Source of the DNA: Chiloscyllium plagiosum
Lineage: Eukaryota
Direction: 5' to 3'
Assembly: GCF_004010195.1 (NCBI RefSeq)
Contig: NC_057749.1
Coordinates: 6,965,416-7,029,415, forward strand
Length of the DNA stretch: 64,000 nt
Shown here: positions 1-64,000 of the stretch, piece by piece
Layout: each line of letters begins with the position of its first letter
Position numbering within the stretch: the first letter of the stretch is position 1
Notes under the pieces: generated by a model
Told to the model about the DNA's origin: nothing
Databases searched by the model: none
Seen by the model: the letters and a program-made list of their open reading frames with translations, nothing else
Made by a program: the position numbers and the translations under genes

Positions 1-1057
1 CAGTAAATGGGTGAGCTTGTTTTATTGATGGCTCAGAAAGTATGGAATTTCTCATTTCCAAAAGACGAAAGAAGCTGAGATAATTGCACCTTACAAAATG
101 AATAGATTTTTGTTCGGTAATGCTACTGAGCAGTAGGAGTCAAGTGGAAATAAGGCACAGAAGCAATAATGTTAGTGAAGGAAAGAATATGACTGAGGGG
201 CTGAAAGGTCTACTCCAACTCTCCAAAGGCATGTTAGCCACTGAAAAATATGTGCCAACCAGTAGACAGTTAAACTTTATTTGAAATGAGTAAAATCTCT
301 ATTTATGAAGCTAAAATATTTACATGCTGAATTAGAAACCTTGGAAGCGTAGTATTCTGACAATGAGGTGATATTTGTGCAGAGGTTGATGGGCTACAGG
401 ATACAAAGAGAATGGTCATGGATCACTCATGTAAGGCCTTTGTGTTTTGCTTGCCCGTACAATGACATGAACCACATGAGACTCTCTCCACTGTGTTACT
501 GTGAAAGAAACCATGAACTCTCCAATTCACCCACTACACAATACTCTACAAAGCTTTTATTCATGAAGACACCACCCTCTTAAAATTCAAAAAACAATGA
601 CACGCCCCAGCACAATATCAAATTTATTTGTCATGGTGAGCAAATAAATTGTTACATTCCTTTGTTCATTTTTGATAACTTAGAGAATCTGTTTGATAAC
701 TAATGAAGAATTGACTAGGCTACTCATGGTACAATTGGAGGAAATAGCTGAAATGCGGATGATATAATCAAGGAAATTAATGTACATTCTTGCTGACATC
801 TTCAGGGGGTGGTAACAAATTTTCACTCGTGTATAGAGTAGATGAGTGAAAATGGACGATGGAACAGACGCTGAGGAATGAAGAAAGGGTTGTGAGCAGA
901 AACTACCTGAAAACCGGGTCCATGCAATGGGCTTTAACAGGATGGAGCGACAAACTAAAAGGGTTTGATGGCAGCTTTTAAAGAGTAAGGTCAATGTAAT
1001 TACCATTCTGGCCAAAGGAGAAATGGAGAGCCACAGAGGGTTAAAGTCAACAGATTA

Positions 1058-1231
1058 TAGAACAACCTCGATTATCCAAACATCAACTATCCGAATTTCA
1101 GATTACCTGAGCAAGATCTCAAGGTCCTGTAAAAATGCTATCCATTATCCAAACAATCTGTAATCCAAACTCTCAATTATTCAAACAAAATACTCCCTGC
1201 CCATCTTGTTTGGATAATCGAGGTTATTCTG
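1058..1231. mobile_element. Tc1/mariner-superfamily (Tigger/pogo-like) MITE
   Basis: 25-bp terminal inverted repeats, tagaacaacctcgattatccaaaca and tgtttggataatcgaggttattctg (23/25 match), flanked by TA at 1056-1057 and 1232-1233; non-coding. Confidence 0.8.
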
Positions 1232-3218
1232 TATTGGTGCTGCAATGGAAGTAAGGTCCAAGGACGTAGTTGAGATTGGGAGAGTTTGAGGGAGATGTGG
1301 CAGGAGAAACGAAATTCAATGCTTTTGCAGATGGGAATTAATAATTGTCAACAATGGGATTGGATGGAGTGACAAACAGGACATGATCTTATAGCCAGGA
1401 TGTTAACATATTGGCATTTTATGGAGGATTGGAACCGAGCATTGGAGAAATTGAATCTTGAAACTAATGGAAAGTTTGGCAGTGATGTTGAGGTTACGGT
1501 ACAGCAACACTGAGTTAGAAATAAGTGGTTTTAGTATATGGATAGAATACAAGGCTTTTGAAACTCAGCTTTGGGTCAAAGGTAATGCAAAGATTTGATG
1601 CTGTGAATGTCAAAAGAAAGGAATGAACTCAGGAGGGCAGAGGTTCATAATTTTCCAGAAGTATTAACTGGTCGTAATGGAGCACGGTACTGAGGTGAAC
1701 AAGATAACTTGGAACAGGATGGGATCACTTTCAAGTTTTACTGTATTTCTCTCCTGCGTTAGGGCATCTGTTTCTCTGAAGCTCGATTGGATGAATTCTT
1801 GTCTGATCCATGGCTAGCCTAATGGCACGGTTGAGGGAGGTGGTGGAGGGGTTGGCTAGCCCAATGGCACAGGTCATGTGTCGAGGGCAATGGTGGAGGG
1901 ATGTGACAGGGTTTACCTGACAATAGATGGCTCCATGGTTACAAAAGCGAACACTGAGTGACTGCAGGCAGGCACAACTGAGAAAAAGCTGAACGTTGAT
2001 AACAGTCAGGGAATGGGTCACACACCCATGATATCTTGTGGAAACTGCTTTGATCATGGCATCTGGCAGCTATCTTAGCTACTGATGTGGCCAGTTTACA
2101 TTTCGACTCCACAGTGAAACTGAAGAGAGTAGCTCAGTCGGGATTTTAAAAAAAACACTTCAGCATTTCAGGTAAGTAATTATTAGACAATGTGAACACA
2201 ATTCATGGTCAGCACTTTCCTGTAAGGCACAGAATGTGGGCTTGAGGAAACACAGCTCACCAAACAAGGTAAAAAAAGCAAAGAACCATGACATTGAATT
2301 GATTGTTTGTGTCAATTCCAGTGCTCTCACAAAGCTTTAAGTATTGGCATGGGTGTGAAAGTTTAACTGAAATGCAACACCTGTAGATTTCCTTCTGTCA
2401 AAGTTGGATAGTTTTGAGTTATATAACATTTGGGTAAAGTACATACAGTTACAGATCCATCAGAGCACAATTGTTTTAGTTGCTAAATTAACCACATCGA
2501 CAGACACGAATATTGAATATTATCCTTTTACCGCAATGAAGACACTGAATCGGGTGAGTGGTGACACTGAGTGTGATGACACAATAGAGACTCGAAGTTC
2601 TTAAGGCGAGGCATTTAAAGCAAAATCTCAGACTGCACTTTAAACCAGAGCTTCCCAGGCTTAAGCCCTGAGTTCAATGCCAGCTCAACAGAGTTCCTGC
2701 TCAACAGAGTTCCTAGCTCTGACTTCACGAGTGTTGAATTGGTATTTGTTCTTTGGGCAGATGAGACGGTCCACCTCACCATCAGACATGCTTGATGTCA
2801 CTGATTGGCAAAGGTAGCAAAGGCCCAGGAAACAGTTAACCGGCATTCCCAAAGAGCCCAGCACAGCAGCTGAGACCAACATTAAATTCATCAGCCTTGA
2901 TGCTGACAGCAATTGCTTTAACATTCTGACATTGGCAGAAAAAGAAAGATTATTTGCAAACAGCAACTCCTGGATTGTCAGTAAAAGTAACACATTTGTG
3001 TATTTGCCAATTGAGAGAAGGGACATTAAATGGGCAAATTAAATTGCACTTGGCATCGAATGCTATTTGTCAGTGATTTCAAGCACATGATTATCGATTA
3101 AATCTCTTGGCCAGCTAACTACACAAAACACAATGTGGTGACTTGTCAAAGCCAAGCGGCTTTAGCTGACGAAGGCCCATCTTAAAGGTACAAATCTCAT
3201 TTTAAATTTGACCACTAC

Positions 3219-3267
3219 CTCCTCGGCCTTCGCTGTCTGCAGGCTTCACCTGAATCGGGCGGTTCAT
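3219..3267 (-). CDS. celf6: Internal 49-nt coding exon (exon-3 equivalent) of a CELF3-6 (Bruno-like) RNA-binding protein gene; best match CELF6
   Basis: Minus strand reads ctttctcttcttgttctttgcag|ATGAACCGCCCGATTCAGGTGAAGCCTGCAGACAGCGAAGGCCGAGGAG|gtagtg. It has a strong polypyrimidine tract with AG, a GT donor, and phases 0/1. It translates MNRPIQVKPADSEGRG, the conserved RRM1 end/linker of CELF3-6. As recalled, SEGRG is the CELF6-type variant (SESRG in CELF3/4/5). The family call is firm; the paralogue call is less certain. Confidence 0.9.
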
Positions 3268-3554
3268 CTGCAAAGAACAAGAAGAGAAAGGGGCGATTAG
3301 GCACTCCAGAGTGAGAATACTTTAAACAGAATTCCTAAGACTCCATCAAAGACCTCTTCTTTCCCTTTTCACTGACCAAGCAACAGTACACTTGAACACG
3401 TAAATTTCCAATTCACGGCGGATACCTGAAATCACCAAGAAGATGTCAAGAAAGGTTGGTGACCAAAACCAGTCAATGCAGGACCACAAACTAAAAACAG
3501 GGAATTATATTAAGTTAAATAATGCTCGGAACTTAATACTAGCAAATAACTGAT

Positions 3555-3725
3555 TGCTCATTAATGTCCTTTAGGGAAGGAAACTGCCATCCTTACATGT
3601 CTGGCCTACATGTGACTCCAGACCCACAGCAATGCGGTTGACTCTTAACTGCCCTATGGGCAATTAGGGATGGGTAATAAGTGCTGGCCTGGTGAGTGAT
3701 GCCCACATCCCATGAATGAATGAAA
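3555..3725 (+). mobile_element. 3' part of a second shark tRNA-derived SINE family
   Basis: ggaaggaaactgccatccttacatgtctggcctacatgtgactccagacccacagc...gggcaattagggatgggtaataa...cccatgaatgaa; the same module recurs at ~17058, ~45070 and ~51857. Confidence 0.65.
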
Positions 3726-5224
3726 AGAAACAAACTCAGTTGGTAAATCTTAAGAATAATTTTCAACTGCAGGAAAACTCAAACTTTGTACAACATGGAT
3801 TCAGAGGCAGTGAGAGATTCTCGGACCACCCAGTAGTTTGAAAATCTGCCGAGCATCCAACTCCAGGTAAATGTTCTCCTACTCAAACATACCTAGTAGA
3901 TGCCAGTTCAATTCAGGTGTTGCAGACAATGCCAGGTTATGGGTGCAACTTACGACTTAACAGCGTCAGATATTGTCTCAGGAGCAACACTTGTGGCAGG
4001 CTAAGAGAATTGAATTTGAAGCGTCAAATATTCTCCCAAGACTGTGCAGGATGGCTGTTTCTCTTGCCCTAGGGGACGATGTGAGAGCAGAAGATGTGTC
4101 TCAGAACCATGGGCAGTCATTTAGGACTGAGACAAGGAGGAATTTCACTACCTGGCGGACGGTGAATCTTGACAATGCTCTACCCAAAGAGAATCTGCAA
4201 GTCATTGAATAAATTCCTGAATAGATTTTAAGATAGAAATGTAGAAAATAGGAGCCCTTCAGTCCTGCTCCATCATTCAACATGATCGTAGCTGATCATC
4301 CAACTCAATACATGGTTCCTGATTTCTCCCCATACTCTTTGATCCCTTTAGACCTGAGAACTATGTCTAATTCCTTCTTAAAAGCATTTAACATTTTGGC
4401 TTCAACTACTTTCTGGGGCAGAAAATTCCACTCTTATCACTCTCTGGATGGTGATGAAAACTTCTCCTCATCCCGGTCCTTAATGGCCTATGCCATACCC
4501 CCAGACTGTAATCCCTGGTTCTAGACTTCCTGATCATCAGGATCATCCCTCCTGCCTTTACTCTATCTCGTCCTATTTACAGATTTCTTTGGGATATCAA
4601 AGTTGTAATGGGATGTTGTGGGAAATTGGGATTGAATGAGAAGATCAGCTGGTTGAATGGCTGAGCAGGATAATAGGGGCTGAATGGCCCACTGCTGCTC
4701 CTATCTCCGAGACGCTCCGGGGTATCTCCTCAGGTTCCCTTTTGTGCACTGCCCCCTACCAATCCCACCAACATCCCACAACAAACCTGACATTGTCTTT
4801 GTCATTTATGCCTGTTTCAGAACAATTGCCAACTTTGTGGCACATCAGTGCCAACTGGACCCGGGACTGACCAACGCCTTTGAATAACCAACTGCAAAGA
4901 TGCTTTTAAGGAGAATTCATCATTTCAAAACATGCAAGAATGCAACCAGATACCTTGCAAAGTAGTTCAAATGATGAATTCCTTTTCTTTGCTGTAGGAC
5001 ACGAGCCACTCGGTGACCTCCAGACAGCCTCAACATCAATCACTGGGCGAGGGGAAAACTCAGTCACTCCTGATGGCTATTTATTGGCCAATGCCACAGC
5101 CATGAATATGCCGATGGTGGAGAATAACAGGTTCAGAACGCACTGTGATGTTAATCGATATTGAAATGGCTCAAAAAAAGGACTTCATGATCTGAAGACA
5201 CCCCAAGACTGTGGAGCCCAATTA

Positions 5225-5450
5225 AGTATTTCTGAAGCACGATTGCTATTGTAATGTGAAAAACAGAGCAGCCAATATAAACACAATATGTTGAGAAGCA
5301 ACCATTGGCCAGAGCTCCTGGCAAGCCACTCTTGATCTTCTTCAAACGTTGCCACAGGATCTATTATATTCACCTGAGAGGACAGAACGGTCCTTGGTTT
5401 AACATCTCCCCTGCAAAACAGTATCCCTGACTACAGTGCTGTACTCCAGC
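5225..5450 (-). mobile_element. Degenerate Deu-domain SINE (SacSINE1/DeuSINE-like)
   Basis: The reverse complement resembles the Deu core (gagatgttaaaccaaggaccgttctgtcctctcaggtgaat...agatcctgtggca). Confidence 0.5.
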
Positions 5451-5477
5451 CGAAATGCTTGGTCTCATTTTTCTGGA

Positions 5478-5681
5478 GAAAGTGATGACTGCAGATGCTG
5501 GAGATCACAGCTGAAAGATGTGTTGCTGGAAAAGCGCTGCAGGTCAGGCAGCATCCAAGGAGCAGGAGAATCGACGTTTCGGGCATAAGTCCTGAAGAAG
5601 TGCTTATGCCCGAAATGTCGATTCTCCTGCTCCTTGGATGCTGCCTGACCTGCTGCGATTTTCCAGCAACACATTTTTCAG
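5478..5681. mobile_element. Short fold-back Penelope-derived element, family A, carrying a hammerhead motif
   Basis: Inverted arms (tgttgctggaaaagcgc...tcgacgtttcgggcataag / cttatgcccgaaatgtcga...ttccagcaaca); CTGAAGA at 5592 and GAAA at 5612; 14-bp TSD ctcat(t/g)tttctgga at 5464-5477 and 5682-5695. Confidence 0.75.
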
Positions 5682-5785
5682 CTCATGTTTCTGGAACCGA
5701 CATCCTGAGACTCAAAATAAGAGATGCCAACTGACTCATGCCTCCAAACTGGTACCCCCTGGTGGTACCCCCTGGTACCACCCCC

Positions 5786-6996
5786 GTTTTCACTGTCAAC
5801 AGGGGTGGTACCAGGGGACTGGAGAGTGGCGAATGTTGTGCCCCTGTTCAAAAAAGGGAATAGGGATAACCCCAGGAATTACAGGCCAGTTAGTCTTACT
5901 CCGGTGGTAGGCAAAGTAATGGAAAGGGTACTGAGGGATAGGATTTATGAGTATCTGGAAAGACACTGCTTGATTAGGGACAGCCAGCACGGATTTGTGA
6001 AGGGGAGGTCTTGCCTTACANNNNNNNNNNNNNNNNNNNNNNNNNNNNNNNNNNNNNNNNNNNNNNNNNNNNNNNNNNNNNNNNNNNNNNNNNNNNNNNN
6101 NNNNNNNNNNNNNNNNNNNNNNNNNNNNNNNNNNNNNNNNNNNNNNNNNNNNNNNNNNNNNNNNNNNNNNNNNNNNNNNNNNNNNNNNNNNNNNNNNNNN
6201 NNNNNNNNNNNNNNNNNNNNNNNNNNNNNNNNNNNNNNNNNNNNNNNNNNNNNNNNNNNNNNNNNNNNNNNNNNNNNNNNNNNNNNNNNNNNNNNNNNNN
6301 NNNNNNNNNNNNNNNNNNNNNNNNNNNNNNNNNNNNNNNNNNNNNNNNNNNNNNNNNNNNNNNNNNNNNNNNNNNNNNNNNNNNNNNNNNNNNNNNNNNN
6401 NNNNNNNNNNNNNNNNNNNNNNNNNNNNNNNNNNNNNNNNNNNNNNNNNNNNNNNNNNNNNNNNNNNNNNNNNNNNNNNNNNNNNNNNNNNNNNNNNNNN
6501 NNNNNNNNNNNNNNNNNNNNNNNNNNNNNNNNNNNNNNNNNNNNNNNNNNNNNNNNNNNNNNNNNNNNNNNNNNNNNNNNNNNNNNNNNNNNNNNNNNNN
6601 NNNNNNNNNNNNNNNNNNNNNNNNNNNNNNNNNNNNNNNNNNNNNNNNNNNGGCCAGGGAGATTAGTGTGGAGTGTGGCAGGGAGCACCGAGTGGAGTGG
6701 GGCAGGGAGTGCCCCACTTTTTCCCCGGGTACAACAGAGTGTTACAAGGGGACGTAAATTTAAGGTGAAGGGTGGAAGGTATAGGGGAGATGTCAGGGGT
6801 GGGTTCTTTCCCCAGAGAGTGGTGGGGGCATGGAATGCGCTGCCTGTGGGAGTGGTAGAGTCAGAATCTTTGGTGACCTTTAAGCGGCAATTGGATAGGT
6901 ACATGGATGGGTGCTTAAGCTCAGACAAATGTTTGACACAACATCGTGGGCCGAAGGGCCTGTTCTGTGCTGTATTGTTCTATGTTCTATGTTCTA
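5786..6996 (+). mobile_element. Young 5'-truncated CR1 LINE spanning the assembly gap
   Basis: RT-start motifs WRVANVVPLFKKG..NYRPVSLT..QHGFVKGRSCLT, CR1 ORF2 C-terminus (FFPQRVVGAWNALP..FKRQLDRYM), and a (tgttcta)n tail. Confidence 0.9.
6021..6651. other. Assembly gap (N run)
   Basis: 631 consecutive N. Confidence 1.
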
Positions 6997-7164
6997 AACT
7001 GACTGGAGACATGGGTTCAAATCCCACAATGCCAGATGTTGGGATTCAAATTCAAGAAATATCTGGAATAACAAGCTAGTCTGCGACCATCTCCCCACCC
7101 TTGATGATTGTGAGAATCTGCCGGGTTCAAGAATGTCCTTTAGAGAAAAAGTGACTCCAGACCC

Positions 7165-7430
7165 ATACAGAATGCCTACCGTGCAAAAAAGGCCATTCGG
7201 TCTATTGACTCTACACCAACTCTCCGAAGAGTAACCCCCCCACCCCCCAATTAACCCAATATTTATCACAACTAATCCACCTTTGGGCTGTGGAAGGAAA
7301 CTGGAGCACCCATACAGACACTGGGAGAATCTGCAAACTCCACACACACAGTTACCCTCAAAGATGGGAATTGAACCTAGGTTCCTGATGCTGTGAGGCG
7401 GACTGCTAATCACTGTGCCATCCATGCCAC
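7165..7430 (-). mobile_element. HE1 SINE, nested in a family-2 SINE (~7000-7490)
   Basis: Reverse complement of the HE1 head (tggcacagtgattagcagtcc..cctcacagc) and the tgtggagtttgca core. Confidence 0.8.
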
Positions 7431-8050
7431 CCACAACAATGTGGTTTGATTCTTCACTACCCTCTGGGCAATTAGGGATGGGCACCATCCTAAAAACAAA
7501 CTCAAAATCCATTAGTCAGCTTCAGCAAGCATCAGAGTAAAGAAATTTCTTTTCCACTAAATCATTTTCTGCATATGTGAGGGCTTCGTATTGCAATTAA
7601 AGTGAAATCTTTCTTTTTGGCAACTTTTAATATCCGGAACATGGACACCCCCCACCAATTCACCATACCCCACATAATAGCTTCATCTATCATAAATTCT
7701 TCACCTTAAAATTAATCTTCTCCTTTTAATGGCCTGTGTTCATCCAACACTCCTCATTCTCGAAAGTAAATAATTCATTCAGAAATTAATCCTGACTGAG
7801 AATTACCTACTGTGTAAAATAAGTCCTCAGAAATGGACTGTTCAATCAAATATCCTGGTAAGTACAGTGTTTCCAACAGAAGAGACTCCCTGCATCTGTT
7901 ATATCCACATGCTCATAGTTATAAAAATAAGTTAGCCTGATAACGAAGCAGTGATTCGCAGAATCTCAGAATTGTTAAAATGCAGAAGTAGGCCATTTGG
8001 CCCATCTTGTCTGTTCTGGCTCTTCAAATGAGCAATGCGCCTATGGCCTA

Positions 8051-8365
8051 GTGTGGCACAGTGGTTAGCGCTGCTACCTCACAGCAGCAAGAACCCAGGT
8101 TCAATTGTACCCTCAGATGACTATCAGTGTGGAGTTTGCAGACTCTCCCCGTGTCTGCAGTGGTTTGCTCTGGGCACTCTGGCTTCCTCCCACAGTCAAA
8201 CAATATGTAGCTTAGGTGGATTGGCCGTGGGAAATTGTCCGTCGTGTCCATGGATGTGCAGCCTTGGTAGTTCAGCCATGGGAAAGGCAAAGTCACAGGG
8301 ATGGGGTGGGATGCTCTCTGGAGGGTTGGTGTGGACTCAATGAACCAAATGGCCTGCTTCCATAC
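8051..8365 (+). mobile_element. HE1 SINE
   Basis: tggcacagtggttagcgctgctacctcacagc head, tgtggagtttgca core and CR1-like tail. Confidence 0.85.
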
Positions 8366-8815
8366 TTCCATTTTATGTCTTTGCCTGATAAACCTGTGTA
8401 CTCTTCCCTTTCAGATGATAAACGATTTCTCTCTCAAGCATTCGATGGAACCCACCTTCACCACACTCTCTGGCAACTTAAACCACTGACTGCATGAAAA
8501 ATATTGTTCTGTGTTTGCATCATTTTGCGAATTACTTTGAAAGATACAATTATTTGTTTCTAGTAAACTTGTTTGCTATAAAACATAATTCATTTACTGG
8601 TGGTATTCGCTTCTCATCTATGTTGCAATATTGACATGCACCTTTGAAAATGTGTTTTGTTATACATACTTTTGAAAAATTCAGTGGATGGAATTGTGAA
8701 CATGTTCAAGGCAATGGGGAAAAATTTTAATGTGACAAAACATCTGGATTTGGGTTGGATGGGAGGTCAAACTGTATCCTTAACTCAGCTGACTTCCGTT
8801 TGCAGGTTTGAATGG

Positions 8816-9017
8816 GCACGATGTGGACAAAGCCAGAAGTCACATGACACCAGGTTATAATCCAACAGGTTTAATTGAAATCACAAGCTTTCAGAGCGCT
8901 GCTCCTTTGTGAGGTGACGTGCAGTCCACTCCACTTCACCAGATGAAGGAGCAGCATTCTGAAAGCTTGTGAAATCAGATAAACCTGTTGGACTATAACC
9001 GGTGTCGTGTGACTTCT
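8816..9017. mobile_element. Short fold-back Penelope-derived element, family B (degenerate hammerhead)
   Basis: Inverted arms caccaggttataatccaacaggttt / aaacctgttggactataaccggtg; core agatgaaggagcagcattctgaaagctt; 12-bp TSD aggtttgaatgg at 8804-8815 and 9018-9029. Confidence 0.75.
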
Positions 9018-9555
9018 AGGTTTGAATGGAGGCAGACCATAGGGGTTTTGACTAACTAACTTGTGGGAGGCATGTTGCCACTTTGAATACAATAACGTGA
9101 TTTGAAACCTCTTTTTTAGGTCCTATTGAGAAGGGCTGGGAAGCCAAGCAGTAAAATTAAGGTGCAGCGAATATTTTCATTCATCTCCTGGGTGCAGAGT
9201 ACTTGTGCAAACTACCCTTCAGGAACTAACTAACAATCCAATCTTTCCAATATCTCTTGACTTCCCCACAAATCTTTCCATCTTTTCCCCTCCCCCAGAA
9301 CATCGATTTTCCCCAAGCTCCTGACACCAGCAACCAGATCTATCCTGTCAGCCCCAGAGGTGAATCTTTTCCCCTAGGAATTGAAAGGTCCCCTTTTCTC
9401 TGGGATTGAAAACTCCCCAATCTTGTCCTCTGGCCTCTTCCATATTTTAAACTAGAACCCAAGCTTTTCCATCAAGTGTCACAAAGCTAGTCCTTTTTTT
9501 TGTTAAAATCTGTTCCTTGGCTCAGGGATACTCTAACCTTGATTTTTCTCATAGG

Positions 9556-10352
9556 GGTAATAAACCAGGCTGGGCTCCGATCAGACTGGTTTGGTACGGA
9601 GATGAAAAGGATTTTGAGAGGCCTTTTATTTATGCGTAAACAGATGAGACTTCAGGCCAAATTGGTCATGTTTTAGAAGTGACCTATATAATGAAAGGGG
9701 AGTGGTCAGCTCTCTATCTGAGCAGTTTAGCTCAGGCCAGAACTAGTTATGAGTTAAACAGTGAGCTGTGTGGAAACTTTCTCTTCTCTCCTTTTGAATG
9801 TCAACCTGTAAGCATTTGATCCTCTCTTGTACTGTGTTTTAAAGGGGGTTTGCTTATTGGGAATGTTGTGTGTGTTCAGAACAACATATTTAAGTCTAGT
9901 TTGGATAGACTGGTAATCAACCTCGCTAACTTTAGATTAGATTAGATTACTTACAGTGTGGAAACAGACCCTTCAGCCCAACAAGTCCACACCGACCCAC
10001 CGAAGCGCAACCCACCCAGACCCATTCCCCTACATTTGTCCCTTCACCTAACAACACGGGCAATTTAGCATGACCAATTCACCTAACCTGCACATTTTTG
10101 GACTGTGAGAGGAAACCGGAGCACCCGGAGGTAACCCGCACAGACACGGGGAGAATGTGCAAACTCCACACAGTTAGTCGCCTGAGGTGGGAATTGAACC
10201 CGGGTCTCTGGCGCTGTGAGGCAGCAGTGCTAACCACTGTGCCACCGTGCCGCCCACTTATTCCGGTAATTTTCACTGTACACTTACTGAAACAAACTGG
10301 TCTGCGCTGCCTGCTTAAGAATGTTTTGAGTGGTCTGGCTTAGTCCATAACA
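9556..10352 (+). mobile_element. Probable solo LTR interrupted by an HE1 SINE
   Basis: Ends in tggtctggcttagtccataaca, similar to the end of the 44055-44591 element; contains a TATA-like tatataa; non-coding. Confidence 0.45.
9932..10255 (-). mobile_element. HE1 SINE (young, full length)
   Basis: Near-consensus; (ttaga)n tail; highly similar to the copy at 50991-51309. Confidence 0.92.
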
Positions 10353-10894
10353 AAAGGAACCTGCCAATGGGTTTTACCACATGTCCTGATCAGGTTAAAA
10401 TTCACAGGGCTCAAAACCACATGACTTAGGAGCGCGAGTTGGCAAGTCAGCCCCTTGAGTCTGCTCTTCCATTCAATAAGTTGAATTCAATAATATTGAG
10501 AAAAGACATTTGGTTGAAACTTGGACTCAACAGGACATTTCACAAGGATACTAATTCATGGGGAAAACATTTTAACGGTACTGGGAAAGAGTGCAAATTG
10601 GTTGGCACATAGACTCTGAATAGCCGAGATGTTGCCTTGCTGAATCCACCAGTTAATGATGATTGACATATAATTGTGAGACTTTGTTTAAATTTTGAAC
10701 TTGCGTTTACTTTTCCCATCAAATTGGTGATTTGTCCATCCTGTCAGGTCCCTTAAAGACATAAAATTTCAATATGATCATCTCTCAATCTTCTGAACTC
10801 TGACAAATTTTGGCTGAACCTTCCTCTATTCCATCATCCCAGCAATTAATTGAGTGAAGCTTCTCTAAATTGTTCTAGTGCAATTGCACATTCT

Positions 10895-11088
10895 CTCTGT
10901 GTCTACGTGGGTTTCCTCTGGGTGCTCTGGTTTCCTCCCACAATCCAACGATGCACAGGTTAGGTGGATTGGCCAACGGATATGCAGGGTTAGAGAGAGA
11001 GGGGAGGGGTCTGGGTGGGATGCTCTTCAGAGGGCCATTGTGGACTCAATGGGCTGAATAGCCCACATCTACATTGTAGGGATTCTAT
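10895..11088 (+). mobile_element. HE1 SINE, 5'-truncated
   Basis: gggtttcctctgggtgctctggtttcctcccacaatcc...gtagggattctatg. Confidence 0.75.
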
Positions 11089-11829
11089 GGAAGATGACTG
11101 GTCTATGACCATCTTAAGCTCTCATATCATGGGAACCATTTATAAAATTTGCAAACATGCACCCATTCACTTGCAGCTTTCCAGCTAATGTAAGCGGCTG
11201 ATCCTAATGTACTTTGGAATTACAGATTTATCCATCAGTGAGGCTATTGGGGATGGGTCATAAATGCCTGGACTAGCCAGCAACGACCACATCCCATAAA
11301 CAAACAGAAAACAAATTGCACAAAGAACAGTTCTTCCTGAAACATCCGTGCCTACAATTTTCAAACAAGCCAGCAAATGCCAACCAATGAGCACAAATGG
11401 GATTGAGTCATCAGGCTTTGAGATCAGATTTCCAGGAGCTCTGGGAGGGGAACTGCAGCCGGGACAACATGTTGCTACACCCTTGTATGAAGGTTGTGAA
11501 ATCAAACTGTGCACAATTAGCTGAGAACGTGTAATCATCTCTGTGAGAAATTTCTCCATCTGTAGCTTCAAAGAAGGTGTTAACCTGTTCACTTTAAATA
11601 GGCCAATACCTCCCTTAAAAAGGGAGATCGAGAAACATTCGTACAGATGTATCCGTTTTAATCTCACACGGTCTGATTCCAACCCATCAGTTTGTGGCAT
11701 TCTCAAAAATTATTAGTATACTGGCAGTTCACAATAGAGGTATCAACTTTGAATGAATTGACAACCAAAATTTGAGATATTTGGGATGGATAATCAGTCC
11801 TCAGTCCCCAGCAAGGCCTGTAAATCGAA

Positions 11830-12340
11830 TGCCAATTCCATTTCTAACCCATTCCATATCTAACCCTAATTTCACATCAAACCAAATTCTATACCTAAAC
11901 CCAATTCCATATCTAACAGTAATTCCACATCAAATCCCAATTCCAAATCGAACCCAATTCCGTATGAAAGCCCAATTCTATATCCAACCCCAATTACACA
12001 TCAAACCCAAATTTCATACCTAACCCAAATTCCAAAGTGAATCCCAATTTCAGGTTAAATCCCAAATTCAGGTTAAATCCCAATTCCATATCTCACCCCA
12101 TTTCCATATTTCACCCCAATTCCATATCGCATTCCAATTCCATATTGCACCCCAATTCCATATCTCATCCCAATTCCATATTGCACTCCAATTCCATATC
12201 TCACCCCAATTCCATATTTCACCCCAATTCCATATCGCATTCCAATGCCATATTGCACTCCAATTCCATATCACACCCCAATTCCATATTTCACCCCAGT
12301 TCCATATCACACTCCAATTCCATTTCTAATCCCATATTCT
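11830..12340. repeat. 18-bp minisatellite (consensus ccccaattccatatYKca)
   Basis: Regular 18-bp units over ~12078-12330 with degenerate units upstream; this explains the periodic ORFs (HPNSIS)n, (WNWGEI)n and (YGIGVR)n. Confidence 0.92.
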
Positions 12341-14841
12341 AGAACTGGTCCACCCCAAGCTTCACCTGGACCAAACAATCCACAGCTCGTTGCTCCCTGA
12401 TTTTCCACTTTCCTGATACGCAAACTCACCTAAAGCTCGGCTAACCATACCTGAATGTGCACCAAATCCTGTTTATCAATCATGCTCATGCTGTCTTGCC
12501 AAATAAAGTGGTTCCCATTCTGGCCATGCCTCAATTTCAAAATTCTCATCTTTGTTTTCCAATCAATCTGCTGCCTTGCCAATGTCAACCCACCAAGAAG
12601 CTCAATCTTCACCCCCACCCCCACTCCACTCCACCCTGGCCCCACTACACTACCCATCTCTGTAAGCTACTCCAAACCTAATGTCATCGACGCTCCTCCA
12701 AACTGAGACACTTGTGCTTTCAGGGTGACTATGATACTCAGTACCAAGGGCCTAAAATCTGGAATTGCTTTCCTGAACTTCTCTTTCCTCTTTTAAGATG
12801 CTCCTTGAAAGAAGTACATATTTTTCCAGCTGGGATTTTGGTTATTCTGGTTTTAATGCTTCCAAATTCAAGCTCTTCACCGTAACACGTTTGTAACACC
12901 ATCAGGTACTTTGATGTGAATTACATCATTGGATTACTTGCTAGCCAAATAAAAGAAAAGTGGGTCCTACAAACACTGTACCCCTCTAAATATCACATTT
13001 GCAGTTGACTTGCTGGCCTCCTTTCATTGCAACATCTGTGTAGAGATCTGAAGCACGCTCTGTGTTTTCAAATTGCTCTTCTGCATTTGGGATTCGAATC
13101 GGAACGCTATTAGTGGCTCAATTGCACGTAGTACTAAAAATTCACAACAGATGCTAAACATTCTGAGCACCAAACTATAAGAGCAATGTCTTCATGGGGT
13201 GGTCAATGTATGAAGATAACATTCTGGGATCTTGCTGCATTGCACAGCTCGTGGCTTGACCACACTCATTGACCACACAGAAGAGGCAAAACAATTGCTC
13301 CGAGCTCATAGGGACAGTTCAAAGTGATGCAGAAGAGGGAAAGCCTTGACCAACATTTGCACTGAGGTAGTCACTGATAGTGCCCCCATTTTTACATGGG
13401 TGCCTGCTGTATTGACTCAATAAACTTGTTTCATATTGCCTGATGGAACGTTGTGCCATATTGTGCATTTGGTTGCACAATGGCTTTGTGGCAGAGTTGT
13501 AAAATCTTGATTGGTGCAAACACTGTAGAATCTCATGCCCTGACTGTAGTCGAGATGGATTTCAAAACACTTGAATAACGCATTGTTTGTCCTGTCAGCC
13601 GCAAGTTCAACAAATGTTGATTTATGTTTGACAAGGGTGTTTGAACACAATTGGTTGGCTGAATGATTTTTGATGTAATGCAGCTTGGTGGAAGATAAAT
13701 ACCATGTCGGGAGTGACGTGCATTGCATTAGAGGTCAGGAGTACTGTGCTGGAGTGTGGTAAGCTTCAGTTGAATCCAGAGACGCTCTGCACATTATCAG
13801 ACAAGACTCTGTGAGTGGCATTCTCTCCTTCTAAATCAGAAGACGCACTGGCCCACTCTCAAAATTTAGTTACAATGTTGTACTGAGGAAATGCACAACG
13901 GCTGGGTGTGCCAACAGTTACATAAGATGTTAAATACAAGTCCTGTTCACTTCAAGGAACGCTGCTCTGAACCACAGAAGGGAAATTCTTGGCTGCCAGG
14001 CCAGTATCTATCCTTCACCTAACTTCACCAACAGCAATGTGAACCTGGAATAACTGGTCTTTGGATGACAAGAGAACATTTCTCCTCATGGGGGAGTCTG
14101 GAGCTAGGGGGCCAGTTACAGAGACAGGGGAGCCCATATGGAAATGAAGAGAAATTTCTTCTCTTAGACGCTCATCTTTGATTAATACTACTTCCATGGA
14201 TTTGCCGACACCTTGGATACAGCCTTATGTTGTCTGCCATCATGAACCGCATCTACCATAAGAATCATATAACGAGCCTGACCTTTTGTTTCTAACTCTC
14301 TTGTACACTTCTCTCATTCCTGCCTTCTCTGAGGCTTGATAGCATGTAACGGTAGAGGTCAGAGCCACATCGTGACATGAACCATCATCACGTCACCAGC
14401 ATATGTATTCTCATTATCGTGCAGTCGTTATGCTACTTTGACAATAGACAATAGACAATAGGTGCAGGAGTAGGCCATTCTGCCCTTCGAGCCTGCACCA
14501 CCATTCAATATGATCATGGCTGATCATCCTTAATCAGTATCTATCTAGTGGGGAACAGTGGAAGATGGGGCTTTGAATATCTTCAAGACTGAATTTTCTG
14601 ATGGATGGGGGGAGCTGACCGTTCTGGAGAATAGACAGGAAAGTGGAGTTAAGGCTTCTTCAGATTGATCATGATCGTAGTGGCTGGCAGAGCAGGCTAG
14701 AGGGGCTGAATGGTCTTCTCCTGCAACTATTCCTTACTATGTTCTTTGGTTATCAATCTGTGGACTGATTGCAAATTCCATTGTCTAATTGACTATCACG
14801 CAACGGTGGTGACCCTTTCAAAATCACTTCCAAGCTTGTCA

Positions 14842-15168
14842 GCATGGTGGCTCAGTGGTTAGCACTGCTATCTCACAGCGCTAGGGACCAGAGTTTGATT
14901 CCAGCTGTCCATGTGGAGTTTGCACATTTTTCCCGTGTGTTTGTGTGGGTTTCCTCCGGGTGCTCTGGCTTCTCCCCACAGTCCAGGTTAGGTGGATTGG
15001 CCATGCTAAATTATCCCGTAGAGCCCAGGGATGCGCAGGCTAGGTTTGATTGGCCATGGTAAATGCAGGGATAGAGTAGAGGGGTGCATCTGGGTGGGAT
15101 GCTCTTCGGAGGGTGGGTGTGGACTCGATTGGCTGAATGGCCTGCTTCCACACTGTATGGATTCTATG
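14842..15168 (+). mobile_element. HE1 SINE
   Basis: gcatggtggctcagtggttagcactgc head through cacactgtatggattctatg tail. Confidence 0.88.
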
Positions 15169-15399
15169 ATCACCAGATACTTGGGCTGTGCAGAGGATGT
15201 GAATAGAACTACATAAATGCAAGTCTTCATTTATAGTCATTGCGATTGGTTATTAGGTAGTTTTCCAGAATATAATTGACCCATAAACAACAAATGTAAT
15301 GGCATTTCTTCCAATGATGGAATCAATCAGGGTCTGTATACTGGGCAATCACTCTTTCCTTTTGTCCACTTCAGTTATGGAGATACAATGGAGTAGTTG

Positions 15400-15812
15400 G
15401 GATTGCATGACTTGGAGAAATGAGGACCAAGAGAAGATCGGATAGGGGTCTTCACAATCATATGGGACATGGACAGAGTAGGTGGAGAGAAACTGTTCCT
15501 GTTCAATAATCAAGACCGAGTGGGCACAGGTTGAAACTAACCAGTGAAACAAGCAATGGAGGTATGAAGACAAACTTCATCACCATGCGAATGGTTAGGA
15601 TCTGGAATGTGCTGCCTGAAAATGCAGAGAACAGAGGTTCAGTCGGGGCATTTGAAAGGGAAGCTGGTTAGGATCTGCCAGGTAAGAATGCACAAAGTTA
15701 CAGGGAGGTGTTGAAGAAGTGGCATGAGGTGTATTGCTCATTTGGAGAGCTGGCAGGGATACAATGGGCCAAATGGCTTCCTTCTGCTCTATAACAAATT
15801 TGTCATTCTATT
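15400..15812 (+). mobile_element. Old CR1 3' fragment
   Basis: Degenerate ORF2 end (tggttaggatctggaatgtgctgcctga) and a 3' UTR of the gggccaaatggcttccttctg type. Confidence 0.6.
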
Positions 15813-17057
15813 TGAGATTCAGGCAGAATGAGAGATAGAAAAGAAGCAAGACAAAATGGTTCAGCAAGAAATTAATAAATGAATGGTCCTTAACATGCAA
15901 AAAACAATTCCAAGGCAGGGTAGCGCGATGTCGACTTAACTTTACAGACCCCAAACATGTGAAAGTTGAATCTCATCTCTGCTGAGTTGATCGTAAGTTG
16001 GCTTTAATCAGTGCAGAAGAAAAACTACAAGTGCCTCAGGGTCTGGATGGAGAACTTGCAAAGGCCTCTTGTGATGCAGTGGGTGTTTCACTGCCTCTGA
16101 CTCAAGCAGCCCAGGTTCAACTCCCACCTGCTCCAGAGGCATGTCTTAGCATGGATGAGCAGGTTAGTGAACAATATCTACAGGGATTTCCAAACCTGAC
16201 TGATTCCTAGTAATTGCTGCTCAAAAATCAAACACCTGAGAATGGGCGAGTTTCCAATGACAGTCAGAGATGATTATATGGGCATCAAAACACAATCCCA
16301 ATTGGCCAGTTTTCAGGCTTGCCGGAGGTGTGGTCCCAATTCCCTAGAGATAGGATGAAGTGGGGCTGTCACTGCGGACTCCTCATCCCCAGCCTAGCTG
16401 TCGAAGCCAATCTTTCACTTTGACGTTTATTAAGTTAGAGAGAGTGTGCCTTAAAATGGAGGCACCCCCCCCACTCTCTCTCTCTCTCTCTTTGTCCCTT
16501 ACCTGAACTGCTTCAACTCCGTCCCTTCAGCTTTGAGACCCTACCCTCCATTATTAACTAGAAGGCAAGTCAGTTATCTGACCACTGATTGATTATATGG
16601 GGGAACATCATTGCCAGGTGACAGTCCCCCCACACTGAACAGTGTTTGGATCCCATTGGACCCTAACATTGAGATTCTTCCTCGGAAACCAATCCTAGGA
16701 TTGAGACTGGGATAGAGCTTAAGATCAGACTCGGATTTACGGCCTCACAATTGGTAATTACGAAGCCCAATATCATGATGCTGAGAGATATTTCGAGGAA
16801 GTTCCAAGCGCAATGCCCCTGGAAAGTATTTATGCTTCTTGGAATTCTACCTTTGAGGTGGTGAGAAAGTGAGGAATTGAATCTTAATATTATTTCCTCA
16901 AGTTCAAGTGCAGAGGATGCAAGGTGCGGGCTGGCAAACGTTTTCTGTGATTGCTTCATGTTCTGAAAACAGCAGGAACACTCTTCAAATGTCAATTTAA
17001 ATTTACCCGTTTTGAATAGGTTTCCAATTTCAGCAGATAAAGGTAGCTTAAGGAAAA

Positions 17058-17385
17058 TGGTGGCCAAGTGGTAATGTCAATGAAGTAGTAATCCAGAGCT
17101 TCAAGCTAATGTCCTGGGGATGTAGGCTCACATCTCATGATTGTAGCTCGTAGAATTTAAATTCAGTAAAAACTTTGAGTTTCTAAAATAAAACTTGCCT
17201 TATGGCAATCATGTGACTGCTGTCAACTGCTGATACCCTTTATGGAAGGAAACCTGTTACCCTTACCTGGTCTGTCTTACATGTGACTCCAGGCCCACAG
17301 TAATGAAATTCACTCTTAACTGCCTTTTGGTCAATTAGGAACAGTAGTAAGTGTTGGCCCAGCTGGCAAAGTCCACATTCCAAAG
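17058..17385 (+). mobile_element. Family-2 tRNA-derived SINE
   Basis: Head ggtggccaagtggtaatgtca..tagtaatccaga; body ggaaggaaacctg..ccttacctggtctg..gtgactccag; tail caattagg. Confidence 0.65.
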
Positions 17386-17429
17386 AACAAAGATCCCATG
17401 AAAAGAATAAAGAGAAAAAAATATCTTTA

Positions 17430-17942
17430 TTGCTGTAGGAAAGATGTCGTGAAACATGAAAGAGTTCAGAAAGGATTTACAAGGATGTTGCCAGAGCTTC
17501 AGCTACATGGAGAGGCTGACTTGATTAGGCTATTTTCCCTGGAGTATCAAAGGCTGAGGGATGACCTTATCGAAGTTTATAAGATCATGAAGGGCATGGA
17601 TAGGATGAATAGTCAAGGTCTTTTCCCCAGCGTAAGGTAGCTCAAGACTAGAGGATATAGGTTTAACGTGAGAGGGGAAAGGTTTAAAAGGGGCCTAAGG
17701 GACAACCTTTTCATGCAGAGGTTTATGTATGTGTGGAGCGAGCTGCCAAAGGAAGTGGTGGAGGCTGGTATAATTACAACATTTAAACGGCATCTGGACG
17801 GGTATATGAATAGGAAGGGTTTGACGGGATATGCGCCAAGTGTTGGCAATTAGGACTAGAATAATGTAGGATATCTGATTGGCATGGACGAGTTGGACCA
17901 AAGGGTCTGTTTCCATGCTGTACATCTCTATGACTCTAAGAC
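17430..17942 (+). mobile_element. CR1 LINE 3' fragment
   Basis: ERVQKGFTRMLPEL..LFSLEYQRLRDDLIEVYKIMKG and WSELPKEVVEAG..FKRHLDGYM; tail tctatgactcta. Confidence 0.88.
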
Positions 17943-18701
17943 TCTATAGCGGCAAGTGAACATCTAGTTAAATCTACAACTATTCATTGGACAATTAGCA
18001 TTCCAATTGGATGTAACAGAAGGAATCTAAGGTGCTTAAATTAGACAACTTGTCAATATAATAAAAACAAAGGTTGGGACAGTATTGATGTTCTGCCACT
18101 TGTTGTGATGTGGTATTAGTGACAGATTCAGTAAATAAAAAAGTCACGTTATATTTACAATGCATGCTGAAGTGATACAAGAGCAATATAGATTCTTTGA
18201 TCCCTTGAACACAATATCCTACAGGAGAGATGTGAATCAAATTAGACACAGGAATCCATCTGAGTTCTCTTGGTTTAGAAACGCAGTTCCAATGGGAACG
18301 TTTAATGTTTAGCAACGTTAAAAACAATGGGAAAATCTGGTGAATATGTATATTGATCTTTCTGTTACACTCAGCATGTATGACATTCAATGATTCACCT
18401 TATGATGGGCTGTCGCTGTTACATAAGCAGCTAATTCGTGCATTGCAAGACCCCACGCCAGACTGGGACAAATTACGAACTAAATTGTTTTGCCATTGTT
18501 GACATAGGAGTGCATATCCAAAGTGCTGGGATAACTGTTGATGAAACTGCAGGGAAGGTGCTAGCATAGTGATGTTATCTCTGAGCTGTTAATTCTGAGA
18601 CCCAGGTGATGTTTTGGGGACCCAGGTTCAAATGCTGCTGGCTGCTGGTGGAACTTAATTTCAATAGAAGATCTGATATTAAGCGTCTAATTGTTGATTT
18701 T

Positions 18702-19044
18702 GGGGTGGCTCAGTGGTTAGCACTATTGCCTCACAAAGCCACGGACCTCGGTTTGATTCCAGCTTCGGGTGACTGTTTTGTGTGGAGTTTGCACATTGTC
18801 CCTGTGCCTGTGTGGGTCCCCTTTGGGTACTCCACTTTCTTCCCACAGACTAAAGATGTGTAGGTCAGCCAGACTACCCATGCTAAATTGTTCCATAGTG
18901 TCCAGGGATGTGCAGGCTAGATGGGTTAGTCATAACAAACATGGGTATAGGGTAGGGGACTGAGTTTGCATTGGATAATGTTTGGAGGGTTGGTACAGTC
19001 TCGAAGGGATGAATGGCCGCTTTCTGCACAGCAGGGGTTCTATG
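18702..19044 (+). mobile_element. HE1 SINE
   Basis: ggtggctcagtggttagcactattgcctcac head and tgtggagtttgcacat core. Confidence 0.85.
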
Positions 19045-19754
19045 AAATGCCAGGAGCACCTTCTAAATGTCTTAAGCATCAAACAAGCAGTGGTTCCCAT
19101 TTGAACTGTGTCTGTAAGACGTCAACATTGACAACAAACCCTTCCAATAATGGCGAATCAGGTGACATTATGTGCTCAGGTCTGAAAGTTGGATTGAACC
19201 CATTACATTTCTGAGAGAGAGGCAGCATCTGAGTCCCTATTTAGCCCACCCTAGCTTATCCCTCTGACAATCTAACCATTCAGGCTCGGCATCCAACTGC
19301 ATTACAAACGCCTCTGATGATCTGTGCTTCCATTATGTTGCTTGGCAAGTTAGCTCAAAAGCTTTTAGCATCCACTTCATTAAAAATTCTTCTTAATGTT
19401 GGTTTTAAATTTTACTATTCACTAATTCAACAGCATTTGGTTTGATCCAGCTGGTCAGACTACTTCAGAGTCAAGAAATCATAGTTGCGGCAAATTAGAC
19501 ATAGCTCCGTTTTAATGCCCGTTTTTCTCAGATCATACAATGATCAGAAGGAGTCCATTTGGCCCAATATGCCGATGTTGATCTCACTCTCTTTATCTAC
19601 TATAGTCCAGCATTTTCATTTCCCTTCAAGTTTTTAACTAATTCCTTTTTGAAAATGATTGCAGGACCTGCTTCCAAAAGGCAGGATACCCCAAATCGTA
19701 ATACCAAGAAAAAAACACACATTAAAACAATTGTAGGAATAACATCATGCAGAA

Positions 19755-19885
19755 TTAGAAGGAGGTTTTATTGTCACGGGTACTCAAGGACAGGGTTACA
19801 TGAGTACAGTGAAAAATATACAAAGTTGCCTCTTCCAGTGCTAGCTTGGGCACTTTAATACTAAGATACCAAGGTACAAACCCTC
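19755..19885 (-). mobile_element. Non-LTR element 3' tail (Rex1/Babar-like, tentative); related to 40800-41012
   Basis: The reverse complement shares tttcactgtactc..gagtacccgtgacaataaaa with the plus-strand copy (gagtacacgcgacaatgaaa). Confidence 0.4.
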
Positions 19886-20115
19886 AACAAAGAATAGATG
19901 ATAATGACATCATATAACTTGATGAATATTATTAAAATCTATTTCTACCCTTTCATTCTTGGATTTGGATAATTCACTTGTCCAGATTGTTTTTGAAGTC
20001 TATCAATGAATCCCAGTGAAAATGTTGAAAAAGTCCACCGGCACAATGCTATCCTTTAGTCCACCACTAACTCAATCTGGACCATTGCTCTGTCCCTTTT
20101 CCAAAATGATTACCA

Positions 20116-20319
20116 GGTAAAAACAATGACTGCAGATGCTGGAAACCAGATTCTGGAGTAGAGTGGTGCTGGAAGAGCACAGCGTTCAGGCAGCATCCGA
20201 GGAGCAGGAAAATCGACGTTTCGGGCAAAAGCCCATAGGGCTTTTACCTGAAACGTCGATTTTCCTGCTCCTCAGATGCTGCCTGAACTGCTGTGCTTTG
20301 CCAGCACCACTCTATTCCA
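20116..20319. mobile_element. Short fold-back Penelope-derived element, family A
   Basis: Inverted arms around gaaaatcgacgtttcgggcaaaagccc / gggcttttacctgaaacgtcgattttc; perfect 14-bp TSD caaaatgattacca at 20102-20115 and 20320-20333. Confidence 0.8.
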
Positions 20320-20748
20320 CAAAATGATTACCACTCTCTGTGCCTTTTCTTCCATAGTATCATTGGGCAGTTAATCTTTCCTGCCCATTAATCTTCCCTG
20401 TGGCTCCACTCCCCAACTGTCTCTTTAGTTCTGAAGAAGTGTCATACCACGCTCAAAATATTCACTCTATTTCTCTCTCAACAGATACTGCCAAGCTTGC
20501 TGAGTTTCAACACCATTTTCTGTGCTCGCCCCATTACTTCCCCTCATCACTACTTCCAGCCTTGAATAAAATTAACGACCCAACTCCGATAGTTCTTCAC
20601 AGTAAAGAATTCCACAGATTCACTACCCCCTGAGAGAAACACAAATGCTCACCTCAATCATAATTGGTCGACACCTTAGAGATTTGCTCGTCAACCTATT
20701 TAGAGATGTTCTTACACACCTCTGCAGCAGATGGGATTTGAACCTGGG

Positions 20749-21412
20749 TCATAGAACGCCTACAGTGTGGAAGGAGGCCATTCAACCCATTGAGTTCACA
20801 TCAATCCTCCAAAGGGCATCCCACCCAGACCGGCACCTCCCTACCCTACCCCTGTAAAGCTGCATTTACCTGGTTAATCCACTTAGCCTACACATTACAG
20901 ACAGCTTACCATGGGTGGCACGGTGGCTCAGTGGTTAGCACTGCTGCCTCACGGTGCCAGGGACCCAAATTCGATTTCAGCCTTGGGTGATTGTCTGCGT
21001 GGAGTTTGCATGTTCTCCCCATGTCTGCCTGGGTTTCCTTCGGGTGCTCCAGTTTCCTCCCACAGTCCAAAGATGTGCTGGTTAGGTGAATTGGCCGTGC
21101 TAGATTGCCCATAATGTTCACTGAGGTGTTGGTTAGGTGCATGAGTCAGGGGTAAATACAAGATAATGGAGTAGGGGAATGGGACTGGGTGGGTTACTCT
21201 TCGGAGGGTTGGTGTGGACTCGTTGGACCGAAGGACCTGTTTCCACACTGTGGTGATTCTACAGTCAATCCACTTAAACTGCATGTCTTTGGACTGTGAG
21301 AGGATATGTAGAGCACCAGCAGAAACCCATGCAGACATGAGGGAAATGCACAAATGCCACACAGCTAGCCACTTGAGGTTGAATTTGAACCTGAGTCCTT
21401 ATTACTGTGAGG
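20749..21412. mobile_element. Nested HE1 SINEs: a plus-strand copy (20914-21262) inserted in an older minus-strand copy
   Basis: Minus-strand 3' half at 20749-20895 and 5' half at 21265-21412 flank a full plus-strand HE1. Confidence 0.8.
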
Positions 21413-21413
21413 T

Positions 21414-21503
21414 GCCACCTGATGAAGGAGCGACGCTCTGAAAGCTAGTGTGCTTCCAATTAAACCTGTTGGACTATAACCTGGAATTGTGTGATTTTTA
21501 ACA
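21414..21503 (+). mobile_element. Family B Penelope-derived fragment with a hammerhead motif
   Basis: cac-CTGATGA-a-ggagc-gac-gctct-GAAA-gcta-gtg, followed by aattaaacctgttggactataacctgg. Confidence 0.7.
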
Positions 21504-22714
21504 CTGTCCATCTCTAAGCATTGATTTAGGTGTTAACCATGTTCCAAACAGAGGTTTCTAAGAAAGATATACTGGTATCAGAGGCAGCCTGGAGAAAGTT
21601 CACAAAGTTGATCCCAGGTATGGGGTGATTTGAACCCATGTCCCCACATCATTAATCCAGGAATTGGGATTACTAATCCAGTTCATGAAAGAATAAAGAA
21701 AAAAGGTATTCAGTATGGCCTGAATACATTAATCATCTAACCTGATCATCTGATGCTCTCTGCCAGTATTGCCCTGTGCATGTTCTTGTGTGAGAATAGC
21801 CATGCACAATGCAGGTTACAGCGAGAGAATCAGCTGAAATGTCCATTGAGACCTTTTCTAATGAGGAGAACTACAATTTGCATTTTCTGATTAAGTTCCG
21901 CTCGTCGACCTGAGATTGCCACTGGTGAGCAACAAGAGGTCTCTTCATGGGAATTATCGCTGATAATCACCTTCGTCTGACTCAATCTCGCCTCATTAAT
22001 TTATACTCTCCTCCTCTACAATCCGCTAGATAGAAACGAGGTGTTGAGAATTCTGGACTGGAGAGTCCAAGTGGTTTCCTGGTGACTCCAGACCTTCAAC
22101 ACAGACACAGCAAGCAATATTTCAGGGCAATGCTGCATGGGCAGAGGCCATGCACACCCTTCCTGCACAGACCTTGGCATCGGACACATACCAGCCTCAC
22201 CTTTAATACCCTTCGAATATGCTTCTGCACTTGCTGGGTGCACTAGTAGCCATCACTGTAACACTGTCATAAAACATGTGAGGACTTACAGGAATCCAGC
22301 TTATGGACTGGACCAGGATGTATCTTAGAGCTGCTGGCCTGCTCTCTTAGTGGTCACTCGCTTTGAGCCTACCTGAATGCCAATAGCATCCCTGCCTTGG
22401 CCTGTCTTGTCGTGTCTATTTGTGCTTTGCCACCTTAGCCAGAGCTAACGGGCTCATTGTACTTCCACTTTACCTTGCCTTCTGGCTCAGGCACAAAACA
22501 AGGGAGCTTGTCATGGTTGTCAGCAGTCATCAGTCGAGGAGTTGGACATGTTGCTCAACAGCTCCATGCTACTTCAATCTCATGCCTACACTGTGTACCA
22601 GCACACTGCGCGTTCTTTAAGCAAAAGGCTATGTCTCAACATTAGAAGGGACTAAGGGATGAAGAGCCGATGTCAGGCTTCCCATCACCTGCCTTGGCTT
22701 TCTGTGCCCTATTG

Positions 22715-23100
22715 TCATAGAGTCATTGAGATGCACAGCACAGAAACAGATCCTTTGGTCCAACTCGTCCATGCCGACCAGATATCCTAAATTCATCTAG
22801 TCACATTTGCCAGCGTTTGGCCCATATCTCTCCAAACCCTACCTATTCATATACCCATCCAGATGCCTGTTTAAATATTGTAATTGTATCAGCCTCCACC
22901 ACTTCCTTTGGCAGCTCAGTCCATACATGCATTACCCTCTGCATGAAAATGTTGCCCCTTAGGTCACATATATATATATTTCCCCTTTCACCTTAAACCT
23001 ATGCCCTCTAGTTTTGGACTCTCCTAGCCTGGTGAAAAGACCTTGGCTACTCATCCTATCCATGCCCCGCTATAAGATCACCCCTCAGCCTCTCCCTATT
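22715..23100 (-). mobile_element. CR1 3' fragment
   Basis: Reverse complement of the same CR1 tail as 17430-17942 (ggtccaactcgtccatgccgaccagatatcc). Confidence 0.85.
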
Positions 23101-23384
23101 GCTCAAAGCCTCCAAACCCAGAATTGAGGGAAAGGGATAGATCCAATGAGATGGAAGTGGGTGGTCCAGTGGTTAGTGCTAGTGTAGTTAAGGGAAAAGG
23201 TGGTGAGTGACTGAGTAGGGAGCAGAGGGCATGCAGGGTTATTTAGGGTTGGGGGCGGAGGGGTGTGTGGAAGGGAGTGAGTGAGGGAAGATGGTGGCTG
23301 CAATGGTGAGAGTGGTAGAGCATGACATGGGGGTGCATGCAGAGACAGAGTGAGTGTGTGGTAGCGAAGAGAGGATGGTGACAC

Positions 23385-23600
23385 TTATCCTGATAAAGCA
23401 GAGAAGTTCATTGACTTTCTTTGTATGTTGTTGAGCATTCCTCTAGATAGCTGAGACCACACTGACCCGGGTGGCAACTTTGATCCAGTCATGGCTCTGG
23501 TGTCATGGCCAGTTCTACTGGTCCTGAGGTAAAAGGGAGTGCACCATCCCATCCATGAGGACCTCTAGGTTCGTATCAGCAATTCTCCTTGCTAGCATTG
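23385..23600 (-). mobile_element. Harbinger/PIF transposon relic: decayed Myb/SANT-like DNA-binding ORF
   Basis: Minus-strand translation ..ADTNLEVLMDGMV...DWIKVATRVSVVSAI*RNAQQHTKKVNELL resembles the trihelix motif (W..VA..V......R...QC.KK.NDL) of Harbinger ORF2; contains stop codons. Confidence 0.6.
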
Positions 23601-24103
23601 TTCGGAGCTATTGTCAAAAGCCACACAGGGCAGCTCTGGACTGACAGTCCTTGTCCTGGTACACAAAGGCCTTTTAAAGATGGCACAGTGTCGGGGATCA
23701 CTAAACCAGCATTGGTGAGTACCCCAGGTTACAGCAAGTGGGAGAATCAGGCTAGCGTCAGACAAGAAGGGTGCCATAGTAAAGAGATAGGTTTGGGATG
23801 ATCATATTGAGAGAATCCCTCCATATAAATGCCACAGAAAAGACTCTTAGCTAAAATATGGGCAAATCCAGCCTCAATAAGTCCTTCATTCACAATTAGG
23901 AACCTACAACCCCATCACTGGTAGCACCCAGAGTTGTCCTGACCTTCCTGAAAAATGCAGTACAAGGGTCTGAAAGGTTAATGTCTAAGGGCGTACAAGT
24001 AACTGCTGTGATTAGAACCAGCTGGATCTCACTGACTATGAGATCCCTGATTGGGGTTGTTAACCTGGGCCAGAGAGCCCTGGCTAACAGATTTAAAGAT
24101 TCA

Positions 24104-24430
24104 GATATGGGGCCAGTAGCACAATGGATAATGTGCCTGACTGTGTGTCAGGGGATTGTATGTCTGGCTCCTACCTGGCTCGAGGGCAATACCCGCTGAT
24201 GTAATTGGACTGTCTTATGTACAAATGCCATTGTTACTGTTTTATAATGATTGAAATTGGGATTTGAGGTTTGTCCTCCTTTCCCTGAAAACTGGTTGAA
24301 CGTTAGGGTTTGGGGCCTAACTTTGCCATTCGTCTCCCTTGTAAAATTGCTGTTTCTCTGTATACAGCTGCTAATGTTTCATAAACTATGTATTGTTTAA
24401 TATAAAAATGTGTAACCAGGAAAAAAAAAC
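24104..24430 (+). mobile_element. tRNA-Arg(ACG)-derived SINE-like retroposon with poly(A) tail and TSD
   Basis: 24110-24182 is 73 nt and collinear with vertebrate tRNA-Arg-ACG (GGGCCAGTaGCaCAATGGATAAtGtGcCTGACT...CTCCTacCTGGCTCG), with CpG-type decay. It has a ~240-nt body, an A9 tail, and TSD aaagattca at 24095-24103 and 24431-24439. Confidence 0.8.
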
Positions 24431-24513
24431 AAAGATTCATAAGTCTACTCACTCGATGGACTGGTTCTGAGTTGGCTGGTCAGAGTCAATGTACTGTGTC
24501 CATGTAAATAAAG

Positions 24514-24738
24514 GTGAAAATGTGTTGCTGGAAAAGCGCAGCATCCAAGGAACAGGAGAATCGACGTTTCGGGCATAAGCCCTTCTTCACATGTAAATAA
24601 AGCCCTTCCTGATGAAGGGCTTTAGCCCAAAACATTGATTTTCCTGCTCCTCAGATGCTGCCTGACCTGCTGTGCTTTTCCAGCACCACTCTAATCTTGA
24701 CTCTGATCTCCAGCATCTACAGTACCCACTTTCGCCTA
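24514..24738. mobile_element. Two family A Penelope-derived short elements in opposite orientation at one site
   Basis: The 13-mer catgtaaataaag occurs at 24501, 24590 and 24739, bracketing a minus-type arm (24514-24589) and a plus-type arm containing CTGATGA (24603-24738). Confidence 0.75.
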
Positions 24739-25102
24739 CATGTAAATAAAGAGTTACTCGGTGATGGGATACCAGCCTCTGTACAGTTATTTCTGTGACA
24801 CCACCCATGGTGATGTCGTCAGAGATTATCCTGCCATGTTATACACCTATACACCAGTTTCTGTTAACACACACATGACTCTGTAACCTTTACCAGCTAG
24901 TCCTTCATGGAGAATACTCTCAAAACCTTGCAAATATAAGACTAAAGTTCAAGGAGTTACTCCTTCCTTTCATTTTATTCCATGAACCATCATCAATAAC
25001 CCAACTAAAAATTATTTTTGCCAACTTTATTTCAAGTAAGAGGAGAAAAGCAAAACAGTGCAAAGGTTTCAACCTTAATGTGGGATCCTGAGGGTCAGAG
25101 AT

Positions 25103-25402
25103 CATAGAATCTGTACAGCATGGAATCAGGCCATGTGGTTCACACCAATCCTTTGAAGATCATCCCACCCAGACCCACCTCCCTTATCCTTGCATTTCCT
25201 ATGACTAACCAACCTAGCCTATACATCCCTGGACACTTTGGGCAATTTAGCATGGCCAATCCACCTAACCTGCACATCTTTGGATTGTGGGAGGAAACCA
25301 GAGGACATCCACACAAAGAATATACAAACAGTAGCCCGAGGGTAGAATCAAAACCACGTTTCTGGCGCTGTGAGGCAGCAGTGCTAACCACTGAGCCACC
25401 GT
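25103..25402 (-). mobile_element. HE1 SINE
   Basis: ggcgctgtgaggcagcagtgctaaccactgagccacc and gggcaatttagcatggccaatccacctaacc. Confidence 0.88.
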
Positions 25403-25794
25403 ATCACTCACCAAAGCTGAGAATTGTCATATTGGAATCTTGTTGGGTGCACAGTTCGACAGTTGTGAATTGAAATGTTTTTGCACAATTAGTGCCTCAA
25501 AGGAGTAAAGCCGCATTGCCAAATCTTGGACTACTTTTGCAAAATACTGTCCAGTCAGTCAATAAATAGTTGCTTTGTGTCCCTAGATTTGCTAAGGGAA
25601 AAGGTAAGGACTATGGATAGAGGAGAAATAGAAACAGAAAATGCTGAAGAAACTCAATTGGTCTGGCAGTGTCTGTGGAGAGAGAAACAGAATCAAAGCT
25701 TTGTGTCCAATATGACATTGAAAAAGCCACATTGGGCTAGAAAATCTCTTTCTCTCCATCTCTGCAAGTGGTGCTGGACCAGCTGAATTTCACG

Positions 25795-26098
25795 ATGATG
25801 GCTCAGTGGTTAGCACTGCCCCTCACAGCATCAGGGACCACAGTTTGCTTCCAGCCTCGGGTGACTGTCTGTGTGGAGGTTACACATTCTCTCTGTGTCT
25901 GCGTGGGTTTGCTCCAGTTTCCTCCCAAAGATGTGCAGGTTAGGTGATTTGGCCATGCTAAATTGCCCATAGTGTTCAGGGATGTGTAGGTTAGGTGCAT
26001 TAGTCAGGACTAAATTTAGAGGGAGAGGAATAGGTCTGGGTGGGTTATTCTTTGGAGGGTCAGTGTGGACACGATGGGCCAAACTGGAGGGCTTCTAT
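25795..26098 (+). mobile_element. HE1 SINE
   Basis: tggctcagtggttagcactgcccctcacagc head with HE1 core and tail. Confidence 0.88.
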
Positions 26099-28029
26099 GG
26101 TTAAGGGAGAGTTTGTGTGGTTCTAGGTATTGTGAGCTCACATTTTGTCACATGATTTAAAGGTGCGGCTTCCCAGCTATGAGTGAATTAGTCAAGTTGC
26201 TTTCTGAACTGTTTATGATGTAACTCTTGTGTGAAATTCAACTTTTCAGTGTAGGTCTCTGTCTCAAATTCCGCTTGAACAGGACTTGTCCAAACGTTGG
26301 GACACTTTTAAAATATTCCATCATTCAGTTTTAGTGGAGTAAAAGTTTTTAAAATAAACTTACCGGGACAATTTGATCAAATGCTGCATTGACAAGGTAT
26401 GGCTCTAGAGTCAGTAATTGGCTTTGCCACTCAGCGTACTGTTCTAACCTGTGCTCCAATTGACCCTTGACCCCATCTGGCCCAGTCTGACCAGGAACCT
26501 CCACAGCTGAATTGTCCAGCCTGAAATCCAGAAATATTGAAAATCTGGCATAGCCTTGTTTCCAAAGTTTAGATTTGACGTGCTGAACCTGCACTTCCAC
26601 AACAGCATTTTAAGTTGAACCTCCAATATTTACAACCATGAAAGAGGTCATGCGGCCCATCAAGCCTGTGCTGGCTCTTGGAAAGAGCTATCCAATGCCT
26701 GCCTCTCTCCTGCTCTTTATCCACAGTAGTGTCAATTTGTTCCCCGTCTAGTCTTTTGCAAATACCTCTTTGAAAATTACCAGCCTCTCTGTGCTTGAGT
26801 GTGGACCACAGCAATTCTTTCTCGTCAATAAAATATTCATCTTGTTATATTAATGGAAACTAGTGGGATTTAATAACCCACTTGTTGCTGAAACCTTCAT
26901 TCATGCAGTTCCCAATTGCAGACTTGATGAGTAACTGTCCTCCACTCTCTATAGACTTCAGCACGTCCAATCTCTTACCTGTCAATCAAACTGTTGTGTA
27001 ATTTCAATCCGAGCAAATATCCTGCACAACAGGCCTCAGCTTCCTGCTTCAGGTCTTAGGGGCGTAGGAATAGGAGGAGGCCATTCAGCCCCTCGAATCT
27101 GTTCTGCCATCAAATAGACCATGTTTAATTCTGGCTACCTGTAATGTTGGTGGCCTAATAAGAAGCTATCATAGTTTTGGTACTTGCAATTGACCACCTC
27201 CCCTACCCTTGTCCACATCAGCCTTAATCAGTTTCTCAGTGATAAACCTCCAGACTTTCTTAATTCAAAATGGATTAAGAGATTTCTGACCTGCACCCTC
27301 ACCTCAAAATGCATTACTGTTAATATTAAGGTCATTCTGTCTTGTTCTGGCATCTCCTGTTAATAATATTTATTTTAAAAAATCTGACACAAGTAAGGAA
27401 TTTGGAATGGAGTTTTCCTGCAGCTTGTGCAAATTCAAGGAAGTATCAGAAGGATACCTGGCTTCAACAGGCATGACCAATTTCTGATGTGCATCAAATA
27501 TTGCCTCATGTTAACCCACAAATGGTAGGATAACTTCAGTCCCATGTTCAGTTAACCTGATGCCCAAGTTGGATTGTAGGTGTCCTGGTCAAATTTGATA
27601 CTCAACACAAAATTGAAGACTCAAACAGTAGATTTATTCAATAGCAGCTTTGAGGTTTGTTCACATTTGCTACAGAATAGATTCCTGATTAATTGTCTAG
27701 TTGTCCAGGTTGAAATTCTGAATGAATCATTAACTGGAAGCAAATTTGAAGCATTACAAAATTGGCTTGTGCTTTTGGAACAGGATCTCGACCGAGTTCA
27801 AATCCCATTTTCTTGGCAGGTAACTGAGATACAAATTCAGTGCCAAGAAGAAAACTGATTATAGATAGTAAAGATTGGGACTTGGCTCTGAATTGAAATA
27901 CGTCACTCCTTTCCCTGGTAAGAAGATGATTACTACACTCACAGATGGACCCATTCCACTTTCTGGGTTCTACAATCCTCTCCCTCTGGGACCTGGATGC
28001 CAATCTGCCTTCGGGCAACAGGATGTAGT

Positions 28030-28378
28030 CATAAAATCATAGAATCTCTACAGTGTGGAAACAGGCCCTTTGGCCCAACAAGTCTACATCAACTCTCCAA
28101 AGAGTAACCCACCCAGACCCATTCCCCTACCCTGTCACGCTACATTTGCCTTGGCTAATGCACCTAACCTACACATCCCTGAACACTATGGGCAATTTAG
28201 CATGGCCAATCCACCTAACTTGCACATCTTTAGACTGCGGGGGGAAACCAGAGCACCCGGTGGAAACCCACACAGACACAGGGAGAGCATGTAAACACTA
28301 CACAGACAGTCACCCGAGGGTGGAATCGAGCCCAGGTCTCTGGCGCGGTGAGGCAGTGATGCTAACCAATGAACACTG
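28030..28378 (-). mobile_element. HE1 SINE
   Basis: Typical reverse-complement HE1; supplies the spurious N-terminal half of ORF 28053-28778. Confidence 0.88.
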
Positions 28379-28407
28379 TCGGTTTCTTCCTCTTCGGTTT
28401 CTTTCCT

Positions 28408-29556
28408 CCATGGGATCTCCGCTATCAGGATTCATGGCAAAAGCAGTAATGCAAAGACTAGAACAAACAGCCCTCCCAACCATCAAACCAAAAATCTGGG
28501 TCCACTACGTCGATGACACCTTTGACATCACAAAACGAAACAAGATAGAAGAGACATTTAACATCATCAACAACACCCTCACAGACATAAAGTTCACCAA
28601 GGTGGAAGAAACAGACAAAACACTCGCATTTCTGGACGTCACAGTCGAAAGAACGGACAACGGAGAACTACAAACCTGCGTATACAGAAAACCGACAAAC
28701 ACTGACCAAATACTTAACTACACCAGCAACCATCCCAACACACACAAACGAAGCTGTATCAGAACACTATTCCAATAAGCCACCACACACTGCAGCACAG
28801 ACGAATTTCGGAAAACAGAGGAGAACCACCTATACAACGTATTCAAGAAGAATGGATGCCCAAAAAATACAATCTGCAGATTCCTGAAGAACAAACCACG
28901 ACAAGCAGACCAAACACAGCCAGAAACCTTAACCACCTTACCATACATCAAAGAAGTTTCAGCAATGACAGCCAGACTACTAAGACCCCTCGGAAACGTA
29001 GTAGCACACAAACCCACCAACACTCTCAAACAAAAACGAACAAACTTAAAAGACCCAGTACATCCCTTGGGCAAAACCAACGTCGTCTTACAAAATTCCA
29101 TGCAAGGACTGCCACAAACACTACATAGGACAAACTGGAAGAAAGTTAGCCACAGGATACACGAACACCAGCTAGCCACAAAAAGACATGACCTTCTCTC
29201 CCTCGTAGCCCTACACACGGAAGAAAAAAACCACAATTTCGACTGGGACAACATATCTATCCTGGGACAGGCTAAGCAAAGACATGCCAGAGAATTCCTA
29301 GAGACCTATCACTCCAACCACAATGCCATAAACAAACACATAGATCTAGATACCATCTATCAACCCCTCAGAAAATGAACAGGAAATGACATCACCACAA
29401 ACCTCAGGAACCCCATCCAGGACAAGCATATAAATAGAAAGCAGGAGACAACAGTTTTGCTTCACTTGGAGGTCTCCACTGATGATGTTACCGAGCCAGG
29501 TAATGAAACGTCTGGATATCAAACCTACAGCTCAGCGAGCAAATCTACACCCTAAA
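28408..29556 (+). mobile_element. 5'-truncated Penelope-like retroelement (RT C-terminal half, GIY-YIG endonuclease, 3' pLTR), pseudogenised
   Basis: RT motifs MGSPLSG, HYVDDTF, LAFLDV, VYRKPTNTD and LPYI. GIY-YIG motif VV(fs)YKIPCKDCHKHYIGQTG..RIHEH..AREFLE. In-frame stop at 28776-28778 plus frameshifts. Confidence 0.93.
29471..29520 (+). ncRNA. Minimal type I hammerhead ribozyme motif in the Penelope 3' region
   Basis: ggtctcca-CTGATGA-t-gttacc-gagcca-ggtaat-GAAA-c-GTC-tggatatc. Stem I ggtctcca/tggatatc has 7 of 8 pairs, stem II has 6 pairs (one G-U), and stem III is the palindrome ACGT. Predicted cleavage after C29512. Confidence 0.8.
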
Positions 29557-30889
29557 CAAAAGTAAGTGTTTTAACTAATTGCGTCAAAATGCTGCAGATG
29601 ATGGAAATCTGAAACAAACACAGACAATACTGGAGAAACTCAACTGGTCTGGCAGTATCTGTAAAGAGAAAGGTAAAGCTAACATTTCGAGCTTGGTATG
29701 ACATCTTCTGATAAAGAGCCTTAGCAATTCCCTAGAAAACATAATGCATAAAAGTGCACTTTATACTGAGGTGATAGTGCATTGACCCTGGCACACATAT
29801 GAATTGTAAAAATGCTGAAGAAAGCATTGCCAAGTTGGTTTTGGTTTAAGCTGTCGCTGGCTCAGTGAGGGGAGATCAGCAATGACAAATTGGGATCAGG
29901 AATTGACTAATCGGGTCTTCGGTTGAGAGTACAGGTCAGCTACAGTTCACCGATGACAGCCAGTTCATTTTAACTCGTGATTAGATTTGCCATTTGGATT
30001 CTTACTAAGTGTCCAATCTGTGAATTTGCATCTGTGACTGAGTGATAAACAGATTGGTTTAAGGGGAATAGCATTTGAAGCCGTGTTGATAAATTGATAA
30101 AGTGCAGAGCTGAGAAAACTGTTAAAATACCATAAGTTAAGGAAAATTGAATCTTAAGTACAGAAAGAAAGAATTATAGACAAGACATCCCACTTTACAG
30201 CTATTGAAGTGCTTTCTCAAGTGTTGTCACTGCTTCAAGCATAGAAATATAGAAAATTGCTGCAGGAGTAGGCCATTCGGCCCTTTGGGACTGCACCACC
30301 ATTTCATGCAATCATGTCTGATCACGCAATCGTGTATCCCACTCCTGCTTTCTCCCCATACCCCTTGATCCATTTAGCCCCAATGGTTACATCCAGCTCC
30401 CTCTTGGATATATCTAACAAACTAGCCCCTGCAGCTCCCTATGGGAGAGAATTCCACAACTGAGTGAAGAAATTCTGCCTCATCTCAGTCCTAAATGGCT
30501 TACCCCTTATTCTTAGACTGAAGCAGGCACAGCAGTCAACTGACACACAGTGAGACCCCATGGGCTGCATCATGATAGATGACTTGGTAACCTGTTTACG
30601 AGTAATGTTAGTTGAAGGATACACGTTATCCAGGATGCTGAGGAAGGTGCCTTCACCTGAAGGGGCAGCTGGACCCAGTGTTAAACATTTCCTCCCAAAG
30701 CCAGTACCCCTAACAGTGCAGCACTCCTTCAAAACATAAGATAGAGGAGCAGAAATAGGCCATTCAGCCCATCTGCTATGCCAATCAGTGAGACCAAGAA
30801 TGACCTGATAATTCTCACCTCCATTTTCCTGTCTTTTCCCCACAGCCCTTGAGTCCCTTCCTGATTAAAAATCTGTCTGTTTCAAGACT

Positions 30890-31235
30890 TGAATATACTT
30901 AATGTCCTCTAAGAATCTTATATGTTTCAACAATATCACCTCTTATTCTTCTAAACGCTGAGTACAATCCCAACCTAGACAACCTGTACTCATATGACAG
31001 TTTGTCCATTCCTGGGATCAGACTTGGGAACCTTTGTGGATAGCCTCCAAAACCAATATATCTTCCTTTAGATAAAGGGGCCAAAACTATTCGCAGTATC
31101 TCAGCTGTGGGCAAACTTCCTGCCTTGGATAGTTTTAGCAAACCCTCCCACCTATTAGGCTCCATTTTCTTTGAAACAAAGGATAAATTCCATTTGCCTT
31201 CCCTAATACTTGCTGAACTTGGATGCTCGGCTTTG
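30890..31235 (-). mobile_element. CR1 ORF2 fragment
   Basis: QRFPSLIPGMDKLSYEYRLSRLGLYSAFRRIRGDIVETYKILRG. Confidence 0.8.
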
Positions 31236-32789
31236 TGATTCACGTCGTACTAAATGGTCTTTCTGCTCACGTCTTTGGAATGTCCTCATGGGTGAAAGGG
31301 CTTTCCACATGGGTTATAAGGTTTCAAAGATCTGTGGGTGTGGTCTGTAGTGATTCTTTCAAAACCAGCAGTAACACAGCTAATACTTTCAGGAATCACG
31401 TAGAAAGCAATGGCTCTGGTCCCTTTAATCACTGAACACTACAATTGCATGTGTCAACATGATGGCTTGCTCTCAGCACTTCCCCATTTTGGTGTTCCTC
31501 TCCTTGTGAAAGCCACAACAATTCATTACAAACGGGGTCCTGCCTTCTCCCTTCATACCCAGGCAACAAGCAACTCTAATGATTCCCCACAGGAACAGGG
31601 AACACGGTGTAATATGTACAAGGCTCAGCACGGGAAAGAAATATCACCTCCTACTGTCACTCAGTCTTGGCTGGTGCAGTCTGAGCTGCCTGATCAGCAG
31701 AACCGGTTAGACCCCTCGACACTGTGACACCCGAGAGACAGTAACAGGTTATGATGGGCAGCAACCTCACCTAGCTAATTGCCAGCTGTTTGGATGGGGA
31801 GTGCTCAGTTATCATAACTGGTGGAAGAAGCATTCAGAATTGATTTAAGCCTTGCCTAGCTATCGATGCATTATCACCATCACCTTAGTCTAAACTGGCA
31901 TTTCTCCCTTAGCCAAGATAATACTTTATTTATTTAAAGCCGTTAATTCTTCTCACTCGTAAAGAATCATTATCTTAAAGTACACACACAATAAAGAAAT
32001 GTTTGTATTGGTATAGTGACTTTCACTAAGGGAGCTATCCCCTCCCCATGCATATTAAAGCAATAAAGTACTTTCAAATCATAGAATATTAAGTGTCCCT
32101 GCTGGGTGTATACATGATAAGGAGCAGCTATTTTCCTCCAATCTGATCTCACCCATAACATGGCAGCTGGATGAAACCTGTGTATTCCAAATTTAAATAT
32201 GTAATTAAGGGTCAACTGAAATTGGAAAAACTCAACAGAACCTGATAATACATTGCCCATGTCAAATCTGGGTTGGCATGGTTACCAGTGAGGGAGTCAG
32301 CACTTTGTTTCTTTTTTTAAAAAAACGTTTATAAAACACCAGGGAAGAAATGGGGGCTGGTACTATCAAAGATTTAGTTGACCATCTCAACTGATAGACA
32401 GCCCATCTGACAATGCAGCACTTCCTTAGCACTGCACTGGGAGGGTGAGGGTGGATTTTAACATCAAGCAATGACATAATCTTCCTGCAAGTCTACCAGT
32501 CAACAAGCTGTGGCTGACTGTGAGTTGGATGGATTTGGGACCAGTTTTGATGATGTGTCTGATCCAAGCTTCCTCTTTGAGACAACTGAGAACTCCTGGA
32601 TGATAGACCTCAGTCCGATCTTGGTTTGAGAACATTTCCTTTCTTGGACGTTAGCCGGTACCATTGACCGAATGGTGTTTTTTCTCTGACTGACAATAAT
32701 AACAGATGCCAATCCAAAATACAGCAAGGATCACTCTTGAAATGGAGTATTACAAGCTCTGAGCTGTCCCACAAAGGACTTGTTCAATT

Positions 32790-32975
32790 AATGGCGATGT
32801 GGAGGTGCTGGTGTTGGAGTGGGCTGGACAAGTTCAAAAGTCACACAACACAGGGTTATAGTCCAACAGGTTTGTTTGAAATCATGAGCTTTCAGAGCAG
32901 CGAAGGAGCAGCGCTACGAAAGCTTGTGATTTCAAATAAACCTGCTGAACTATAACCTGGTGTCATGTAACTTTC
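32790..32975. mobile_element. Family B fold-back element
   Basis: ggttatagtccaacaggtttgtttgaaatca / gaaagcttgtgatttcaaataaacctgctgaactataacctgg. Confidence 0.7.
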
Positions 32976-33103
32976 AATAAACAGTACATTGGCATGTTTT
33001 CAAAACCTTTTACTCAATTTTTAATGTGCAAGCAGTAAATCTAAAGTCACACACACGTGCACACACACACGCGCAAACACGCGCACACACCACGTAACAT
33101 AAA

Positions 33104-33520
33104 GTCATAGAGTCACAGAGAGAGACAACATGGAAACAAACCCATTTGTCCAACTCGTCCATGCTGACCAAATATCTTAAATTAATCTTGTCCCATTTGC
33201 CAGCATTTGGCCCATATCCATCTAAACCCTTCCTATTCATGTATCCATCTAGTTGAGTAATGTAATTGTACCAGCCTCCATCACTTCCTTATTCCATACA
33301 CACACCACCCTCTGTGTGAAAAAGCGCGCTTCAGGTCCCTTTTAAATCTTTCCCGTCTCACCTTTAAACTATGTCCTCCAGTTTTGGACTCCCTTACCCT
33401 GGGGAAAAGACCTTGGCTGTTCACCCTATCCATTGCCTTCATGACTTTACAAACCTCCGGAAGGCTCAAAACCTCCAACCCTGGCAACATCCTTGTGAAT
33501 TTTATCTGCACCCTCTCAAG
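33104..33520 (-). mobile_element. CR1 3' fragment
   Basis: KFTRMLPGLE..KVMKAMDRVNSQGLFPRVRESKTGGHSLKV; tail as in 17430-17942. Confidence 0.85.
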
Positions 33521-34533
33521 TCAAATGGACCAATTGTACTGCAGTGACAAGTCTCACAATGGGCATTGCAGAGTTCATTATATAGGCAGCAGACCTGAGT
33601 CCACCATTGGTTCCCACATCTTACTCAGTGGGAGCATTTCCCGGGGCAATACAGAAAGTAACGTAAAGCAACATTCAAATTAGATTGGAAAATGCGGTCT
33701 CACAGATAGCTATCCGACCTTTCTGTTAGCTGCAAATGACCTGCCCCTATTCACCACAGGAAACAGTGATCTAAACCTCAATTCCTGTTATTACAAAATA
33801 GGAAAACTCCACAAGAAATGGGAGCAAGGTAAGGCCATTTCAGCCCCTTGAGCCTACTCCATGTTGAATAAAATCATGGATGATCAGACTGGTTTCACAT
33901 AACATACAAATGAGGAGCAGAAGTGGACCATTCAGCCTCTCTAGTTGTCCTGCCATTTAACAGTGGCTGATCTGATTGCAATCCACGTTCCTGTTTAGGT
34001 AATAATCTCTCTCCCATTTCCTTACCAAGAATATATCTAGGTTTTCCTTAAAAATATTTAAAAGACTCTACTTTTGAGAGAAGAGGGAGTCTCAAAGATC
34101 TTCTGAACCTTCTCCCCTATTGATCAAAGATTTGCCTCACTCAACCTCTCCCTAGAGCTCAAACCCTCCAACTCTGGATGTTGTTAATGAGCTGACACCC
34201 CATTGCCCTCTGGGGAAGAGAATTCCACAGACTAATGAATGTCTGAGACAGACAAGAAAAAAGATCCCCTACATTTGAAGACCCTTCATATTTAAACCAA
34301 ACAGTGATTGTCCACCCTCACCAAGCCAGTATCACATCAAACTGGGCCCATGCTAACTGCTGCTGACATCATGTGCAATTTACATGACCTTACATTGTGT
34401 AAAGGTAAGTCATCCTCAACTGTATACTTCCCAAACCAGAGACCACTGCCACCCAGCAGAATGAGGGCAGCAGCCACACTCCAAGTTGCACATCATCCTG
34501 ACATGGAAATATATTGCTTTACCATCGACACTT

Positions 34534-34863
34534 CATAGAATCCTTACAGGGAAGAAGGCCATTTGGTCCATCGAGTCCACACTGACCCTTTGAAGAGCAT
34601 CCTACCCAGTCCCCTGCGGCCCTGCATTTCCCATGGCTATTTCACCTCGCCCACACATCCGTGGACGCTATGGACAGTTTAGCATGGCCAATCCACCTAA
34701 CTTGCACTTGTGTGGACCGTGGGAGGAAACCGAAGCACCCAGAGGAAACCCACGCAGACATGGGGACAATGTGCAAACTCCACACAGTCACCCAAGGCTA
34801 GAATCAAATCTGGATCCTTGGCGTTATGAGGTTGCAGTGCTAACCACTGAGCTACTGCACCAC
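34534..34863 (-). mobile_element. HE1 SINE
   Basis: tttagcatggccaatccacctaac, tgcaaactccacaca and gcagtgctaaccactgagc. Confidence 0.85.
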
Positions 34864-35427
34864 CCCAAACCCAGCTCTGAAGGAAGATCTGGGGATCTCT
34901 TCCCTACTGGCAGCAGCACATGCACGGACTGCAACCTGATTAAGAACAAGGCTTCCTCCTATTTTCTCGATCATGATTGTGGATGAATATTAAATGTTGG
35001 ATTTCTATATTCCAGGAAGGTTCTGAAAGAGCACACTTCTAGGCTGTAAGACAGTTAGGAGCTAGACTTCCAATTCAAGTTATATTGCCAGCTCTTACAG
35101 CCAAGAAGTGCTTGATTTAAAATGGGCTGACACAGTGCTTCAGCAATATAAGGTCAAGACACAACAAAAGGAAGACCACAATTCACTGTGCCTTCTGTCC
35201 CAGCTCTAAATATTCTCAACCAGCTCCAATGTTCAATACGCTAGCGGTTTAACCTTGAAATTGATTCTGGTACCTGACTGCACCCCATGAAAAAAACTTC
35301 CTGACATAAAAACTTCCTGACATGTACGTAAAATCTCTCACTGATCAAACTTTTCTATGCAAAACTCTAAAGAGCCTATTGCTGACAAAACTGTCTTTCT
35401 AAAAAAAAAGACTGAAACATTGCATGT

Positions 35428-35720
35428 GGCATGGTGGCACAGTGGTTAGCACTACTACCTCACAGGGCCAGAGACCTAGGTTCAATTCCTGCCTCAGGCA
35501 ACTGACTGTGTCGAGTTTGCACATTCTCCCCATGTTTGTGTGGGTTTGCTCTGGTTCCCTTCCACAGTCCAAAAATGTGCAGGTTAGGTGAATTGGCCAG
35601 GCTAAATTGCCCGTAGTGTTAGGTGAAGGGGTAAATGTCTGAGTGGGTTGCTCTTCAGAGGGTCAGTGTGGACTTGTTGGGCCAAAGGGCCTGTTTCCAC
35701 ACTGTAAGTAATCTAATCTA
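35428..35720 (+). mobile_element. HE1 SINE
   Basis: ggcatggtggcacagtggttagcact head; actgtaagtaatctaatcta tail. Confidence 0.9.
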
Positions 35721-36304
35721 AAATTATTATTAATCCCATGCTTCGATGAATATGTTCTCTCTTAAGCTAATACAAAATGCGACAGTAAAATTTCTTTAAA
35801 AGTTGGGTTGAAACAGGATTTTTAAAAATGTTCAAAATAAGCCTGCCAAATAGTTGTAGTGCCAGATGTGACTATTTGAGTGGGACAGGGAAACCTTAAC
35901 CTCATTAGCAACTTTCAAGTTCAAAAACACAGCCAAGTATCAACAGCAGCCATTCCATTTCAGTGCAACTGCCTGGACAGGTTCCATTTATCAAAATGTC
36001 TGGGGTTTTATTCTTCCCTAATTTCAATGTGAAAAAATCAACATGGAGGACCTCACTTTGTTGATGGAAGACCCAGCTCCAAAATGACAAGGAAAGGCAT
36101 GGCTTGAAATTTTTGGTTGTGCCACAGCACAGAGTTCCAGTTCCAAAAATAAAAAAGAGTGAAGTAAATGAAATAGATGTCACAGGTGAAAGACAAGGCA
36201 GAAAGGACTATCTGGAAAAAAAAATGAGCAAGCAGAAAAACCAGAAGTAATTAGATGAATGTTGTGGTTTCAAACTCAATGCCAACTATTCTGGATGCAA
36301 ATTC

Positions 36305-36665
36305 TAGGGTAATACTTCAGCACAGTGCTGACAGCGTGCTACCCTGTCAGAGATGCCATCTTTCAGATTCGATATCAAACCAAGACCCTGCCTAACCTTC
36401 TCAGGTGAATGCAATAGATCCCAAAGCCCCCCAATTTCACAAAAGAACAGGGGGGTGGCACTGGTGTTCAGGCCAATGTTTATCCGAGACACATCACTGA
36501 AAATAGAATGGATAATGCAGGTGTTATAGCAATGCGGCCTTTGCTGTGCCCAAACTGGTTGCTCCATTCTCGACATTATGACGGTAGCTTCATGTCAGAA
36601 AGATCTAATTGGCTGGGAAATGCTTTGGGATGTTGTGAGGATGTGAAATGTCTTGATGCAGCTCG
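36305..36665 (+). mobile_element. Degenerate Deu-domain SINE
   Basis: gatgccatctttcagattcgatatcaaaccaagaccctg..ctcaggtgaatgcaatagatccca core and tail ttgctgtgcccaaactgg..tgctttgggatgttgtgagg. Confidence 0.55.
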
Positions 36666-37715
36666 GTTTTTTTGGAAGTTGGTTGTTAGTGTGTTAATCA
36701 ACTGGGGAATGAATCCAATCAGAAAGAGAATATTGAAATCTTGTATATTGCTCAAAAGCAGTACATTTTGTCAGAGCTTTTTGCCTTTCACTCATCAGGA
36801 CCATTTGTATGAATACCAATGTTAAGTACGTAAATGTGAACTTGCCAACCAATTAGCACTTTCCTCCCGTACGGCCCAAATTCTGTATGGTAGTTTGTAT
36901 CATGTTTGTAAATCTGTTTTATGAGATTAATTCTCATAAGTGTAAAGTGAAAAGCTTTGATAAAAGGTGTATTTTTACAGCAATACTCCAGTTCTGTACT
37001 ACCTAATGATCACATAAATTGATTTCTATTCTTCTCTTATTTTTCATCTTCCTGCTCACTCCTAAATTCTAATTACGGAATACAGTGTAATTAAAATTGG
37101 GCCTGAAATTATCACTGAAGAGAGATTTTATGCACAACTCATTGGGGTTGCTGTTGGTTTTTGAGTCAATGTCTCCATCCAGAACCTGGGGGATATACCC
37201 TTCAAGCTCTGGGGGAAGTCCATCCTGAAAGACAGCTGTTTGCAAACTACCCAGCCTTCTGTCTCTCCATTGTATCCTGCATCGTGTTAATCCAGCCGAG
37301 ATAGGGTTGAAATCTGTGTTAGCGACTGTTGTGCCTGCAACATTAACCTCAGCGAGAAAGCCAGCCGTAGGCACCTAGCCCAGAACTCACAGACATGCCA
37401 ATGTTTTCTATTAAGAACAGGGTCAGACAATAGGAAGGTGGAAACTGTTAATGTAACTAACTGGATAAAGAAATCAGTGGATCATTGCTATATCTCGGTT
37501 AGAAACTACAGAACAGAATTAGTCTATTCAGCCTAACTTCTCCACAATCCAAGTAAGCCTCATCCCACGCGACAACATCTGGCACCCCTGCTTGTCCTTT
37601 TTTCCTCACGTCCACATTTAGATTTTCTTTGAATGACCCTCTGTGACTTGGCTCGCACACATTGAGAGAGCAAGCTCCACATTTTAAACACTCTCTGGCA
37701 AAAGATGTATATGCT

Positions 37716-38032
37716 ATCATAGAATCCCTACAGCGTGGAAGCAGGCCATTTGGCCCATCGAGTCCACACCAACTCTCTGAAGAGCAATGCGCCCAGACCC
37801 ATCTCCCTATCCTATAATCCTGCATTTTCCAAGGGTAACCCACTCAGCCTGCACATCCCTGGATACTCTGGACAATTTGCCATGGCCAATCCACCTAACT
37901 CACATCTTTGAAATGTGGGAGGAAACCCACGCAGACACAGGGAGAGTAAACTCCACACAGACAGTTGCCCGAGGCTGGAACTGAACCTGGGTCCCTGGTG
38001 CTGTGAGGTAGCAGTGCTAACCACTGAGCCGC
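37716..38032 (-). mobile_element. HE1 SINE
   Basis: tcatagaatccctacagcgtggaagcaggcc tail and ctgtgaggtagcagtgctaaccactgagcc head (reverse complement). Confidence 0.88.
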
Positions 38033-38359
38033 TAAATCTCATCCACCAAAACAAAAGGATCAGGAGCAGGCCATTCGGCCCCTTAAGACCGCTCTGCCAT
38101 TCAATAGGATTGCAGCTGACCTGACATTGCCTCAGCTGTATGCTCCTCCATGTCCCAAATTAGCCTTCACACCCTTGTCATTTCAAAATTAGTCTAACTC
38201 AGCATTGATTATATTCAATAACACAGCCTCCATTACTCTCTGGGGAAAGAATTTCTATGTGAATGGCCCCACACATATTTCAACCTTTCCAAATATTCAA
38301 CCAAGGCCCTTCACTGAATCTATATCTTTTATCTTCCAATATCTAACATAGAATTTAGG

Positions 38360-38736
38360 TCCATACTCCTTTAGAAGAATATGAGAGGAGATCAAATTGA
38401 GGTTTATAAGATGTTCGAGGGGATTCACAAAATAGGTAGAAGTTTGATGTTTCCCTTTGCGGGTCACTCTAGAATGAAAGGTCACAATTTATGGCTAAAG
38501 CGTGGGCAGAATTAACACAGAGATGAGCAGGAATTATTTCTCTCAAAGGGTCATGAATTTGTGGAATTCACTCCCCCAAGCTGGACGCCAGGATATTGAG
38601 CAAACTTAAGGAGGAGACAGATACATTTTTAATTAGTAAAGGGTCAAAGGGTCATGGGGAATGGGCAGGGAAATGGAGTTGAGATCAGCCAAGATTGTTT
38701 GAAATGGTGGAACAAGGGCTGCTCCTGGTTCTTATG
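38360..38736 (+). mobile_element. CR1 3' fragment
   Basis: ttagaagaatatgagaggagatcaaattgaggtttataagat and tttctctcaaagggtcatgaatttgtggaattcact. Confidence 0.7.
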
Positions 38737-39068
38737 TTTTCAAGCGTTGACAGCTACATTTCGTGAAGGGTCAAAGACACCAATGACAATGATGAATGTA
38801 TTCAGAAAAGATGAGGTCAATGAGGTTGTAGTCATGAAATAATTCCAGGGCTTTACAACACCAGAGGGCTGTCAGAGTGAGGACAGAATGCAAGAGGGAA
38901 TGAGTTGCACAGTTTTGAGTTTCTGGAGAAGATTGAATGATACGGGCGTGTATATTGGGTGAGATGGGACTGGAGAGAGAAGATCATTAGATGATAAGCC
39001 ATAGGAGCAGAATCAGGCCATTCAGCCCATCAAGTCTGCTCCACTAATCTGATCATCTGTCAACTCAA

Positions 39069-39372
39069 GGGTGGAACGGTGGCTCAGTGGTTAGCACTGC
39101 TGCCTCACAGCACCAGGGACCTGGGGTGAGCCCAGCCTCAGGTGACTGCCTGTGTGGAGTTTGCATATTCTCCCCCTGTCTGTGTGGGTGTGCTCTGGTT
39201 TCCTCCCACAATCCAAAAATGTGCAGGTTAGGTGAATTGGCCATGCTAAATTGCCCATAGTCTGTGTTCAGGGATGTGTAGGCTAGGTGTGTTAGTCAGG
39301 GATACTGGGTGGGTTACTCTTCGGCGGGTCGGTGTGGACCTGTCGGCTTGTTTCTACACTGTAGGGGTTCTA
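39069..39372 (+). mobile_element. HE1 SINE
   Basis: cggtggctcagtggttagcactgctgcctcacagcaccaggg head. Confidence 0.88.
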
Positions 39373-39663
39373 GGATTTCTTATGAACTTCACAATCGTGC
39401 CTTTTCCAAATAGCCATTGATCCTCTTACTGATTAAAAATCTCTCTGTCTCAGCCTTGAATATACTTATTGATCTAGCCTCAACAGCATTTAGCGAGTGA
39501 AAAACTCCACTGATTCACTCCCCTCGAAGTGAAGGAATTCCTCTTGAGCTCTGTCTTAAATGAGCGACCCTTTCTTTCAAGATCATTCCCTCTGGTTCTT
39601 GACTCTCTCACAAGAGGAAGCAATGTCTCAGCATCTACCCTGTTAAGTCCTTTAAGAATCAGG

Positions 39664-40100
39664 GTGAAAAATCACACAACACCAACTTATGATTAGATTA
39701 GATTACTTACAGTATAGAAACAGGCCCTTCGGCCCAACAAGTCCACACCGACCCTTCGAAGAGCAACACACCCAGACTCATTCCCCTACATTTACCCCTT
39801 CACCTAACACTACGGGCAATTTAGCACAGCCAAGTCACCTGACCTGCACATCTTTGGATTGTTCGAGGAAATCGGAGCAAACCCACACAGACACGGGGAG
39901 AATGTGCAAACTCCACACAGACAGTTGCCTGAGGCGGGAATTGAACCCGGGTCTCTGGCGCTGTGAGGCAGCCACTTGATGAAGGAGCAGCGCTCCAAAA
40001 GCTAATGCTTCCAATTAAACCTGATGGACCATAGCCTGGTGTTGTGTGATTTTTAACTTTGTACACCGCAGTCCAACACCGGCATCTCCAAATCATGTCG
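39664..40100. mobile_element. Family B element with a minus-strand HE1 (39690-39972) in its centre
   Basis: TSD aagaatcagg at 39654-39663 and 40101-40110; left arm aaaaatcacacaacacc; right arm ttgatgaaggagcagcgctccaaaagcta..gtccaacaccggcatctcca. Confidence 0.75.
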
Positions 40101-40169
40101 AAGAATCAGGCATGCTTTATTACTTCTCACCATCTTCACACTAACCTGCTGGGCAAGCATCTCAACACG

Positions 40170-40383
40170 AAGGGCAATATTTTACACAGTTCATGTGTGG
40201 AATGAACTCCCAGAGGAAGTGGTGGATGAGGGTACAGTTATAACGTTTGAAAGACGTTTGGATAAGTACATGAATAAGAAATATTTGGAGGGATATGGGC
40301 CAGGAGCAGGCACGTGGGACTTGTTTAGTTTGGACTGGTTGGACTGAAGGGTCTGTTTCCATGCAGTATGACTCTGTGACTCT
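40170..40383 (+). mobile_element. CR1 3' fragment
   Basis: tgtggaatgaactcccagaggaagtggtggat..gggtctgtttccatgcagtatgactctgtgactcta. Confidence 0.8.
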
Positions 40384-40799
40384 ACAACTTGCCACTAATT
40401 AATTCCATTTAAATGGTTTATTAACAGCCACCAATAAACCTCAATTCATCTGAAGACCTGAATTCCTGGAATGTGCCAAAGTATGGCAGGTTTCACGACA
40501 AGGAGGAAGTGACTTACCATCCAGGTCAGGCAGTTGGGGAAGCTTCCAATTGCACCAATCTGTATCCAGTTGGGGGAGTGGAGTGTGGGTGGGTTGGAGA
40601 ATGGCAGGTAGTGGGGGTTTGGCTGCTGAAAGCTATCCTCTTGCCTCAGACCACTGTCTCCTCATGACCCCAATCTGCCAGACTCGAAATAAAAGAGCAT
40701 TTCCTCTCTCAACATTTGAGTCCTTGAAGTCTGGACGTCTAGCAACAATCACTAAGGCCAATACACTTTATTCTTTTATACATATTCCTTTATTTTTCT

Positions 40800-41012
40800 A
40801 GTTTATATTTAGAATGACTTTATGCTAACCTTACCTCTTTATTTTTCTAATTATTCTATGAAGGTAATGCTTAACTTTTTAACTTTGTTGTTTTTATTGG
40901 TTTGTACCTGAGTTTTTTGAACTAGGTACCTAAGATGGCGCCGTGTGTGGCAACATTAGGCACTTATAACTGTATCCTGTACTTGAGTACACGCGACAAT
41001 GAAAATCTAAAC
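40800..41012 (+). mobile_element. Non-LTR element 3' tail (Rex1/Babar-like, tentative)
   Basis: T-rich 3' UTR ending gtacctaagatggcgccgtg..acttgagtacacgcgacaatgaaaatcta. Confidence 0.4.
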
Positions 41013-42717
41013 CTGCTGGTCAGTCAGAAGCTAACAACTTCTACTGGTATGAGGCTAAAGTATCAAAGGTCATGATTCACATAGAAAAGATTGTCAAACA
41101 GTTCTATAGTGGCTCACTGGAGCTCGATCTGGTGAACTTCCTTGCTTACTGGGTTCTGCACTGCTGCAGCTGTGAGTATCAATTAGAAGATGTACTATGT
41201 CAATTCACCTTTGACCCCACCTTCCACCTGCCATCAGATAGGTAAGGACGCAGACACACGCGAATGTCATTGCTGCCTACTACCTTCCAAACCACACCCC
41301 ATCTTGACTTGGAAATATATCACCGTTCCTTCACTGTCATTGGGTCAAATTCCTGGCACTCCCTGTCCAACAGCACTGTGTGTGAACCTACACCAGAAGT
41401 ACTGTAGTCGTTCAAGAAGGTGGCTCACCACCGCCTCCTCCAGGGCAAATGAGGAATGGGAAGTAAAATGATCATCTTACCAGCAATGGACACATCTCAT
41501 GACCAATCAGAAAAAAAACATCTGAAATGGCTTCCTGAGACAAGCTGTTCAAGGACAATTTGGCACGGGCAACAATCACAGAATTGTTATGGTGCATTCA
41601 GCCCATCGTGCCTACGCCAATTCTATCCCCTAGTGCCAATCTCCTGCCTTTTCCCCATATTCGTGCACACCATTACTATCCAAATAACCATTCAACACTC
41701 TCCTGAATGCCTCAAATGCTGATTTTCTACAGTGAGGGCCACATCCTATGAAAAAACACACACAATGGGGAGGTTTTTGATTTTTTGACGTGAACTGTAG
41801 CCTTGATGTTGTCCGCTCAAAGCGTCAGACTCAGCCAGCAGAACAGAAAGGACGACATGGCAAAGTTAAATGGGGAAGGTCATCTAAAAAAAAAACCACC
41901 TGTCCTCTTTAAAAAAAATCTTATTAACGATAAAACATAACCATCTTGATTTTGCGATGGTGCAGCTGGCCTCTTCTAACTTTCGGAAGGATAGTGAAGG
42001 TGAACATTTTAGGGCCTAGCATCAATTTTCAGTCCTCCATTGCCTGCACAGAATCGTTCTAACTAGCCAAGATTCAGGGGAAACAGGCCTCTCTCGGACT
42101 TTATGCTTCACGTTGTTGAAACAGGATGTGAAGAATTCTCTTATCTGGAATTCAGAGCATTAAAACAGAAGGAACTGGGAGGTTTCATTTTGTTTTAATG
42201 GTGTGAAAAGATTACTTCATCCAGTTTGAGCCAGCTGCGGCATGTCTTTCGAAGGGTTGAAAACAGTCATCAAATAAATCCTCCATGGGTAGCTGGAGAC
42301 AGAAATTTACAGCTCCCACTCCTAATTTTTGGGATCAATCAGCCATGAATAATGGTCTCAAAAGGCCATCCGCGCCTACTCAAAGGATTCCTATAAAGCC
42401 ATTCTCTTCCATCAAACTGCCCTGTGAACAGGACAGAGGGATGGAGGTTTCAGAACTGGTTTAATCTTGTCAACCAAAGCTTTCACATTTCCCTCAAAAG
42501 ATCCGGGACTGACTGAGCAGAGGATGGGGGTGCTGCTGTCCAGGTACAAAGAGATGCTTGTGTTCATAAAAGTATCTTTCACAATCTAAGTGCATCCTGG
42601 TGCATCTCACAGCCAACGAAACACTCTGTGAACTCTGGTCACTGCTGCCATGGAGGAATTGCAGTAGTCAAATGTTACTCAGCATGATCCCAGAAAGAGC
42701 TGGGCTGGTTATGGCCA

Positions 42718-43146
42718 TGATATGGAGGTGCCCGGTGTTGGACTCGGGTGGACAAAGTTAAACATCGCACAGCACCAGGCGATAGTCCAATGGGTTTATT
42801 TGAAAGTTCAAGCTTTGGGAGCACTGCTCCTTTATCAGGTAGCCAGTGGGGCAGGATACATAGGACTCAGAATTTATAAGGAAAAGATCAAAGTGTCATA
42901 CAACTGATGTGATGTATTAGTCAAACCTAGATGGCTATTAAGTCTGTAATCACTTGGAATGGGGATGTAGATTTTGATTGATTAACATGTAAATCCCTGA
43001 ATTTACTGCCCCGAGACAACTTAAGGTTTTATCAGTATAATAAAAAAAAGTGACATCTCAGCTCAGACAATGCATTAAAGGTGTGAGGCTAGAGTCAGAA
43101 ACAAACCTATTGGACTATAACCGGGTGGCGTGTGACTTTTAACTCA
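42718..43146 (-). mobile_element. Longer family B Penelope-derived element with a short inverted end
   Basis: Arm tggaggtgcccggtgttggactc..tagtccaatgggtttatttg, ~250 bp of extra internal sequence, inverted piece aaacctattggactataaccggg; TSD gttatggcca on both sides. Confidence 0.7.
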
Positions 43147-44054
43147 GTTATGGCCAGATCATCTGGATTGCTATTCCCCAGTGATGTTGGTTGAGGGATA
43201 AGCATTTGCCGGGACACTGAGGAGGCTCTCCCTGCTCCTTGTCTTTACATCCCAACAGAAGTTGGGGCGAGTGGGGGGGAGGGGGGGGGGGTGTGGGAGG
43301 CAAGCAAGGTGGTACATTTTAACATCTTGCCCAAAACGTAATGCTGCTGACAGGGCAGTACTTTACTGCATTAGTCTCCCAGTATACAGCATCCTCCTGT
43401 TCCTCGTTCTTACGGTCTTACCCAAAAACTAAACACTGAGAGACACAAGGGAGATTCATTAATCCAAATAGGGAAGAATCATCAACAATTGCATCTGTCT
43501 GTAAACTCAATAGAATTCAGTGTGGTACATTGTTGTGAAAATTCCTCTATCACTCAAGTCTAAATGGAAATGCCATCTTCAAAAATCTGTGTTCCAATAT
43601 TTATGCTTCAACAGTTTAACATGTTCAGAGCTCTTTCTTGTTTCTCTCCCAGTTTGACCATTTCTCTAAATACTTACAAACTGTCGTATCCATCCATGTG
43701 GCAGGGAGCATTGTCAGCCCTCAACTCTTAGCCCTCTTCACACACTCCATCACCCCTCCAACCTAAATCATTGCTGCTGGGCAGTGAAGGTGGAGATGAA
43801 GCTTGAGAGGTCATCCAGTTGGACAGAGGCGGACACTGACCATGCACTTACTCAAAGGGTATATGCCAACACAAATCTCATGTGCACCCCCCTAGGTTGA
43901 GGTGACAAATACATCTTATCAGAGGCACCTGGTTCAAACCCATTCAGTTCCACACCTTTGCTTCCACAGTAAAGTGTCTGTCAAATGCATGAAAGGAATG
44001 TTAATGGCCCAGGTGAACTGAAACTATTTACATTGTTCAGATGCAGCTCTGGTT

Positions 44055-44591
44055 CTGTCGCAAGTGTGGCTCCTTTAACAAAGTTATTTTGTCCTTGGGT
44101 TTGTTTTTAACAGAGGTTGTAAAGGCAGAGGTGTCAAAATGTCTGGGAGAGAGCCTTGTTTAACAATGACAGGAGTGTGGCCAGTTCTCCCAGTTCGGGT
44201 TTATTCGAGTTGTAACAGTGAGAAGTTGCTGCAGTGCAGAGAGAGCTTCCATGCTTCAACAGATGATTCCTGGCTGACTTGTCTCTCTGAAATCTCTCCT
44301 GCTGATAAGAACCAGAGTTTGAACCAGAGTTGGAACAGCTCCTGAGTTAAGTTGCAGTATCAAGTGAGTTGGGTTTTCAAATAGGTAAGTTATTCCAAAT
44401 TCTGTTTTCTTTTGTTTGTGATTCAAAAGCAATGTGTAAATAAATTCTGTTTTGCTTTAAGTCAAGTGGTTTGACTAGCTTCATCACTCTTGGAATATCC
44501 ACTTCACAGCTGCCTTTAAAATAAGAAAATGTTAGGGTCTGGGATACCTTTTCAACATACTTTGAGTGGGGCCTGGCCTGATCCATTAACA
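44055..44591 (+). mobile_element. Probable solo LTR (Gypsy-type, tentative)
   Basis: tgtcgcaa...ggcctggcctgatccattaaca (TG..CA ends); 3' end related to 9556-10352. Confidence 0.5.
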
Positions 44592-44616
44592 CCAAATGGA
44601 AGTGTAAAAGACCAAC

Positions 44617-44833
44617 GTTAAAAATCACACAAGACCAGCTTATAGTCTAACAGGTTTATTTGAAAGCTGTAGCTTTCGGAGCGCTGCTTCTCCATCAAGT
44701 TGTGACAATCATCTGATGAAGGTGCAGCGCTCCGAAAGCTAGTGCTTCCAAATAAACCTGTTGGACTATTACCTGGTGTTGTGTGATTTTTAACTTTGTA
44801 CACCCCAGTCCAACACCGGCTCCTCCACATCAT
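44617..44833. mobile_element. Family B fold-back element with a near-intact hammerhead core
   Basis: Inverted arms; cat-CTGATGA-a-ggtgc-agc-gctcc-GAAA-gcta-gtg at 44710-44744, with an antisense degenerate copy at ~44670-44700. Confidence 0.8.
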
Positions 44834-45069
44834 GGAAGATCAATGACATCCTCTGTTGTCTCACCGTGTAAAGTAAATTTGCAGCTCTACTGCTTTTTTA
44901 TAAAGGTTGATGCAATATGTTGCAATATTATGTAAGACAGGACAGCCATATTTATGTTTTGATGGTATTTCCTGAGGACTTTTTAATTAAAAAAAAGCAA
45001 CATGGGTCTGCAGTAATCAGGTTTATACACACAGGAGTGAGCGAAGATACTTTTTATTTAAGTACATCT

Positions 45070-45385
45070 ATGAGATGTGGGTGTCGCTGGCTGGGCCAGC
45101 ATTTATTGCCCATCCCTAATTACCCCAAGGACAATTATGAGTCAACCACATTGTTGTGGGTCTGGAGTCACATGTAGGCCAGACCAGGTAAGGTTAACAG
45201 ATTTTCTTCCCTCAAGGAACCACATGGGGTTTTCCTGAAAAACTGGTGAAGCATTTCTGGTCATCATTTGACTCTTAATTCCAGACTGATTGAATTAAAA
45301 TTCTGTGGTGGGATTTGAACCCATGTCCGCAGAGCCTGGGTCTCTGGATTAATAGTCTAGCCATCATACCACTAGGCCATTGCCT
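45070..45385 (-). mobile_element. Family-2 tRNA-derived SINE
   Basis: ggccagcatttattgcccatccctaatt tail and ggtgggatttgaacccatgtcc..tctggattaatagtc head (reverse complement). Confidence 0.7.
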
Positions 45386-45856
45386 ACCATTATTGTTTTT
45401 TAAATTACATGCAATGATAAGAGTGATTCCATATCAGGTACAGTGAGGATTCTTGTTTATCTCACAAAGCTACTGGATGCTGACATTCCAACCACTAGGC
45501 CATGGATAGGTCAACCCCTTGCATTTACCTAGCACTTCTAATGCAATAGAAAATGTCCCAAGGTAGTTCACAGGGATGTTTTTGAATAAGGAAATACCAG
45601 TGAAGAAAACCCTAGTCAAACAGATAAGTTTTAATGAGAGTTCGAAATGGGAGGGAGAGGAGAGTGGGTGGGTGGGGGGTGGGGTTGTGTCTGAGAGGTA
45701 GAAAGATAGACAGAGTTCAGAAGCGAATTCCAGAGCTTAAACCTTATGCAGTTAAAGACACAATATGGAGACCTGAATTGGAGGAACACAGAGGATTGCA
45801 AAAAAACTTACACCATATTTTCTAATCAAGCTGGTCAACGATGTTACTGCACAACA

Positions 45857-46200
45857 ATCATGAGGGGCATGGATAGGGTGAATAACCAAGGTCTTTTTTC
45901 CCAGAGTAAGGGAGTCCTAATCTAGAGAGCATAAATTTATGGTGAGAGAGGAAAGTTTTAAAAAGGACTATAGGGGCAACGTTTTTTTAAATGCAGAGGG
46001 TGGTGTGTGTATGGAATGAGCTGCCAGAGGAAGTGGTAAAGGCTGATGCAATTACAAAATTTAAAAGGCAATGGATGCGTATATGAATAGGAAAGATTTA
46101 GAGAGATTATGGGCTAAATACTGGCAAATAGGACTAGATTAATTTAGGATACCTGGTCAGTGTTAGACCAAAGTGTCAATTCTCTTGCAGTGTAATTCTA
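45857..46200 (+). mobile_element. CR1 3' fragment
   Basis: atcatgaggggcatggatagggtgaat..gtatggaatgagctgccagaggaagtggt. Confidence 0.8.
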
Positions 46201-47484
46201 CGCAGGCAGGACTTGAAACCAGGACTCTGGGTCCAGAGGCAGGCACACTACCACTGCACCACTAAATTCCCACAATGCTTTACCCTTGGGCTTTGGATTA
46301 CAACCCAGTGACATTACCACTATGCGACCACCTCAATGATGGAGAGGGTTACAGCACTGAAGAAGTGAGGGACCAGGAATTCTTAATAAACAAGACAAAC
46401 ATTTAAAATCAAAGTATTGCCAGAGAGGGAACCAGTTTAGGAGAGAAGACACAAGGGCTGATAGCTGAATAGTGTTTAGTATGAGTTAAGAGACAGACAG
46501 CAGAGTTTGGATGAAGAAGGAAAGAAGATTTAACGTGCTGTCTCTTTAGCTGTGAGCATAATGCTGCTTACATCGCTGTTGGGGAAAAAAAAACTGCTTT
46601 AATGTCGAGGTCCGCTGTGGTTTAACCTGCAACTTTTCAAAAGCTGACATTTTATCAATTCCCATAAATCATCCCAGGCTGCCTACACTTCAACAAGGAA
46701 CATGTTGGATGCATTTCTGCCCTCGACTTTTAACATCTTAACATACGTCAAGCTGGATTTTGAGCAGACTGTTTTCCTTATTACAGTTAACTGTAAGGAA
46801 ACAATAGACTGAAGGTCCTCTCAGTTCATTTGCATGAAAAATTGTTTTTGCATAATTAATATGTGGCATTTGTATGGTCGCATCTTTCACAAAAGAACGA
46901 TGGATAGAAATAATCCTGGATATGAATTCAGATAAAATCTTTAACCCTTTCACGTGCAAAAGCCAATGAAAGAGTACAAATTGTAATAAATTGAGGCAGA
47001 CCCATGGTTGATGTTTCGCTTGGTCTTATGGAGGGTACAGTGGACATCAGAGCTTCTGGAATTCAGAGAGAAAGGAAAGAGCTGGGAGTTTTCTTGGACC
47101 TGATTTCTATCCATTCGGTTGACTAAACTAATCCTTGGAATAGGTGAGCTGTTTTCTGAAGAAGGCTGGACAGCCCAGGCTTGTATGATTTCCAAATTGT
47201 GAGGGGGCTGGACAGAGTAGGTAAGCCGTTTACGCTCGCAAAAGGTGCAAGAAATCTGTCACTCAGCGGGTTGTTAGGGAATGGAAGGCAGTAAGTCGAA
47301 ATATGGTGCAGGCACGTTTCAGTAAGGCTTTCAAGAGGGGGGGGGCATTCGATGATTAATTGGTTAGAAATATTGTGTGAAAGTATAGGAAAATAGCAGG
47401 TGAATAACATGAGGTGATGATGCTTATTTGAAGAGCTAATGCAAACATGGGCCCAATGGCCACCTTCTGCTGCGTAAGTCGAAT

Positions 47485-47810
47485 TAGAATCACTATGGAA
47501 GCCGGCCATTCAACCTATCGAGTCAGCACTGCCCTCCAAACAGCATCCCACCGAGACCCACCCCATCCTTGTATCCCATGTACCCTACCTTGCATATCCC
47601 ATGGCTTATCCACCTAGCCTGCATAGCCTTGGATACTATGGGGAAATTTAGCTTGACCAATTCACTTAACCTGCACATCTTTGGATTGTGAGAGGTAAAC
47701 AGAGCACTCAGACATGCAGACAATGTGCGTACTCTACAGAGGCAATTACCCGAGGCTGGAATCAAACCCAGATCCCTGGCACTGTGAGGCAGCAGTGATA
47801 ACCACTGAAC
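47485..47810 (-). mobile_element. HE1 SINE
   Basis: ctgtgaggcagcagtgataaccactga head (reverse complement) and HE1 core. Confidence 0.85.
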
Positions 47811-48189
47811 CAGTGAATTCCATGATTCTAAATCAGCTGGAATCTAAAGGATTAAAAGCTGATTTATAATTGAGATATATAAGATACCTGCGGGCCTTGA
47901 CAAGGTGCATGGCAAAAAGATGTTTTCTCTTGTGAAAGAATTCCGATCTATCTCCCTGCTGGGCGGAATGTGGGTCCAACTGCCCCACTGCAGTGGTTCA
48001 AGAAGGCAGCTGACCACCAGCCTCTCAAAGGGATTGGGAATGGGCAATAAAAACTGGACCATGCACATCCCATGAATGAAAAGAAGACTTTGGGCTCACT
48101 GTTTGCAAAATAAGGGATCACCCATTTAAGAGAAAGAGATAATAAGAAAGTTGTTCCTCACACAATATAATACATTTTGATACTTTGTA

Positions 48190-48790
48190 GAGTCATACAG
48201 CACAGAAACAATCCCTCCAGTCCATAATCTCAAACTAAACTAGTCCTGCATCCATCCAAACATTTTTTATCCATGTACTTATCCAAATGTTTTAAGTAGC
48301 CCAACAAGTCCACACCAAACCTCCAAACAGCAATCCACCCAGACCCATACATTTACCCCTGACTAATGCACATAGCCTACGCATCCCTAAACACCATGGG
48401 CAATTTAGCAAGGCCAATTCACTTAACCTGCTCATCCTTGGATAGGGGGAGGAAACCCACGGGGAGAACATACAAACTCCACACGGAGAGTCAACCAGGG
48501 CTGGAATCGAACCCCCTTCCCTGGTACTGCGAGGCAGCAGTGCTAACCACTGAGCCACCATGCCATGTCTTTTAAACATTACAACTGTACTTGCATCCAT
48601 CACTTTCTTTGGAAGTTCGTTCCACACACAAACTACTCTCTGTGTAAAATAACTGCCATCATGTCAGTACTGAAAAAAATCTTTCTCTCCTCACCTTAAA
48701 AATATGCCCCCCAGTCTTAAAGATCACCCACCCTAGGGAAAAGACACCTCCTGTTCACCTTATCTATACCCCTCATGATTTTATAAGGCC
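48190..48790 (-). mobile_element. CR1 3' fragment with a nested minus-strand HE1 (48296-48565)
   Basis: The CR1 sequence acttatccaaatgt..ttttaaacattacaactgtac is split by an HE1. Confidence 0.8.
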
Positions 48791-49102
48791 GCTATATTAG
48801 GCCATCCCTTACCTTCCTACTCATTTCTTTTTCAAAAGGCAGTGGAAGCAGTGTTACTGCATATTTTGTAAGACAGAGGCAGACATGTTCTTGATAAGCA
48901 AGGAGGTGAAAGGCTATCAAGGAGAAGGAGGGAATGTACAGTAATTAGATCAGCCTTGACCTTATTGAATGGCAGAGAATGCTCGAGGGGCCAAGTGTTC
49001 TATTCTTGACTCTAATTCATATCCAGCTTCAGAAAGTGAATTGGATGGTGAAATGATAAGCCTTGATACCTCGTACCATTGGAGAGCTCAGTAGCATTCA
49101 TT

Positions 49103-49362
49103 AGAACATAGAACATAGAAGAATACAGCGCAGTACAGGCCCTTTGGCCCTGGATGTTGCGCCGATCCAAGCCCACCTAACCTACACTAGCCCACTATCC
49201 TCCATATGCCTATCCAATGCCCATTTAAATGCCTATAAAGAGGGAGAGTCCACCACTGCTACTGGCAGGGCATTCCATGAACTCACGACTCGCTGAGTAA
49301 AGAATCTACCCCTAACATCTGTCCTATACCTACCACCCCTTAATTTAAAGCTATGCCCCCTC
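49103..49362 (-). mobile_element. Young CR1 3' end
   Basis: (tagaaca)n tail; TRGHSFKLRGGRYRTDVRGRFFTQRVVSSWNALP. Confidence 0.88.
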
Positions 49363-49628
49363 GTGTTTTGTGTTTTGGAAAACTTGAAACAGTCACACAA
49401 ACACAAAGGGTGCCCAATTCTCCCCATACAATTCAAGGGAACTGTGTAGAGAATTCCTGCTTCATTCTGTCAAGTAAGAGCTGGAACAGCTACTGGCCAT
49501 GGTAAAGATTAATAGGTTGTGAATGTAGGCAAACATAAGAGCACGGGGCTTGTTTCTAGCAAAGAGAAAGAGTGAGAGGGAATTAGATAAACGTCCTTAA
49601 AGTTATGAAGGAATTTGTTACTGTAGAC

Positions 49629-49846
49629 GAAATAACCCTACAGAGGCCAATATCCTGCCACCAAGTGACCTTTTATTTACATATGCATAGTACTTGATGC
49701 TGGTCTGGCTTCCTCAGAGCCAGCTCCCAGACACTCTTATTTGTATCTGTCAGCCAGGGCTCCCTGATTGGATCAGGTTAACAGCCCCAATCAAGAAACT
49801 CAGATTATATGAGGTCGAGATGGCTGACCTCATTACAATCACTGCC
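49629..49846 (-). mobile_element. Solo LTR, family L (uninterrupted)
   Basis: Reverse complement of the 50409 copy (tctgtcagccagggctccctgattggatcaggttaacagccccaatca). Confidence 0.72.
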
Positions 49847-50114
49847 GTAGAGATTTGGATTATTTTTCCATTTGTTAGACAGCTCCCAAAGGGCTACAGA
49901 TACCCAGTAACTAAGCATGCTTCAAGATCAAAATCAATATGCTTTGAGAGACTTCAGCGGATATTGGATTGGTGTGGGAAAATGACAATGACAGCGATAA
50001 TTTAATAAGATCAAGCAGTCTCAGGAGTCAAATGGCCTACTCCTTTACCCATGTTCTCAAATTGCCTCCTGAAACTGTGAGAGTTACCAATGAGTTCAGC
50101 AGAAGTGCTGCAGT

Positions 50115-50405
50115 GATTAGATTAGATTCGCTACAGTGTGGAAACAGGCCACACCGACCCTCCGAAGAGTAACCCACCCAGACCTATTTACCTCTGAATG
50201 ATACACCTAACAATACGGGCAATTTAGCATGGCCAATTCACCTAACCTGCATATCTTTGGACTGTGGAAGGAAACCAGAGAACCTGGAGGAAACCCACAC
50301 AGACACAGGGAGAATGTGCAAACTCCACACAAACAGTCACCCGAGGTTGGAATTGAACCTGGTGCTGTGAGGCAGCAGTGCTAACCACTGAGCCACTATG
50401 CCACC
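50115..50405 (-). mobile_element. HE1 SINE
   Basis: gattagattagatt tail; gctgtgaggcagcagtgctaaccactgagccac. Confidence 0.88.
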
Positions 50406-50518
50406 CCTTGTAATGCGGTCAGCCAGATGGACCTCATAGATTATGTGTTCCCTGATTGGGGCTGTTAACCTGGTCCAATCAGGGAGCCCTGGCTGACAGA
50501 TATAAACAGGAGTGTCAA

Positions 50519-50663
50519 AAAGTAATTTGATTTGTTGCATGACTTCTATTCCTTTCAACCAACACAGTTAGATTTTACAATTAAGAGACTTGTCTTTATC
50601 TTGTTAACTTTGAAGTGTAGTAAATTAAAATGCAATAAATATCTAAAACACTGAACAAAAAAA
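50519..50663 (+). pseudogene. Short retrocopy of a polyadenylated RNA 3' end
   Basis: AT-rich ~145 bp with AATAAA at 50634-50639, an A-tract from 50657, and a 15-bp TSD aaacaggagtgtcaa at 50504-50518 and 50664-50678. Confidence 0.7.
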
Positions 50664-50677
50664 AAACAGGAGTGTCA

Positions 50678-50977
50678 AGAGGTGGGCACCACAGGGAGTG
50701 GAGTGTTTTATTGCCCCCTCCAACTCTATTTTGATTTAATCCCTTCCCTACCCTTCACTTTTTGGATCACGCAGCACATTGCCCTTTGATGTGAAGGGCA
50801 CTGCTTGTTATTGACCACTCGGGTGTTTCCTTTCTTCCTGGTGGTGGAATATAAGTAAAGATTTACACACTTGTTGCTCTTCACTGTGCCTTACACCTGC
50901 ACACACACGATATGGGTACCAGGGAAAAATAAGAACTACCACTGTCAGGCTGTAGTGAGGGGGGGGAGGGGGGGGGA
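50678..50977 (+). mobile_element. Tx1/L1-clade LINE 3' end (5'-truncated)
   Basis: Begins with RWAPQGVECFIAPSNSILI*, which resembles the ORF2 C-terminus of fish/shark Tx1 elements as recalled; followed by a 3' UTR; agtgtca duplicated at 50671 and 50978. Confidence 0.55.
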
Positions 50978-50990
50978 AGTGTCAGAGGTT

Positions 50991-51309
50991 TTAGATTAGA
51001 TTAGATTACATTACAGTGTGGAAACAGGCCCTTCGGCCCAACAGGTCCACACCGACCCGCCGAAGCGTAATCCACCCATACCCCTACATTTACCCCTTAC
51101 CTAACACTACGAGCAATTTAGCATGGCCAATTCACCTGACCTGTACATCTTTGGACTGTGGGAGGAAACCGGAGCACCCGGAGGAAACCCACGCAGACAC
51201 GGGGAGAACGTGCAAACTCCACACAGTCAGTCGCCTGAGGTGGGAATTGAACCCGGGTCTCTGGCGCTGTGAGGCAGCAGTGCTAACCACTGAGCCACCG
51301 TGCCGCCCA
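50991..51309 (-). mobile_element. HE1 SINE (young, full length)
   Basis: (ttaga)n tail; near-consensus with CpGs retained. Confidence 0.92.
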
Positions 51310-51639
51310 CTCTGAGATCTTCACTCTGAGATCTGGCTCTGACGGAGCTTGATCAGTGTCAAGGAATCTCCATGTGTAAGTAATAGTTGACTTGATGATG
51401 GGATACAGGCCTCTGTGGAGTTATTTCAGAGGAGTCAAAGAGTGGGAGGAGTCTGGGGCTCACTATCACATGAAGTGATTCAGAGGAAAGCTGGTCAATA
51501 AATGTGGAAGCAAAGAATAGGAAGGTGTGCTAGGAGGTTCAGATGAATGTTAGAGGGATGGAGAGGGGAGGATGAGGCTCCTACGGCATAGAGTAGTTGG
51601 ATTAAGTTGGCTTTTTCCATTCTATGACCTTGGAGGAGA

Positions 51640-51845
51640 TGAGTGAGGCACTGGAAAAGCACAGCAGGTCAGGCAGCATCCGAGGAGCAGAAGAATCAAT
51701 GTTTCATGCATAAGCCCTTCATTGGGATTCCCACGCCCAAAACATTGACTGTCCTGCTCCTTGGATGCTGCCTGACCAGCTGTGCTTTTCCAGCAACACA
51801 CTCTCGACTCTGATCTCCAGAATCTGTAGTCCTCACTTTCTCCAA
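51640..51845. mobile_element. Family A fold-back element
   Basis: ctggaaaagcacagcaggtcaggcagcatcc / ggatgctgcctgaccagctgtgcttttccag; TSD cttggaggaga on both sides. Confidence 0.75.
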
Positions 51846-51856
51846 CTTGGAGGAGA

Positions 51857-52205
51857 CGGTGGCATAGTGGTAATGTCACTCAGTTAGTAATCTGGACACC
51901 CACGGTAATTCTCATAGGAAGGTGAGCTTAAATCCCATCATGACAATTGCTGGAATTTAAATTCATTTAATAAACCTAGTCCCAGTCATGGTGAAAAGGA
52001 CAACTACCACTTACTGTTTGCAAAATGCACCCACTTCTCTAGGAAAGGGAAATCTTTAACAGGTCCGTCCTACATGTCACTCGAAACCTACAGCAACATG
52101 GATGACTCTTATCTGCCCTCTGAAATAGGGGCAAACCAAGGTCAATTAAGGATGGGCAAGAAATGTTAGCCTTGATAGCAATGCCCACATTCCATGAAAG
52201 AAAAT
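51857..52205 (+). mobile_element. Family-2 tRNA-derived SINE
   Basis: ggtggcatagtggtaatgtcact..tagtaatc head; caattaaggatgggcaagaaatg..atgcccacattccatgaa tail. Confidence 0.7.
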
Positions 52206-52217
52206 AAAATCTACTCC

Positions 52218-54088
52218 ACTTATGAGAGCCTGAATTCTTAAAAAACGTTCATCCCTTCTGCCTGCAACCCATTCTGTCTTAAGCTGCTGAAGTTGAACCT
52301 TCAATTAGGATGGTGAGTGTGAAAGTTAAAATTAAACAGGACACAAGGGCATCAGAGAAAGATAAGTAAGACCGTCTACTCTCCCTAACTGTTTTGTGTT
52401 TATATCCAGTGTCTCATTTCTCCAGGGAGAATACATGTTTGTAGGTGGGGTTGTAGGAACAGTATGCATTGTAATGGAAAGAGAGCTCAAGTGACTGTGA
52501 TTGGTTGGGTGGGCTAGTCAATCATTAACCATTTGCCGATTTTACTTTGATGTGCTTGCACTGGCTGGGTCAGTTGGCTGGACAGCTGGTTTACAATGCA
52601 GAGTGATGTAAAGAGCATGGGTTCAATTCCCACACCAGCTGAGGTCACCATGAAGGACTCTCCTTCTCTATCTCTCCCCTCACTTGAGGCTTGGTGACCC
52701 AATCATTAAACCACCTCCAGTCGTCTCTCATTAATGAGAAAGCAGCCCGGTGGTCTGGCAGAAACCTTCTGGCCAAATGCTTCAGCCGCCTGGAGAGAGT
52801 GAAGTGGAAGCGAGCAAATGAATGAAAATAAGCAGAACTTTAAAATAAAGAACTACGGATGCTGCAAATCAGAAATGAAAGCAGAAATTGTTGGATAAAG
52901 CTCAGCAGGTCTGGCAGAATTAACAGACAGAAAGCTAAATTAATGTTTCGGGTCTAGTGACCCTACCTCAGAACTGTGTGTGTAATAAGTATCCATGATA
53001 TAGAGGTGCTGGGGTTGGACTGGGGTGTACAAGGTCAGAAGTCACACAATGCCAGGTTATAGCCCAACAAGTTTATTTGTGAATGCTGCCCCTTTGTCAG
53101 GTAATGAAGGAGCAGTGCTCTGAAAGCTTGTGGTTTCAAATAAATCTGTTGGGCTATAACTTGGTGTCGTGTAACTTCTGACCTTGTAAGAAATAGAACT
53201 TCTTAATTTCACTCCTGAGACCTCAAGTACGTTTTGCAATTTCGGAGAGAAAAAGAAATGTTGCGCAAACTAAAGGGTTATAGGCACCTTGCCAGAGTTT
53301 TAAAATTCAAAATGAAGCTACAATTAAATAGAATCTCTTGCCACCAGGGGGTGAAAACAATTGCGACCAAGATTTCGAGGGTTGTAGTAGATGGCAGGCT
53401 GTCATGGGGAGCTGTCCGTTCAGCACCACTACAGCTTCCACAATCAGCATCAGACTGAAGAACAAAACAAGAGGCACCAGAAACAGAAGAACCATTCTCA
53501 CAGCACTATAAACCTGCTCCTTTATAAACATACTCTTTTAGGTAAAATACACTATAGGACTGAATAAAATTGAAACCCAGGCGGTGAAATCATTTCTTTA
53601 ATTACAGCAATTATCTATCTTTATTGAGATATTTCTCACTGGCTTTTCTTATGCATGTGTTAACACTACTAGACCCATTGGTGCATTAACCTGGAGGGAC
53701 TCATTCTCTAACCTGAATCACAGATGCATCACAAAGGAGGATGTTGCTTCATAGTCCATTCTGCTTAAAGAACTCCATCTGGGTAATGGCATTTCTGCAC
53801 CTTATCCACATCATGCTCTGTGGCACTTCATACATTATAACAGTGACTACACTTCCAGCGTTGGCTGTGAAGTGTACTGACATGTCCCAGAGTTGTGAAA
53901 AGTGCAACATAAAGATGTATTTATTTTTAACTGAAATGCCTCAATTCTGATGGAATTTTGTTCCTATTAATAGTGTTTAACTTATGAGAGCCTGAATTCT
54001 TAAAAAACTTTCATCCCTTCTGCCTGCAACCCATTCTGTCTTAAGCTGCTGAAGTTGAACCTTCAATTAGGATGGTGAGTGTGAAAGT
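52218..54088 (+). repeat. 109-bp direct repeat pair (52218-52326 and 53980-54088)
   Basis: acttatgagagcctgaattc...ggatggtgagtgtgaaagt; 108/109 identical. Confidence 0.95.
52995..53184. mobile_element. Family B fold-back element
   Basis: ggttggactggggtgtacaagg..caggttatagcccaaca / atgaaggagcagtgctctgaaagcttgtg..ctgttgggctataac. Confidence 0.72.
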
Positions 54089-54670
54089 CAGTGCAGAGTC
54101 AGAGCTGCAGCCTCCGTTGTTAGACATAAGACAACTGGCTTCCTTGAGGAGGGCTCCAATTTTAACAAGTCTCTGCTATCTTTAGCTACCAACAGAAGCA
54201 ATAGCCTATTTTAAAACAACAGTGTTCATTTTCTTTCATAACAATGCTGACAGTGTTGTTGATAAGCTGAATGTTTATACTTGTACTGGGAGCTGCTGTG
54301 TAAATGAGAGTAAGGATCACAGTGCAGCCTGAGCCCTTTCTTAACTGCATGTGAGAATGTGGAAACTTGCCATTGATGTGCCAGTCAGATTTTTTTCTCT
54401 CTGTTCTTTGAATGGCTGAAGAGAGACAGCATCTCTGTTGCTGGCCCACCAAGACATTTCAGAAAGCATTAAAAATCAACCTCTACACAACAGCCTTCAC
54501 AAGTTGCTGAACTGCAATGAAAATATTGCAGTCAATGGTACTTGTCAAAACTGATAGAAATTAATAGTTGTCAGTCAGGAGCCAGCATAAATCCAACTAG
54601 TGGGATCTATTTAGTTGGTTCTGCATTCCCTCACTGATTTTGTCAAGTGCTGCTATGGCTGATGTGCAGC

Positions 54671-54965
54671 AACACAGACACAGACACAGACACACACAGA
54701 CAGACAGACACACACACACACAGACACATATTCAGTCCACACACACTCACCCACACACATAAACACATATTCGATTCGCGCACGCATACAATACACACAC
54801 ACTAACCCACACACACACAGACACATATTCAATCCACATAGATACAAACATACAATACATACACATTCACTCCCCCCCGACACACACACAAAATGTACAG
54901 ACACACTCACACAGACACACACAACAGAGAGACAAACAACACACTCTCTCTCTCTCTCTCTCTCT
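54671..54965. repeat. Imperfect (CA)n microsatellite followed by (CT)n
   Basis: Seen directly; produces the spurious Cys/Val-rich ORF 54653-55105. Confidence 0.95.
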
Positions 54966-55969
54966 GCTATCTTTCCCCTTATGATCCTGGATATTGTCGG
55001 TTTATGAGTTCTGGTAATGCACTCAGTGTCAGCCGAGACAGTCAGCATGCATTTGATCAAGAAAGGCATCAAAGCTTTCCTGACCCATTCGACATGAACA
55101 CACATGTACCACCAAAGGCAGAAATCAGAAGTATACTGTTTTTTTACAATTTCTCCTTCTATACCTGATGGACGTGAAAATCATTTACGTGCTGCCCGTT
55201 TTCGCCAACCTGGCTGAGGTCAATGAATTTCACACAAGCCAGAGATAAATGAGGGAATATCCTTATTCATATAGCTCTGCTCCAAACTGTACAGTACCAA
55301 AGAAGTTACCATTTCCTGTGTCCGGCACTAATCTTGAGGCCATTTTTTTGCCACACATACCACCAGCATTTCCCAGCCACAAGTGAGAATGTAACATCAT
55401 GCACCTAACCCATGATTAAAGACATAGTCACAGAGTTATTTTACAGCATGGCGCATCATGCTTGCAACAGCCATCAAACATCCTAATCCCATTTTCCAGC
55501 AATTGACCCTTAGCCTGCTATGCTAGAGTGTTTCAAATGCTCATCAAATTAGTTCTCAAATTTCTTGAGAGTTCCTGCCTCACACACCAATTCAAAGAAG
55601 TGATTTCCGTAAACCCACAACTCTCTGGATGAAAACAAACCTGTCAAATCCTCTTCCAACCTCCTGTACTATAAAACTGTACCCCGGGTTATTGGTTCCT
55701 CTACTAAGGGGGAAACATTTCTCCCTGTCTATCTTATCTACGTGCCTCAGAAGAAAATCTCCAACCCCTCCTGAGCCTCTCTGCTTGCAGGCAAGCAATT
55801 CAACCAATCTAGTCTCTCTTTATTGCTGAAACATGCTATATCTCGCTTGTAATCACATCCTTCCTGTAAATTGGTGACCAGAACTGCACATCTACCCCAG
55901 CTTTGGCCTAACTAATGTTCATCATCACCTCCTTGCTCATGTCAGTGATGGATCAGAGTCACAAAACTG

Positions 55970-57435
55970 GCATACTTTGTTATGGGGAGCTCGCTGTGTG
56001 AAAATTGGCTGCCTCATTTCCAATATTCCAAACAATTCCTGCACTTCAAAAATATTTCAGAAGTGCTTGGGCTAATCCTGAAATTGTGAAAAGTGTTAAA
56101 TAAATGCCAGTGTTTTTTTTAAATTTTAATCTCCATGACATTTTAACAGAATGTTGCTGTGTCTTCATTTTTCTCTGAACTAAATTGAACAAAGTCGCAT
56201 TTAGAAGGCGCCTTCTGGAATTTCCTGAATATATGCATGCATTAAAATGTTTGTTTGACACTAACTGAAATTCTGTAGGGATCTCTTTTTTCATAAATCG
56301 TCATAAAATCATTGAATTTTTCAGCAGAGGAAAAAAACCCATTCGGCCCATTTAGTCCATGTCAGCTCTTCCAAAAGGGTGTCCAATTTAGTCACTTAGG
56401 TCAGCTTTCGCCCCTCACCCTGAGTGTGTGCAATTACTGATAAATCGAGTCTTGGGTCAGTGGGTTAACTATCATCTGCCTTGTCCTTCCAACCCACCAA
56501 CCATAAGGAGACGCCAGGAAATAAGAAGGATGCTAATTTGATTTTGAATATGGCTGCATTTCTTCATGAGAATGTTCCCTTATTTCCAAATGTGATCACC
56601 TTCCCTAAGGTTCCCAGTATGTGGCTCAGGGGTAAACCTTTTATTTGCAAACCATTGTGTGTAAGACAGGATAGATGCCATGAAGAGCCTGATGAAGAGC
56701 TTATGTCCGAAACGTCGACTCTCCTGCTCCTCAGATGCTGCCTGACCGGCTGTGTTTTCCAGCAACACACTCTTCGACTTTGATCTCCAGCATCTGCAGT
56801 CCTCACTTTCTCCTCCCGATTGACAACCAAAGGTCAGAGATTCCCAATACTCAGTGAAAGAACTAGAGAAGAAATTATTTCACACAAAGAATTGTTATAG
56901 TCTGGACTATGGTGAATAAAAGCTTGGCAGGATCAGATTACATGGGAACTCTCACAGGCAATTGGACACGTAGTTAAAAAGTGCACTCTTGCGGGGTGAG
57001 GGATGAAAGCTGAGGTAAGTGACTAAACTGGATGCCATTTTGGAAGAGTTGAGACAGACTAAACGGGCTGGGTAGGTTTTTCTCCTGTGTTGTAAAATTC
57101 AATGATTTTATGACGATTTATGAAAAAAAGGATTCATACCGTGTTTCAATTAGTGTCAAACATACATTTCAATGTGTGTGTATATTCAGGAAATTCCTGA
57201 AGGCCCCCTCTAAAAGCTTCTTTGCTCAAATTAGCTAAGAGAAATATAAAACGACAGCAGCATTCTGTTAAAATGTCATGGAGATTAAAATGAAAAAAAA
57301 AACATTTGTATTTACTTAACACTTTTCACACTCTCAGGGTATCCCCAAGCACTTCTGAAGTGCAGCAATTGTTTGGGACACTGAAAATGCTGCTGCCAAT
57401 TTTCACACAGCAAGCTCCCACAAGCAGCAATATGA
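55970..57435. repeat. Large imperfect inverted repeat: arms ~55970-56420 and ~56995-57435, spacer ~570 bp
   Basis: The arms align over ~450 bp, with perfect blocks such as attttaatctccatgacattttaacagaatg (31 nt) and tttttcataaatcgtcataaaatcattgaatttt (34 nt). Confidence 0.92.
56688..56814 (+). mobile_element. Family A single-arm element with a hammerhead core
   Basis: CTGATGA(56689)-agagcttatgtcc-GAAA-cGTC-gactctcctgctcc..cagtcctcactttctcct. Confidence 0.75.
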
Positions 57436-57700
57436 CAAAACCTACTTTCAGCAAATGATGATTTTGTTGGTCAGGACAGCAGGGGGCACTGTCCTCCAAA
57501 TGGTGGTGTGGAAGCGCTTCTGTCCAGTGAGGAGGCGAAGCCCTGTTTGAAGGTCTCACCCAAATAACAGCACAGTGCCTCCTTACAGTTGCACTGGAAT
57601 ACCCACCTCCTTCATTTGTTTTAAGTTTCCAGATGGAGACCTGAACTCACAATCTTCAGAGCCAAGGTGAGACTCATACCAACTGAGCCACAACTGTGGG
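57305..57700 (-). mobile_element. Degenerate Deu-domain SINE
   Basis: Tail ccccaagcacttc..gccaattttcacacagcaagctcccacaa and head ctgaactcacaatcttcaga..ccaactgagccac (reverse complement). Confidence 0.5.
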
Positions 57701-59224
57701 TACAATGGAGATCACGTGCATTCCAGTGAGTTGGATTCCCTCCCCTGTTTAAAATCCTAACACAAAGAGTATTTTTACAAGCGTTGTTTATGTTCTTTGC
57801 TGAATATCAGGCAACTCTCTTGACTCTTCATTCTTCACTCTTTGCAGTACGCTCTGGTCATAAACACACCCATTAAAAAAAAGCTACATATTAACAGTCT
57901 GATCAGCACTAGACGCTTTATGAGCAAGTAAAATCATCTTCATTTTGGTCAGCTAATTAACGTAGGCCCCAGAGTTTGAATGTTCCAGTGGGGGTCAGTG
58001 AGCTAAAACCTAATTAATAGCAGCTCACAGCTGTGGATTGGGCTGGCAATTAATGCTGTCCCAAGTTAAAGCTCAGAACTCCCTGGATATTTGACATTGC
58101 TAACACTACCTCTGCATTTCCTGCACTAATAGAAGCGAGGAGTGGCAAGAGCTTAAACCGACCACCCCTCTCCCCGCCAATACTGATGTGTTTAGAAATT
58201 ACTTTCAGGGCTCCGAGCTGCAAGTTGCTATTTTTCCTTCAGGATCAAGAAGGAGCAAACCATTCCTGTTATTGCTTCTTCCCCATGTTCCCATTCACTT
58301 CGCCCACCTTCCTTCACAGAATTTCCTATATCTTTTGAAGAAAACAGTATCCAGGCATTCATTCTGCATTCAGTGAAATCTCCACCAAATTCCTTAAAAT
58401 TTACTCAAACATTCACTCCCTGCACCACAGTGATAGCAGGGTTCTGAACAATAAGATGCACTGCAACAACTCAGGTTCCTTCTAAACCTGTGACCTCCAT
58501 CAGCTTGAAGCAAAGGGGCACACACCAACTGCAGGTTCCCCTCTGAACCACATGCCATCCTGACTTGGTCAACAGATGTGAAGCTGGAAAAGCACAGCAG
58601 ACCAGACAGCATCCGAGGAGCAGGGAAGTCAATGTTTGGGGCTGAAACCCTTCATCCAGACTGGGGAAGGGGACTAACTATATCCTTGTGCCTTCATCAA
58701 TAGTCCAAAATCCTGGAACACTATCCCTGACAGTACAACATGTGTCCCTATAGCATGTGTCCACCATGATTCAAGAAGGCAGCTCACCACTACCCCCTCA
58801 AGGGAAATTAGCAATCAGAAACAAATACTTGCCTTGCCAGCAGTTGCGATACCCATGAGGAAGTGAGTGAAAATCACCCTGAGTGTGAAACCTTAGCCAT
58901 CAGGAAACAGCACAAGGCAACTTATCAGTAAAAGGTGGAGTTGGAGAAAATTTCAATCTAATTCGGTGTTGTCAACAATCTGCCAGGATTTAATATTCAC
59001 CGATGTCAATGCAGAATAATATTGAGGAGGGTGTCAAACTGGGATTCCACCTGACCTCCCCAATGAGATTCCCCAATAACACAACCATCAGGAGAGATTT
59101 GGATCCTGGGGAGTGCTACTGAACAAAGAGACCTTGAGGCACACAATCTTAGTTCCTCGAAGATGGAGTCGCAGGTACACAGGATGATGAAGAAGGTTTT
59201 TTTGTACAGTTCCCTTTATTGGTC

Positions 59225-59630
59225 AGAGCTGGGGTAGGGCTGATTGCAGGGAATGTAGGTAGCGGCGCATGGCTGCAAGCGTGGAGGGGAGGATCCGGAG
59301 GGAGGTCTGTTGTTGGAGGCTTCGGATTTGTTGCAGATACTGGTTGTCCTGGTTGGGTCCAAATCATGTTGGTCTGAACGTAGTCTGGAGTCCGTGCGGG
59401 GTCAGTCGGTTCCGTAGGCAGGTGCTGAGGAAGGAGATGTGGCTGTGGTAGCGAGTCTGTTTCAGGGTAAGAGGATTCGCAGTCGGTTAAAATCTTCTAG
59501 GAGAAAGTGAGGACTGCAGATGCTGGAGATCAGAGCCGAAAATGTGTTGCTGGAAAAGCGCAGCAGGTCAGGCAGCATCCAAGGAGCAGGAGAATCGACG
59601 TTTCGGGCATGAGCCCTTCTTCAGGAATCC
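59225..59630 (-). mobile_element. 5' segment of a Penelope-like element: hammerhead-bearing pLTR (family A sequence) running into a decayed ORF N-terminus
   Basis: Minus strand: cctgaagaagggctcatgcccgaaacgtcgattc, then ATG MLPDLLRFSSNTFSALISSICSPHFLLEDFNRLRIL, then LKQTRYHSHISFLSTCLRNRLTPHGLQTTFRPT*FGPNQDNQYLQQIRSLQQQTSLRILPSTLAAMRRYLHSL. The latter resembles PLE N-terminal regions (FL..C....L.P.G motif). Confidence 0.65.
59591..59630 (-). ncRNA. Minimal hammerhead motif (family A), core intact, on the CELF sense strand
   Basis: ggattc-CTGAAGA-a-gggc-tcat-gccc-GAAA-c-GTC-gattct: perfect 4-bp stem II, ACGT palindrome, stem I 5 of 6 pairs. Confidence 0.65.
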
Positions 59631-59929
59631 TAGTGCTGTAGGATGAGGGTTCAAACCTCACCTCAGCAGCAGGAATTTTACATTCGAATAATCAATCTGG
59701 AATTGAAAGCTATTCTCAATAATGGTGATCAAACCAACCAGCACAGATTGTCACTCAACTCATCTGTGCTGATGAGTGGGTCTACACATAGTACATGAAC
59801 AGCAGTTCAAGAGGATAGTTCACTACCAATTTCTCAAGAGCAATTAGGGACAGGCAATAAATACGGTTACAACTAGTGATGCCCAAATTCCATGAATTAA
59901 TAATAATAAAATCCTTTAAGGAAGGAAAT

Positions 59930-60732
59930 AGGTACATAGATCCTTGAAAGCTGCCACCCAGGTTGATAGGATTGTTAAGAAGCCTAACAGTGTGTTAACT
60001 TTTATTGGTAGAGGGATTAAGTTTCGGAACCATGAGATCATGCTGCAGCTGTACAAAACTCTGGTGTGGCCGCACTTGGAACATTACGTACAGTTCTGGT
60101 CACTGCATTATAGGAAGGATGCGGAGGCTTTGGAAAGAGTTTAGAGGAAATTTACTAGGATGTTGCCCTGGTATGGAGGGAATGTCTTACGAGATAAGGC
60201 TGAGGGACTTGAGTTTATTTTTGTTAGAGAGAAGAAGGTTGAGAGGTGGCTTAATTGAGGTATATAAGATAATCAGGGTTAGATAGGTTGGACAATGAGA
60301 GTCATTTTCCTTGGATAGTGATGGCTAGCATGAGGGGACATAGCTTTAAATTGAGAAATGATAGGTATAGGACAGATGTCAGAGGTAATTTCTTTACTCA
60401 AAGTGTAGTAGGGGCGTGGAATGTGCTGCCTACAACAGTAGTAGACTCGCCAAAATTAAGAAGGGCTCATGCCCGAAACGTCGATTCTCCTGCTCCTTGG
60501 ATGCTGCCTGACCTGCTGCGCTTTTCCAGGAACCCATTTTCAGCTCTGATCTCCAGCATCTGTAGTCCTCACTTTCTCTTCACCAAAATTAAGGGCATTT
60601 AAATGGTGATTGGATAGGCGTATGGACGATAATGGAATAGCGTAGATTAAATGGTTCAGATTGGTTCCACAAGTCGGTGCAATATCGAGGGCCGAAGGGC
60701 CTGTACTGCACTGTAATGTTCTATGTTCTATG
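59930..60732 (+). mobile_element. CR1 3' region with a nested family A element (60461-60582)
   Basis: MLQLYKTLVWPHLEHYVQFWS, RGHSFKL..FFTQSVVGAWNVLP and a tgttcta tail; the insert is flanked by TSD ccaaaattaag (60450-60460, 60583-60593). Confidence 0.9.
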
Positions 60733-60849
60733 AAATTTGCTTCCTTATCTGGTGTGTCAAGGTGTGACCGCAGATCTACAGCAGTGTGGTTGACTCTTAA
60801 TTGCCTTCTGCAAGGTACCCAGTTAAAAGGTGATTAAGGTGGTCCTTCG

Positions 60850-62370
60850 GTCCTCTACGTCTGTGTCACCGCATTTTGCGCTTCCACACTAAAGCTGTCT
60901 TCACTTACAGGATCCATATCCCGCTATTTCCCACCTGTTCATGTATTCATCCAGGTGCTTCTTAAATGCTGCTACTGTGTCTGCTTCCACCACCTCATCT
61001 GGCAGTGTGTTCCAGGCCCTCACCATCCTTTGTGTGAAAAACTTGACTCACACATCTCGGTGGCACAATGGTTAGCACTGCTGCCTCACAGTGCCAGAGA
61101 TCCGGGTTCAATTCCCGCCTCAGGCGACTGACTGTGTGGAATTTGCACATTCTCCGTGTGGCTGTGCTCTGGTTTCCTCCCACAGTCCAAAAATGTGCAG
61201 GTGAGATGAATTGACTATGTTAAATTTCCTGTAGTGTTAGGGGAATGGGTCTGGGTGGGTTGCACTTCAATGGGTCGGTGTGGACTTGTTAGGCCGAAGG
61301 GCCTGCTTCCACACTGTAAATAATCTAAACTACCCCCTTGCATTTTGAACCATTGACCCCTCCAAATACTTTCCACTCTATCTATGCCATTCATAACCTT
61401 ATAAACTTCAATCAGATTGCCCCTGAAACTCCTGCATTTGTGTGAAAACAAACCCAGTCTATACAAACTTTCTTCATAGCTAAAATCCCTCATTCCAGAC
61501 AACAGCCTGGTAAACCTTTTCTGTACCCTCTCCAAAGCATCCATATCCTTCTGGCAGTGTGACCAGAATTGTGTGCAAAATTCCAAATATGGGCAAACTG
61601 AAGTTCTATAAAGCTGCAGCATAACTCATCTATCCTTTAGTTAATGCCCCTTCCAATGAAGGCAAGTATGCCATAGGCCTTTTGTACTACCTGATCTACC
61701 TGTGTTGCCACCTTCAGTGATCTGTGGTCCTGAACACCCAGATCTCTCTGCATATCAATACTCTGAAGAGCTCTGCCATTCACTGTATAATTTCCACCTG
61801 TACTTGACCTTCCAAAATGCATCATCTGACATTTGTCTCGACTAAACTCCATCTGACATTTTTCTAACCAATACCGCCAACTGATCTATATCCTGCTGTA
61901 TCCTCTGACAATCCTCCTCACTATCCACAACTCCACCTACCTCTGTATCATCCACAAACTTACTAATTAAACCAGCTATGTTTTCCTCCAAAACATTCAT
62001 GTAGATCACAAACAGCAGAGTCCGAGCACTGTTCCCTGTGGAACACCACTAGTTGCAACCCCCCCATTCTGAAAAGCATCCTTCCACCGCTACCCTCTGT
62101 GTCCTGTGACTAAGCCAGCTCTGTGACCATCTTGCCAGATTACCCCGATACCATGTGACTTTACATTTTGTACCAGTCTGCCATGAGTGACCTTGTCAAA
62201 GGCTTTACTGAAGTCCATGCTGACAACATCAACTGCTTTTCCCTGAATCATCTTCATTGCTGCCTCAAAAAGCTCAATCAAGTTAGTCAGGCACAACCTA
62301 CCTTGCGCAAAACCATGCTGTGTATCACTAATCAGTCCATTTGCTTCTCAATGTGTATAAATCTTGTCCC
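60850..62370 (-). mobile_element. CR1 ORF2 (RT) remnant with a nested plus-strand HE1 (61057-61328)
   Basis: CLTNLIELFE..DVVSMDFSKAFDKVTHGRL, MEFSRDKCQMMHFGR and LQLYRTSVCPYLEFCTQFWS..LERVQKRFTRL. Confidence 0.9.
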
Positions 62371-62464
62371 TTCAACAGAGAGCAGTGGAGGCAGCATTTT
62401 GAATCATTTTTAAGAAAGAGACAGAGATTTTTAAGTAACAAGGCAGTGAGCAGTTGTAAGACAG

Positions 62465-62722
62465 AGTGGCACAGTGGTTAGCAGTGCTGCCTCACAGTAC
62501 CAGGGTGCTGAGTTTGATTTCCACCTTGGGTGACTGTCTGTGTGGAGTTTGCATATTCTCCCCATCTCTGTGAGATTTTTTTCTGGCTTCCTCCCACAGT
62601 CCGAACATATGCAGGTTTGGCGGATTAGTCATGGGTAATGAAGGGGCGGGTGGGATGTTCCTTCGCAGGGACAGTGTGGATGTGATGGGCCAAATGGTGT
62701 CTTTCGACACTGTTGGGGTTCC
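62465..62722 (+). mobile_element. HE1 SINE
   Basis: gtggcacagtggttagcagtgctgcctcacag head and HE1 core. Confidence 0.82.
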
Positions 62723-63323
62723 AAAAGTTGAATTGAGGCCAGAACAGAGCAACCACCATTTTAATGATTGGTGGGATCGGCTTGAGGGACAGAATAGCCT
62801 ATGTATGTTAATTGGCAATGCAATTTCAGGAAGTGTTGTTAAGTCCCTAGTTTGCATGTGCAAGGGTCTAATGCCCAGCATTTATAAACAAGGGAGGTGA
62901 CACACATCCAGTGCAGAACTGCTGTGTGCAAGCCACAAAGCATGCTGGGTGCTCATGTGTCTCTGTACGCCTGTAAAATGGTCCATGAATCATTTCTCAG
63001 TTGAATCCTGTGAATTAATTTTCTCTTTATCGTTCAGGCAGGCAGTGTAGACATGTGTCAATTCCAAGTTGGACAAAGGGCAACCACATTGTCATTGGCC
63101 TGGAGTCATTTGTCAGCCAGACCATGGGTCTGGATGGGATGCTCTTCAGAGGGTCAGTGTGGACTCGATGGGCTGAATGGCCTGCTTCCACACTGTAGGG
63201 AATCTGTAATGCTCTGAGCGAAGCCCACGGCATTGTAAATCTCGGGGTTTCCGGTCTCCAATCCAGTATTCCATCAGGTCACCATCACAGTGCAAGGAAT
63301 GTAAGGAAAGAAAACAACCCAGG

Positions 63324-63608
63324 CCATAGTGAGGCTAGGGTTTAGGATGAAGAAAACATTGGCATAAATAAACATTCAAGTTGGCATGGTGGCTCAGTGG
63401 TTAGCACTGCTGCCTCACAGTGCCAGGGGCCCAGGTTTGATTCCTGCCTCAGGCGACTGTCTATGCCCATAGTGAGGCTAGGGTTTAGGATGAAGAAAAC
63501 ATTGGCATAAATAAACATTCAAGTTGGCACGGTGGCTCAGGGGTTAGCACTGCTGCCTCACAGTGCCAGGGGCCCAGGTTTGATTCCTGCCTCAGGCGAC
63601 TGTCTATG
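63324..63608 (+). repeat. 143-bp tandem duplication of flank plus HE1 5' end (the HE1 continues to ~63787)
   Basis: 63324-63465 versus 63467-63608, two substitutions. Confidence 0.95.
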
Positions 63609-64000
63609 TGGAATTTGCATGTTCTCCCTGTGCCTGTGTGGGGTTCTTCCCACAATCCAAAGATGTGCAGGTTAAGTAAGTTGCCCATAGTCAGGGGTAA
63701 ATGTAGGCGAGCGGGTTACTCTTTGGAGGGTCGGTGTGGACGTTTTGGGCCAAAGGGCCTGTTTCCATAACTATAGATAATCTAAACTATATTATAGTAC
63801 TAGTGGAATGCAAAGCTTCAGCATGGGTTTTCTAACTTATCTCTTTGCAGTTAAAATAAAGAACACTGTCACCTGCAAGGCTATGGACCAACTGCTGAAA
63901 AGTGGGATTAGAATGGCCGGCCACTTTAATAAACTGGTATAGACATGTTGGGCTGAGCGGCCTCTTTCTGAGCTCTCGTTTTTCTATTGATCAAAGTTGT

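Follow-up and report, generated by a model that had tools for sequence, protein, structure and literature searches.

Results

Family A copies in the window

Within the 64-kb stretch of the Chiloscyllium plagiosum genome analysed here (the window), a profile built from four copies detected 12 clear arms (threshold E < 1e-15) of a short repeat, referred to as family A, which make up eight insertions; one divergent relative was found as well, and the same profile gave three weaker relatives beside the 12 arms. The sequence GCCCGAAACGTC has eight window matches at no more than one mismatch (shuffle mean 0.02, n = 100; no shuffle reached eight), seven of which are family A members; the match at 63739-63750 sits in an unrelated repeat outside the family. 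A preliminary description had listed at least seven short elements and a degenerate one near 58585; all of these places were recovered (5478, 20116, 24514, 24603, 51640, 56688, 60461 and ~58585), but the best copy, 59222-59630 (-), had been overlooked.

Positions in the unit are counted from the G that follows GUC at the hammerhead cleavage site (position 0, window base 59596, minus strand). The 3' ends fall in two clusters, about +55 to +78 and +96 to +120, with two end sites 34 nt apart at about +61 (site 1) and +97 (site 2), and this 34-nt interval is the published "tail" of Penelope-like elements (PLEs).

Head-to-head fold-backs, several of which had been claimed, account for four of the eight window insertions. 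The minus arm 5463..5593 carries the tail, ends at site 2 and begins inside helix II, without the CUGANGA box; it is joined by the plus arm 5584..5690, which lacks the tail (by eye it stops at site 1) and keeps CUGAAGA; helix II of this arm contains a mismatch, and AUGU replaces the palindromic ACGU. In the fold-back 20116-20319, both the tailed minus arm (20116..20236) and the tailless plus arm (20237..20319) are cut in helix II, and a 14-bp target-site duplication occupies 20102-20115 and 20320-20333. A tailless minus arm with a mutated core (51640..51729) and a tailed plus arm cut in loop II (51730..51843) form the insertion 51640-51843, flanked by a 12/13 duplication (51627-51639 and 51844-51856). 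At 24514..24589 lies a younger-type minus arm whose 3' end is at site 1 and whose core is cut at C3; the 13-bp target sequence CATGTAAATAAAG flanks it at 24501-24513 and again at 24590-24602; the neighbouring older-type plus arm, 24603..24738, ends at site 2 and keeps CUGAUGA and helix II, its GAAA and both CpGs having decayed, and a third copy of CATGTAAATAAAG follows it at 24739-24751.

The remaining insertions are single units. That at 56687..56815 (+) extends from -30 to +98 (site 2) and has a nearly intact hammerhead with one helix II mismatch; flank comparison found no target-site duplication around it. The unit at 60461..60579 (+), cut at its 5' end inside CUGAAGA (-27) and ending at site 2, has a 13/14 duplication (60447-60460 and 60580-60593), and the old arm at 58572..58670 (-) ends at site 1 and has a mutated core. 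The longest copy, 59222..59630 (-), starts at -34 and comprises an intact hammerhead (59597-59624), an ATG at +18, the tail and then the start of a PLE frame, which is broken by stops through a 114-nt internal gap; no target-site duplication was found around it by flank comparison. The divergent relative at 52848..52973 (-) belongs to another PLE tail family and has a mutated core and a GGGTC/GACCC helix II.

As the preliminary description had it, no window copy encodes an RT; the sole PLE RT-like stretch in the window is an old remnant at 28404-28874, unrelated to family A. The proposed SINE-like density was also borne out, with 18 arms (at least 30 bits) in 160 kb of arbitrarily chosen genome, about 151 kb of which is non-N. 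Extrapolation of this density gives roughly 4e5 arms, and family A may represent about 1-2% of the genome.

A PLE-type minimal hammerhead

The intact copy at 59597-59624 consists of CUGAAGA, a bulged A, GGGC-UCAU-GCCC, GAAA, CG and UC, and 5/6 pairs of helix I are formed; it is the only complete minimal hammerhead among 13 window arms. A strict descriptor gave 11 hits in 224 kb and none in any of 20 shuffles. A bulged A and a closing G-C pair are common to all 11, and eight are of family A type, with the CUGANGA and GAAA core boxes and a cleavable NUH triplet. Positions 15.2-16.2 are palindromic, without a stable helix III (ACGU in family A, AGCU in a second sampled family), and in the latter family the same fold is built from different letters (GGAGC/GCUCC, AGCU, UA). 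The identification as a PLE-type minimal type I hammerhead with a palindromic ACGU helix III is therefore upheld, since the descriptor finds every published trait, and on its sequence the family A motif is the minimal hammerhead already known from PLEs, as far as these are described in the available part of PMC4209133. A palindrome without helix III further implies that the hammerhead would operate in a dimeric mode.

CTGA(A/T)GA had been reported to precede the motif in untruncated copies; it does so in arms 5584+, 24606+, 56687+ and 59467-, whereas five arms are cut inside the core. The core is mutated, largely at CpG, in arms 51626- and 58572-, the divergent 52848- and the CTGA-bearing 24606+. 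Among young copies about four of 16 hammerheads are intact (a by-eye count), the losses being mostly at CpG. Rfam covariance models gave no match over the window at gathering score, and Rfam hammerhead families, models that expect helix III, gave none on five young copies at E up to 10. The predicted folding energy is ordinary (z-scores of -0.28 to +0.83 against shuffles). Some Rfam hairpins also gave sub-threshold hits on young copies.

A sharp 5' end upstream of the cleavage site

The 5' ends range from beyond -208 to +21. Starts between -42 and -24 are found in 7/18 arbitrary arms and 8/12 window arms, and starts between -23 and +5 in four of the 18 and four of the 12, respectively. Seven of the 18 arbitrary arms reach further upstream, indicating that longer templates were also truncated in the ordinary way. 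An accumulation of 5' ends at the GUC site, for which a check had been suggested, failed to appear, only 2/46 arms (at least 30 bits) starting within 4 nt of the cleavage site. The pile-up lies instead 33 nt upstream of it and is one nucleotide wide, which argues that the templates were uncleaved.

The -32 motif (TTCCTGA[A/T]GAAGG, at most one substitution) was located at 104 places, 29 with the long-form pLTR upstream and 75 without. The A at -33 is kept in 60 of the 75; it is preceded by C in 24 of these 60, by G in 21, by T in 8 and by A in 7, as against C in 27/29 long forms. The extra G (21/60) is suggestive only. Joins to second templates also occur exactly at -33. Breaks in public reads and contigs correspond to window positions 59628, 59535-59539 and 59498-59501 (-32, +57 to +61 and +95 to +98). 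For the 3' ends, nine of the 18 arbitrary-genome arms (at least 30 bits) stop at site 1, seven at site 2 and two elsewhere.

Continuity with a Penelope-like open frame

At 30 genomic loci, a small set biased toward copies reaching -35, the unit continues beyond the tail into common sequence. An open frame of ~240 codons runs from the hammerhead up to an N stretch; the copies read have frameshifts. Downstream lies a conserved N-terminal domain of 190 aa that is 84-88% identical to shark proteins, two of them with RVT_1; its identity to proteins that combine RVT_1 with GIY-YIG is 35% (E about 1e-21). The proposed origin from a PLE is thus supported, as other copies run into a PLE open frame. The parent would be an endonuclease-bearing PLE, its RT/endonuclease architecture resting on the homologous proteins; where the copies of this genome should hold the RT they read N, and the window shows no RT connected with family A. 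None of 16 young copies runs into the open frame, but these were picked by identity over 0 to +66, which makes site-1 arms impossible as top hits. All 16 of 16 copies of one minor variant are of the short type; the open frame is present in the window's copy alone.

RNA-read depth is 300-900 on the unit and 1-2 on the frame. Ninety-six percent of the reads continue into unrelated flanks, so that the RNA comes from embedded copies. RNA starts or ends do not pile up at the cleavage site in this single-cell poly-A library, which is unsuited to show such a pile, nor is there any place in it where many molecules begin. Many reads pass -32 into the upstream pLTR (160 loose ends, consensus agreement 0.67).

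Insertion signature

Duplications of 12-14 matching bases flank four of the eight window insertions (20116-20319, 24514-24738, 51640-51843 and 60461-60579), and the claim that most have duplications of 11-14 bp is half true, failing for the other four; weaker matches are seen at 5475-5690 (8/9, by eye) and 58572-58670 (9/10). Duplications with at least 10 matches occur at 16/39 insertions, whereas none of 26 shifted controls has 10 matches. Head-to-head pairs number 33, the tail is on a single arm in 15/16 short fold-backs, and some axes lie in helix II (-15 and about -21). TRF listed 19 tandem repeats in the window, none of them a fixed-period array of family A. Direct-order hammerhead pairs exist at genomic loci, with a spacing of 197-558 bp and mostly unique junctions.

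Discussion

The occurrence of short repeats bearing the PLE minimal hammerhead motif is confirmed. Their PLE frame, tail ends and insertion signature, together with the lack of ends at GUC and of arrays, argue that they are by-products of a PLE and not retrozymes, and we consider it probable that an autonomous PLE generated them through normal target-primed reverse transcription. In this scheme family A would be the head of a PLE, namely the last 33 nt of the pLTR/5' UTR with the hammerhead, plus the first 45-80 nt of the frame. Synthesis of cDNA would be initiated internally on the RNA, at either of two fixed positions (about +61 or +97), and would extend to the 5' terminus of the RNA at -33 unless it halted earlier; the product, frequently linked to another arm that is inverted and shorter, would integrate with target-site duplications of 10-16 bp. 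The short units would thus reflect reverse transcription from an initiation site ~100-130 nt from the 5' end of every PLE transcript. Because they stop at the initiation site, without the downstream RNA that the enzyme presumably requires by analogy with the anole element, they would be dead on arrival, and the hammerhead, carried along uncleaved, would decay neutrally.

The sharp end at -33 is possibly a transcription start. The position falls within what we take to be a YYANWYY-like initiator, with an A/T-rich box ~30 nt upstream (by eye). A fuller version, in which -33 would be the start of a capped PLE RNA and the units the products of the start site nearest the transcript's 5' end, we regard as unlikely; if true, copy ends would map the promoter and the enzyme start sites of a vertebrate PLE, and hundreds of thousands of 96- and 130-bp units would be a specific product. 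In a bolder form, the palindromic ACGU would pair two RNAs, each copied from one nicked target strand. This would explain the one-arm tails of fold-backs and make the ribozyme a dimerisation module in integration, not a cutter.

The preliminary description had favoured a separate ribozyme-processed, retrozyme-like non-autonomous class. The discrete length class on which it drew is real (~96 and 130 bp, no smooth truncation series), but the PLE frame, the -33 ends and the lack of fixed-period arrays speak against such a class. A self-propagating SINE- or retrozyme-like parasite of PLEs whose 96-130 nt unit is re-transcribed and whose RNA is processed by the ribozyme, could draw further on the density (18 arms in ~151 kb non-N), on the uniformly short copies of the minor variant (frame only in the window copy) and on a concept in print for other vertebrates, at least in the accessible text of bioRxiv 10.64898/2026.07.22.740005. 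We nevertheless find it quite unlikely: the units stop exactly at the RT start, whereas the anole PLE needs ~55 nt beyond (PMC11167929), their ends are fixed where a circular template would give permuted ones, and TRF shows no fixed-period tandem arrays in the window. Moreover, 5' ends avoid the cleavage site, young hammerheads (~4/16 intact) have lost CpGs as in neutral decay, and nearly all RNA reads (96%) enter unrelated flanks.

If long PLE templates were simply truncated at the 5' end, the enzyme stalling at a folded or protein-bound hammerhead and the RNA having no discrete end, this would accommodate the starts inside the motif (-23 to +5), the fold-back axes in helix II and the seven of 18 arms that extend further upstream. 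We find this reading very unlikely: the main peak is one nucleotide wide and lies 5 nt past the motif's 5' side, when the motif has already been copied (60/75 junctions); the second-template joins exactly at -33, the non-templated G before it (21/60) and the ordinary folding energy also weigh against stalling. That a conserved stretch of coding or UTR sequence forming a small hairpin resembles a hammerhead by chance, as the silence of the Rfam hammerhead models at E up to 10 and the shuffle-like folding might suggest, is extremely improbable given the traits shared with the PLE motif as available in PMC4209133 (bulged base and palindrome included), the second family's pairs kept with different letters, and the finding that the hammerhead of the anole PLE, which occupies the same place between pLTR and ORF, cleaves once the protein of that element is supplied (PMC11167929).

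If family A units are PLE by-products, the dead copies, thousands in number, preserve a record of how the PLE reaction proceeds in vivo, including its start sites, the template 5' end, the one-arm tail and the non-use of ribozyme-cleaved RNA; this record agrees with the sole in vitro PLE study. It could help in designing a census-based test of how PLEs build inverted and tandem structures, and annotators may note that the fold-backs resemble microRNA precursors.

Comparison with known systems

Metazoan non-LTR retrozymes are hammerhead-bearing, non-coding and abundant, occur alongside PLEs and are related to pLTRs (available parts of PMC7229834 and bioRxiv 10.64898/2026.07.22.740005), and the general idea that hammerhead repeats derive from PLE pLTRs is already published in the portion of the latter preprint at hand. 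Retrozymes are defined by head-to-tail tandems of a fixed monomer of ~170-400 bp, each with a hammerhead, and by expression as circular RNA. As in the retrozymes of Cervera & de la Pena 2020 and Li et al. 2026, so far as their accessible text goes, some family A loci hold two direct-order hammerheads. Unlike the retrozymes so described, family A has no fixed-period arrays, has fixed, non-permuted ends, gives no sign of circular RNA and is continuous with a PLE ORF, and its motif is the minimal variant rather than their canonical type I with loop 1-loop 2 contacts.

PLE insertions are marked by fold-backs, duplications and 5' truncation (PMC8557442 and PMC11167929, in the parts available). EN+ PLEs form partial tandems that constitute pLTRs, an adjoining inverted 5'-truncated copy and an often one-ended tail of 30-40 bp (PMC8557442, available part). 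Two adjacent internal start sites early in the ORF explain PLE insertion features, and the hammerhead lies at the pLTR-ORF junction, with insertion from uncleaved RNA (PMC11167929). Duplications, 5' truncation, an inverted partner and a one-sided tail are all present in family A. Counted from the beginning of the putative ORF, its start sites are at about 45 and 79 nt, compared with 111-118 for PAc (PMC11167929), and its dominant 5' terminus, a single nucleotide wide and situated 5 nt upstream of the core, goes unmentioned for EN+ PLEs in the available portions of PMC8557442 and PMC11167929.

The PLE minimal hammerhead has CUGANGA, an unpaired base between 9 and 10.1, a G10.1-C11.1 pair, a 4-bp helix II, GAAA, a palindromic 15.2-16.2, no loop 3 and a short helix I; it occurs mostly singly in truncated PLEs, sometimes as opposite-strand pairs 100-700 bp apart (PMC4209133, available part). 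In sequence, family A appears essentially alike to these metazoan motifs as presented in the accessible part of Cervera & de la Pena 2014 (PMC4209133), its specifics being the cartilaginous fish host, the GGGC/GCCC helix II and the start codon 18 nt past the cleavage site. Family A is thus an ordinary example of the repeat class described in 2014, and its sharp 5' end is the sole mildly new detail.

Results

When the window was searched with GCCCGAAACGTC at up to one mismatch, eight matches were obtained against 0.02 expected, and none of 100 shuffles reached this number. Seven of the eight belong to one family (family A, a short hammerhead-bearing repeat with arms of ~96 or ~130 bp); the match at 63739 lies in a different repeat. 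A profile built on four copies detected 12 arms in the window at E < 1e-15, plus three weak relatives. The profile and motif searches found again all of the element places named in the preliminary description, which had overlooked the best window copy, at 59222-59630 on the minus strand. In the 3.56-Gb genome, an initial search with the 157-nt unit gave 2,536 candidates, of which the 40 scored showed 96-100% identity. Our reading of family A draws on small samples: arbitrarily placed sequence totalling 160 kb, together with 16 young loci out of the 40 best matches of a separate genome search. The arbitrary sequence, from 16 contigs at round coordinates, contained 18 arms scoring at least 30 bits, or about one per 8 kb, extrapolating to ~4e5 arms in the genome; the SINE-like density proposed earlier is thus real in this sample.

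In the intact copy, CUGAAGA is followed by a bulged A and then by GGGC-UCAU-GCCC, GAAA, CG and UC, and five of the six possible helix I pairs are present. With a strict descriptor (core boxes, an optional bulge, a helix II of 4-8 bp with a G-C closing pair, GAAA, complementary 15.2/16.2 and UH), 11 matches were found in 224 kb comprising the window and the arbitrary loci, versus none in each of 20 shuffled sets. Eight of them are family A; the other three represent another minimal-hammerhead family, which has the same fold and the same bulged A in other letters, located at L045:4736-4764, L049:6286-6314 and L049:6395-6423 (L numbers denote fetched genomic loci), with helix II GGAG(C)/(G)CTCC (GGAGC/GCUCC in the RNA), an AGCU palindrome and predicted cleavage after UA. 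In a decayed relative at 52848-52973, helix II is of yet another type, GGGTC/GACCC. Among 13 window arms, one hammerhead is intact, the arm at 56687 (plus strand) differs by one mismatch in helix II, five arms are truncated within the core and the other six carry a mutated core, mainly at the two CpGs of ACGUCG. About four of the 16 young loci are intact by eye, losses again being mostly at CpG, and such decay even in young copies fits neutrality. No Rfam hammerhead family reached its gathering score in the window or E up to 10 on five young family A copies, and thermodynamic folding was no better than that of shuffles (z = -0.28 for the motif, 0.57 for the unit and 0.83 for the tail region); both results are expected of a motif without helix III.

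Positions are hereafter counted from the G following the GUC cleavage site (position 0; base 59596, minus strand, in the best window copy). The 3' ends fall into two classes, ~+55 to +78 (site 1, ~+61) and +96 to +120 (site 2, ~+97), separated by a 34-nt tail. In the arbitrary sample, nine of 18 arms end at site 1, seven at site 2 and two elsewhere; in the window, the figures for 12 arms are five (the arm at 5584, plus strand, being placed by eye), six and one copy running on. Public reads and contigs aligned to window 59250-59700 break at 59498-59501, 59535-59539 and 59628, i.e. at +95 to +98, +57 to +61 and -32; the contigs of X1 and X2 served for boundaries only, and run X22 contributed no reads. 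One RNA raw-read run covers the unit at a depth of 300-900 versus 1-2 on the shared downstream sequence B, and 96% of its reads extend into unrelated sequence, so that their source is a large number of embedded copies and they have little bearing on a dedicated transcript.

At the other extremity, 5' ends are unevenly distributed, lying at -42 to -24 in 7/18 arbitrary arms and 8/12 window arms, at -23 to +5 in four arms of each set, and further upstream in seven arbitrary arms and no window arm. The -32 motif TTCCTGA(A/T)GAAGG, allowing one substitution, was present at 104 places in the fetched DNA, a set enriched for complete heads by 30 loci from a search whose query began at -37; the long-form upstream sequence of the pseudo-LTR (pLTR) was present at 29 of these places and absent at 75. 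The A at -33 is kept in 60 of the 75, so that the 5' break spans a single nucleotide and lies 5 nt upstream of the CUGA box. The base preceding it in these 60 is C (24), G (21), T (8) or A (7), versus C in 27 of 29 long forms. The unbiased samples show the same 5' peak, more weakly. There is no pile-up of 5' ends at the GUC site, only two of 46 scored arms beginning within 4 nt of it (L049 at -4, L069 at -1); the templates were therefore uncleaved. Starts or ends of RNA molecules piled up nowhere in the RNA run, a single-cell poly-A library ill suited to show them. A splice acceptor at -33 was ruled out, as no AG precedes this position in the long form.

Of 39 insertions, 16 lie between target-site duplications with at least 10 matches, versus none of 26 shifted controls, and several more were seen by eye in young loci where automatic boundaries overshot. 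Short head-to-head pairs number four in the window, three in the arbitrary sample and nine in the 16 young loci. The tail is limited to one arm in 15 of the 16 short fold-backs, the exception being a divergent pair of greater age in L042. In pairs whose direct arm runs into B, the inverted partner ends at site 1 (six cases) or site 2 (eight cases) and is always shorter. Fold-backs also give sub-threshold matches to microRNA precursors in Rfam (L065:171-264 to mir-2432, 48.8 bits, the gathering score being 100), so that an annotation might mistake them for microRNA genes; alternatively, they might enter small-RNA pathways.

Many of 30 genomic loci are ordered as a head, a variable length of B ending between +156 and +424, a second head and then the duplication; among the 15 loci where the second head is clear, it begins at -32/-33 in 11. 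A propagating deletion derivative is argued against by the 19 head-B-head junctions, 17 of which differ from one another, the one shared junction being that of L013 and L021 (+170|-33). Two other copies, L002 and L017, merely end near +170, and this third recurrent end-point, ~170 nt past the cleavage site, may mark another internal site at which the reverse transcriptase (RT) starts. Family A forms no fixed-period tandem array within the window. The 13-bp target CATGTAAATAAAG occurs three times at 24501-24751: one copy precedes an inverted arm of the young type, one separates the two arms and one follows the other arm, which is older and decayed at CpG. The arrangement resembles a pair of independent insertions at an identical staggered cut, and such reuse hints at strong site choice or at homing beside an existing copy.

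In the 30 genomic loci, the unit does not end after CACTTTCTCC but runs on into B. In copies reached by walking along B, an open frame of ~240 codons extends from the hammerhead through B as far as a stretch of N, with its first in-frame ATG at +18; the copies read contain frameshifts. A 190-aa domain lies further downstream (L033:1774-2343); it shares 84-88% identity with three bamboo shark proteins, two of which contain RVT_1, and 35% with two metagenome proteins of 861-899 aa (E 2.6e-21 and 1.2e-20). One of the latter, P0008, showed RVT_1 and GIY-YIG in its own domain scan, which by sequence is the canonical architecture of an endonuclease-bearing Penelope-like element (PLE). Neither the L033 frame nor its 190-aa domain gave a match to any Pfam family, and the precomputed families PF28514 and PF26215 were absent from the Pfam scan. 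Family A is thus of PLE origin, and the +18 frame is probably continuous with the RT frame. No RT is linked to a family A copy in the window, and the copies read include no intact master element; in the long copy at 59222-59630 (minus strand), 114 nt are missing and the frame is broken. The window's only PLE-like RT remnant, an old one at 28404-28874 (plus strand) with 28-31% identity to proteins found with the family A domain, is unrelated to family A. A 631-base N run occupies 6021-6651, ~330 bp downstream of the 5463-5690 fold-back, and similar runs lie directly beside PLE heads in several loci, at the expected place of the RT coding part.

Two other repeats were seen in the window. At 63324-63608, a 143-bp unit is present twice at 98% identity and includes GGTGGCTCAG...CTCACAGTGCCAGGG; a close counterpart of this stretch, GGTGGCAC...CTCACAGTGCCAGAG, with a few bases different, lies beside a PLE copy in L010, and the unit is probably an abundant SINE-like repeat. 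At 11832-12339 there is a minisatellite of 18/36-bp period with ~14 CCAATTCCATATCTAACC-like copies.

Discussion

The structures of family A can be read against the known PLE reaction. A 30-40 bp tail is among the features of PLE insertions described by Craig et al. (2021, PMC8557442), and the 34 nt between the two 3' sites match it; the tail is explained by RT starting from a pair of neighbouring sites in the RNA, ~110 nt inside the ORF (Frangieh et al. 2024, PMC11167929). An inverted 5'-truncated copy adjoining the unit, often with a single-ended tail, is likewise described by Craig et al. and is exactly the structure of the family A fold-backs, and the PLE enzyme nicks and extends both target strands (Frangieh et al.). 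Uncleaved templates also agree with the anole PLE, in which hammerhead mutants had no effect on insertion and zero reads ended at the cleavage site (PMC11167929). For the head-B-head loci, we infer that the cDNA reached the 5' end of the RNA and continued on a second template. Their sharp 5' end and one-sided tail make family A copies usable natural records of the PLE reaction.

What the 5' boundary represents is more evenly balanced. Position -33 has about an equal chance of being, or not being, the PLE transcription start. At this point the long form has the sequence ...TCATTCC, which we take to fit the initiator consensus, and by eye an A/T-rich box lies ~30 nt upstream; the non-templated G seen at 21 of 60 junctions would be consistent with a copied cap. 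In Drosophila Penelope, too, the start is placed in the pLTR, shortly upstream of the hammerhead, in accounts given in PMC2377424 and PMC4209133. Counter to such a start, many reads of the RNA run cross -32 into the upstream pLTR. Also against our reading, seven of the 18 arms in the arbitrary sample are longer. If -33 is the start, each PLE transcript would have an RT initiation site ~100-130 nt from its 5' end, and RT starting at this 5'-proximal site would yield a 96- or 130-bp product. The units end at the RT start and the anole enzyme requires ~55 nt of RNA past its start site (PMC11167929); by analogy, therefore, they should not be copied again. The short units might instead be a private lineage of their own, which would also give the same variant pattern: a minor variant (G for A near site 1) was found in 16 short units and in only one B-bearing copy, the query itself. 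However, the depth ratio of ~1:400 predicts this excess in short units anyway. A circular template of the retrozyme style is ruled out by the fixed copy ends.

The proposal of a Penelope-derived, retrozyme-like class therefore stands as to the observation and the PLE origin, but the retrozyme traits that could be assessed here are lacking. Metazoan retrozymes, as characterized in text of Cervera & de la Pena (2020, PMC7229834), have a fixed tandem period and a canonical hammerhead, whereas family A has no such period in the window and its hammerhead is of the minimal type. The family A motif has the traits that Cervera & de la Pena (2014, PMC4209133) give for the minimal hammerheads of PLEs, namely a base between 9 and 10.1, pairing of G10.1 with C11.1, a 15.2-16.2 palindrome and a short helix I. 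The same source describes these hammerheads as mostly single in truncated PLEs, with some pairs 100-700 bp apart on opposite strands. A derivation of vertebrate hammerhead repeats from PLE pLTRs, including those of one cartilaginous fish with an average of 363 bp, is put forward in a 2026 preprint (bioRxiv 10.64898/2026.07.22.740005); the two-hammerhead loci studied here have a mean spacing of ~313 bp (17 spacings), near that average, and, speculatively, may be what the pipeline of that preprint counts. Family A is a member of the PLE minimal-hammerhead class and of the canonical products of PLE insertion.
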